Source: Candidatus Nanohalobium sp.
GTDB lineage: Archaea; Nanohalarchaeota; Nanosalinia; Nanosalinales; Nanosalinaceae
Assembly (NCBI GenBank): GCA_042217545.1
Contig: JBDGSM010000032.1
Span: 1 to 38,244 of the forward strand
Direction of reading: 5' to 3'
DNA: 38,244 bases
Within the stretch, counting starts at the first letter, position 1. Each line of letters opens with the position of its first letter. A program made the translations under genes and the position numbers. Positions 1 to 38,244 of the stretch are shown piece after piece. The notes beneath the pieces are model-generated. The model did no database searches, had not been told where the DNA came from, and was given only the letters and a program-made list of their open reading frames with translations.

Positions 1-270
1 GCGGCGATCGCCGGAGGCGTTCTAGTCTACCTGGCGTCAGAGAAAATGGGAGGAAGAATCGGCTCCCGCTTCAAAATCATGACCGCGGCGACCTCATTCC
101 TTCTGCTTTACGGAATCCTGACCAGTGTTCAGTCTGCTGGACTGACCTTATTCAGTTACAGAGACAGTGCATGGAGCGTGGTACACATATTCGTCCATCT
201 CTGTTTCTCGACAGCAGCACTGGTAGGCCTTGCAAGCATCAGGCAAGTCGCAGGAGGTGAGATAGAATGA
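1..270 (+). CDS. Small multi-pass membrane protein, 5' end outside the window
   Basis: Frame 1 is open from base 1 (AAIAGGVLVYLASEKMGG...) to TGA 268-270, with several hydrophobic segments. Confidence 0.6.
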   Translation, partial: AAIAGGVLVYLASEKMGGRIGSRFKIMTAATSFLLLYGILTSVQSAGLTLFSYRDSAWSVVHIFVHLCFSTAALVGLASIRQVAGGEIE

Positions 271-573
271 CTCTTCCGCTGGGACTTTCACAGGTAATGA
301 CAGGCCTGCTGGGCCTTTTCCCTGTTGATAGGTATCGCGGCAGTAGTTATGGCTCTCCTGAACTGGAGAAACTTCCGGGGTTCCACCTACGGTAACTCCT
401 TCCTCGTCTTCGCGATAGGATGGGCTATCGTAGAACTCCACACAGCGAGAGAGCTGATCTTCTACATGTCAGGCGGTCGCGACTTCCCTGCACTGATGGC
501 AGCCTCACTTGCAACAACAGGAGTGGTCGTCATCTCGATCTCCTACTACCTGATCTACAGGGACGCCAAGTAG
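267..573 (+). pseudogene. Small membrane protein with an apparent +1 frameshift near 316-322 (or a sequencing error)
   Basis: SD GGAGGTGA at 253-260 precedes ATG 267, which overlaps the upstream stop (ATGA). It reads MTLPLGLSQVMTGLLGLF, and the hydrophobic frame continues only after removing one base in TTTTCCC (LLIGIAAVVMALLNW..., stop at 573). Confidence 0.55.
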
Positions 574-608
574 GATTTAACTCTCTCCCTTCCTTTTTTC
601 TTTATACA

Positions 609-1658
609 TTGACCCGAAAAATCCTGATAACTGGCTGGAATCACCCCCCGGAGATCGACGGAGGCCTTGACATACACGTCTACCACCTTTTCGAGGAACT
701 CAGGAAAAAACAAGGCCTGGAAGTCAGGTTAGCCTTACCCGAGGAGAACGCTCCGGACAGAGAAGGAATAATCCCGGTCTCAGCAGGCGAAGGTGACATG
801 AAATGGAAGACCCGGCAGATGAGCGCAGAGATCGCCGAAAAAGCAGAAAATTTCGATATAATACATACTCACGACTGGTTCGGAGCGGAAGCAGGCTACA
901 AGGGCTCGAAGTACGGGGAAGCAGTCTGGATCTGTACGATGCATTCCCTGATCTCCTCCAGGACCCGTGGAACATCTGAAGACATCGAAAGGATGGAGAA
1001 AGTCGCCGCGGAAGAACCAGACCAGCTCATCACGGTAAGCGAAGCCCTGAAAGAGGAGGTGGGGGAAAAGTTCGATGCAGAGGCCTCTGTCATCCACAAC
1101 GGTTTCTCAAAGCCCTCGAGCAGAGGCCTAGACGTCAAAGAAGAACTTGGAATAGAGGGGGATATGATCTTCTTTGTCGGAAGGCATGCAGAGCAGAAAG
1201 GGATCGAACATCTTCTCTACGGTTTCAAGAAGTTCCTGGAAAACGGCAACGAGGCCTCTCTTGTCATCGGAGGTGATGGACACATGAGGGAGGCGCTGGA
1301 GAACTTTGCTGAGATCCTGGGCATCGAGGAAAAAGTTTACTTCACAGGTTTCATCCCCTCAGAGGAATTAGGAGATTACTACCGGGAGGCGGAGGCCTTC
1401 GTCTCGCCGTCCATCAGCGAACCGTTCGGTCTGACGATCACGGAGGCTCTTGAGTCTGGCACTAAGGTCTTGGCGACGGAGAGCGGTGTGAACGAGCTGG
1501 TTTCTACGGAAGCGGTGAAGGAGATAAGACCTGAGTCAGATTCAATCGCGGAAGGCCTTGAAGAAGCGCTGGAGAGCTGTGAAGAGGTTGAGTACGAGTC
1601 CCGTAGCTGGGAGGAGATGGCTGAGGAAGTTTTACAGGTCTACAGAAGTTTTAACTGA
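609..1658 (+). CDS. GT4 family glycosyltransferase (glycogen synthase-like, GT-B fold)
   Basis: Motifs GWNHPP..GGL, HTHDW, FVGR..QKG and EPFGL..EA. The likely start is TTG 609; the ORF-track extension from 420 overlaps the upstream gene. Confidence 0.9.
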   Translation: MTRKILITGWNHPPEIDGGLDIHVYHLFEELRKKQGLEVRLALPEENAPDREGIIPVSAGEGDMKWKTRQMSAEIAEKAENFDIIHTHDWFGAEAGYKGSKYGEAVWICTMHSLISSRTRGTSEDIERMEKVAAEEPDQLITVSEALKEEVGEKFDAEASVIHNGFSKPSSRGLDVKEELGIEGDMIFFVGRHAEQKGIEHLLYGFKKFLENGNEASLVIGGDGHMREALENFAEILGIEEKVYFTGFIPSEELGDYYREAEAFVSPSISEPFGLTITEALESGTKVLATESGVNELVSTEAVKEIRPESDSIAEGLEEALESCEEVEYESRSWEEMAEEVLQVYRSFN

Positions 1659-1881
1659 TGATCTCTACGTTTTTAGGCCTTTCGCTGTGTAGTACTGCGT
1701 ATCCGTTCTCTGTATCGGTTAGGAAGGTTGGATCTTCGTGGTAGTAGGCGGTGTCGCTGCCTCCTTCTCCCGGGAGGTAGATGCGTTCTCCTTCCTCTGA
1801 TTGGACGGCTACTGCGATTTCTTCGCTGGTTTCTACCTGGATGAGGTAGCCGTTGCTTTTTTCAGTGATTTTGGTTTCCAC
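1651..1881 (-). CDS. Small conserved hypothetical protein (GERIYLP motif)
   Basis: Acidic 76 aa ORF from GTG 1881 (METKITEK...AVAVQSEEGERIYLPGE). From memory it resembles small proteins found beside haloarchaeal glucan genes; not verified. Confidence 0.65.
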   Translation of the reverse strand: METKITEKSNGYLIQVETSEEIAVAVQSEEGERIYLPGEGGSDTAYYHEDPTFLTDTENGYAVLHSERPKNVEIIS

Positions 1882-1989
1882 AGTTGTAGTTGTTTCACAG
1901 GAGATTTTTAATCTTGGTTCGAGACCTGTGTTTTTCTCCTCTGCGTGGCAACACGCCGTGTTATAAATCAGGCCTCGAATTACGTGTTT

Positions 1990-3207
1990 ATGCTTCCGGT
2001 GACCCTGAGCTTTGAGGTTCATCAGCCTCACCGTCTGCGTATTGACGGGGTTAATGAGGACGCCAGCAGTCTCTACGACAGGTACTTCGACGATGAGATG
2101 AACGAGCATTTCTTCAAGGATGTGGCGGAGAACTGTTACTTCCCGGCGACGGAGAGACTGCTGAGGAATGCGAAGAAGTTTGAAGGGAAAGACAGGGAGT
2201 TCAAGGTCAATTTTTCGATTTCAAGTTCCTGGGTGGATCAGGCGAAAAAGTATCATCCGGAGCTTATAGACATGATAAACAACTTCCCGGACGGAACAGT
2301 GGACTTCATCGGACAGGCCCATTACCATTCTCTAGCAGGCCTTTTCCACGATAAGAAGGAGTTTCGCTGGCAACTGGGAAAACACAGGGATATAATCGAG
2401 GAGGAGTTCGGTAAAAGGCCTCAGGTCATGACCAACACAGAATTAATTTACCACAACGAGATCGGGAAGGTCGCTGCGGAGGAAGGATTCGATGGGATCT
2501 TCACTGAGGGCGTTCCACGTATCCTGGGCTGGCGAAGCCCGAACCATGCGTATACTCAGCCGGATTTCGTGACTGAAAACGGTACCAACATCCTGTTGAG
2601 GAACAGGCAGCTGACCGACGACGTGGGATACCGTTTCTCCGCGGAGTGGTGGGACGAGTACCCGCTTACAGCGGAGAAGTACGCGCTCTGGCTTTCACAC
2701 GCTTCCGGCGATATGCTGAACCTTTTCATGGACTACGAGACGTTCGGAGAGCATCACTGGGAGGGCACCGGCATCCTATGGTTCCTGGAGGATCTTCCTC
2801 AACAGGTACTGAAGCATGACCATCTGAAGTTCGCAACAGTCAGAGAAGTCGCCCAGAACAACGATCCGGTAGGGAAGTTCGACGCCTTCGAGTACAACAC
2901 CGTCTCCTGGGCGGATCAGGAGATGGACGCAAGTGCCTGGCTCGGCAACCCTATGCAGAGGATGCTTTTCGACAAGCTGCAGGAGATCGAGGCAAAAGTG
3001 AAGGAGATGGATGACCCGGAAGTCAAGGAGGTCTGGAGGAAGATGCTGACCTCGGACCACCTCCACCATATCGCGACCAAGACACTGGACGACGGAAGCG
3101 TACACAACTACTTCTCGTACTTCGACCATCCGCACCAGGGATTCGCCGTCATAACAGAACACCTCATGGATTTCCAGCAACAGGTAGAGAAGAGATACAG
3201 GAGCTAG
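1990..3207 (+). CDS. GH57 family alpha-amylase/glucan-active enzyme
   Basis: FEVHQP N-terminal motif, NTELIY nucleophile region, MDYETFGEH acid/base region, SWAD and TSDH motifs; likely start ATG 1990. Confidence 0.92.
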   Translation: MLPVTLSFEVHQPHRLRIDGVNEDASSLYDRYFDDEMNEHFFKDVAENCYFPATERLLRNAKKFEGKDREFKVNFSISSSWVDQAKKYHPELIDMINNFPDGTVDFIGQAHYHSLAGLFHDKKEFRWQLGKHRDIIEEEFGKRPQVMTNTELIYHNEIGKVAAEEGFDGIFTEGVPRILGWRSPNHAYTQPDFVTENGTNILLRNRQLTDDVGYRFSAEWWDEYPLTAEKYALWLSHASGDMLNLFMDYETFGEHHWEGTGILWFLEDLPQQVLKHDHLKFATVREVAQNNDPVGKFDAFEYNTVSWADQEMDASAWLGNPMQRMLFDKLQEIEAKVKEMDDPEVKEVWRKMLTSDHLHHIATKTLDDGSVHNYFSYFDHPHQGFAVITEHLMDFQQQVEKRYRS

Positions 3208-3213
3208 AGGCCT

Positions 3214-4356
3214 CTACCTTCTCCTCTCGACTATCCTCGCATTTATCGCCAGCAGCAGCACCGAGGCCGCAGCGGCGTAGAACGTGTACCTGAAACCTGC
3301 CGCTCTCTCACCCGTTCTGAGGAAGTACAGCAGCAGGCCTACGACCGAGATCTTTCCGAACCCCTGGAAGACTTCTCTGACAGAGAAGAACCCGAGCACG
3401 TTTCTCTGCTCGGCGATATCAGCGATTATGGATACAAGAGGGACTGTATACACTGTGTATGTGAGGCCTGCGACGAAAGAAAGCAGGAAAGCGATAGATC
3501 GGATCTCAAGGCCTGGTACGAAGAGGTAGACCGCTGCGGAGGCTACTGCTCCGGCCAGAACCATGTCCCTGTGCTCGAGCCGGTCGCTGATCTTCCCGGC
3601 GGCTATGGAGAAGAGGCCTGCTCCTATCGCCATCAATGTCTTGGCTCCTCCGACATTCAATGTCCCTCCGATGATGTAGTAGATGAAGAGCGGGAATATG
3701 AAGACGTATGCGGTGGTGGCGAAGCCGTCGAGGAAGTAGAGAGTCCAGAGATCTTTCTCTCCTGTTCCGAGGAGGCCTTCAAGTTCGAACTCAGGTTTCT
3801 CTGCGGTACCGCGGTAGAGGAGTGGAAGCACCGATGCGATCGCTACCACGAGCGCAAGGGTTGCCAGCAGGTTGAAGCCGAGATATGTCATGACAGCGGC
3901 CCCGATCAGAGGTGCGAACGGGCTTACCAGTTTCGGCACGCCCTCCAGCTTCCCGTAGCTCTCTCCTCTATCCTGTTCATCGCTGCCGACCGTGAACTCT
4001 GTGTTCACAGGTATCCAGTGGAAGGCCTTCGCCAGACCTATCAGAACCGCGACTGTCCAGATCAGAGGATATACAACCTTGAAAACCTGGAGCATCACGA
4101 AGACCACGACGTACAGCAGAGATGAGGCCAGTAGACTGCTCTCCAATCCTATCCTTGAGACAAGCCAGCCTGCAGGAACCGCGACCACCGTGAATGCAGC
4201 CACGTCAACAAGGAGGAAAGTGAACACCGCTGAAACAGGAAAGCCCTGCTGGGCGATGAAGACCGGGATGAATATAGATACCAGGCCGAGAGCGAACCCG
4301 TGGAGCGTCTTGTACGCGGTAAGCCTGTTGATCCTGCTTTCGAAGGCCTCTATCAT
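3214..4356 (-). CDS. MFS transporter
   Basis: 380 aa with about 12 hydrophobic segments; motif-A-like GKISDRL and GWLVSRIG. Confidence 0.85.
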   Translation of the reverse strand: MIEAFESRINRLTAYKTLHGFALGLVSIFIPVFIAQQGFPVSAVFTFLLVDVAAFTVVAVPAGWLVSRIGLESSLLASSLLYVVVFVMLQVFKVVYPLIWTVAVLIGLAKAFHWIPVNTEFTVGSDEQDRGESYGKLEGVPKLVSPFAPLIGAAVMTYLGFNLLATLALVVAIASVLPLLYRGTAEKPEFELEGLLGTGEKDLWTLYFLDGFATTAYVFIFPLFIYYIIGGTLNVGGAKTLMAIGAGLFSIAAGKISDRLEHRDMVLAGAVASAAVYLFVPGLEIRSIAFLLSFVAGLTYTVYTVPLVSIIADIAEQRNVLGFFSVREVFQGFGKISVVGLLLYFLRTGERAAGFRYTFYAAAASVLLLAINARIVERRR

Positions 4357-4408
4357 ATCGTTTACTGCGGACAGCCAGAGTAAAAAAGCAGACGGGAGAT
4401 AAGTTTAC

Positions 4409-5350
4409 GTGGACCCTGAAAAAGTGGAGAGCTTCCTCGATAAGAACCGGGACGTTCTCGGCAGAGACTTCGAACTGGAGGAAAGAAAGACAGGAGAATC
4501 CAATCACAACTTCATCATCGAGGCAGAGGAAGAGAGATACGTTCTCAGAGTTTCCAGACAGGTCTCGAGGAGAAGCAGGTTGAGGGAAGAGGCGGAAGCA
4601 CTCGACTTCCTGGAGGAGCAGGAAGTAGAGCATGTTCCAAGGCTTGAATGGTTCGGCGAGACAGAGATCGGAGCAGTTCTGATAGAGACTTTTGTAGGAG
4701 AAGAAAATATCCAAAAAGGAGATTTTGATGAGGAAGAACTTAGAAGATCTGCCGAACTCCTGGCAGATATACACAAGATCTCCACAGAAGAATACAACGA
4801 CTTCTTCGGAACGCAGAAAGAACAGAAAGCCTCTCTACGTAAGATATACGCCAGAGAGTACAGAAAGTGGTCTGAAAGGCCCTACAACGAGTACCTGGAT
4901 GCAGCGGAAGAACCTGATGAAAGGTTAAAGGAGGCCTACCGGAGGCAGGAAAAGCTTTTCAAGACTGTTCCAGACATTGAAGTTCCGCAGAGACCTGTTC
5001 ACGGCGATCTCGGCTTCAACGTCCGGAAAAGCGGAGAGAAGGTATTCTTCGTGGACTGGGAGTACTTCACCACAGGTTTCCCCGGACACGACGTCGTCTA
5101 CTTCTTCGAACACGAAGGCCTGGATGAAGAAGAGCGCGAAGTTTTCCTTGAGGAGTACCGCAGGCACCGGGAACTGGACAAGGCCTTTGAGGAGAACCGT
5201 GAACGGTACAGGAAGTTCCTGGCGTTTAACGATATGATCTGGGCAGCTAAAAGGCTTGAAACAGGCGAGGGCGACCAGGAGAAGATGCAGGAGATATTTG
5301 ATGAGAAGATGGAGTTGCTGGAGAAACTTCATGAAGGCCTTTCAGGATAA
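4409..5350 (+). CDS. APH/choline-kinase family phosphotransferase
   Basis: GESNHNF loop, YVLR, Brenner-like HGDLGFN and FVDWE motifs. Confidence 0.85.
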   Translation: MDPEKVESFLDKNRDVLGRDFELEERKTGESNHNFIIEAEEERYVLRVSRQVSRRSRLREEAEALDFLEEQEVEHVPRLEWFGETEIGAVLIETFVGEENIQKGDFDEEELRRSAELLADIHKISTEEYNDFFGTQKEQKASLRKIYAREYRKWSERPYNEYLDAAEEPDERLKEAYRRQEKLFKTVPDIEVPQRPVHGDLGFNVRKSGEKVFFVDWEYFTTGFPGHDVVYFFEHEGLDEEEREVFLEEYRRHRELDKAFEENRERYRKFLAFNDMIWAAKRLETGEGDQEKMQEIFDEKMELLEKLHEGLSG

Positions 5351-5375
5351 AAACGGGGATGACCAATTTTCTGTT

Positions 5376-6080
5376 ATGAGTGAGAAAAACTTTGTCGAGG
5401 TCGAGAACGGCGAGAAAGTCGCTGCAGTACATCACAAAACGGATTCGGATAGATGGATATTTTTCTGTCATGGCTATGGAAGCGGCAAGGAAGGAAGTTA
5501 CGAGGAACGGGCGAAGAGGGCTGTAAGAGAAGGTTTCAATGCGGTCAGGTTTGACTTCAGAGGTAACGGAGAGTCTGATGGAGATTTCATCGATCAGAGC
5601 TTGAGCTCCCGTATAAATGATTTAAAGGCCTGTATCGACTTTTTTGAGCCAGAGAGAATCTTTCTCTTCGGTATGAGTTTCGGAGGTAAAGTTGCGTCCC
5701 ATACAGCGAACCAACTGGATGTCGAGGCCTTGATCCTGAAGTCTCCGGTTACCTACAACTCTATAATGGATAAGTTTCGGCAGGTTGTGGAGGAGAAAGG
5801 AAGTTATACTCACTTCGCGGACAAGACGATCGATGAGCGATTTTTCGAGGATCTAGATACGTACAGCTTTGATGACGTCGCTACGGGTCTTGATGCTCCG
5901 GTCGCGATCTTTCACGGAGGCAGCGATACGACCGTCCATTTCGAGAACTCTGCTGAGGCAGTTAAGGCCTTTGAGACCGATGTCCTGCTTTACAGGTTGG
6001 AAGGCGAGAAGCATTCGATGAGCGATGAGGGAGAAGAGAAGATGAGGGATATGATGTTTGCCTGGCTTGACCAGATCTAG
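5376..6080 (+). CDS. Alpha/beta hydrolase
   Basis: CHGYG, RFDFRGNGES, nucleophile GMSFGG, HGGSD and terminal His (EKH); start ATG 5376. Confidence 0.88.
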   Translation: MSEKNFVEVENGEKVAAVHHKTDSDRWIFFCHGYGSGKEGSYEERAKRAVREGFNAVRFDFRGNGESDGDFIDQSLSSRINDLKACIDFFEPERIFLFGMSFGGKVASHTANQLDVEALILKSPVTYNSIMDKFRQVVEEKGSYTHFADKTIDERFFEDLDTYSFDDVATGLDAPVAIFHGGSDTTVHFENSAEAVKAFETDVLLYRLEGEKHSMSDEGEEKMRDMMFAWLDQI

Positions 6081-6454
6081 ACTGGGACTGCGCCCTGGTT
6101 CCTGTCGTCGTCGAGTAGGCCCAGGCTGATGTCGCCGTACTCGTCCTGGAACTCTCCGACTTTCTCTCTGGCACCGTCGTAGATATCCTCTGCTTTATCC
6201 TTGACCGGTGTGTAGTCTGGGTTCTCTGCTTTCTCCGCGGCGTACTCTCCGACAGTCATCCCTCCGTAGGCTGCGGCCGTGCCAGCTGCTACCTCTGGAC
6301 CAGCTACACCTGCGGCCATTCCCAGGGCTGCGTCGAAACCGTATTTCTCGGTCAGCTCCCTGATACGGCCTTTGTCCTGGTCTCCTTCCAGAGTTTGGTT
6401 TGCGTCGTCCATTCCAAACCCGCCGTCAAGAACACCCAGCATTGTTTTTGTCAC
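6077..6454 (-). CDS. Hypothetical acidic protein with a Gly/Ala-rich hydrophobic core
   Basis: 125 aa ORF with acidic composition like its neighbours; TTTAAA-type box about 30 bp upstream. Confidence 0.6.
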   Translation of the reverse strand: MTKTMLGVLDGGFGMDDANQTLEGDQDKGRIRELTEKYGFDAALGMAAGVAGPEVAAGTAAAYGGMTVGEYAAEKAENPDYTPVKDKAEDIYDGAREKVGEFQDEYGDISLGLLDDDRNQGAVPV

Positions 6455-6528
6455 CCTGTAATAACAACATTATCATTGCAGGTATTTAAACTTTTCGCTG
6501 TATCAGGTCGTGAGTTGAAGAGAATTTT

Positions 6529-7680
6529 TCAGGCCTTGTCTTCCAGGGCCTGATTGTAGATGCCTGTAGTCCATGCGCTTATCTGTTCCCAGCGGAAGTT
6601 GTCTTCCACGCGGTCTCGGGCGTTGTCTCCCATCCAGTCCGACCATCTTGGGTCTTCAAGGCCTCTCGTGACCTGGTCCGTGATAGATCCTGGATCTGCC
6701 GGGTATGTGTGGAGGCCTGTGTATTCATGTACGATTGTGTCTTTCATTCCTCCTGTGTAGCTGCCTACCGTCATTGTTTCCGATGCAGCTGCTTCCAGGG
6801 GTACGATTCCGAATGGTTCGTAGACGCTGGGTGCGACCGTCATTGTGGCTTCTTTCATCAGTGATTTGAGTTCGTTGTCGCTGACGTAGCCAGGGAAATG
6901 TACTTTGTCGCCGACCTTGTTTTTGGCTATGGATTTGTAGTGTTCTGTAGCTCCGCTGCCGCACATGACGAACTTTGCTTCCGGTTGCTGGTCCAGGATA
7001 TGTGGCATGGCCTCTATAAGGTGTCCTGGGCCTTTCTGTGGGTACATTCTGCCGACGAAGAGTACGATGTTCTCCCAGTCCAGTGCGTATTTGTCCCTCT
7101 GAAGATCTTTGCTGTGGCTGTCAAATCTTTCCAGATCGACGCCGTTAGGTATGTAGTTTATCTTTTCCTCCGGGACTTCGTAGGTATGTTTTACTTCCTC
7201 CGAGAACTCTCTGCCAACGGTGATGACTTCTTCCGCTTCATATGTTCCGTACCATTCGAGGTCATGAATCGTTTTCTGGTACTCGGAGTCTATCCCATCT
7301 CTTCCCTGCTGCGTTGAGTGGACCGTAAAGACCATCGGGAGGTCCAGAGTCTTTTTGATCCCTGTCGCGCCGGGAACGGCCATCCAGTCATGTGCATGTA
7401 CGAGATCGAACTTGTTCTGCTTGTGGAGTTCTATTGCTTTTTTCTCCATCTCGTGGCCGAGATGCATGGCCCAGGAAAGAGTGTTCGCCGCTGAATTGGA
7501 CGCCGGAACACGGTGGATCTGTACTCCATCACGTACTTCAGAGCTACGCTCCTCTCCATACGTTATTACGACAGGTTCGTGTCCCTGTGAGGCCATAGTC
7601 GTAGCTAGGTCTTCGCAGTGCGCCGCTATACCTCCCGCCTTGTAAGGCGGGTACTCCCACGTTATGAAAAGAGGCCTCAT
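6529..7680 (-). CDS. GT4 family glycosyltransferase (glycogen synthase-like)
   Basis: WEYPP..GG, HAHDW, IPNGVD, FVGR..QKG and YEPFGIVPLEA motifs. Confidence 0.92.
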   Translation of the reverse strand: MRPLFITWEYPPYKAGGIAAHCEDLATTMASQGHEPVVITYGEERSSEVRDGVQIHRVPASNSAANTLSWAMHLGHEMEKKAIELHKQNKFDLVHAHDWMAVPGATGIKKTLDLPMVFTVHSTQQGRDGIDSEYQKTIHDLEWYGTYEAEEVITVGREFSEEVKHTYEVPEEKINYIPNGVDLERFDSHSKDLQRDKYALDWENIVLFVGRMYPQKGPGHLIEAMPHILDQQPEAKFVMCGSGATEHYKSIAKNKVGDKVHFPGYVSDNELKSLMKEATMTVAPSVYEPFGIVPLEAAASETMTVGSYTGGMKDTIVHEYTGLHTYPADPGSITDQVTRGLEDPRWSDWMGDNARDRVEDNFRWEQISAWTTGIYNQALEDKA

Positions 7681-7692
7681 CTTTAGAATTGA

Positions 7693-8295
7693 TCACGTCT
7701 CAACTTTTTTCTCTTGTTTAACAAGTTCTGCGTATTTCTTTAAAACTCTTTCAGGCCATCGATCGCTGTAAGGGTCGATCACGTCGACTTTCTCCCCCGG
7801 AGCATCAAGGTCGAAAAGCACAGAGTTCTTTGTATCCTCTTTTGTAGTAAGTATCTGATCTGCCTCGTAAGCTCCCTGCCACTCAAGCTCGGAGATCATC
7901 TCCGCATGCTCTCCTTCAAAGCCGCGCTCGTTCTCAGTGGAGTGCAGAGTAAGCACAAGAGGCCTTTCCAGGTTTTTCGACAGCGCTACACCGCCAGGAA
8001 CCGTAGTCCAGTCGTTAGCATGGATAACATCCACTTCACCGCCGACATTCTGCATCACCTGTTCCTTCAACTCGTTGTTCATCATCATCGACCAGTTGTA
8101 GATGTTGTCACCGTCAAAATTCAATGGAGCTCTGAGAACATCTACCCCTTCATCAATACTGTAGTAAGAACCATCATCGAACGAAACAATAGTTACATCA
8201 TGCCCGCTGTACGTGAGATGCTCTGCAATGCTCTTGATATATTCCGATATTGCCTCGCCGTCACTGAACTGCTTCGAAAGCAAAACAACGTTCAT
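7693..8295 (-). CDS. GT4 N-terminal-domain-only protein, paralogue of the adjacent GT4
   Basis: HANDWTTVPG...LTLHST...ISELEWQG aligns by eye to 6529..7680; no C-terminal VGR/EPFG domain. Confidence 0.8.
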   Translation of the reverse strand: MNVVLLSKQFSDGEAISEYIKSIAEHLTYSGHDVTIVSFDDGSYYSIDEGVDVLRAPLNFDGDNIYNWSMMMNNELKEQVMQNVGGEVDVIHANDWTTVPGGVALSKNLERPLVLTLHSTENERGFEGEHAEMISELEWQGAYEADQILTTKEDTKNSVLFDLDAPGEKVDVIDPYSDRWPERVLKKYAELVKQEKKVET

Positions 8296-9456
8296 CTACT
8301 TGAACCTCTCCTCGAAACCAATCTCCTTGCTTTTCTCGACATCAGGCTGGTTGAAGGGATTCACACCACGGAACCAGGCAGAGTAAACTGCCAGGTACTG
8401 GAGAAACGCCACTAACTCGCCAGCAGCACTGTACGAAAGCTCCTGCAGCGTTAAAGTAACGTTAGGCCTTTCTTCATCATCTACCGCATGCTTCACTCCA
8501 ACGTACTCGGATTTCAGGGCCTCAGAGTACGAGTTCTGCTCAAGGCCTTCAAGTTTTTCCCCCCGTATATCTATATCCTTTAGAGGGTCAGGAACCTCTA
8601 TCTCTGCGTGTTCATGGGTTTCCGTCCTGAAGAACATCGGAATTATGTTTTTCTCTCCGCCGAACATTCTCTGGTTGGTATGGTGCTGGTACTCAGGCCC
8701 TAGATCGCCGTAGACCGTCATGCCCTCGCCTTCTTTACAGACTGTCTCATGCATCAGCTGTACGAACAGTGGGTAGAATCCAAACAAGCGAGTGGAGTAG
8801 AAAGGCGCCAATATATCCGTGTAGCCGTCTTTCTCTGCCTCGTAGAGTTCAAGTGCCAGTTCCTTCGCGGCATTATCCTTTCCAGGCCTCAGCTTTTCAT
8901 ACATCTCCTCAGCACCTCTGCGGATCTCGTCTATATCCATGCCTGCGAGAGCAGCGGGTACAAGACCTGTCTCTGTAGATCCGGAGAATCTTCCTCCGAC
9001 ATTGGGATGTTCCACCCATTCAAGGCCTTCTTTTTCAACTATATTTCTCAGAGCGCCATCATTATCGGAAGTAACTGCAAGAACCGGGTAATCCCTATTC
9101 ATAAAGAAGAGCAGAGATTCTATGACTCCTACTGTCTCTCCCGACTTGCTTATAGGTACTACGAGAGTCTTCTCCTCGTCTAGCTCTCTTGAAAGCCTGT
9201 TAAGATAGTCTGGATCCATTGTAGTTACCAGACGCACGTCTTTATCGACTTCTGGCAGGAAAGCGTATAGATATGCCCTGAAACTGGTGATGGATCCTCC
9301 GTTACCGATCACGACCAGGTTCTCGTATTCCCTGTCCGAGGCCTTCTCCTTTATCTCGTCTATATCAGGTTTGTACTGTGCAAAGTTCGGGGTTTCCTTG
9401 TCCGAGATCTCCCCGTCGGAGATCTCTGTGTTGCTTGTTTCCACTTTGAAGCTCAT
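8296..9456 (-). CDS. pgi: Glucose-6-phosphate isomerase (PGI superfamily)
   Basis: IGNGGS, ISKSGET, VGGRFS, QLMHET.CK, QHH and NPFNQPDVEKSK motifs. Confidence 0.88.
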   Translation of the reverse strand: MSFKVETSNTEISDGEISDKETPNFAQYKPDIDEIKEKASDREYENLVVIGNGGSITSFRAYLYAFLPEVDKDVRLVTTMDPDYLNRLSRELDEEKTLVVPISKSGETVGVIESLLFFMNRDYPVLAVTSDNDGALRNIVEKEGLEWVEHPNVGGRFSGSTETGLVPAALAGMDIDEIRRGAEEMYEKLRPGKDNAAKELALELYEAEKDGYTDILAPFYSTRLFGFYPLFVQLMHETVCKEGEGMTVYGDLGPEYQHHTNQRMFGGEKNIIPMFFRTETHEHAEIEVPDPLKDIDIRGEKLEGLEQNSYSEALKSEYVGVKHAVDDEERPNVTLTLQELSYSAAGELVAFLQYLAVYSAWFRGVNPFNQPDVEKSKEIGFEERFK

Positions 9457-11204
9457 TTTGATCTCTCCAAGGCCTTTTCATGGGCCTCCCTGTAGTTTTC
9501 ACCCAGTTTCTCCCAGGAGGTCATCTGTGCAAGCTTCCTGGCGTTGTGCTTTCTCTCGGTGATTTCAGTTTTCGAGTAAGATACTATGTCGTCTATCATT
9601 TTTGCAAGGTCTTTTGCTGCTTCGCTGTCAGGCCTGTTTCTTCTCTCCAGGACCTTGATACCTTTTCTCTCGTAGTCGTTGGTGTTTTCCTTCAGGAACT
9701 GGCCGAATCCTGCGAGATCCGTTGTTACTGACATGGCTCCGTTCGCTGCTGTCTCGACAGGCGTGTATCCCCATGGTTCATAGTATGAGGGGAAGATTCC
9801 TGCGCTGGAAGCTACTACAGCGTCGTTGTAATCCATTGAAAGAAGTTTGTCTCCGACTGAGAGGTACGTGGGGTAGAAAACAATTTTTACGCGGTCTTCC
9901 TTCCTGTTTCTCAGGCCTTTGTCCCACAGAGCTTCCATTATTTCGTCGTTGTCGTAGTTAAGGTCGAATGCCGAGAGCGGCGGTGTCTTCTCCTTCTTGG
10001 TGTGGAAGTTGGCCTGGAGGGATTCAAGCTTCCTGGTTCCCTTTATCACGTCCTCCAGTCCTGCAGAGGGTTCTTTGCCGGATGTTATCGAGTTAAGAAG
10101 GTTTTCACGGAGTTCTGGCATCGCAGAGTCTATATAGTCCTCCAGTTCTTCGTAGAGAGATACGTTCTCCAGCACTTCAAGCTTCTCGCCTTTAACGTCA
10201 CTGGGAACAAATATGAATACGAAGAAGTCGTCGCCCTCCATATCGTTGACCTGGGATAACGCATCTATCATCAGATCTATGCCCTTGTTGTGGAACTCGT
10301 ACCTTCCGGAGATGTAGAGTACACGTGGATCGTCGTCCAGATCAACGTCGTAGTAAGGTTTGAAATAGGCCTGTAAGAAGCTCTTGAACTCCTGTTTCTC
10401 CTTTCTGTGGTTGTAGGAAAGCTCCTCAAGGCTTGGATACTCCTCAACGTTGAAGCCGTTCGGAAGTATCTTGTCAGGCTTCACGTCCAGGACCGCTTCC
10501 GCCTCCTCTCCGGTAGTCTTACTTACTGTGGTGAAGACATCCGCAGTCTCCGCCGCAGTCTTCTCAAGCTGGTGCTTTGCCTTTACACCGTGCTCCTCGG
10601 CCATTTTATCGTTCACGTTGCCGTTCTTGACAGCTTCACGGAGATTGAAGTCCGAGTCCGAAAGCGTCCTCCCGAGAACTGTAGCATGAGTCGTGAAAAC
10701 CTTCGGAGAATCAAAATTGAACATGGCAGGGCCTGAAAGCCATTCGTGAAGATGCACCACAGTATCGTTCTCAAGCTTTTCCTCAAGCCTATTTATTAGA
10801 AGGCCTACCGCATAACTCCATCTGACCGGATCATCGAACTCGCTGCCAGTATTCATGGAGTCTATATCGTATTTCTCCCACATCTCGGTCTTTATATCAT
10901 CGACGTCACGCTGCATGCCAGAAGCGTCGACCAGTATACATTTCGGAGAGCCTGATACCTCCCAGACCCCGTAGTAGCACTCGATACCTTTCTTTCTCAA
11001 GGCCTCGAACAGATCTTCGTATGGATGGTCCTGGCGGGGCGCAAAATCCTTCCTTGCCGCCTCCTCGTTGTAAGGCCCAATCGTGAGGTAGTGATCGCCG
11101 TAGAAATCGCTCATTTTGGACGACTTGGACTTGAGAACCTGATAGATTCCTCCGACTTTGTTTGCAACCTCGAAAGAAACTTCTATTAGGTTATCGTGAG
11201 CCAT
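9453..11204 (-). CDS. GT3 family glycogen synthase
   Basis: EVSFEVANKVGGIY, HEW, FTTHATVLGR, GRYEFHNKG and FPSYYEPWGYTPVE motifs. Confidence 0.93.
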   Translation of the reverse strand: MAHDNLIEVSFEVANKVGGIYQVLKSKSSKMSDFYGDHYLTIGPYNEEAARKDFAPRQDHPYEDLFEALRKKGIECYYGVWEVSGSPKCILVDASGMQRDVDDIKTEMWEKYDIDSMNTGSEFDDPVRWSYAVGLLINRLEEKLENDTVVHLHEWLSGPAMFNFDSPKVFTTHATVLGRTLSDSDFNLREAVKNGNVNDKMAEEHGVKAKHQLEKTAAETADVFTTVSKTTGEEAEAVLDVKPDKILPNGFNVEEYPSLEELSYNHRKEKQEFKSFLQAYFKPYYDVDLDDDPRVLYISGRYEFHNKGIDLMIDALSQVNDMEGDDFFVFIFVPSDVKGEKLEVLENVSLYEELEDYIDSAMPELRENLLNSITSGKEPSAGLEDVIKGTRKLESLQANFHTKKEKTPPLSAFDLNYDNDEIMEALWDKGLRNRKEDRVKIVFYPTYLSVGDKLLSMDYNDAVVASSAGIFPSYYEPWGYTPVETAANGAMSVTTDLAGFGQFLKENTNDYERKGIKVLERRNRPDSEAAKDLAKMIDDIVSYSKTEITERKHNARKLAQMTSWEKLGENYREAHEKALERSK

Positions 11205-11307
11205 AATTTTTCAATCGTTTTCCTCGTATAAAAACATCGTCAGGAAACGATTGCTACCCCGCGGTTAATATACGGGTTTTATACCCTTCCAGCGCTTGTA
11301 GAGAATC

Positions 11308-13089
11308 ATGAAGTATAACCTGTCCGAAAACCTGTCAGGCCGAAAGGGAGTAGTCTCCAACCTTCACGGCTTTCTTAACAGGCACCTGGACACAGGATTC
11401 AAATCCAAATGGAGCGGCTACTGGGCTCCCCCAATAAAATACTTCGACTACTTCAGCTTCAAGGTCAACGGCATCTGGCTCAACAAGGACACGCTCCAGG
11501 GAGTTGAGTACGGAGAAAAAATGGTTTTCTACCACGAAACCGGCAGCCTATCTATAGAAGAACATATCAAGGCCCCTGAGAAAACACCAGGCCTTGAAAT
11601 AGAGCTGAGGCTGAGGAACAACGACCGAGAAAGGAAAGCAGTCCAAATAGTAATGGAACTGGGCGCCGACATACGGCACAAGACCCAGGACATCTCAAGA
11701 GCAGATTACAGTCTGGATAAAAATGAGAAAAGGCTAAGCATAACTGGAAAAAGCAAGAACCTTGTGCTGAAAAGCGAAAAGGCCTTCAAGCTGAATGGAG
11801 ACTCGTACATGAAAGATCATCACCCTGGGGAGAGGCAGAGATGCTTCGTACCCGGAGAGATCGTTTTCAGGAAAGAAGTTCCTCCAGAGACCCGCGAATC
11901 CCTCAAAATAGATCTTTTAACTTCTGACGGGAGCTTCAAATCCATAGAGAAAAGAGAACAGGAACTTAGAAACCAGGAGCTCGGAAGAACGTTCAACTAC
12001 AGCATCGAGAGCATGTTAAACCTGACATACGACAGACAGGGACTAGGCCTTATCGCAGGACATCCATGGTTCCTGGAATACTGGGCTAGAGATACGTTTT
12101 GGACAATCCTGGGACTTATAGACGCAGGATACTTCGAACTTTCCAAAGACATACTTGAGAACTTTGCGGATAAAGGCCTGAAATCCCAGGTCGAGCTTGA
12201 AGGAGGAACCTCCGATGGCCGGGAGAGAGCCGATACAGACCCCTTATTCGTGATAGCTGTCGAAAAACTTCGAAGACATTACAAGACCAGCGAAAAACTT
12301 GAAAAAGCTGTTGAACACGCCCTGGGCCGAGTTGAAACTGATAAAGGAATCGTTCAGCACGGCGAAGATGCCACATGGATGGACACACTAAAGAGAGCGC
12401 CTGCAGTGGATATACAGAGCCTTTGGCTCGAAGCAGCAGGAAGAGAAGACAAAGAAAATGCTGAGGATCTAGCAAAAGGCCTGGAGAAATTCAAAGAGGA
12501 GGCCTACATGAAGGATTTCCTGGGGGAAGACTCCCCAGAAACAGTGAATCCCGCCGTACCGTTGATGTTCGGCCAGTTAAGCAAAAGCGAGGCAGACAAA
12601 TACCTGGAAAAAGTGAACGGCGAGTTCTCATCGATGTATGGCGCCAGAACACGGGCAGTGACGGACCTCGGCTACTCGGGCGAAGGGTACCACTCCGGAG
12701 CAGTATGGGGCCTCACCACAGGATGGGCAGCAGCAGCAAACCTGGAATATGGTCGTGAGACAGAAGGAAGAAACTTCCTGGAGAAGATGACACAGTTTAT
12801 CGATAGAAACCAGCCCGGAGCACTACCCGAAGTGGTAAACGCAGAGACAGGGGCTCTGCTTGGATGCAGCGAACAGGCCTGGAGCGCAGGACTGTATATC
12901 CACGTCGTGGACACCTATCTCCTCGGCATAAAGGTCCAGGAAGACAAAGTAGTGATTGACCCGGCCTCAGATTTCTCGGGAAAGCGCCTGGGTAAGCGAG
13001 TCGGCAACGAGGTACTGGACATCGAGTTCGATGATGGAGAAGTAAAAATACTGAATGATCCGGATTTAGAAGTTGAGATAAAGAGTTGA
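11308..13089 (+). CDS. Amylo-alpha-1,6-glucosidase / glycogen debranching enzyme
   Basis: IAGHPWF.EYWARD, TWMDT, YHSGAVW, LPE and QAWS motifs. Confidence 0.88.
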   Translation: MKYNLSENLSGRKGVVSNLHGFLNRHLDTGFKSKWSGYWAPPIKYFDYFSFKVNGIWLNKDTLQGVEYGEKMVFYHETGSLSIEEHIKAPEKTPGLEIELRLRNNDRERKAVQIVMELGADIRHKTQDISRADYSLDKNEKRLSITGKSKNLVLKSEKAFKLNGDSYMKDHHPGERQRCFVPGEIVFRKEVPPETRESLKIDLLTSDGSFKSIEKREQELRNQELGRTFNYSIESMLNLTYDRQGLGLIAGHPWFLEYWARDTFWTILGLIDAGYFELSKDILENFADKGLKSQVELEGGTSDGRERADTDPLFVIAVEKLRRHYKTSEKLEKAVEHALGRVETDKGIVQHGEDATWMDTLKRAPAVDIQSLWLEAAGREDKENAEDLAKGLEKFKEEAYMKDFLGEDSPETVNPAVPLMFGQLSKSEADKYLEKVNGEFSSMYGARTRAVTDLGYSGEGYHSGAVWGLTTGWAAAANLEYGRETEGRNFLEKMTQFIDRNQPGALPEVVNAETGALLGCSEQAWSAGLYIHVVDTYLLGIKVQEDKVVIDPASDFSGKRLGKRVGNEVLDIEFDDGEVKILNDPDLEVEIKS

Positions 13090-13096
13090 TGATAAG

Positions 13097-13735
13097 ATGA
13101 TAGTTGTAAACTTCAAGGCCTACGGTAAAGCGGTCGGAAACAGCTCAGAGCAAATCATCGAGGCCTGTAGGAGGGCTTCAGAAGATACAGGTGAGCGAGT
13201 AGTTGTCGTGCCGCAGCCCGAGGATCTTTTCCGGGCCGAAGATGTAGAGGCTTTCGCACAGCATGTGGACGGTGTCGAACCAGGCAGTCATACTGGCAGC
13301 ATCCTGGCCAAAGGCGTAAAGGATGCCGGAGCTACAGGAACCCTCATAAACCACTCGGAGAACAGGCTTCAGGACAGAGAGATAGAGGCCTCCGTGAATG
13401 CGGCGAAAAGCCTGGGCCTCGAGACGATAGTATGCGCCCAGAAACCGGAGGAATGCAGGAAATACAGCAAGTTCCAACCCGACTTCATAGCCTTCGAGCC
13501 TCCGGAGCTGATCGGCGGAGACAACCCTGTTTCAGAGGCCAAACCAGGCCTTATAGAGGAAGCGGTGGAGGAGACTGTAGATGGGGTTAAGACAATGACG
13601 GGAGCAGGCATCAAGTCAAGGAAGGACGTTGAGAAAAGCGTTGAACTTGGCTGTGAGGGCGTTCTCGTTGCTTCAGGCGTGATAAAAGCCAAAGATATAT
13701 ATGAAGAAGTACAAGACCTGTGTGAAGGCCTATGA
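13097..13735 (+). CDS. tpiA: Triosephosphate isomerase (archaeal type)
   Basis: VNFKAY, AQH, GSHTG, NHSE, FEPPELIG, GAGI and GVLVASG motifs. Confidence 0.96.
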   Translation: MIVVNFKAYGKAVGNSSEQIIEACRRASEDTGERVVVVPQPEDLFRAEDVEAFAQHVDGVEPGSHTGSILAKGVKDAGATGTLINHSENRLQDREIEASVNAAKSLGLETIVCAQKPEECRKYSKFQPDFIAFEPPELIGGDNPVSEAKPGLIEEAVEETVDGVKTMTGAGIKSRKDVEKSVELGCEGVLVASGVIKAKDIYEEVQDLCEGL

Positions 13736-15003
13736 AAGATATCTGGGTTCAGAGGTATCGTGACCACTGCAGAGTCCCTGGAAAGAACAACGTTGATGTT
13801 TTGACAGGTTTCAATGCAAATATCGACGTTCTCTACGATCTTGATGAGATGGATATAGAGCTCGCCGAGGAGGCTGAAAACCTTGAGTCTATCGGCAGCA
13901 TCCATGATCTTCAGGCATTGCTGAAGTACTGTAAGGATAACGGTGTGAACGAGGAGGCCTCTCTTGACGGCTTTGATTACTCATTTGAGAACGGCGAGGA
14001 GCGTGTCGGCGGCCAGGCAGGTATAATGGCGAACTTTCTTTCAGGCATGGGTAACTCCGTGATCTTTTATACTCCTTTTCTCTCACAGGAGCTTGCCGAC
14101 ATGATAAACGTTAACGTGCTGTTCCCGACCGTAGAGGACGACTTCGTCCTGAAAAACGTGCGGGATGCCGCCAACACAGATAGAACAAAGAAGAACATGA
14201 TCTTCGAGTTCGATTCGGAGAAGACCGGTCGTTTGATAGTCTCTGACTCTATTAAAGGCTTCGGACCTTACTTCAGGAAAAGCATAATAGACGAGTTCGA
14301 GGAGATAGATCAGAACCTGAAACGCGTGCTTCTTTCAGGCTTTCACGACATTGAGGGGAATAAAGATGCCAAGCTGGACAAGGCCAGGGAGCAACTGGCA
14401 GTCATCCAGACTCCCGTCCACATGGAGTATGTCAACACCGATGAGAAGACAGCTGAAAAGATAATAAAACGCATATTCCCGAGAATTGAAAGCGTAGGAT
14501 TCGACGAGGAAGAGGCAAAGCAGATCTCAAGTATCTCAAGATCCGAAGATATAGAAGGAGAACTTACCGCAGGTGAGGCCTTTGAAATCGCCAAACACCT
14601 GATCGAAAAATATAGCCTGGAGCGATGCCAGATCCATACATACAACTTCCACATCACAGTAGTTGAGGATGACTACCCTGTGGAGACAGGGAAGATCAGG
14701 GATGCGATGCTTTTTGGCGAGATCTGCGCAGTTAAGACCGCTGAAAAGGGAGACTTCGTCAAGAGGAACGATCTGAAAGAGCTTGACATGGACAACAAGC
14801 ACCTGAAACGACTCGACATGCTGGAAGAGTTCGGAGAGTTCTTCGAAATCGAAGACTTCGCCAGAAACGGCACGGGAAAAGCAGAGGGCTACCGGGTCGC
14901 AGCTATACCAACCATCATACACGAAGAACCGGAAAGAGTGGTGGGCATGGGAGATATAATCTCCTCAGGCACTTTTGTAGGCGAAGTCATGAAAAATCCT
15001 TGA
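13732..15003 (+). CDS. ADP-dependent glucokinase/phosphofructokinase
   Basis: GFNANID, RVGGQAGIMAN, HMEY, QIHT and VGMGDIISS motifs. Confidence 0.9.
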   Translation: MKDIWVQRYRDHCRVPGKNNVDVLTGFNANIDVLYDLDEMDIELAEEAENLESIGSIHDLQALLKYCKDNGVNEEASLDGFDYSFENGEERVGGQAGIMANFLSGMGNSVIFYTPFLSQELADMINVNVLFPTVEDDFVLKNVRDAANTDRTKKNMIFEFDSEKTGRLIVSDSIKGFGPYFRKSIIDEFEEIDQNLKRVLLSGFHDIEGNKDAKLDKAREQLAVIQTPVHMEYVNTDEKTAEKIIKRIFPRIESVGFDEEEAKQISSISRSEDIEGELTAGEAFEIAKHLIEKYSLERCQIHTYNFHITVVEDDYPVETGKIRDAMLFGEICAVKTAEKGDFVKRNDLKELDMDNKHLKRLDMLEEFGEFFEIEDFARNGTGKAEGYRVAAIPTIIHEEPERVVGMGDIISSGTFVGEVMKNP

Positions 15004-16318
15004 TAAAGCCTCTAACCTTTCCTTCAACCTCTCCCAGAATATCATTCAGATCCTCTTCAGTATCTGCCTCACAGCGCACAGACATCTTCGGCTCCGTGCT
15101 TGAAGGCCTTACAAGAGCCCAGCCTTTCTCGAACTGGACCTTGACACCATCCTTCTCGGAAGTCTCATGATCCGAGTAGGCCTCGGCAAAACTTTCCGTA
15201 ACTTTCTGCTTAGCGTCCTGGGGACAGTCAATCCTCAGCTCAGGCGACACCGGGTACTCGGGATAGGCCTCGATCTTCTCTTTCAGATCTTCTTCCGCTG
15301 CCATCTTTGTCATCAGGGCTGCTGCGAACAGTCCATCATCCCATGGGAAATCATACGCAGGGAAGTAGTAATGGCCTGACAGTTCACCTGCGAAGACGAC
15401 GTTATCCTCTTCATGGATCTTCTCCGAGATAAAGGTATGTCCTACCCTGCTCTCCTCGGCCTCACCGCCGAACTCGTCGATCTTCTCCGGTACAAGCTTT
15501 GAGGCCCGAAGATCATGGACAACAGTCCCTTTCTCACGCTTCAAAGATTCTTCAGCGAGTAATGCGATAATCTTATCCTCTTCAATATATCCGTAACCGG
15601 GCAGTATGAAACCTGCACGGTCTCCATCGCCATCAAAGATAATTCCAAGGTCTTCGTCGCCCATCGCTTCCTCAAGCTGTCTCTGGGCCTCTTCATTCCC
15701 TGGAGCAGGAAGATGGTTAGGGAAATCACCATCAACCTCTTCGTTAACCATCTTGACATCGCACCCAAGCTCTTCGAACAGCTCCCCGGCGATAACACCC
15801 GTTACACCGTTCCCACAGTTGATCACAACATCCAGGTCAAGCTCTCCTATCTTCTGCTTCACGGCCTCAACATAACTATCCATGATTTCAACGTCTTCCT
15901 CCCCGCCATCTCCTTTTTCAAACTCTTCTCCAGTATAAATTTCCTCAATCCTCTTCATACCTCCGTCACGAGACATGGCCAGAGCGTTTTCAAGGCAGAA
16001 CTTGAAACCTGTATACTCAGGCGGGTTATGTGATGCAGTAACCGCTGTAGAGGATTTGAAACCGTTCTGAACCTGTCCATAGTATATAACCGGCGTAGGA
16101 ACCATTCCTGCATAGTTAACATCAGTTCCTGTAGAGTTCACGCCCTCTATGAAGGCCTCAGTAATTTTTTCCCCGTGACTTCTGCCGTCTCTCCCCACCA
16201 GGACGGTATCCGCGTCTATGAAAGTACCATAGGCACTACCTACTTTTCTTGCCTCTCCTTCGGATATTTCGTCCGGGTAAGTTCCTCTGAGGTCGTAGCT
16301 ATGAAAAAATGAAACCAT
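14987..16318 (-). CDS. Phosphoglucomutase/phosphomannomutase
   Basis: YDLRG, TASHNP, FDGDGDR, GELSGH and RPSSTEP motifs. Confidence 0.95.
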   Translation of the reverse strand: MVSFFHSYDLRGTYPDEISEGEARKVGSAYGTFIDADTVLVGRDGRSHGEKITEAFIEGVNSTGTDVNYAGMVPTPVIYYGQVQNGFKSSTAVTASHNPPEYTGFKFCLENALAMSRDGGMKRIEEIYTGEEFEKGDGGEEDVEIMDSYVEAVKQKIGELDLDVVINCGNGVTGVIAGELFEELGCDVKMVNEEVDGDFPNHLPAPGNEEAQRQLEEAMGDEDLGIIFDGDGDRAGFILPGYGYIEEDKIIALLAEESLKREKGTVVHDLRASKLVPEKIDEFGGEAEESRVGHTFISEKIHEEDNVVFAGELSGHYYFPAYDFPWDDGLFAAALMTKMAAEEDLKEKIEAYPEYPVSPELRIDCPQDAKQKVTESFAEAYSDHETSEKDGVKVQFEKGWALVRPSSTEPKMSVRCEADTEEDLNDILGEVEGKVRGFIKDFS

Positions 16319-16321
16319 TTT

Positions 16322-16849
16322 CTAGGCCTCATCCCAGTAATCTTCCAGTATGTCAGTTTTTTCCCTGTATTCCTCCCGCATATCGGGCAATGATTTCTTC
16401 ATAACTTTTGTGTCGAGCGAGGTCTCCATGAAACCGCGGTCTTTCTCATAGATCGGTACGAGCTGGACGTGCAGATGTGGTATGGATTCTCCTGCTGCTT
16501 TTCCGATGTTCATGCCAACGTCGATTCCTGCGGGATCCACGACTTCTTCCTGAAGCTTTTCTACACGCTGGACCATCGCAAACAGTCGATTACGTTCCTC
16601 GTCCTCGAGTTCCGAGAGATCGTTGACATGTCTCTTCGGAACGACCATTAGGTGTCCGGTGTTGTACGGGAAGATATTGAGTTCGACCATCAGGAAGTCG
16701 TCCTCGAAGACTGCCATCTTGGAGACGCGTTCATCGCCTTCAACCTGGGCGCAGAAAATGCAGTCGATATCCTCCGGCACCTCCTTGGCCTCGTACTCGC
16801 TGCGTTTCGGACTCCAGAGATACTGTTCGTGCGGCTTCAGATCAGACAT
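16322..16849 (-). CDS. HIT superfamily protein, HxHxQ (transferase/phosphorylase-type) variant
   Basis: CIFC, NIFPYNTGHLMVVPKRH and GMNIG.AAGESIPHLHVQLVP motifs. Confidence 0.88.
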   Translation of the reverse strand: MSDLKPHEQYLWSPKRSEYEAKEVPEDIDCIFCAQVEGDERVSKMAVFEDDFLMVELNIFPYNTGHLMVVPKRHVNDLSELEDEERNRLFAMVQRVEKLQEEVVDPAGIDVGMNIGKAAGESIPHLHVQLVPIYEKDRGFMETSLDTKVMKKSLPDMREEYREKTDILEDYWDEA

Positions 16850-16935
16850 AACAAAAAAATAGTCTGCTCAGGATTTAATACTCACGGAAAAACAAAACCA
16901 TAAAATTTATGACTATTGAGTAACAATAGTATTTC

Positions 16936-17613
16936 ATGACTGATTTAAACCAGGCACTCAGAAACTGGGCGGAATAGGAGGCCGAGATCGGATGGCATAT
17001 CCCGGACAGCATAGAGAACGAGGTTAGAAGCCAGCAAAAAGAGCTGGAGTTCGCTGTCGAAAGAGCCTAGGACGAGATAAAAGAGGTGGAAGAAGCTGCA
17101 GAAGCCGTAGATCGCCTGGAAGAGGGAAAGAATGTCGAAACAACACCTCTACTTGACTACACCAGCAAGATCGAAAGAGAATACCAGGACAGAGAAAAAC
17201 AGCTAAAAGACAAGCTTGGCTATGAACTGGCCGATATAGGAATATTCACGATAAAGACCTCGACAGCCCTGGAAACAGGGATAGGCAACGAAGACAAAGA
17301 GAGTTACAGCCCAGACTTCGAAGGCCTGGCAGATACAGTAGAAAGCCATAACCCCGTAAGGCCCGAAAATACTTACAGCGAGGCAGTTAGAGAGCTTGAA
17401 GGCCTGCTGGAGCCCGGAGAAAATCAGATCGTCGAGGACTCTCCAGACGAGGAAAGGATAGCGGAAGGCCTTGAACAGGTTCTTTACGGACTTTCCGATC
17501 TGGCTGCCGATCTTCCGAGAAGCTTCGAACAGTTCGTTTCGGAAAAGATTGCATACAACCAGAAGAAGCGTGATCCTTCCGATATAGATTCTTCAGCTTA
17601 CGATGAGTCGTAA
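16936..17613 (+). pseudogene. MazG-like NTP pyrophosphohydrolase-related ORF interrupted by two in-frame TAG codons
   Basis: ATG 16936 is in frame with ORF 17086..17613; TAG at 16975-16977 and 17068-17070. YELADIGIF and SFEQFVSEKIAYNQKK resemble MazG/dCTPase motifs. Confidence 0.55.
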
Positions 17614-17619
17614 AGAAGC

Positions 17620-18384
17620 TTAGAGAGGGTTGAACTCATTGAAGTGCATTCTGAGCTTCTCCTGTATACCTCTCTGAGGAGGTTCCTCACCTTTAACCCT
17701 GTAAGCAACATCTTCTATCGCTTTGGAGGCTCTGGAGTTTGGCTTGTAGGACGTGACCGGTTCTCTCAGAGCAATTCCTTCTCTTACATGTTCGTGGTCC
17801 GGAACTCTTCCGATTATATCTTCCCCTACAAGGTCGATAACGTCTTCCTCCTCGACCTCGGATTTCTCCTGTCTGACCTGGTTCAGGACAAGGCCTATTA
17901 CGTCGCGTTCAAGCTGCTCGGCAAGTTTTTTCGCTCCGAGAGTGTTGGTAAGCGCCGGTAGTTCAGGGTTTGAGACGAGAAGCACCTCATCCGAGGCCTC
18001 TATCGCTGCTTCTACCTCTCCACCGACGCCTGCAGCTGCATCTATCAGTATAAAGTCTTTGTCGCCTAGGAAGTCGACCAGGGTATGTTTCAGGTTCTCC
18101 GCGTCAGCATTGAAGTCCAGAACAGACGCTGGAAGAACCGATACGCCTGCAGGATGTTTTGCAACCGCCTGTGTGATGTAGGCCTCACCTTTGAGTACCT
18201 GGTTCAAGGATACGTCCTGAAATCCAAGTCCGAAGTGCTGTGCCATGTTTGCGCCGGAGAAGTTTCCATCTATTATCAGTACATCCTCTCCCTGCTGGGA
18301 AAGGCTTACGCCGAGATTTGCTGTTAAAGTTGTCTTACCTGTACCGCCTTTCCCGGATACGACAGAGATAACGCGTGTCATCAT
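17620..18384 (-). CDS. minD: MinD/ParA family ATPase
   Basis: Deviant Walker A SGKGGTGKTT, ILIDAAAG and PELPAL; start at ATG 18384 or 18381. Confidence 0.88.
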   Translation of the reverse strand: MMTRVISVVSGKGGTGKTTLTANLGVSLSQQGEDVLIIDGNFSGANMAQHFGLGFQDVSLNQVLKGEAYITQAVAKHPAGVSVLPASVLDFNADAENLKHTLVDFLGDKDFILIDAAAGVGGEVEAAIEASDEVLLVSNPELPALTNTLGAKKLAEQLERDVIGLVLNQVRQEKSEVEEEDVIDLVGEDIIGRVPDHEHVREGIALREPVTSYKPNSRASKAIEDVAYRVKGEEPPQRGIQEKLRMHFNEFNPL

Positions 18385-18449
18385 CTTAGAATTCGAGACC
18401 GACAATAAAAAACCTTCTGCATTAGAGGATAAGAAAAAATTAGAGCAGA

Positions 18450-19217
18450 CTACCTGAAACGCATCATAAGTCGCTCTACAAAGCCTGGCTCGGAAAGGTC
18501 AGGTTCATACTCGATACCGGCGATATCCGCTGCAGCACCTTTGAAACGCTCCGAGACATGATGATCCGGTGCGTGATGAACTACAGGCTTCTTCATGGAT
18601 AGCGCTTCCTCCACTTTTTCATGATGTGGAACCTCTGCAATAACCTCGTAACCAATCATCGACTCTACCTCACTTGTATCAAGCTCAGAGTCATGGTTCT
18701 TTACCATATTCAGGACAACTCCTATGACATCAGTTCCCGCCTCCTCGGCGATATTCACAGTCTTCAACGCATCAGTCACTGCCGGAAGGTTAGGATTAGT
18801 GACCACAAGCAATTCATCCGAGGCCTCGATAGCATTGATAGACTCATTTCCTAAACCAGCTGCGGAGTCGACCAGTACAAAGTCAGGCTCTCCGACAGTA
18901 TCAAGAAGCACATCTGCCAGGTTGTCTGGAGAAGTGTCTCTCAGATCCTCGACCGATAAACCGGCAGGAACTACTCTGAGACCTGAATCATGGATGTACA
19001 TGGCTTCTGTGATGTGAGCATCGCCCTTCAAGACGTCATGAAGAGTCTTCGGGTACATTGGAATCCCTATGTGGAACCCAAGGTTTGGGTTAGTAAGGTT
19101 TGCGTCGAGAACCACCGTGTCAGCGCCGAACTGGCTCAAGGCCGCTCCAATGTTCGCTGTCGTGGTTGTTTTGCCGACTCCTCCCTTCCCACTGCTCACA
19201 CAGATCAGCCTGGTCAT
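18450..19217 (-). CDS. minD: MinD family ATPase
   Basis: SGKGGVGKTT, DANLTNPNL, VDSAAGLG and a C-terminal amphipathic helix (GFVERLMMRF). Confidence 0.93.
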   Translation of the reverse strand: MTRLICVSSGKGGVGKTTTTANIGAALSQFGADTVVLDANLTNPNLGFHIGIPMYPKTLHDVLKGDAHITEAMYIHDSGLRVVPAGLSVEDLRDTSPDNLADVLLDTVGEPDFVLVDSAAGLGNESINAIEASDELLVVTNPNLPAVTDALKTVNIAEEAGTDVIGVVLNMVKNHDSELDTSEVESMIGYEVIAEVPHHEKVEEALSMKKPVVHHAPDHHVSERFKGAAADIAGIEYEPDLSEPGFVERLMMRFR

Positions 19218-19285
19218 TGTATATTGACTGTTGCGGTTCAGCCTTTAAATTAGTAGTGAGGTCTCAACCAGAAAGCCTACAGGCC

Positions 19286-19864
19286 TTACCCGTACTCTCT
19301 AAAGCCGGCCGTATCAAAGAAGTTGTTCACGACCGCCACCGCATCATCGGTATGGATCACTTCAGGCCCTACAGAAACCTCTTCAGCACCAGCAGAGTTC
19401 AAGGCCTCAAGTTCTTCATTCTTGAAGTCCCTGTGATCGGATAGAACAAACACGGCGTCTTCTCCAGGCCCTGACCCTGGCAGAGATCTTCCGCCTTCCT
19501 TCAGTACGAAAACTTCTTCCTCGAAGCTTTCAAGGAGCTGTCCAAGGCCTTTCTCCTTGACTTTTACTCCGTGCGAGACTTTTTCTCCTTCCCTGTACCT
19601 CTGCTTGATCGCTCTGTTGAGAAGGCCTGCGATGCTACGTTCATCCGGGTTCACTCCGCCGACTTCTTCACCGTTAAAATGGATCACGAGTTCGTCCTGG
19701 AAGATCAGGAATAATTCGTTTTCTTCCCTGATGCCATGGGACTTCAGAAGCGCGGAGTTAACTGTCCTCGCAACCAGGTCTATTCTTCCCTCTCCGGCGA
19801 GGTTGTTCAGGTTGATCTTCGCTCTTGTCGGCGCTTCATGCGCCAGGACGACAAACTTGGTCAT
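19286..19864 (-). CDS. trmY: tRNA (pseudouridine-54-N1)-methyltransferase (SPOUT)
   Basis: GRIDLVAR, SHGIRE, NPDERS, FVLSDH and SVGP..IH motifs. Confidence 0.9.
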   Translation of the reverse strand: MTKFVVLAHEAPTRAKINLNNLAGEGRIDLVARTVNSALLKSHGIREENELFLIFQDELVIHFNGEEVGGVNPDERSIAGLLNRAIKQRYREGEKVSHGVKVKEKGLGQLLESFEEEVFVLKEGGRSLPGSGPGEDAVFVLSDHRDFKNEELEALNSAGAEEVSVGPEVIHTDDAVAVVNNFFDTAGFREYG

Positions 19865-19936
19865 TGAATCGAGTGAGGTGCTTCAGATTAAAATAAGGTG
19901 GGAGCCGAAGGTCGAGGCCTTCTGACTCCAACTAAA

Positions 19937-20135
19937 GTGAACTACTCGCTACCAATCAGAGATTGGAAGGAGCTTCTTTGCTTCACACAGCATTCTCACA
20001 GGAATGCTGTTCGAGCACTCGTTCCCCAAGAAGGGAACGGTGCGTCAACCACGGAACTTGCAAGACGAAACCATTCGTCCCACAGAGGTTTCCAGTGTCC
20101 ACAAGCGTAACTTCGGCTTGTCCCTCGCCTACACC
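19937..20135 (-). ncRNA. Putative TnpB omega-RNA (reRNA)-like structured RNA
   Basis: GGGACAAGCCGAAGTTACGCTTGTGGACACTGG...GCAAGTTCCGTGGTTGA...GAAGC resembles tnpB 3'-end scaffolds; it has several clean hairpins and a TATA box about 25 bp upstream. Confidence 0.6.
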
Positions 20136-20154
20136 ACAAATATTCTCACTGAGA

Positions 20155-20162
20155 TTTATAAA
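20155..20162 (-). promoter_or_regulatory. TATA box (TTTATAAA) inside the element, upstream of the putative RNA
   Basis: Consensus archaeal TATA at the expected spacing from the scaffold start. Confidence 0.5.
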
Positions 20163-20247
20163 GCCGATTCATCCCGCTACCTATCAGAGAAAGGAAGGGG
20201 ACTTCTCGGCAACTAAATTAAAATAAGTTGGATTCGATAAGAGGCCT

Positions 20248-23025
20248 ATGACCGGAGAATTTGCGGCCAGACTCACAGATATCGAGGAGAAGTGGCAGGA
20301 AAAATGGGAAGAAGCAGAAGTTCACAGGACTGAGAAGACTGACGCAGAGAAGTACTATGTCCTGGAGATGTTTCCATATCCCTCCGGCAACCTGCACATG
20401 GGACACGTCCGCAACTTCTCACTGGGCGACGCACCGGCCCGCATGAAACGGATGCAGGGCTACGACGTTATGCATCCGATGGGCTGGGACGCATTCGGAC
20501 TGCCTGCGGAGAACGCAGCGATCGACAGAGATGTAGACCCGGAGGAATGGACAAGGGACTGCATCGACAACATGAGAGGCCAGCTCAAACGTTTAGGCTT
20601 CTCATACGACTGGGAACGGGAGATCGCGACCTGTGACCCGGAATACTACAAGTGGAACCAGTGGATCTTCCAGCAGATGCTGGACGAAGGCCTTGCCTAC
20701 GAGGATGAGTCCAAGGTTAACTGGTGTCCGAGCTGTGAAACAGTCCTTGCTGACGAACAGGTAGAGGACGGACTCTGCTGGAGATGTGACAGTGTTGTAG
20801 AACAGAAGGAGATGGAACAATGGTTCCTCAAGATCACAGAATATGCTGAAGAGCTTCTCGGCGATCTTGAACAGCTTGAAGGCTGGCCTGACAAGGTTCG
20901 GGACATGCAGGAGAACTGGATCGGGAAGAGCCACGGCGCAAAGATTAAATTCCCATTGAGAGGTGAAGACAGAGAATTGGAGGTCTTCACGACAAGGCCT
21001 GACACGATATTCGGCGCAACATTCATGGCGCTCGCTCCGGAGCATGAGTTAACCGAAGAGATAGCTGAAGAGAACCAAGAGGTTGCAGAGTACCGTGAAG
21101 AGGCGATGAAAAAAGATACTGAGGAAAGAGAGGAGAAGTCCAAGGCAGGAGTTTTCACAGGAAGGTACGCCGAGAACCCGTTCACGGGTGAAGAGATCCC
21201 TATCTATGTCGCCGAGTTCGTCCTGACGGATTACGGTACTGGAGCGATCATGGCGGTACCGGCACACGACCAGAGGGACTGGGAGTTCGCACAGGAACAC
21301 GGCGTAGACATCAGGAAAGTCGTCGAGCCTGAAGGAGACCACAGCTTCCAGGAGGAAGCGTATGAGGGCGACGGCGAACACGTTAACTCAGAGTTCCTGG
21401 ACGGCCTGGACAAGGAAGACGGTATAGAAAAGATAATTGAAGAGCTTGAGGATAGAGGCCTTGGCACGCACGACGTGAACTACAAGCTGCGTGACTGGCT
21501 GATCTCCAGGCAGCGTTACTGGGGTACACCGATCCCGATCATCCACTGTGACGAGTGCGGGACGGTTCCCGTGCCTGAAGAGGATCTTCCTGTCGAACTA
21601 CCGGATGACGTGGAGTTCACGGAGACAGGCAACCCTATCGAGACATCGGAGAGCTGGGCGGAGGTCAAATGCCCTGGATGTGGAGGAGAAGCACGGAGAG
21701 AAACTGACACGATGGATACATTCATCGGAAGCTCCTGGTACTTCCTCAGATATATCTCGCCAGAATTAGATGACGCTCCGTTTGACGTGGAGGACGCGAA
21801 CTACTGGATGAACGTAGATCAGTACATCGGAGGGATAGAACACGCAGTCATGCATCTGCTGTACGCAAGATTCTTCACAAAGTTCCTACGTGATGAGGAG
21901 ATGCTCGACGAAGACGAACCGTTCGAAAGACTTCTCACACTCGGAATGGTCAATCATCCCGCGTACAACTGCCCTGAACACGGCTGGCTCTTCCCGGATG
22001 AAGTGGAGGGCGATAACATCTGCGAGAAATGTGGTAGAGAGGTCGAAGTCGAGACCAGGAAGATGTCCAAGTCCAAGCACAACGTCGTGGATCCTACTGA
22101 ACTTGTAAAGGAACATGGAGCCGATACCGCAAGAGTTTTCATCCTTAGAGCTTCAGGCCCTACAAACGAGCTGGACTGGAGCGAGGATGGAGTAGCAGCG
22201 GCGGAGGAAATGCTTGAGAGAGTTGAAAGGATAGTTGAAGAGAACATGGAGGCCTTAACAGATGAAAGGCCTTCTCTGGAGAACGCCGAGCTGTTCGACA
22301 GGATAATGGCTTCGAGAATCCAGAGAGCGATAGAGAAAGTTACGGATGATACCGAGAACTATGATTTCAACCTGGCGATCGACGAGATCGACAGACTGTT
22401 GAGCAAGCTCTACTGGTACGAACAGCAGGGAGGAAAAGATGAAGTTCTCTCACACGGCATCAAGACCTTGTTGAAGTTGCTCAGTCCTTACGCACCGCAC
22501 ATCACCGAGGAACTCTGGCACAGGATCGGTAACGAGAACTTTATGATTGAAGAGGAATGGCCTGAACCTGAAGAAGGCCTTATTGACGAGGACGCTGAGG
22601 AGATCGATGATTACTTCTCCCGCGTCTCCTCAGACATCAGGGAGATCATCGATATGATCGAAGACAGTCCTGAGAAGATTAAAGTTATCAAGGCCTCGGA
22701 TTGGAAGTATTCTGCCGGTGAGAAGATCCTTGACGTGATCGAGGATACTAAAGATGTCGGTGAGGTCATGGATCAGGTGCTTGACGATGACCTACAGCAG
22801 AAGGCGCAGCAGATCAATGAGGAAGTTGTAAAGGCCGTGGAGAATCCTGGAAACTACCGGAAGAACTTCACAGGCCTTGAGCTGGAGGAGGAAGCGCTTG
22901 AACTGAACCAGGAAAGGTTTAAGGAAGAGTTCGGAGTTGAAGTCGTTGTCGAAAAAGAGGATGAAAGCGGCGAGGACAAGGCCTCACGTGCTCAGCCCGG
23001 AAGGCCTGCGATCGTGGCTGAATAG
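20248..23025 (+). CDS. leuS: Leucine--tRNA ligase
   Basis: FPYPSGNLHMGH, GWDAFGLPAENAA, FTTRPDT and YGTGAIMAVPAHD editing motifs, and KMSKS. Confidence 0.98.
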   Translation: MTGEFAARLTDIEEKWQEKWEEAEVHRTEKTDAEKYYVLEMFPYPSGNLHMGHVRNFSLGDAPARMKRMQGYDVMHPMGWDAFGLPAENAAIDRDVDPEEWTRDCIDNMRGQLKRLGFSYDWEREIATCDPEYYKWNQWIFQQMLDEGLAYEDESKVNWCPSCETVLADEQVEDGLCWRCDSVVEQKEMEQWFLKITEYAEELLGDLEQLEGWPDKVRDMQENWIGKSHGAKIKFPLRGEDRELEVFTTRPDTIFGATFMALAPEHELTEEIAEENQEVAEYREEAMKKDTEEREEKSKAGVFTGRYAENPFTGEEIPIYVAEFVLTDYGTGAIMAVPAHDQRDWEFAQEHGVDIRKVVEPEGDHSFQEEAYEGDGEHVNSEFLDGLDKEDGIEKIIEELEDRGLGTHDVNYKLRDWLISRQRYWGTPIPIIHCDECGTVPVPEEDLPVELPDDVEFTETGNPIETSESWAEVKCPGCGGEARRETDTMDTFIGSSWYFLRYISPELDDAPFDVEDANYWMNVDQYIGGIEHAVMHLLYARFFTKFLRDEEMLDEDEPFERLLTLGMVNHPAYNCPEHGWLFPDEVEGDNICEKCGREVEVETRKMSKSKHNVVDPTELVKEHGADTARVFILRASGPTNELDWSEDGVAAAEEMLERVERIVEENMEALTDERPSLENAELFDRIMASRIQRAIEKVTDDTENYDFNLAIDEIDRLLSKLYWYEQQGGKDEVLSHGIKTLLKLLSPYAPHITEELWHRIGNENFMIEEEWPEPEEGLIDEDAEEIDDYFSRVSSDIREIIDMIEDSPEKIKVIKASDWKYSAGEKILDVIEDTKDVGEVMDQVLDDDLQQKAQQINEEVVKAVENPGNYRKNFTGLELEEEALELNQERFKEEFGVEVVVEKEDESGEDKASRAQPGRPAIVAE

Positions 23026-23341
23026 ATGTCTGAATCCGGGAGAAACACTGAACGTCGGCAGGGCATGATGACCGGTATTGTCGCTGCATTGAGTGACCAG
23101 GAGGAACACCTGAAATACAGAAATATTGACAGGCCCCCAAGACTGGAGCTTGAGGAGATCAAGGCCGAGCTCGGCGATGAGGATGTTAAAATGGATGCGG
23201 AGGCTATCGCAGAGTTCAGGAATAATGTTTTTTTCGGGATATGCCCAGAATATGGCCCTGGCCTACGAAGAAGGGGATAGGCAGAAGTTAGAGGAGAACG
23301 GTGTCAAGCTTGTGCAGAGGCCTGAGACACAGGTCCAGTAG
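23026..23341 (+). pseudogene. Hypothetical protein, probably frameshifted at a T7 run (23228-23234)
   Basis: ORF 23026..23280; removing one T joins it to SGYAQNMALAYEEGDRQKLEE..., which ends at 23341 next to the convergent gene. Confidence 0.45.
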
Positions 23342-23347
23342 AAAAAT

Positions 23348-23611
23348 TCAGTATCGTTTCAGGCTTTCTTCCAGGTTGCGGTCGAGATGCTTGTCTACTT
23401 CAAGGCCCTGTTCTTTCATGGCTTTTCTATGTGCCTGCAGCAAGTCCTCTACTTTTTCCAGTCTCTGGTTCATCTGTGCCATCGCGACCCAGATCTGGCC
23501 TACGGATGCGTTGCCCGCCTCCATGTATGTTTCTTCGTGCTTCTCTGTATCTTTCAGAAGCGAGTTAAGTGAATTGGAGAGTTTTTTCGGCAGCTCTTCG
23601 ATCCAGCCCAT
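23348..23611 (-). CDS. Hypothetical coiled-coil protein
   Basis: 87 aa ORF with a heptad-like central region and an upstream AT-rich box. Confidence 0.7.
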   Translation of the reverse strand: MGWIEELPKKLSNSLNSLLKDTEKHEETYMEAGNASVGQIWVAMAQMNQRLEKVEDLLQAHRKAMKEQGLEVDKHLDRNLEESLKRY

Positions 23612-23665
23612 ACGGCTTTATTTGGTATAAAATTCTTTTAACTCTCAAGTCCTAACCCTGGATTA

Positions 23666-24037
23666 ATGCGTAAGCAGTTGAACCTTTTCGGCCTTCTGGC
23701 TGTTCTTGCAGTGATTGCGTACGGAAGCTTTACTGCGGGAGCGCTCAGTGAAGGAGGTCCTTTACTGCATTTCATCGCTTACTTTGTCCTTGCCGCTGCG
23801 TTCCTGGTCAACTTCCAGGACACAGAGAAAGGCCATATAGAGGCGATCCTTGCCTCAGGCCTTGTCGCGATGATCATAGAACTCATCCAGGCCCCGATAC
23901 CTTACAGGACTTTCTCGCTCATGGACTTCGGGGTCAGCCTTGCAGGTTCCACAGTCATCACGCTGGACCATCATCTAGGCCTTGTCACCCGTTTTGTCGA
24001 GCTTGAGGATGATCTGATCGAACGGTTCTTGGTGTGA
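23666..24037 (+). CDS. VanZ-like membrane protein
   Basis: LHFIAYFVL and IELIQ..IPYRTFS..D pattern. Confidence 0.8.
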   Translation: MRKQLNLFGLLAVLAVIAYGSFTAGALSEGGPLLHFIAYFVLAAAFLVNFQDTEKGHIEAILASGLVAMIIELIQAPIPYRTFSLMDFGVSLAGSTVITLDHHLGLVTRFVELEDDLIERFLV

Positions 24038-24088
24038 GGCCTTTCATTTGTTATAACTTGTCACGAAGTTTCCTGTTGTGAATTAACT

Positions 24089-24748
24089 ATGGAAAAAAGT
24101 GAGATGGTGCTTGTCAGGTACACAGGCAAGCAGGACGGAAACGTGTTCGATACCACGGAAGAGGAAAAAGCGAAAGAGGTAGGCCTGTACCAGGAGGGAA
24201 GAAGTTATTCTCCTATCCCTGTTCTGGTCGGCGAGAGCTACGTCATTGAAGGCCTTGAGGAAGCGCTGGAAGAGATGGATGTCGGCGATGAAAAGGAGAT
24301 CGAAGTTCCATCGGAGAAAGCTTACGGAAGCAGGGACTCCGACAAGATCGAGACATACCCTGAGAAGGAGTTCAAGAAGCAGGATGTCCAGGTCCGTGTC
24401 GGCGAGGAGTTGATGATCGGCAACCGGAGAGGAAAAGTTATCTCGAAAGGTTCTGGACGTGTCAGGATTGATTTCAACCATCCTCTTTCCGGAAAGGATC
24501 TGGAGTACTGGATCAAAGTTGAGGAGAAAGTAGAGGACGATGAAGATCTTGCCGAGAACATCTTCGAGTACCGTCTAGGACATGGCGACATGGAGATTGA
24601 GGACGGAACGGTCAAGATCTACCGGATCCACAGTCACGGAGATCACAGGCATGAGCTACCTCAGGAGGCTATCGACGAAGTCAGCAAGGAGATCAAGGAG
24701 TACACTGATCTGGAAGTCGAAGTCATTGACGACGAGAAAGAGGAATAA
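24089..24748 (+). CDS. FKBP-type peptidyl-prolyl isomerase (SlyD-like)
   Basis: YTG, FDTT, IEGLEEAL, PSEKAYG and DFNHPLSGK motifs. Confidence 0.93.
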   Translation: MEKSEMVLVRYTGKQDGNVFDTTEEEKAKEVGLYQEGRSYSPIPVLVGESYVIEGLEEALEEMDVGDEKEIEVPSEKAYGSRDSDKIETYPEKEFKKQDVQVRVGEELMIGNRRGKVISKGSGRVRIDFNHPLSGKDLEYWIKVEEKVEDDEDLAENIFEYRLGHGDMEIEDGTVKIYRIHSHGDHRHELPQEAIDEVSKEIKEYTDLEVEVIDDEKEE

Positions 24749-24865
24749 CCTCATATTTCCTCTCCTTTTTCCAGCGTGAGGCCTTATAAGTTCGGGGAGA
24801 GGCCTTTTCAGCATTTTTATATAGCTTAGTGACTACTTGTATTACATAAGAAGAGTGGTCGTCCG

Positions 24866-25978
24866 ATGGAAGATCAAATACAACAGGCCAGGCAGAACGA
24901 TTCTGGCGATGTCCCGCAGTCGAAACAGAAAAATCATGATATAGACGAGGAGCTCGAGGAACTGATAGAGCAGAGAAAGGCCGAGATCAAGGTCATCGGT
25001 TCCGGAGGAGCCGGTAACAATACTATTTCTCGCCTTGTAGAAGTCGGAATCGAGGGATGCGAAACCATCGCGATGAACACCGACGCTCAGGACCTTCTCT
25101 ATGCCAACGCCGATGAAAAAGTTCTCATCGGTAAAGAGCTTACAGGAGGCCTCGGAGCCGGAGCAGATCCAAAGGTCGGAGAGGAGAGTGCGAAAGAGAG
25201 CCAGCAGAAGATCAAGCAGTCCGTCGAAGGATCTGACATGGTCTTCATCACCTGTGGACTCGGAGGAGGAACAGGAACAGGTTCCGCACCAGTCATCGCA
25301 GAACAGGCAAAGAAGCAGGGCGCACTAACTGTCGGAATCGTCACACTTCCATTCGAGATGGAAGGACAGGCACGACAGGAAAACGCAGAGTACGGACTGG
25401 AAAGACTCGAAGAAGTCGTCGACACACTGATCGTAATACCGAACGACAAGCTTCTTGAAATCGTACCGGACGTATCACTCAACACAGCGTTCAAGATTGC
25501 AGACGAAATACTTGTCAACGCAGTCAAAGGCGTAACAGAACTTGTTACAAAGCCAGGCCTCGTCAACCTCGACTTCGCAGACATCCGCGCAGTCATGGGC
25601 GAAGGAGGAATCGCCATGATCGGAATGGGACAGAGCGATACAGACTCCAGAGCTACAGAAGCCGTACAGAAAGCACTCTCAAATCCACTGCTTGACGTAG
25701 ATATCGAAGGAGGAAAAGGCGCCCTCGTAAACGTCACCGGAGGAACAGGCCTCTCACTCAACGAAGCCCAGGAAGTCGTCAATACCGTTTCCGGGAAGCT
25801 TTCCGACTCTGCAAAGATCATCTGGGGAGCACAGGTCAGAGAAGACATGGAAAGCAGCCTACAGGCCATGATCATCGTAACAGGAGTCGACAGCCCTCAG
25901 ATCTACGGCCCTGACAAGACGCATCAGGACGAGCATGAGGACGAGATCGAGCAGGAACTCGGCGTAGAGTTCATCTAA
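24866..25978 (+). CDS. ftsZ: Cell division protein FtsZ
   Basis: GSGGAGNN, NTDAQ, GGGTGTG and NLDFAD motifs; ftsZ-secE-spt5 synteny. Confidence 0.98.
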   Translation: MEDQIQQARQNDSGDVPQSKQKNHDIDEELEELIEQRKAEIKVIGSGGAGNNTISRLVEVGIEGCETIAMNTDAQDLLYANADEKVLIGKELTGGLGAGADPKVGEESAKESQQKIKQSVEGSDMVFITCGLGGGTGTGSAPVIAEQAKKQGALTVGIVTLPFEMEGQARQENAEYGLERLEEVVDTLIVIPNDKLLEIVPDVSLNTAFKIADEILVNAVKGVTELVTKPGLVNLDFADIRAVMGEGGIAMIGMGQSDTDSRATEAVQKALSNPLLDVDIEGGKGALVNVTGGTGLSLNEAQEVVNTVSGKLSDSAKIIWGAQVREDMESSLQAMIIVTGVDSPQIYGPDKTHQDEHEDEIEQELGVEFI

Positions 25979-25979
25979 G

Positions 25980-26025
25980 GCCTTTCCCCAAGATACCTTT
26001 TCTTCTATCTCTACTTTTCCTTTAA
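25980..26025 (+). terminator. Pyrimidine/T-rich tract after ftsZ
   Basis: CCTTTTCTTCTATCTCTACTTTTCCTTT just after the stop codon. Confidence 0.45.
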
Positions 26026-26089
26026 TTCGCAGGGCTTCTTGAGAACTGTTTTTAAAAGTTGGTTTCGAAAGCTGTGTTAACCCGCTTGA

Positions 26090-26154
26090 ACCACTGCGAG
26101 GTGGGAGGGAACTAGACAGTTTTCCGGCTAGTTCTCTTTCTAACCTGAAGTGGT
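26090..26154 (+). promoter_or_regulatory. Long hairpin in the secE 5' leader
   Basis: Nested pairings ACCACT/AGTGGT, AGGT/ACCT and GAACTAG/CTAGTTC between a TATA-like TTTTAAAA (about 26050) and SD GAGGTGA (26159-26165). Confidence 0.5.
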
Positions 26155-26170
26155 CTTTGAGGTGAAACGA

Positions 26171-26371
26171 ATGGAACTCGATCCTAATTCGATCAAGAAT
26201 AATGCGAAGAGCAAGCTGAAGGAATACCAGCGAGTGCTCAAGATATCAGATAAACCGGACAGAGATGAGTTTGAGATGAGTGCCAAGGTTACTGGTGCCG
26301 GCATCCTGATTATCGGTGCTATCGGGTTCCTGTTTTACCTTTTAAGCGCTCTGCTGCCAAGCATGGTGTAA
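26171..26371 (+). CDS. secE: Protein translocase SecE/Sec61-gamma
   Basis: EYQRVLK...KP.RDEF...AKVTGAG...IG.IGF; SD upstream of ATG 26171. Confidence 0.93.
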   Translation: MELDPNSIKNNAKSKLKEYQRVLKISDKPDRDEFEMSAKVTGAGILIIGAIGFLFYLLSALLPSMV

Positions 26372-26377
26372 AGAACA

Positions 26378-26812
26378 ATGATAATGACCGCGAGAACCAC
26401 TAGAGGACGTGAGAAAACTGCGATAAACGCGATGAGAAGCCAGGTCAAGAACAGCGACCTGGATATCAAGGCGGTTTTCCACCCGGAAGACCTGAGAGGA
26501 TACATCTTCATCGAGGGCAAGGAAGCAGACATCAGAGAACTCTCCAGCGAAGTCAGGAATATCAACGGAGTGATCGACGAAGAAGTCAACATCTCCGAGA
26601 TCGAAAAATACCTGGACGAGGAAGAAGAGGAGATCAAGCTCGAGGTCGGAGACGAAGTAGAAGTCATCTCCGGACCGTTCAAGGGTGAAGAAGCCAAAAT
26701 CGACAGAGTCGACGAGACCAACAGAGAAGTCACGATCGAACTTCTCGACGCAGCAGTACCTATTCCTACAACCGTCGACATCGACTCAGTAAGAAAGAAG
26801 GCCAACCAGTAA
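26378..26812 (+). CDS. spt5: Transcription elongation factor Spt5 (NusG)
   Basis: TTRGRE, LRGYIFIE and the KOW motif GDEVEVISGPFKGE. Confidence 0.95.
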   Translation: MIMTARTTRGREKTAINAMRSQVKNSDLDIKAVFHPEDLRGYIFIEGKEADIRELSSEVRNINGVIDEEVNISEIEKYLDEEEEEIKLEVGDEVEVISGPFKGEEAKIDRVDETNREVTIELLDAAVPIPTTVDIDSVRKKANQ

Positions 26813-26859
26813 GGCCTTTGATTAAATCTATATTACTCTAAAGGAGGTTTAGACAGAAA

Positions 26860-27360
26860 ATGGGAGACAAGACCACAATATCGACCCTTGTGGAAGGAGG
26901 ACAGGCATCTGCCGGCCCTCCGCTAGGACCAGAACTCGGCCCCCTACCAGTAGACGTAGGAGCGGTCGTGAACGCAATCAACGACAAAACCGCAGACTTC
27001 GAAGGTATGGAAGTTCCTGTAGACGTCACTATAGACGAGGAAACAGGCGATTTCGAGATAGAAGTCGGAAAGCCTCCGATCGCAGCCCTTATCAAGGACG
27101 AGATCGGACTTGAATCCGGCTCAGGCGAACCAAACTTGAACAAGGTCGCCGACATGGAGTTCTCGACCGTCTGTAAGCTTGCCAGGATGAAGGACACAGA
27201 CCTTCTCGCGATGGATCTTCGTGGAGCAGTTAAGGAAGTTATCGGCTCCGCACAGTCCATGGGGATCACAGTCGACGGCAAGGACGCTTACGATGTACAG
27301 CAGGAGATCGACGGTGGAGAATACGACGACAAACTCGAAGAAGAGGAGGGACTTCAGTAG
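26860..27360 (+). CDS. rpl11: 50S ribosomal protein L11 (uL11)
   Basis: GGQASAGPPLGPELG, GMEVPV and SMGI motifs. Confidence 0.97.
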   Translation: MGDKTTISTLVEGGQASAGPPLGPELGPLPVDVGAVVNAINDKTADFEGMEVPVDVTIDEETGDFEIEVGKPPIAALIKDEIGLESGSGEPNLNKVADMEFSTVCKLARMKDTDLLAMDLRGAVKEVIGSAQSMGITVDGKDAYDVQQEIDGGEYDDKLEEEEGLQ

Positions 27361-27429
27361 GTGACCAAGAATGATTACGAAAATCAAAGATTTTCTTGAT
27401 CACGCAGAAAACACAGGAGGTGTTTTCGA
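27361..27429 (+). promoter_or_regulatory. Double-hairpin leader element upstream of rpl1 (copy 1)
   Basis: GAAAATC-AAA-GATTTTC (27379-27395) and GAAAACAC-AGGAG-GTGTTTTC (27407-27427), the latter containing SD GGAGGTG. Confidence 0.65.
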
Positions 27430-28056
27430 GTGAATTTTGAGGAAGCAGTTGAAGACGCAGTAGAAGAAGCCAAGGATAGAGGCTTCACAGAGAGCATCGA
27501 TCTGATCGTCAACTTCAAGGATCTCGATCTTTCCGATCCGAACAACCGTTTCAACGAGGATATCAAGCTGCCTTACCAGGCTGACGAGGATATCAAGGTT
27601 GCAGTGATCGGAGACTCGATCACGACGAACGCGGACAACGCGGACAGAACGATCAGCGAGAACGAGCTCGAGGAAGAATACTTCGAAAATCCAGATAACG
27701 CGAAGGACCTTGCAGATGAGTTCACGTTCCTTATCGCAGAAGCACCTTTGATGCCTAAGATCGGTTCCCAGCTGGGACAGGTCCTAGGACCAAGGGACAT
27801 GATGCCTGACCCAATGCAGCCAGGCGAAGACCCAACCGAGACCATCGAAGGCCTAAGGAACACTGTCTCACTCAGACTGAAGGAACAGCCAATCCTCCAG
27901 GTCAAAGTCGGAAACGAGGAACAGGACCTTGAAAACGTCTCAAGAAACTGCAGCACGATCTACGATTTCATCGAACAGCAGCTTCCGAAAGGTGGCAACA
28001 ACATCAAATCCGTCCTCGTCAAGACCACCATGGGTCCTACAGAGGAGGTGAAGTAA
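27430..28056 (+). CDS. rpl1: 50S ribosomal protein L1 (uL1)
   Basis: FTESIDL, LGQVLGPR and KTTMGP motifs. Confidence 0.97.
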   Translation: MNFEEAVEDAVEEAKDRGFTESIDLIVNFKDLDLSDPNNRFNEDIKLPYQADEDIKVAVIGDSITTNADNADRTISENELEEEYFENPDNAKDLADEFTFLIAEAPLMPKIGSQLGQVLGPRDMMPDPMQPGEDPTETIEGLRNTVSLRLKEQPILQVKVGNEEQDLENVSRNCSTIYDFIEQQLPKGGNNIKSVLVKTTMGPTEEVK

Positions 28057-28111
28057 CGATGAAAATCAGTAGATTTTCGGAGTTACGGAAAACACGAGGT
28101 GTTTTCGAATA
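28053..28111 (+). promoter_or_regulatory. Double-hairpin leader element upstream of rpl10 (copy 2)
   Basis: GAAAATC-AGTA-GATTTTC (28061-28078) and GAAAACAC-GAG-GTGTTTTC (28088-28106), the latter containing SD GAGGTG. Confidence 0.65.
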
Positions 28112-29122
28112 ATGGTACAACCAACACCTGTAAACCTGACAAGAGAAGAGAAAGAAGCCAAAGTCGAAGAGTTCGAGGAGAAGATCGAAAGATATCCTGT
28201 CATCGGAATCCTCGACATGCACAACCTGCCAGCAAAGCAGCTCCAGCAGATCAAGAAGGACATGAAAGACTTCGCGGACGTCAAGATGTCCAGAAAGACT
28301 CTTATGGAGATCGCGATCGACGGAGCAGAGAAACAGGACATCGAACAGCTGGAGGAAACTGAAGCAACACAGCCAGCATTCATCTTCTCCGAGAAAGATC
28401 CCTTCCAGCTATACCAGCTGATCAAGGAGAACAAGACAAGCGCAGCAGCACAGGGCGGAGAAGAAGCACCGAACGACATCGAAGTACCTGACGGAGACAC
28501 AGGAATCGGACCAGGCCCAATGCTTGGAAAACTCCAGCAGAGGGGCCTCAACGTCCAGGTACAGGACGGATCAATCCACGTCCAGGACCCAGGAGTCATC
28601 ATCGAGAAAGGAGACACGATCACAAGAGACGACGCGGAGATCCTATCACAGCTCGGAATCGAGCCCCTGGAGATCGGACTCGACCTCGACATCGCCTACA
28701 ACGAAGGAGAACTCTTCACAGCAGAAGAACTCGACATCGACGTCGACCAGTACAGAAGCGACGTGGAAGCAGCAGCTTCACAGGCTTTCAACCTCGCAGT
28801 CAACGCAGGAATCATCAACGAAACAACTGCAGAGACAATCGTCCAGGAAGCAGTCAGAAAGGCAAAGAGCCTGGCGATCAGCGAAGGCCTGCCATTCGAA
28901 GAGACGATCGAGGAAGCACTCGCCTATGCCGCATCCAACGCGGAAGGCCTCGACTCCCAGCTTGACCTAGAATCAGTAGACCTCGAAGACGAAGGAGAGG
29001 AAACTGAGGAAGAAGCTGAAGAGGACGAGAGTGAAGAAGATGAATCCGACGAGGAGGAATCTTCTGACGAATCCGAGGAAGACGAGTCCAAGGATGAAGA
29101 CTCAGACGAAGAAGAGGAGTAA
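28112..29122 (+). CDS. rpl10: 50S ribosomal protein L10 (uL10/P0)
   Basis: QLQQIK, MSRKTL, GDTG.GPGP and LGIEP motifs, acidic tail, operon position. Confidence 0.96.
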   Translation: MVQPTPVNLTREEKEAKVEEFEEKIERYPVIGILDMHNLPAKQLQQIKKDMKDFADVKMSRKTLMEIAIDGAEKQDIEQLEETEATQPAFIFSEKDPFQLYQLIKENKTSAAAQGGEEAPNDIEVPDGDTGIGPGPMLGKLQQRGLNVQVQDGSIHVQDPGVIIEKGDTITRDDAEILSQLGIEPLEIGLDLDIAYNEGELFTAEELDIDVDQYRSDVEAAASQAFNLAVNAGIINETTAETIVQEAVRKAKSLAISEGLPFEETIEEALAYAASNAEGLDSQLDLESVDLEDEGEETEEEAEEDESEEDESDEEESSDESEEDESKDEDSDEEEE

Positions 29123-29127
29123 AAATC

Positions 29128-29170
29128 CTCTCTTCGCACCACATATTTCTTTTTTCTCTTAATTTTTCCG
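29128..29170 (+). terminator. T-rich tract after rpl10
   Basis: ATTTCTTTTTTCTCTTAATTTTT downstream of the stop codon. Confidence 0.45.
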
Positions 29171-29211
29171 GCAAGTTCTTAAGCCAGAATAGATAACTTA
29201 GGCATAGGCCT

Positions 29212-29448
29212 ATGGACAAACTTATCGAACTCATAATTGTCGTAATGGTGCTCACCATTACCGGAGCAATTGTAATGTTCGGTTTCAGCGATCACATACA
29301 CACGTTCGACAAGTCCGGAGATCAGATACTGAACGGCACCGGATGCAAATACGCCAGACAGCAGAAGGATAAAGGTGCTATAGATGAGCTGCCGGACAAA
29401 TGCAAGACCGACTTCAGGCCTGAACCTCCGAGGATCTCAGCTACCTAG
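29212..29448 (+). CDS. Small membrane-anchored protein with a Cys pair (possibly pilin-like)
   Basis: N-terminal hydrophobic helix LIELIIVVMVLTITGAIVMF and two Cys in the C-terminal half. Confidence 0.6.
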   Translation: MDKLIELIIVVMVLTITGAIVMFGFSDHIHTFDKSGDQILNGTGCKYARQQKDKGAIDELPDKCKTDFRPEPPRISAT

Positions 29449-30156
29449 GAGTTTCCGGACTTTGGAGGCCTCGCCACTGACAATCGTTCTTATGGTTTCT
29501 TCGTCGCCTCTCTGGAGGGCCAGCTCGAACCTTTTCTCGCGCGAGTAAAGTTCGCCGGAAAAGTCTCCTACATCCACTTCTCTGCCGGAGGCCTTCAGTT
29601 TCCCGTTCTCGATGTATCCTTCCTCGTCCACGAGGGCGGCGAAATCTCTGTCGAACTCAAGTTCTTCAAGCAGTTCCTGGAGGAACTTCGGATACCTGAC
29701 CTCGAATCTTCCCTCCCTCGAATAAGTCGAGAACGGAACTTCTCCGAGGCCTTGAAGCAGCTCCTGGAACCTTTCCGCCAGTGACCTTTCATCAGTTATG
29801 TAAGTGGGGATTCCTTCGCTGTTAACTGAGACAGAGGCCTCTACACGGGTTAGAAGTTCGTCGGGAACTTCAAGAGGGAACCTGATGTCTTTAACCGTTT
29901 TGCTGCGGCCTTTGCCCTTCAGGGCCTCGACCCCTCTGGAGTTATTGCCTCCCATCAGCCTCTTGACGAAGTTGACCGGTAGGAAGACATCCTTGTTCTT
30001 CCAGTTGTAGAGCTTGGACTCTGAGTACTCGAAATGTTCTGTAAACTCTTTTACTCCGCCGAACTCGTCGATACGGTGCCATAGCTCCTTCTCCGCTTCT
30101 TCTGTCAGTTTTACCCTGAGGTCCTCCGGCAGCTGATTGAACTCCACCCTCGTCAT
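29437..30156 (-). CDS. Hypothetical protein with HTH-like and degenerate LAGLIDADG-like segments
   Basis: GGVKEFTEHFEYSESKLYNWK is HTH-like and FAALVDEEGYI is LAGLIDADG-like; the family call is by eye only. Confidence 0.55.
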   Translation of the reverse strand: MTRVEFNQLPEDLRVKLTEEAEKELWHRIDEFGGVKEFTEHFEYSESKLYNWKNKDVFLPVNFVKRLMGGNNSRGVEALKGKGRSKTVKDIRFPLEVPDELLTRVEASVSVNSEGIPTYITDERSLAERFQELLQGLGEVPFSTYSREGRFEVRYPKFLQELLEELEFDRDFAALVDEEGYIENGKLKASGREVDVGDFSGELYSREKRFELALQRGDEETIRTIVSGEASKVRKLLGS

Positions 30157-30225
30157 TTGTACTCATCTGTGTGTCGAGGTCTTTTAACTGTTGACATCCG
30201 AGTTTGAGGTATTGGTGACAAATTA

Positions 30226-30537
30226 ATGGAACTAGTTTACGCAGCACTGACACTTCACGAAGCCGGAAAAGAAGTTAACGAAGAGAACCTGGAAGCAATC
30301 GTCGACGCAGCAGACCTCGATGTCGAAGATTCCGAGATCGCAGCACTAGTCGCAGCACTCGAAGACGTCGACATCGAAGAAGCAATGGAGACAGCAGTCG
30401 CAGCAGGCGGCGCAGCAGCAGCTCCAGCCGGCGGAGACGACTCAGCTGAAGAAGAAGCTGAGGAAGAGGAAGAAGAGGACGACGAAGACGAAGCCTCTGA
30501 AGAAGAAGCAGCTGAAGGCCTAGGCTCAATGTTCTAA
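30226..30537 (+). CDS. rpl12: 50S ribosomal stalk protein L12 (P1/aL12)
   Basis: MELVYAALTLH, ALVAALE.VDIEEA, Ala-rich hinge and C-terminal GLGSMF. Confidence 0.97.
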   Translation: MELVYAALTLHEAGKEVNEENLEAIVDAADLDVEDSEIAALVAALEDVDIEEAMETAVAAGGAAAAPAGGDDSAEEEAEEEEEEDDEDEASEEEAAEGLGSMF

Positions 30538-30544
30538 AGGCCTC

Positions 30545-30580
30545 CCCGTTCTTCACACATTTTTCTTTCTTCTTTTTTCG
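30545..30580 (+). terminator. T-rich tract after rpl12
   Basis: ATTTTTCTTTCTTCTTTTTT downstream of the stop codon. Confidence 0.45.
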
Positions 30581-30619
30581 ACACATCTGATAAAAAAATT
30601 CTCGAATATCACTTTTCCT

Positions 30620-33394
30620 ATGAAAGGCCTCGACGAACTGAAAGCAGAGATCAAAGAGGAAGCGAGTGAGAACCCTGAGAAGTTTTTCGCGACAGACGTG
30701 CTTAGAGAGAAAGGCTTCAGCCGTGACCAGTGTTCCAACTGTGGAATGTATTTCTGGAGTGCAGACAAGGAACGTGAAGTATGTGGCGAGCCAGAATGCT
30801 CGGGCGGCTACACCTTCATAAACGATTCTCCTACCGAGAAAACTTTCTCCTATATCGAGGCCTGGGAACAGTACGAAAGCTTCATGACCGCCCGCGGATA
30901 CACGTCTATCGACAGGTACCCGGTCATAGCGAGATGGAGGGATAACGTCGAATTCACAGGAGCAAGCATCTACTGCTTCCAACCACACGTCGTATCCGGA
31001 GAGGCAGAGCCACCAGCAGACGAACTAGTAATACCTCAGCCATCGCTTAGATTCAACGACGTGGACAACGTCGGCGTCACCGGACGGCACTACGTCCTGC
31101 ACGACCATCTCGGCCAGACATGCTTCCGCAAAAGCGAGGAGTACGACCAGGACCGCTACTTCCGCGACATGTTCGAATTCGCAATCCAGGGCCTTGGAAT
31201 ACCGGAAGACAAACTCATACTCCACGAAGACAGCTGGGGTGGAGGCGGAAACCTCGGAGCCGCAATGGAATTCTTCGTAGATGGCCTCGAACTCTGGAAC
31301 CAGGTCTACATGTTCTACAGACAGACGCCGGAAGGCTACGAAGAACTTGACCTCAAAGTCCTCGACATGGGCATGGGACAGGAAAGAATAACCTGGATCA
31401 GCCACGGAACCGAGACAAGCTACGAATGCGTAATGCCCGACACTCTGGAAAAGATGAAGGAACGCACAGGCCTCGAAGTCAACCAGGAAACCTGGGAAAA
31501 GTTCTTGCCATACAGCAGCGAGTTAAACGTCGACGAAGTAGACGACATAGACCAGAAATGGCAGGAAATAGCAGATAAAATCGATGAAGACGTCGAAGAA
31601 TTGAAAGAAGAGATAAAACCTGCTGCAGCACTTTACAGCGTCGCGGAACACACCAGAGCACTGATCTTCGCGCTCGCAGACGGAAAGATTCCAAGCAACA
31701 CGGGTGGAGGCCACAACCTCAGAATGATCTACCGCAGAGCCAAAGACTTCATAGAGAAATACAACTGGGATCTCGACCTCGAAGAAGTCGCCAGATGGAA
31801 CGCAGAGGAACTTGAACCAATGTTCCCCGAACTCCTGTCCTCAATGAGCGAGATAAAAGAGATACTTGAAGTAGAAGAAGAAAAATACGAGGCCTCTCGT
31901 GAAAAAGCCCTGGAAAAACTGGAAGGTCTTGAAGAAGAACCTGATGTAACGCGGATGATAGAACTGTACGAATCCCATGGCGTAAGCCCTGAGATGATGG
32001 AAGAACACGGTTTCAAGGTGCCAGAGGACTTCTACATGATGCTGAGCGATGAAGAGGAAGTGGTGGAAGCGGAAGAAGAAGGATTCCGCCTGGAAGACGT
32101 TCCAGAAACGGAAAAACTTTACTACAGGGATCAGAAGCTCCAGAGATGTGAAGCGGAGGTTATCGCAGTCAGAGAAGACTGGATCGTACTGGATAGAACA
32201 GTTTTCTATCCTGAGGGAGGTGGACAGGAACCGGATCACGGAACCCTGGAAAAAGATGGAAAACTCTTTGATGTCGTAGACGTCCAGAAACAGCAGGACA
32301 TCGTACTCCACAAAGCCGCAAGCCACGACCTCAAGGTTGGAGACAGCGTTGAAGCCAGGATAGACGGAGACCGCAGAAAACAGCTTATGCAACACCACTC
32401 CTCAACCCACATGGTCAACGGAGCAACCCGAAAACATCTGGGCGAACACATCTGGCAGGCAGGAGCACACAAAACCCAGGAAAAAGGCAGACTCGACGTA
32501 ACACACTACGAAAAAATCTCACGTGAAAAACTGGACGAAATAGAGGCCTCAGTACGTGACATGATAGATCAGAACAGGACAATAATCACGGAAGAACTTC
32601 CAAAGAGCGAAGCAGAGCAGAGATACGGCTTCAGGATCTACCAGGGCGGCGCACCACCAGGAAACATGGTAAGACTCATCAAAATAGAAGATATCGACGT
32701 AGAGGCCTGCGGAGGAACACACCTGTCCTCCACAGGAGAAGCCGGCGAGTTCTATATCACAGGCTCCAAAAGAATACAGGACGGCGTCATAAGACTTGAA
32801 TACAAAGCAGGACACGCGGCAGAAAAATACATAGAAGAGATCCAGGACAGAATAGACAGGATCAAGGAAAAAATAGGTGCAGACCTGGAGACAAGGCCTC
32901 GCCTGGCTCAGAGAGATCTATGCAGGATTTTCTCGGTCGAACCGCAGCAACTTGAAGACACTGTCGACAGGTTCCTCGAAGAATCAGAGGAATACCGAAA
33001 AAAAGCCGATAAACTGGCAGAATTCCTCGGAACAGAAAAAGAGATCCAGGAGATCTCCGGACAGAAAGTCATCCAGAAGGCAGAAAATCTTTTCCAGGCC
33101 TGGAAAAGCCGTGAGAAAAAAGTCGAAGAACTTGAAAGCCAGGTAGAGGCCTTCGTCGAGTCAGAGATCGAAGAAGAAAACAGCATCGAGCTTGAAGTAC
33201 CTACTGAAAACGTAGGCCTTCTGATCCAGATAGCCCAGAAACTTTCATCAAAGCATCAGGCCGTAGTCACGTTAATAGGTGAGAAAGGTGCCGTCTCTGC
33301 CTCAGGAACCGATGAAAGCGCCAGGGAAAAACTGGGGGCCTACTCAGATAACGTTCAGGGAGACGAAAAGTTTGCAAAGGCCTTCGATATCTAA
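30620..33394 (+). CDS. alaS: Alanine--tRNA ligase (archaeal type)
   Basis: CxxC..FWS, YPVIARWR, QPSLRFND.DNVG.TGRH, DMGMGQER, FYPEGGGQ, HxxxH and CGGTH editing motifs. Confidence 0.98.
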   Translation: MKGLDELKAEIKEEASENPEKFFATDVLREKGFSRDQCSNCGMYFWSADKEREVCGEPECSGGYTFINDSPTEKTFSYIEAWEQYESFMTARGYTSIDRYPVIARWRDNVEFTGASIYCFQPHVVSGEAEPPADELVIPQPSLRFNDVDNVGVTGRHYVLHDHLGQTCFRKSEEYDQDRYFRDMFEFAIQGLGIPEDKLILHEDSWGGGGNLGAAMEFFVDGLELWNQVYMFYRQTPEGYEELDLKVLDMGMGQERITWISHGTETSYECVMPDTLEKMKERTGLEVNQETWEKFLPYSSELNVDEVDDIDQKWQEIADKIDEDVEELKEEIKPAAALYSVAEHTRALIFALADGKIPSNTGGGHNLRMIYRRAKDFIEKYNWDLDLEEVARWNAEELEPMFPELLSSMSEIKEILEVEEEKYEASREKALEKLEGLEEEPDVTRMIELYESHGVSPEMMEEHGFKVPEDFYMMLSDEEEVVEAEEEGFRLEDVPETEKLYYRDQKLQRCEAEVIAVREDWIVLDRTVFYPEGGGQEPDHGTLEKDGKLFDVVDVQKQQDIVLHKAASHDLKVGDSVEARIDGDRRKQLMQHHSSTHMVNGATRKHLGEHIWQAGAHKTQEKGRLDVTHYEKISREKLDEIEASVRDMIDQNRTIITEELPKSEAEQRYGFRIYQGGAPPGNMVRLIKIEDIDVEACGGTHLSSTGEAGEFYITGSKRIQDGVIRLEYKAGHAAEKYIEEIQDRIDRIKEKIGADLETRPRLAQRDLCRIFSVEPQQLEDTVDRFLEESEEYRKKADKLAEFLGTEKEIQEISGQKVIQKAENLFQAWKSREKKVEELESQVEAFVESEIEEENSIELEVPTENVGLLIQIAQKLSSKHQAVVTLIGEKGAVSASGTDESAREKLGAYSDNVQGDEKFAKAFDI

Positions 33395-33912
33395 TTCCTT
33401 GTGCAATAAGGCGCTGCGTTACCCCAGCTTTTCATAACGGAGCAGATCACGTTTCCAACGTTCTTCGGAGTCAGATCCTTATCTACAGTAGCTGGAACCT
33501 GCTTCCTGGATGTCTTGAAGCCGAAGACCAGCACTTTAGGGTACTGTGTTATTCTGTACTGCTGTGCGATCTTCGAATCCGAGGCGTTAACCACAGAGAT
33601 AAATGCTCTTCCCGTGAACTTATCCGTGAGGTTCTTCAGAGGCATAAGCTTTTCCTTGCCTTCACTGCTATTGTAGACTGCCGATACTATCACGGCATCG
33701 TCCTTTAAACTCAGGTACATTCTCTGCCTGGCCGTGAGATTGTAAGGGCCTTCCTTGAATGTCTGAGTCGGTAGTTCCGCGGTAAGCTTCTTTTTGTTTC
33801 CTCCTCCGCCGGTGTTGACAAGTCCTGCATAGGATGCGATGCCTCCGAAAGCAAATCCGCCGGCCATAAGGAGGCCTACAACAAGTACCGCGTACTGTTT
33901 TACATCTGCCAT
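33391..33912 (-). CDS. Membrane-anchored exported protein, basic, possibly thioredoxin-like fold without CxxC
   Basis: N-terminal TM helix, IAQQYRITQYPKVLVF, four N-x-S/T sequons and a C-terminal Cys pair. Confidence 0.7.
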   Translation of the reverse strand: MADVKQYAVLVVGLLMAGGFAFGGIASYAGLVNTGGGGNKKKLTAELPTQTFKEGPYNLTARQRMYLSLKDDAVIVSAVYNSSEGKEKLMPLKNLTDKFTGRAFISVVNASDSKIAQQYRITQYPKVLVFGFKTSRKQVPATVDKDLTPKNVGNVICSVMKSWGNAAPYCTRN

Positions 33913-33997
33913 ACCTCTGGATATAAGCAGTAATTAATAAAGAAGTACGTTTTTCTGACCGACACCGTTAAAGAAATTGACCTTCGAAACCCACGGT

Positions 33998-34393
33998 ATG
34001 ATAGTAGGATTCAATATTGACGCGATCGACGCATCCAAAAAGGAGAACGCAGGAGGCGACCTACAGGTCAACTACAGGCCTGAGATCACCGAGATCGAGG
34101 AAGCACAGGTCAACGCATTCGAAGAGCCTGTCGCAAAGATCGACTTCAAGTTCACAGTAAGCTATGTCGCAGGAGACGACGAAGCAGCAGCGATCGAGAT
34201 GGAAGGAAACGTACTCTGGAAAGGAAACGTTGACGTTGTAACAGAGGCCTGGGAAGAAGAGAAAAAGCTGCCTGACGAGATCGAGGCACCGCTGATGAAC
34301 GAACTTTACAGGCAACTTCTCTCAGAAGCAGTAGGCATCGCAAACACCCTGAACCTGCTGCCGCCGATCCCGACACCCCAGGTAGAACAGTAG
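33998..34393 (+). CDS. Conserved archaeal hypothetical protein
   Basis: MIVGFNID...FKFTVSY...IEMEGNVL...NLLPPIPTP; acidic, with normal codon usage. Confidence 0.75.
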   Translation: MIVGFNIDAIDASKKENAGGDLQVNYRPEITEIEEAQVNAFEEPVAKIDFKFTVSYVAGDDEAAAIEMEGNVLWKGNVDVVTEAWEEEKKLPDEIEAPLMNELYRQLLSEAVGIANTLNLLPPIPTPQVEQ

Positions 34394-34402
34394 AAAATTC
34401 TT

Positions 34403-34615
34403 TCAGCGGTTGAGGCCTACCATCCTCATTTTTTCTCCCTTCATTACTTCCTTCCTGTAGCTCTCCACTTCTCCCCGCTTCTCCAGGATGTTGAGACATC
34501 TGTGGACATCTGCCTCCGACCATTCAAGTTCCTGCGCAAGGAGGCGTGCCGAAGGCCTTTTTCCATTCTTAATTATCCTCCTCGCTTCTTCCATGACCTG
34601 AGTTTCACGTTCCAC
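34403..34615 (-). CDS. Small winged-helix DNA-binding protein
   Basis: PSARLLAQELEWSEADVHRCLNILEKRGEV HTH pattern. Confidence 0.7.
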   Translation of the reverse strand: MERETQVMEEARRIIKNGKRPSARLLAQELEWSEADVHRCLNILEKRGEVESYRKEVMKGEKMRMVGLNR

Positions 34616-34652
34616 GAAGAAGGTTTAAACCGCGAGCTAGAAAAGTATTTCT

Positions 34653-34865
34653 ATGAGCCAGGAACCAGAGAGCTACGAGGACATCCTTGAAGAGCTTGAG
34701 GACGAAGTCGAGCATGCCGAGAAAGATTTCGAGGAGGCGAAGGATGATGACGCCACAGGTTCTCTGAAGGAGAAGCAGGAACGCGCTGAAGACCTGATGA
34801 ATGAGATACACAGCCAGCTGGACTTCCTGGAGAACCATCTCGATGAGATCGAAGGGAAAGATTAA
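34653..34865 (+). CDS. Small acidic coiled-coil protein
   Basis: 70 aa helical acidic ORF with TTTAAA about 25 bp upstream. Confidence 0.65.
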   Translation: MSQEPESYEDILEELEDEVEHAEKDFEEAKDDDATGSLKEKQERAEDLMNEIHSQLDFLENHLDEIEGKD

Positions 34866-34901
34866 TAATTTTTGATGATCTAAACAAAAACTGTGATAAC
34901 A

Positions 34902-35327
34902 ATGAGAAGACTAAGAAGAACCGACGGCGTCGAAGATCTCTTCGACCAGATGCAGAAGATGTTTGAAGACGTGCAGGACACAGGCAGAGACCTGGCAAGC
35001 GACTTCGTGGGAACTTTGCCTGTCGACATCCAGGAGGAAGACAACGAATACGTCATCACCGCAGACCTCCCGGGCGTCGAAAAAGACGAGATCAACATCA
35101 CCGGCGACGAAACACAGGTGGAGATCCACGCCGAAAGCGAGGCAGAGCTGAAGGAGGAAAACGAAAAATACATCCGCAGAGAGAGAAGAAGCAGAAGCTT
35201 CCGCAGAACAGTCGCCTGGCCACAGCCAGTAGAAGCAGACACGATCTCAGCAGAGTATGAGGACGGAGTACTCGAGATCAGAGCTGAAAAACAGGAAGAC
35301 GGCGGAAAAGAGATCGAAGTCGAATAA
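34902..35327 (+). CDS. hsp20: Small heat shock protein (Hsp20/alpha-crystallin)
   Basis: PVDIQE, ADLPGVEK, RRER and AEYEDGVLEI motifs, C-terminal IEVE. Confidence 0.95.
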   Translation: MRRLRRTDGVEDLFDQMQKMFEDVQDTGRDLASDFVGTLPVDIQEEDNEYVITADLPGVEKDEINITGDETQVEIHAESEAELKEENEKYIRRERRSRSFRRTVAWPQPVEADTISAEYEDGVLEIRAEKQEDGGKEIEVE

Positions 35328-35330
35328 AAA

Positions 35331-36332
35331 TTACCTGGAGAGCAAAACTCTCCCCTCTACTTTTTCATATTCAACTTTCTTACCGAACTTCTCCACGACC
35401 GAAAGATTAGTCTCCACGTGATCAGTTAACTCACCGATAGAAACCGTTCCGCCGACAAGAGCCAGGAAAACAATCAACTGATCAGCCACGAACTGATCGA
35501 CACAGGCCTCAGAACCCCTGAACTGTTCAAACTGCGTGACAGCCCTGAAAGCATTCTGCTCGGCCCTATTCCCACGCTCATCCACTGCATCGAAACCAGC
35601 GACAGAGTTTTCATAAGAGGCCTTCAAAAGAGAGACGGCACCATCCGAAACCGAATCAACATACTCAAAACTCTCCGAGACAGGAACATCTACCTCAAGC
35701 TCGGATTTCAGGGCCTCTAACGTTTCTTCAGCTACTTCTCTATCCTTGAGAGATTTCGAGGCCTTCACACGCAGTTCTATCTCCTCCAGCTCCCCTCTAT
35801 CTGTGAGGTCAAGTTTTTTCATGGAGTAAGGTCCTGTCTCAAGCCTTGCAGTTCCGCCGCCTTCAGGGTAGAAACCAGTTTTTTCTACACTGTATCCTCC
35901 TTCAAATCCATGCTGCTGCAGTAATGGGATCTTCACGCCCCCATAATGCAGTGAGGAAGGTGACCACCTTACATCCGTGCCGCCAGAGATCTCCGCGGAG
36001 AAATCTTCATCGATCTGGGTCGTGACAGGCAGGAGAGTGTCGATCACAAGGTTTACACTTCCTGCTGTGCCGATGTCCGTGTTCAGGGCCTCTTTTCTCA
36101 AGTTTCCGGGTTTAAAAGTTATCTCCTCGGAGTTGAACTCGACTCCGTCGGTCTTGGCGTCGCATATCTTTTTCGCCATCTTCACTGCCTGTAGATGCTG
36201 GTTTTTCAGGCCTGCGTCCTTTCTCGACCCTCTGATACTGGTCATGCGGAAGTTTTTCCCTGTTACCGCGGAAAGTGTTAGTGCGGTTCTCAGCATCTGG
36301 CCTCCGCCTTTCGCGCCGTTTATCTCGATCAT
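35331..36332 (-). CDS. rtcA: RNA 3'-terminal phosphate cyclase
   Basis: GGGQMLRTAL, GLKNQHL, TAGS, GGTDV, GFYPEGGG, ADQL and HVETN motifs. Confidence 0.92.
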   Translation of the reverse strand: MIEINGAKGGGQMLRTALTLSAVTGKNFRMTSIRGSRKDAGLKNQHLQAVKMAKKICDAKTDGVEFNSEEITFKPGNLRKEALNTDIGTAGSVNLVIDTLLPVTTQIDEDFSAEISGGTDVRWSPSSLHYGGVKIPLLQQHGFEGGYSVEKTGFYPEGGGTARLETGPYSMKKLDLTDRGELEEIELRVKASKSLKDREVAEETLEALKSELEVDVPVSESFEYVDSVSDGAVSLLKASYENSVAGFDAVDERGNRAEQNAFRAVTQFEQFRGSEACVDQFVADQLIVFLALVGGTVSIGELTDHVETNLSVVEKFGKKVEYEKVEGRVLLSR

Positions 36333-36500
36333 AGGCCTTTCTTCCTCGGTGAAATGTATAACTGTTTATCCGACAGTTGCATTCAACGACAATTATTTAA
36401 CTTCTGCATGGAAATTTTCAGATAAGATGAGAGGAGTGGGGGAAAAGAGCCTGCGCTTTGAAAACATGAGCGTTATGCGAGGGTGCCTCCGCTGAGTTCT

Positions 36501-37468
36501 ATGCCAGGTCCTGATTACCTGCCTGGCGAGTTCAATATACCTGACAACTACAACGTACTGCACGTCTCCGAAATACACGCTTTCGAAGAACACGATCCGG
36601 ATATAAGGGAAGACTACGTCCGTGGAGTCGGAAAACAGGTCAACGACTACGTCGAAACATATGATGTGGACGAGATACACGTCATGGGAGACACAGGGAC
36701 CTTCGACGACGTCTACAACTTCCTGGACGAGCTGGAAGCAGGTCCAGAGGTAAAGCTGGTCGCAGGAGACGAGGACAAGAAGACGCAGATCCTGACTACC
36801 CGGATGAGGAAGCTGACGAGTTCACAGGCTTCATGAAACAGATAAACTCTCCGCAGCCCTTCGATGTCGACGTGGACTACGAGATATTCGACGAAGGCTT
36901 CGAGACAGAGATCAGAGGAAACACGGTACAGGCCGCCCATCATCCGCACAGGAAGAAGAGAGACGAAGGCCTCAAGTATCCGGACACACGGGACGAAAGG
37001 ATCCTGGACGATCTGTTCTCGGTGAAACGGTACATCAACGAGCAGTCGACAAGGAGGACGCCTCCAAGCCTTTCCGGAACAGATATCGCCATCTACGACC
37101 ACGTGCACATGCCTTACCCGAGAACTGTCGGAGACAAGATCCTTTTAGGCCTTGGAGCCCGGCGCTTCAACTACCAGTCCAGGCCTGACAACATGCCGGA
37201 GAGAAGCATCCATCTCACCAGTTTCGAGGACGACAAAGCCCACTCACTGCATTTCGACGCAGAACACAACGAGATCTTCGAGCACGAGGTCTTCGATCAG
37301 ACCGGTGAAGAAGTGGAGATGTTCTACGTCGAGACGCCCCGGGGCAACACCCACAACTCCGGCTACCTCCCAATCCAGAGCCGTTTCAAGCGGGACCAGA
37401 TAGTGGATGAAGCGTGGGAAGACAACAGAGACATGCCAGATCCGTGGAGTCAGAGAGAAGCGGCGTAG
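36501..37468 (+). pseudogene. Calcineurin-like metallophosphoesterase-related protein, split or frameshifted near 36780
   Basis: LHVSEIH, MGD and AGDED lie in frame A; the other frame reads DADPDYPDEEADEFTGFMKQ... then AHH and DHVHMP up to the stop at 37468. Confidence 0.6.
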
Positions 37469-37500
37469 AAATTTAACTGTCGAAGGCCTCAAACTTCTCT

Positions 37501-38013
37501 ATGAAGTACTTCGAACAGACACCTGAAGAACTGGAGGAATTCCTCGGATTCATGGAGGAAGACCTTGAAAACGTGAAAAGAGTGAAGGAAACAGTGGAGG
37601 AGGAAGGCCTTGAAGCCGACTTCATAGTCCACGCAAAGAGCGAGACCGTGGAGGAGTCCGCTGAGAACACGGGAGTCGACGAGGAGGAAATCGTGAAGAC
37701 ATTAGTCTTCGTCGGAGAAAGGCCTGTCGCGGTTCTGTGCCCTGGAGACACTTCTGTATCCGAAAGCAAACTGGAGGACTTAACGAGTTCTGAAGTACGG
37801 ATGGCGAGGCCTGACGAGGTAGAAGAAGCTACAGGATACTACGTGGGCGGAGTCTCGCCTTTCGACCTCGAGATCCCAGTCTACATGGAGGAGGAGATCT
37901 TGGAGAACGAGGAAGTAAAGCCGGCGGCCGGCTCACGCGTAGTAGGCGTAACGGTCGATCCTGAGGCCTTGAAGGAAGTGTCTGGCGCGGAAGTCGTAGA
38001 CGTGAGCAGGTAA
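37501..38013 (+). CDS. YbaK/EbsC family aminoacyl-tRNA deacylase
   Basis: IVKTLVF, TGYYVGGVSPF and AAG motifs. Confidence 0.9.
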   Translation: MKYFEQTPEELEEFLGFMEEDLENVKRVKETVEEEGLEADFIVHAKSETVEESAENTGVDEEEIVKTLVFVGERPVAVLCPGDTSVSESKLEDLTSSEVRMARPDEVEEATGYYVGGVSPFDLEIPVYMEEEILENEEVKPAAGSRVVGVTVDPEALKEVSGAEVVDVSR

Positions 38014-38165
38014 AGTTTTAAGATTCCGCTGCAGAACTTTTGATGTCGCCAATGAAAGGTGGACGTTTTTACCGTCGACGCGTCTAGAACCTCATTAAAA
38101 TCTTCTAGAGTCAAAAATATTCTCTTAAGCGTTCCCGCGCAACCTTCTTCCAGGTAGATCGAAAA

Positions 38166-38244
38166 ATGGATACTGAAGAGCGTAAAGAGCTGGTTCTCAG
38201 GAATACAGAGGAAATCATCAAGGAGGAAGAGCTGGATCAGATAC
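38166..38244 (+). CDS. tyrS: Tyrosine--tRNA ligase N-terminus, partial at the window end
   Basis: MDTEERKELVLRNTEEIIKEEEL matches the typical archaeal TyrRS start; only 26 codons are visible. Confidence 0.7.
   Translation, partial: MDTEERKELVLRNTEEIIKEEELDQI

What the first reader, a model, noticed from the sequence alone, without database searches (positions are those of the whole stretch)
225..37969. AGGCCT is a highly iterated palindrome (about 15-fold over-represented): candidate archaeal analogue of HIP1
Seen: about 139 AGGCCT sites by hand count, roughly one per 275 bp, against about 9 expected (38244/4096). They occur in genes on both strands, in all three frames (E/K-G-L, E/K-A-x, R-P) and in spacers, so a single dipeptide bias cannot explain them. 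Established: cyanobacterial HIP1 (GCGATCGC) shows this kind of dispersed pattern and has been linked to cognate DNA methyltransferases, whereas restriction sites are normally depleted. Inference: a genome-wide process creates or keeps AGGCCT, for example methylation-coupled repair bias, a DNA uptake or recombination signal, or a nucleoid-protein site. I do not know of a description of this in archaea, but I cannot search the literature.
Basis: partly seen in the sequence, partly recalled or inferred. Interest (0 to 1): 0.9.

Follow-up and report, generated by a model that had tools for sequence, protein, structure and literature searches.

The report
Hyper-abundant AGGCCT palindrome in a nanohaloarchaeon
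This tiny salt-loving symbiotic archaeon has written the six-letter palindrome AGGCCT into its genes and spacers about 15 times more often than chance, even changing its proteins to do so, while close relatives lack it or avoid it, which makes it an archaeal counterpart of the unexplained cyanobacterial HIP1 repeat.

Summary
The window holds 139 AGGCCT sites (about 10 expected). The whole 1.03-Mb genome holds 3,699, its commonest hexamer (O/E 15). The excess is not explained by codons or dipeptides (O/E 5.1 with protein sequence and codon usage fixed) or by GGCC (58% of GGCC lies in AGGCCT; GGCC flanked by neither A nor T is depleted, O/E 0.41). 66% of all peptide contexts that can encode the site do so. 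Arg-Pro is about twice as frequent as in a non-enriched relative.

The trait is patchy: 13 of 70 genomes of the phylum, in four genera of one family, including only 2 of 6 species of one genus. Two sister lineages that avoid GGCC carry an NgoPII/HaeIII-type restriction-modification cassette.

The proposed methyltransferase link is not supported. 12 of 13 enriched genomes lack a C5 methylase, no tested DNA methylase family is shared, there is no Vsr and no neighbour-word depletion. Seven of 62 differential candidate genes were tested and none tracks the trait.

Best reading (about 40%): a self-DNA recognition signal spread by biased recombination. The cause remains unknown. Earlier notes of this scan reported the same phenomenon in other nanohaloarchaeal genomes. 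I found no paper describing it in archaea.

The parts
225..37969 (.). Array of 139 dispersed AGGCCT sites, mean spacing about 275 bp: 122 in ORFs, 14 outside, 3 on ORF boundaries
20995..21000 (+). Example of a frame-0 site (AGG CCT = Arg-Pro) inside the leucyl-tRNA synthetase gene (20248-23025)
   Evidence: site; ORF; Pfam LeuRS; offset 747 from the start codon is divisible by 3
22250..22255 (+). Example of a frame-1 site (xAG GCC Txx) in the same gene
   Evidence: offset 2002, remainder 1
20688..20693 (+). Example of a frame-2 site (xxA GGC CTx = x-Gly-Leu) in the same gene
   Evidence: offset 440, remainder 2
19915..19920 (.). Example of a spacer site between the Pfam-supported genes 19286-19864 (-) and 20248-23025 (+)
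20242..20247 (.). Spacer site directly upstream of the LeuRS start codon

Best explanation
AGGCCT is a true highly iterated palindrome of one nanohaloarchaeal family. A lineage-specific, DNA-level directional force favours the exact hexamer about 15-20-fold over any other word everywhere on the chromosome (shown). It works by point substitution, overrides codon choice and part of amino-acid choice, and can be switched on or off between species of one genus (shown). My most likely mechanism is inferred. The site is a recognition signal that marks 'own-kind' DNA for a DNA-processing machine used in DNA exchange or recombinational repair, working like bacterial uptake sequences or Chi. DNA carrying more sites is preferentially taken up, kept or used as repair template, so sites spread by biased gene conversion with diminishing returns once a stretch already has one. 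The protein that reads the site is not identified. I put about 0.9 on the descriptive part and about 0.4 on this mechanism.
For: The advantage per site is uniform. O/E is 14.3 in coding and 19.6 in non-coding DNA. The odds ratio for Arg-Pro being spelt AGGCCT is 16 (584 of 826 against 13% expected). Occupancy is near saturation: 3,082 of 4,645 compatible peptide contexts. Proteins were reshaped. In 371 orthologues Arg-Pro occurs 257 and 268 times in enriched G000 and G003 against 136 in non-enriched G051, while the reverse dipeptide Pro-Arg is 150, 157 and 137. 62 (G000) and 107 (G003) lineage-specific sites sit where only the site-bearing genome changed its peptide. Sites are kept in place: 66 of 92 conserved between G000 and G001 against 24% for all hexamers, and 461 of 1,085 shared between G000 and G003 against 12%. 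There are diminishing returns. Occupancy rises from 57% when another potential site lies 6-20 bp away to 80% beyond 320 bp. Gaps under 40 bp make up 6.9% against 13.4 +/- 0.5% simulated, and 0 of 300 simulations were as low; G003 shows the same. Constrained or probably acquired DNA is poor in sites. G003's 23S and 16S rRNA hold 2 and 1 sites against 11.7 and 5.8 expected, and an 18-kb island holding a type I methylase has 1.3 per kb. The trait is on or off among close relatives (13 of 70 genomes; 2 of 6 in genus g2). The current view of HIP1 points the same way: PMC13756078 (passages read) proposes a DNA-uptake recognition role and finds no significant correlation with methyltransferases.
Against: No reader protein or uptake machinery was found. 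ComEC is absent from 70 of 70 genomes. The seven differential candidates I could test do not track the trait. Known uptake sequences and Chi are longer and not palindromic (recalled), and a 6-mer discriminates poorly against foreign DNA. Adjacent potential sites are only weakly anti-correlated (P(both) 0.299 against 0.323 expected at 6-20 bp), so an 'either one will do' rule is not clearly seen. Lower occupancy in crowded stretches could reflect protein constraints. I have no direct evidence of recombination or DNA uptake in these organisms.
Confidence: 0.4

Rival explanations
1. Methylation-linked origin, as proposed for HIP1 by Elhai (2015). An unrecognised methylase, or one supplied by the host cell, modifies AGGCCT, and strand-directed repair or selection for methylated sites ratchets sites into the genome.
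For: HIP1 and the alternate cyanobacterial HIPs were associated with cognate methylases (PMC4390886, passages read). AGGCCT contains GGCC, the probable target of the NgoPII/HaeIII-type cassette in sister lineages. In enriched genomes GGCC flanked by neither A nor T is avoided (O/E 0.41 and 0.44), as if only the AGGCCT context were safe. Transfer of methylase activity between a nanohaloarchaeon and its host through cytoplasmic bridges has been reported (PMC11001535, passages read).
Against: PF00145 occurs in 1 of 13 enriched genomes against 16 of 57 others. The single-contig enriched genomes G001 and G057 have no convincing PF00145, PF01555 or PF02086 enzyme. G001's type IIG-like enzyme has no counterpart in G000 and a 55% orthologue in non-enriched G051. 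No Vsr was found in G000. Deamination-neighbour words AGGTCT/AGACCT and AGGCTT/AAGCCT are not depleted (O/E 1.87 and 1.41). Substitutions that made the sites come from every base, not mainly T to C.
Confidence: 0.2
2. Binding site of a lineage-specific nucleoid or chromosome-architecture protein, with each site kept by weak selection.
For: The site is a palindrome, which suits a dimeric binder. Density is similar in genes and spacers. Spacing is more even than random, and occupancy is lower when potential sites are crowded, as expected from footprint exclusion. Xu et al. 2018 (PMC5861425, passages read) argued for a chromosome-structure role for HIP1.
Against: No candidate protein tracks the trait; two small DNA-binding-type candidates were tested or seen, and SWIM p233 failed. 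Selection would have to hold about 4,000 weak sites in a small symbiont population. Relatives do well without the sites.
Confidence: 0.2
3. A response to GGCC-cutting restriction enzymes that circulate in this family. GGCC is tolerated only when embedded as AGGCCT, through an unknown protective factor, and these protected sites accumulate.
For: The GGCC-type R-M cassette occurs in 2 of 70 genomes, and GGCC is strongly avoided in G051 (O/E 0.33), G017 (0.19) and G018 (0.04). BGGCCV words are depleted in enriched genomes.
Against: Tolerance does not explain a 15-fold excess or the amino-acid changes made to create sites. Half-site words AGGCCV/BGGCCT are not depleted (O/E 1.25 and 2.07). No protective factor is known.
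Confidence: 0.08
4. Compositional artefact of codon usage, dipeptide usage or the sub-words GGCC and AGGC/GCCT.
For: The maximal-order Markov-4 O/E is only 1.11. Codon usage favours AGG, CCT, GGC and GCC.
Against: O/E is 5.1 with every protein sequence and each gene's codon usage held fixed (3,115 against 614 +/- 20). Spacers are just as rich. 58% of GGCC and 80% of AGGCC lie inside the hexamer, and other NGGCCN words are depleted. Relatives of similar composition have normal counts.
Confidence: 0.01

Closest known systems
HIP1 (GCGATCGC), the highly iterated palindrome of cyanobacteria
   Same: A short palindrome, hyper-abundant, dispersed in genes of all frames and in spacers. It spreads by substitution rather than insertion, is conserved in position above background, is patchy in phylogeny, and its mechanism is unsolved (PMC4390886, PMC5861425, PMC13756078: passages read).
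   Different: This is in Archaea, in a DPANN symbiont. The word is 6 bp instead of 8 and the density is higher (3.6-4 per kb). No cognate methyltransferase was found. It contains the probable target of an R-M system of sister lineages. Kilobase-scale periodicity was not tested.
Alternate cyanobacterial HIPs, including CAGGCCTG (named in PMC13756078, citing Elhai 2015 and Xu et al. 2018)
   Same: A lineage-specific replacement palindrome. CAGGCCTG contains the same AGGCCT core.
   Different: Those are moderately enriched octamers in a few cyanobacteria. Here the flanks are nearly free (C at -1 21%, G at +6 20%), so the unit is the hexamer.
DNA uptake sequences (Neisseria DUS, Pasteurellaceae USS); features recalled from my own knowledge
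   Same: An over-represented word at about one per kb or denser. It occurs inside genes with amino-acid consequences, is spaced more evenly than random, and varies by lineage.
   Different: DUS and USS are 9-12 bp and not palindromic, and they work with known competence machinery. ComEC is absent here (0 of 70), and DNA uptake is unproven in these archaea.
Dcm/Vsr very-short-patch repair bias on CCWGG in E. coli (recalled)
   Same: A repair bias that raises the frequency of a methylase target word.
   Different: The effect there is small. It needs a C5 methylase and Vsr, and it depletes the T-containing neighbour words. None of these is seen here.
Restriction-site avoidance under a GGCC R-M system (NgoPII/HaeIII type)
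   Same: The same core word GGCC is under sequence-specific pressure in this family. G051 and G017 show classic avoidance together with the cassette.
   Different: In this genome the AGGCCT-embedded form is enriched 15-fold instead of avoided.

Membership tests
Highly iterated palindromes (HIP) as described in cyanobacteria | A palindromic oligomer far more frequent than composition predicts and the top word of its length | tested here: met
   O/E 15.2; the most frequent of 4,096 hexamers; the next palindromic hexamer has O/E 2.33
Highly iterated palindromes (HIP) as described in cyanobacteria | Dispersed in coding DNA of all frames and in non-coding DNA, and not part of a longer repeat or mobile element | tested here: met
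   Frames 584/1,059/1,472; 3.47 against 3.95 sites per kb; flanks near background; all 82 contigs carry it
Highly iterated palindromes (HIP) as described in cyanobacteria | Arises by nucleotide substitution, not insertion | tested here: met
   Sites lie in ungapped columns of codon alignments. Orthologous positions in non-enriched G004 and G051 hold words 1-5 mismatches away
Highly iterated palindromes (HIP) as described in cyanobacteria | Positional conservation above background between related genomes | tested here: met
   72% against 24% (G000-G001); 42% against 12% (G000-G003). Parallel gain at permissive peptides cannot be separated from inheritance
Highly iterated palindromes (HIP) as described in cyanobacteria | Co-occurrence with DNA methyltransferases that recognise the palindrome or its core (Elhai 2015) | tested here: not met
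   PF00145 in 1 of 13 enriched genomes; no shared PF01555, PF02384 or PF02086 enzyme in the enriched genomes examined. Methylation itself was not testable
Highly iterated palindromes (HIP) as described in cyanobacteria | Quasi-periodic distribution on a scale of tens of kb (Xu et al. 2018) | not tested
   Only short-range spacing was analysed
DNA uptake signal sequences | Preferential uptake of DNA carrying the word by a competence machine | not testable with these tools
   ComEC family absent, 0 of 70. DprA and pilus receptors were not searched
DNA uptake signal sequences | Spacing more even than random | tested here: met
   Gaps under 40 bp: 6.9% against 13.4 +/- 0.5%; 0 of 300 simulations as low
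VSP-type methylase/repair-driven word bias | C5 methylase plus Vsr-type endonuclease, and depletion of deamination-product neighbour words | tested here: not met
   PF00145 and PF03852 not found in G000 (92% complete). Neighbour words have O/E 0.76-1.87
Restriction-site avoidance | Under-representation of the target word in a genome that encodes or meets the enzyme | tested here: not met
   AGGCCT is enriched here. Avoidance is met instead in G051, G017 and G018

The most novel reading that the evidence does not exclude
A methyltransferase-independent, switchable genome 'watermark' in DPANN archaea. One still unknown factor reads AGGCCT and drives it into every permissive position. Within the divergence of congeneric species it rewrites thousands of sites and doubles the frequency of certain dipeptides, and it serves to tell own-kind DNA from host DNA during DNA exchange or repair. 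Sister lineages that carry GGCC-cutting restriction systems would then be genetically isolated from the watermark carriers.
Probability: 0.25. Interest if true: 0.9.

Novelty: new variant of a known kind. Interest (0 to 1): 0.75.

Why it matters
Highly iterated palindromes have been an open puzzle in cyanobacteria for three decades. Here the same kind of signal appears in another domain of life. The genomes are only about 1 Mb, the signal is denser, and no cognate methylase is detectable. There is a natural on/off contrast between species of one genus, and complete genomes exist on both sides. That makes the question directly testable by phyletic profiling, methylome sequencing and binding assays. 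It also shows how strongly a DNA-level force can reshape protein sequences: about two-thirds of all permissive positions are occupied and Arg-Pro is doubled. The word is also a ready marker for binning and for spotting recently acquired DNA in these genomes.

Tried and rejected
(1) Codon, dipeptide or sub-word artefact: rejected.

(2) Motif scan of 1,150 ORFs for (D/N/S)PP(Y/F/W/H): 9 ORFs found. Five of these plus the C19 hit were scanned against Pfam. All are RNA, protein or other enzymes, or have no family; none is a DNA methylase.

(3) Another iterated palindrome in non-enriched relatives: none in samples of 17 genomes. The top palindromic hexamer O/E was 4.5 or less in 20-kb samples and 6.2 or less in three 3-5-kb samples.

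(4) Differential gene screen. Of 1,150 G000 ORF proteins, 62 have a G003 counterpart and none in G051. 55 were scanned against Pfam. 3 were dropped for in-frame stops, and 4 were omitted because they overlap another candidate's stretch. 25 were also scanned against NCBIfam and PADLOC. Only 7 of the 62 were tested phyletically, and all failed:
- Mre11-like nuclease, with its Rad50-like neighbour: strong orthologues only in G000, G001, G003 and G060, plus non-enriched G048 and G014; absent from g26 and g29.
- Toprim protein: 44 of 70.
- Small methyltransferases p819 and p290: 54 and 46 of 70.
- HerA/CedD-like ATPase: 27 of 70.
- Phosphodiesterase p407: 1 of 5, and that one is non-enriched G061.
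- SWIM protein p233: 4 of 5, including two non-enriched genomes, and absent from G056.
The other 55 candidates remain untested.

(5) Search for a universal protein with trait-linked divergence. The HhH-GPD glycosylase outlier was an artefact of paralogue pairing: the orthologue is in 65 of 70 genomes and 73% identical in G051. The top outlier is a tRNA synthetase paralogue.

(6) ComEC: 0 of 70.

(7) Ghost-site test in G051. Its words at positions shared by G000 and G003 are closer to AGGCCT (mean distance 1.50 against 1.77; 9 of 2,000 permutations as extreme). This fits loss in G051 or parallel gain at near-cognate words equally well, so it does not decide the question.

(8) Public runs: only assembled contigs were held. 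X1 and X2 may be the source sample, and X3 holds only relatives at roughly 83% identity. None of the 40 listed variant places falls in a site, with about 0.9 expected. No conclusion can be drawn.

(9) A primer-like pattern for 16S found nothing; Rfam found the rRNA genes instead.

(10) G001's 829-aa type IIG-like methylase is not shared: no counterpart in G000, and a 55% orthologue in G051.

(11) Structure prediction, complex prediction and the protein atlas were not used.
Full report
OBSERVATION. The window (G000 contig C26, bases 1-38244) holds exactly 139 AGGCCT sites, from 225 to 37969. Dinucleotide-preserving shuffles give a mean of 10.4 and a maximum of 22, and 0 of 100 reach 139. Of these sites, 122 lie inside my 43 ORF calls, 14 lie wholly outside and 3 lie on boundaries. 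The codon frames 0/1/2 hold 17/48/57 sites. Shuffling synonymous codons within each gene of the window gives 23.8 +/- 4.0 (maximum 36 in 200 shuffles) against 122 observed.

The window is ordinary housekeeping DNA. It carries a glycogen and glycolysis gene cluster, two MinD/ParA genes, LeuRS, AlaRS, FtsZ, Spt5 and ribosomal proteins L11, L1 and L10. So the signal is not tied to a special element.

WHOLE GENOME. The assembly (1,032,751 bp, 82 contigs, 92% complete, 49% G+C) has 3,699 sites. AGGCCT is the most frequent of all hexamers, with twice the count of the next ones, which are its own overlaps AAGGCC and GGCCTT. O/E is 15.2 (order 0), 13.0 (Markov 1), 5.1 (Markov 2) and 2.4 (Markov 3).

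The maximal-order value of 1.11 says nothing, because the pentamers are products of the hexamer: AGGCC is followed by T in 7,398 of 9,205 cases. 58% of all GGCC lies in AGGCCT. GGCC flanked by neither A on the left nor T on the right is depleted (O/E 0.41), and half-sites are near 1.25. The next palindromic hexamer has O/E 2.33. Flanks carry little information. All 82 contigs have 1.3-5.9 sites per kb.

Coding and non-coding densities are 3.47 and 3.95 per kb, giving O/E 14.3 and 19.6 on their own compositions. With every protein sequence and each gene's codon usage held fixed, the expectation is 614 +/- 20 against 3,115 observed. With codon usage only it is 304.

STRENGTH OF THE FORCE. Of 4,645 peptide contexts that can encode the site synonymously (Arg-Pro; Lys/Glu/Gln-Ala-x with a T-initial codon; x-Gly-Leu after an A-ending codon), 3,082 (66%) do so. 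Arg-Pro is spelt AGGCCT in 584 of 826 cases against 13% expected from codon usage, an odds ratio of 16.

Proteins themselves were changed. In 371 three-way orthologues, the enriched genomes G000 and G003 have 257 and 268 Arg-Pro, against 136 in the equally distant non-enriched G051. The control Pro-Arg is 150, 157 and 137. The other two context classes are 1.5-1.9 times more frequent. 62 G000-specific and 107 G003-specific sites lie where the other two genomes share a peptide and only the site-bearer differs.

CONSERVATION AND TURNOVER. Between G000 and its congener G001 (28 genes; 77% nucleotide identity, 54% at third positions), 66 of 92 sites are at the identical position, against 24% for hexamers in general. 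Between G000 and G003 (another genus; 65% identity), 461 of 1,085 are shared against 12%. Where the peptide is identical the share is 371 of 439. This can be inheritance or parallel saturation.

Non-enriched genomes have almost none of these sites. G004 has 1 of 69, and G051 has 2.4% of the shared positions although its peptide is the same at 51% of them. The substitutions separating G004 from the sites come from all bases. One-mismatch neighbour words are not depleted (O/E 0.76-1.87). That pattern does not fit repair of deaminated methyl-cytosine.

SPACING. Short gaps are under-represented. Gaps under 40 bp make up 6.9% against 13.4 +/- 0.5% in G000 and 9.0% against 14.3% in G003, and 0 of 300 simulations were as low in either. 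Occupancy of a potential site climbs from 57% when the next potential site is 6-20 bp away to 80% beyond 320 bp. Joint occupancy of neighbours is close to independence, so this is a modest diminishing-returns signal that protein constraints might also produce.

In the complete genome G003, nine islands have a third or less of the usual density. One is the rRNA operon, where 23S has 2 sites and 16S has 1 against 11.7 and 5.8 expected. Another is an 18-kb stretch holding a type I methylase gene.

DISTRIBUTION. I searched 70 genomes of the phylum and called a genome enriched if it has at least five times the count of the reversed-word control. 13 are enriched, all in one family: genus g1 3 of 3, g26 5 of 5 (G040 only 762 sites), g29 3 of 3, and g2 2 of 6. 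The other 57 have 32-892 sites, and several are clearly depleted (G017 73 against 491 control; G018 55 against 362; G051 97 against 344).

Titles of related records place the family in the nanohaloarchaea. Named loci are enriched or not in the same patchy way. For example, the locus of a record titled Candidatus Nanosalina sp. VS9-1 has 4.04 sites per kb, against 0.22 for Candidatus Nanosalina sp. J07AB43. Two records titled Candidatus Nanohalobium sp. have 3.83 and 0.47.

I built an AlaRS tree of 31 of the 70 genomes (the 30 best-matching loci plus G063; 39 genomes were left out). Enriched genomes fall in one half, interleaved with non-enriched genera. A 15-genome clade with full support has none. 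At least 3 changes are forced. The AU test rejects one clade (lnL difference 148, p = 7e-5). This is one gene, I had seen the tree before testing, and G058 does not join its congeners in it. The within-genus split is therefore the firmer evidence for repeated gain or loss. G000, G003 and G051 are mutually equidistant (62-63% amino-acid identity).

THE METHYLASE HYPOTHESIS. In G000 I found no C5 methylase and no Vsr. The one PF01555/PF02384 hit is a THUMP/UPF0020-type RNA methylase.
- C5 methylases across the phylum: 17 of 70 genomes, but only 1 of 13 enriched (G043, on a 2.7-kb contig, 27% identical to the HaeIII-like enzyme of G051).
- PF01555, tested in 11 genomes: convincing only in G018 and G056. 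The single-contig enriched genomes G001 and G003 gave no hit, and G057 only a weak one below the cut-off.
- PF02384: G003 has a type I HsdM, while G000 and G001 gave only weak hits.
- PF02086: absent from 5 of 5 enriched genomes tested.
- G001's 829-aa type IIG-like enzyme has no counterpart in G000 and a 55% orthologue in non-enriched G051.
No tested methylase family is shared by the enriched genomes. An unknown or host-supplied methylase cannot be excluded. PMC11001535 (passages read) reports low-level cross-methylation between a nanohaloarchaeon and its host. That paper and PMC10266531 report only GDGcHC methylation in strain SVXNc and never mention AGGCCT or GGCC.

GGCC RESTRICTION IN SISTER LINEAGES. 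G051 and G017 carry an adjacent pair of genes. One is an NgoPII-family endonuclease (PF09521, E about 1e-73). The other is a 337-aa methylase matching M.HaeIII over its full length (E = 1.8e-95). This pair is found in 2 of 70 genomes. From my own knowledge both enzymes recognise GGCC.

G051 avoids GGCC in every context (O/E 0.33, with CCGG at 1.05). G017 has GGCC at 0.19 and G018 at 0.04 in roughly 26-kb samples. Most other relatives have 0.6-1.1. So the core of the iterated palindrome is a restriction target in the same family. The enriched genomes also avoid GGCC when it is not flanked by A or T (0.41 and 0.44). How the two pressures relate is unexplained.

SEARCH FOR THE CAUSE. I fetched the complete G003 and G051 and found 62 G000 proteins with a G003 counterpart and none in G051. 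I annotated 55 of them. I could test 7 across genomes, and none tracks the trait. ComEC is absent from all 70 genomes. A screen for universal proteins unusually similar between the enriched genomes pointed to an HhH-GPD glycosylase, but that was a paralogue artefact. 55 candidates remain untested. A change of specificity in a universal protein, or an external factor, also remains possible.

INTERPRETATION. Three things are shown: a genome-wide, sequence-specific, substitution-based force worth a factor of 15-20 per site; its lineage-specific on/off state; and its independence from recognisable methylases.

My preferred mechanism is inferred, at about 40%. The word is a self-DNA recognition signal for a machine of DNA exchange or recombinational repair, and it spreads by biased gene conversion. 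This fits the uniform per-site advantage, the even spacing and diminishing returns, the site-poor probably acquired DNA, and the newest reading of HIP1 as an uptake signal that does not correlate with methylases (PMC13756078). It is weakened by the lack of any identified reader or uptake gene and by the short, palindromic nature of the word.

The rivals are an unrecognised or host-supplied methylase with repair bias (20%), a nucleoid-protein site (20%), protection from GGCC restriction (8%) and a compositional artefact (1%).

PRIOR KNOWLEDGE. I ran five literature searches:
- 'AGGCCT' with 'archaea': 27 papers, 20 listed, none relevant by title or abstract.
- 'highly iterated palindrome': 17 papers, all of those listed on cyanobacteria.
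- 'Nanohaloarchaeota' with methylation and restriction-modification.
- 'Nanohaloarchae' with 'palindrom': 31 papers, 15 listed.
- 'Nanosalina' with 'VS9': 0 papers.
None describes this in archaea. PMC4390886, PMC5861425 and PMC13756078 contain the word 'archaea' 0 times. Supplements were not read. Subscription journals are outside the library.

Earlier notes of this scan report the same AGGCCT phenomenon in at least three other genomes and reach the same 'HIP1-like, unexplained' reading. I re-derived it independently on this genome. What I add is the phylum-wide count, the negative methylase correlation, the GGCC R-M cassette in depleted sisters, the context-specific GGCC avoidance, the crowding effect and the failed candidate screen.

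Noticed in passing
L201:1456-3375 (G051) and L007:1456-3355 (G017): A two-gene cassette of an NgoPII-family restriction endonuclease and an M.HaeIII-like C5 methylase, found in 2 of 70 genomes of the phylum. Both hosts strongly avoid GGCC (O/E 0.33 and 0.19).
   Followed up: yes
G000 and G003 whole genomes; window: 31 BGGCCV among 239 GGCC: In the AGGCCT-rich genomes, GGCC flanked by neither A (5') nor T (3') is depleted to O/E 0.41-0.44, while half-sites are at 1.25-2.07. Two opposite pressures act on the same core word, and this is unexplained.
   Followed up: partly
G000 C12:128-3116; G003 C1:703727-706712: An adjacent Rad50/SbcC-like ATPase (655 aa) and Mre11/SbcD-like nuclease (343 aa). 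Strong orthologues occur only in G000, G001, G003, G060, G048 and G014. Within genus g2 the pair is present in the two enriched species and absent from the four others, but it is missing from the enriched genera g26 and g29.
   Followed up: yes
G000 C9:32587-59378: A giant 8,305-aa ORF followed by a HerA-like ATPase that gives a partial hit to the DNA-translocating ATPase CedD. The ATPase module recurs fused to or beside giant ORFs (up to 9,433 aa) in 27 of 70 genomes.
   Followed up: partly
L186 (record JBLGBK010000002.1): A record titled 'MAG: Colwellia polaris' encodes an AlaRS 68% identical to this nanohaloarchaeal one on a 122-kb contig. The title looks like a taxonomic mislabel.
   Followed up: no
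G000 C23:8267-9082; G003 C1:1029815-1030597; G061 C40:2551-3324: A type I phosphodiesterase/nucleotide pyrophosphatase family protein is 87-93% identical across genomes whose average protein identity is about 62%. It is absent from G051, G056, G043, G060 and G063. This suggests recent horizontal transfer.
   Followed up: partly
G003 C1:655184-658252 and its G000 orthologue: A 1,021-aa class-I aminoacyl-tRNA synthetase is 76% identical between G000 and G003 but 42% to the G051 counterpart, against a genome-wide level of about 62%. This is probably a xenologous replacement in one lineage.
   Followed up: no
window 420-16318: A dense cluster for glycogen synthesis and breakdown and upper glycolysis: two GT4 glycosyltransferases, GH57, glycogen synthase, a debranching-type glucosidase, phosphoglucomutase, ADP-dependent kinase, TIM and a PGI-like protein.
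   Followed up: partly
G040 (762 sites per 0.8 Mb) and locus L181 (1.0 per kb): These show intermediate AGGCCT densities between the 'on' and 'off' states. They may be lineages that are building up or losing the palindrome.
   Followed up: no
G000 contigs C57, C77, C46, C76 and C3: These contigs have the lowest AGGCCT density (1.3-2.4 per kb against 3.6 on average). They may be recently acquired DNA. C57 encodes a protein with weak Ig-like and chitobiase-C domain hits.
   Followed up: no

Follow-up and report, generated by a model that had tools for sequence, protein, structure and literature searches.

The window, the whole stretch of 38,244 nucleotides analysed here, is contig C26 of genome G000 (1.03 Mb, 82 contigs, 92% complete). 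A spacer of 383 bp lies between the LeuRS gene (plus strand, 20248-23025) and the gene of a TrmY-like RNA methyltransferase (minus strand, 19286-19864). Inside this spacer is a 280-nt element on the minus strand (19937-20216), with borders modelled on the empty-site length. It is protein-free. None of its four internal ORFs (47-87 aa) has a Pfam match at an E value of 0.01 or better, and the single match among them (E 0.07) falls under its cut-off. The features of the element and its flanks, in the reading direction of the minus strand, are as follows.

20217..20223, minus strand: candidate target-adjacent motif TTTTAAT directly outside the left end, similar words recurring at other left ends; exact cleavage point presumed
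20163..20216, minus strand: left end, TTAGTT followed by the composite hairpin GCCGA-GAAGT-CCCCTTCC(hairpin)GGTAGCGGG-ATGAA-TCGGC
20155..20162, minus strand: TATA box TTTATAAA, presumably the former tnpB promoter by its position right after the left-end hairpin
20045..20146, minus strand: remnant of the tnpB 3' end, predicted 5' part of the omega-RNA scaffold, by DNA alignment with the remnant at the end of contig C21; reads ENICGVGEGQAEVTLVDTG
19983..20044, minus strand: nested two-hairpin palindromic repeat, a separate insertion lacking from a metagenome contig of run X3; 79.2 bits with model R1
19937..19982, minus strand: right end, GAAG-CTCCTTCC-AATCTCTGATT-GGTAGCGAG hairpin plus terminal TAGTTCAC, by match to tnpB-linked ends
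19917..19936, minus strand: predicted guide part of the RNA, the flank TTTAGTTGGAGTCAGAAGGC beside the right end, by position only

All the features that the first-pass annotation had described from the letters, including the hairpins, the TATA box, the flank and the translation, are present at these places on the minus strand. The heptamer TTTAGTT is present at both sides of the element, leaving the exact borders ambiguous over 7 nt. Given this word on either side, a 7-bp target duplication is possible for the window copy; none is present in the other copies. The left flank to 20217 and the right flank from 19936 together have exactly the length of the empty site. The direct repeat CTTATTTTAAT also flanks the element (20216-20226 and 19886-19896). 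These words are located ~25 nt ahead of the start codons of the LeuRS and TrmY-like genes, and a similar word is kept upstream of LeuRS in relatives. They would best be read as the TATA boxes of two divergent leaderless genes.

Read on the plus strand, the TTTTAAT outside the left end coincides in part with the TATA-like box of LeuRS, a leaderless gene. Comparison of the left ends showed TTTAAC or TTTTAAC ahead of the copies on C24, C57 and C34 of the same genome, of G039:C22 and G039:C52, of the tnpB-bearing G055:C1 and of the metagenome locus L097; the G014 left end is preceded by TTCAAC. The word before most left ends is likely the target-adjacent motif. Such a TTTAAY-like motif resembles archaeal TATA boxes, which would explain the landing between two divergent promoters.

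The minimum free energy of 19925-20135 is -80.6 kcal/mol compared with -64.4 +/- 4.3 kcal/mol for shuffles (z -3.8; 0 of 200 shuffles equal it). The stretch exceeds chance, and the homologous copies, the matching ends that bear tnpB and the empty sites are more telling than the folding. At gathering score, Rfam gave no match across the whole window, and in E-value mode on 19800-20300 it gave two noise matches alone (E 3.5 and 7.9). No housekeeping RNA model matches, an outcome that favours the first-pass annotation. Several further RNA types were considered and dropped on sequence reading and Rfam: a CRISPR repeat or tracrRNA (prompted by copies at contig ends), rRNA/tRNA processing stems, an H/ACA or C/D sRNA and a hammerhead-like three-way junction.

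Ends of the element and their linkage to tnpB

The left end is closed by a stem of GCCGA (20210-20206) and TCGGC (20167-20163). Its architecture is repeated in four further left ends of genome G000 and is located upstream of tnpB in G069:C14 (L045), in G055:C1 (L050) and in the metagenome locus L097, where a left end of identical type precedes the gene. An AT-rich TATA-like box stands right after the left-end hairpin in the window, in two copies of G039, in G014, C24 and C5, and in L050 and L097.

The right end forms the hairpin CCAATC-TCT-GATTGG at 19966-19952, and its terminus ...GAGTAGTTCAC ends at 19937. Comparison of the two ends showed one hairpin type, nearly repeated in direct orientation (..GAAG-N-CCCCTTCC, an inner hairpin, then GGTAG-NGGG..), with the extra GCCGA/TCGGC stem at the left end only. 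A core common to both ends is also a trait of IS200/IS605 elements. The left (20200-20172) and right (19972-19945) palindromes share CC(C/T)CTTCC-hairpin-GGTAGCG(G/A)G, and the element is without terminal inverted repeats.

The right-end hairpin core with a ..GTTCAC or ..GTCAC terminus lies directly 3' of tnpB ORFs in L050, L049, L045, L053, L093, L094, L095, L099 and L100. In G069:C14 a tnpB frame is enclosed by left and right ends of the window type. Similarly, both ends enclose a TnpB ORF of 374 aa (PF07282, 73.5 bits) in G055:C1, where the left end, of the window architecture, carries a long insertion and the right-end sequence is ..GCTCCTTCC..GGTAGGAGTAGTTCAC. The exact 21-nt core of the right end was found at eight loci in species genomes, two of them in Candidatus Methanohalarchaeum thermophilum, and at nine metagenome loci, five of which have a tnpB ORF directly upstream (L093, L094, L095, L099 and L100). 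A search of viral contigs with the right-end pattern gave no match. In alignment A3, CCTTCC and GGTAG are invariant by design of the search pattern; information comes from the neighbouring bases that are conserved, from the spacing to the terminus and from the link with tnpB. Judged from these sequences, the end type of the window belongs to tnpB elements and is common to TnpB elements of a halophilic methanogen and of unrelated metagenomes. The agreement with the ends of tnpB-bearing elements (L045, L050, L097 and others) bears out the first-pass annotation, which had called the stretch an IS200/IS605-like mini-element.

Descent from tnpB and the predicted RNA scaffold

The start of the scaffold had been likened to the degenerate tail of haloarchaeal TnpB, and the alignment agrees with this. 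Alignment of the DNA from 20146 onward to a remnant at the C21 contig end gave a local score of 47, compared with 17 +/- 2.2 for shuffles (maximum 24). In the C21-end remnant, the homologous tail ..GKGLAESTPAET.. is contiguous with ..DYNAAQNIL.., which we take to be the RuvC-III region of TnpB, a nuclease motif. The collinear frame-1 reading in the window is ..ENICGVGEGQAEVTLVDTG.. Comparison by blastx of the element and the C21-end remnant with three TnpB proteins gave nothing significant (best E 0.08-0.5), and the link to tnpB, as proposed, draws on the DNA homology together with a motif read by eye.

The scaffold contains a hairpin GGC-GAGGGACAA-GCC at 20129-20115 and a second hairpin between GACGAA (20079-20074) and TTCGTC (20069-20064). 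The first has one compensatory pair and the second has two relative to the C21 remnant. For the GAGG-CCTC pairing that the first-pass annotation suggested as possible, the few copies offer no informative variation. The 5' scaffold is kept in the copy on C24 (75% identity) and in G039:C22 (81%). In addition, GTGGAC (20102-20097) can pair with the terminal GTTCAC (19942-19937) and is a candidate for a pseudoknot, yet 266 of 500 shuffles of the upstream region also hold such a 6-mer. The context of GTGGAC in the window matches the tnpB loci L049 and L045; the window does not keep the stem in which L049 holds the 6-mer. In 14 of 17 tnpB-linked loci, the last six bases have a complementary 6-mer situated in a hairpin-loop context, and the two change in step (terminus/6-mer pairs TGTCAC/GTGACA, AGTCAG/CTGGCT, GTTGAC/GTCAAC, GTTCAC/GTGAAC and ATTTAC/GTAAAT). 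In haloarchaeal omega RNAs, the available text of one study describes a hairpin loop that forms a pseudoknot with the terminal motif encoded by the transposon (PMC12558985). The window 6-mer fits this arrangement, weakly for one sequence.

Copies, empty sites and the nested repeat

A regular-expression scan combined with BLAST showed at least five left ends (C26, C24, C57, C34 and C5) and at least seven right ends (C26, C53, C82, C5, the C21 end, C12 and C41) in genome G000. The copies of the ends differ in their flanks, as the first-pass annotation had expected of copies elsewhere in the genome, and six of them are located at contig ends, as is usual for repeats. Full-length relatives of the element are present in G039:C22 (81% identity) and G014:C18.

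Empty sites were found in two places, in line with the anticipated empty-site alleles. In the complete genome G001 of the same genus, LeuRS is followed by ..CCAACTTATATCAAATTAAGTT.. without the element, and the next gene differs. In a contig of run X3, a metagenome of another study, nine other letters separate 19933 from 20223, which gives the same empty-site sequence. This contig is ~84% identical to the window (22 differing letters over 136 nt) and keeps the TrmY-LeuRS synteny. Run X3 also contains a near-identical copy of the element, with one differing letter over 20045-20200 (156 nt). A search of the metagenome contigs with an exact 26-nt interior pattern of the element gave no match.

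Two further groups of loci carry ends of this kind. A second PATE subfamily of ~400 nt is present at C5:~28512-28900 of genome G000 (L005) and in L084/L089, with an interior unrelated to that of the window. Candidatus Methanohalarchaeum thermophilum has two loci with parts of this interior and the same right end, a sharing that suggests exchange of such elements across phyla in brines. Two solo right-end hairpins ending in ..GTAGTTGAC are located at C12:~3550-3580 and C41:~14619-14649 (L101 and L102). They share ~25 nt upstream, and each adjoins the start of a small gene on the opposite strand.

The two long hairpins in the middle of the element had been taken as extra domains of the scaffold. 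Instead, they form a separate insertion of 62 nt. The X3 contig with one differing letter over 20045-20200 joins 20045 straight to 19982, lacking exactly these bases, and the C21-end remnant is also without the repeat. In an alignment of 13 copies of the repeat, 96.8% of the cells are paired and 9 of the 20 pairs have changes on both sides (compensatory). None of 500 shuffles reaches these values, and slid controls are 37-54% paired. Model R1 has matches in 35 of the 70 genomes of the order, with up to 32 per genome, many sites being found on both strands because the repeat is nearly symmetric. The copies are 55-68 nt long with conserved CGCAC..GUGCUCGAACAG..CUGUG and covarying stems (window 19983-20044; L055-L083 and L117-L176), and some are in tandem (L161, L137, L118 and L119).

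The 29 best loci in other genomes comprise 13 in tRNA introns by ARAGORN (11 sense and 2 antisense), 2 that adjoin tRNA-Asp and 14 without a tRNA call, these last including the G039 PATE, one tRNA-Gln intron recognised by eye and a gene for the CCA-adding enzyme. A further 66 sites in 11 genomes, taken from the top of the match list and therefore a non-random sample, include 10 in tRNA introns, 4 beside tRNAs, 12 in frames of at least 120 aa and 40 in none of these. Pfam supports four of the 12 frames as real genes. Comparisons with the G000 orthologs showed in-frame insertions in at least three protein genes: 18 aa in the CCA-adding enzyme (among the 29 loci), ~21 aa in DUF2070 and ~17 aa in PCMT. 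In the PfkB case the repeat is located upstream of the domain, and the comparisons also covered a DEAD helicase. The repeat may prefer RNA genes, namely long tRNA introns in either orientation and the omega-RNA scaffold, and may also enter essential protein genes in frame.

Some observations on tRNA introns and flanks stand beside these counts. ARAGORN showed introns of 6-221 nt in 19 of the 35 tRNA genes of G000. Several of the long ones open with AACTGGTTAC, a word common to them, and then carry a diverged copy of the two-hairpin repeat. The 59-nt tRNA-Arg(TCG) intron of G000 resembles a shortened form of the 124-nt intron of G012. The repeat copies L061, L076 and L079 (G064, G004 and G002) share the flanks ..GGAACGCAC.. 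and ..GCGGAACGYRTCCACC.., which could close a three-way junction; these have no Rfam match. A BHB intron was considered for the nested repeat and dropped on sequence reading and Rfam.

Rfam gave no match on 10 further loci that bear the repeat, and the repeat was not found in the Methanohalarchaeum genome, a single genome searched without a positive control there. To our knowledge, the repeat has no link to any transposase. A literature search covering the available parts of papers found no description of such a repeat in nanohaloarchaea. Since the repeat occurs in half of the genomes while Y1 TnpA was found in only 4 of 70, and its stems carry compensatory changes, its movement or persistence may depend on a so far unrecognised mechanism. 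We tentatively suggest, at somewhat less than even odds, that the insert represents a Nanohaloarchaeota family, new to the literature, of tiny mobile repeats with palindromic sequence, which may have contributed to the unusual length of tRNA introns in these symbionts. The nested repeat is a more original and useful lead than the element itself, being a testable family through which the growth of tRNA introns, the guide RNAs of transposons and in-frame insertions into proteins are linked in reduced archaeal symbiont genomes.

Proposed working, rival readings and known systems

The stretch is best read, with a probability of about 85%, as a non-autonomous, protein-free deletion derivative of a tnpB-only (IS1341-type) element of the IS200/IS605 family, that is, a PATE. 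Through an internal deletion, the last ~45 codons of tnpB would have come to follow the left end and the promoter of that gene. Transcription would start ~25-30 nt past the TATA box, near 20132, a start predicted from the TATA-to-start spacing usual in archaea. The transcript would run through the scaffold and the right end into the flank, giving an omega RNA of roughly 200-220 nt. In TnpB biology, the guide is the flank adjoining the right end, and here the 3' ~16-20 nt (from 19936 down) would serve as the guide. With a compatible TnpB, the RNA would guide cleavage of the empty site of the element itself (a TTTAAY-like motif plus the flank), following the published homing logic. The unrelated 62-nt repeat would have inserted into the scaffold later, and it may have damaged it. 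A Y1 TnpA supplied in trans could move the element because both ends look intact. The sequence comparisons show the identity of the ends, the multicopy state, the descent from tnpB, the insertion polymorphism and the nested insertion; transcription, guide use and any present activity are predictions.

The search for the guide and for protein partners bears on these steps. Within two mismatches, the first 16 nt of the guide match only their own site in genome G000. Two sites with three mismatches are both without the target motif. The empty-site alleles carry a near-identical guide sequence beside the TAM-like motif. The first-pass annotation had called for a search of the guide against haloviruses; in IMG/VR there were 14 exact matches of the 16-mer, none of which extends to 20 nt or is preceded by TTTAAY; they are approximately at chance level by a rough estimate of the collection size. 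The view of a stand-alone cassette held up, and the part of that proposal in which TnpA and TnpB act in trans is without support in G000. Y1 TnpA was not found in this genome (92% complete). In the order, TnpB is sparse (10 of 70 genomes); the search set at phylum level consists of the same 70 genomes. The sole tnpB of G000 (C21:22319-23344, L006/L037; 341 aa) is located between grpE and dnaK. It has a left end of its own, and both its right end, ..GGATGTCAC, and its omega RNA are of another type. A tblastn search of G000 with TnpB of the L050 and L049 types gave no further gene. The window copy may be idle at present because neither TnpA nor a tnpB of matching type was found in G000.

The same origin is also compatible with a dead fossil, in which the promoter is silent or the RNA useless and the element persists merely through incomplete decay or deletion. 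This is possible but rather unlikely. The missing partners in G000, the rarity of TnpB in the order, the scaffold broken by a foreign 62-nt repeat and the loss of the L049-type stem around the GTGGAC 6-mer are all as expected of a fossil, whereas both end hairpins, the TATA box and all the scaffold hairpins are intact in the window copy. Copies in another family of the order share 75-81% identity with the 5' scaffold, and the single differing letter of the X3 copy points to a recent spread; both argue against a fossil. The stretch could instead be a domesticated guide RNA, which would work with the C21 TnpB or with a TnpB of the host haloarchaeon and either regulate the TrmY and LeuRS neighbours or serve in defence. 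Its own promoter, its direction toward TrmY and the one intact tnpB of the genome would suit such a role, and exapted TnpB systems are a published concept in the available text of one source (PMC10691335). However, the element is absent from the site in close relatives and is therefore a recent insertion rather than a conserved locus, the guide has no match in G000 beyond its own flank and chance-level ones in IMG/VR, and the right end of the C21 tnpB is of another type. We regard domestication as improbable.

The remaining explanation, and the one to which we give the least credence, is a housekeeping or otherwise unrelated structured RNA gene, such as an unusual SRP RNA, RNase P RNA or sRNA, that merely resembles transposon ends. 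The strong predicted fold and the TATA box agree with an RNA gene, but the Rfam searches gave noise alone, the stretch is multicopy with differing flanks, the site is empty in relatives and the ends are identical in type to those of tnpB elements. These results already contradict an unrelated RNA gene.

PATEs and stand-alone omega RNAs have already been published, and the window element is another example. It extends this kind to Nanohaloarchaeota, and little else changes. The PATEs of Haloquadratum walsbyi (Dyall-Smith et al. 2011) are described in the available text as IS605 derivatives with near-terminal palindromes that arise by deletion of the core, may retain some C-terminal coding sequence of tnpB (HqIRS71) and are targets of small mobile repeats, SMR-A (PMC3119063). 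By description, they and the window element are alike in being protein-free, multicopy and core-deleted, in having similar near-terminal palindromes of IS605 type and no terminal inverted repeats, and in serving as targets of small repeats, and they differ in the host, a haloarchaeon in one case and a nanohaloarchaeon (DPANN) in the other. The SMR-A repeats, given there as ~110 bp with inverted terminal repeats, also differ from the nested 62-nt two-hairpin repeat.

In Geobacillus stearothermophilus, PATE-like elements often encode omega RNAs that are acted on in trans, according to the parts of the report available (Meers et al. 2023; PMC10055086). OMEGA systems likewise have stand-alone omega RNAs, described as functioning in trans (PMC10691335, partial text). 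As far as these descriptions go, such elements and the window share a left end, a right end and a scaffold without an effector gene, with a guide derived from the flank and TnpB expected in trans. The window element differs in its archaeal TATA-box promoter, inherited from tnpB. The published cases, as presented in those texts, are found beside effector-bearing copies, whereas the searches of G000 turned up neither a compatible TnpB nor a TnpA. The sotRNAs, or omega RNAs, of IS1341-type elements in Halobacterium salinarum come from full tnpB genes and were detected experimentally, as stated in the available text (PMC12558985). As there, the scaffold of the window overlaps the tnpB 3' end and a right-end hairpin is present, and the pseudoknot is plausible in the window. 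The difference from what that text describes is that the Halobacterium RNA is observed and its tnpB is whole, whereas in the window the gene is gone and the RNA is a prediction from the sequence.

The nearest known counterpart of the nested repeat is of another kind. Rickettsia palindromic elements, which belong among the intragenic MITEs, are described in the available text of a review as small multicopy palindromic repeats of a reduced symbiont genome, located in frame in conserved protein genes and in non-coding DNA (PMC10969869). Like these, going by that description, the nested repeat is palindromic, multicopy and present in frame in conserved protein genes. Compared with the ~150 bp given there for the Rickettsia elements, the nested repeat is ~55-68 nt long, archaeal and very often located in tRNA introns.
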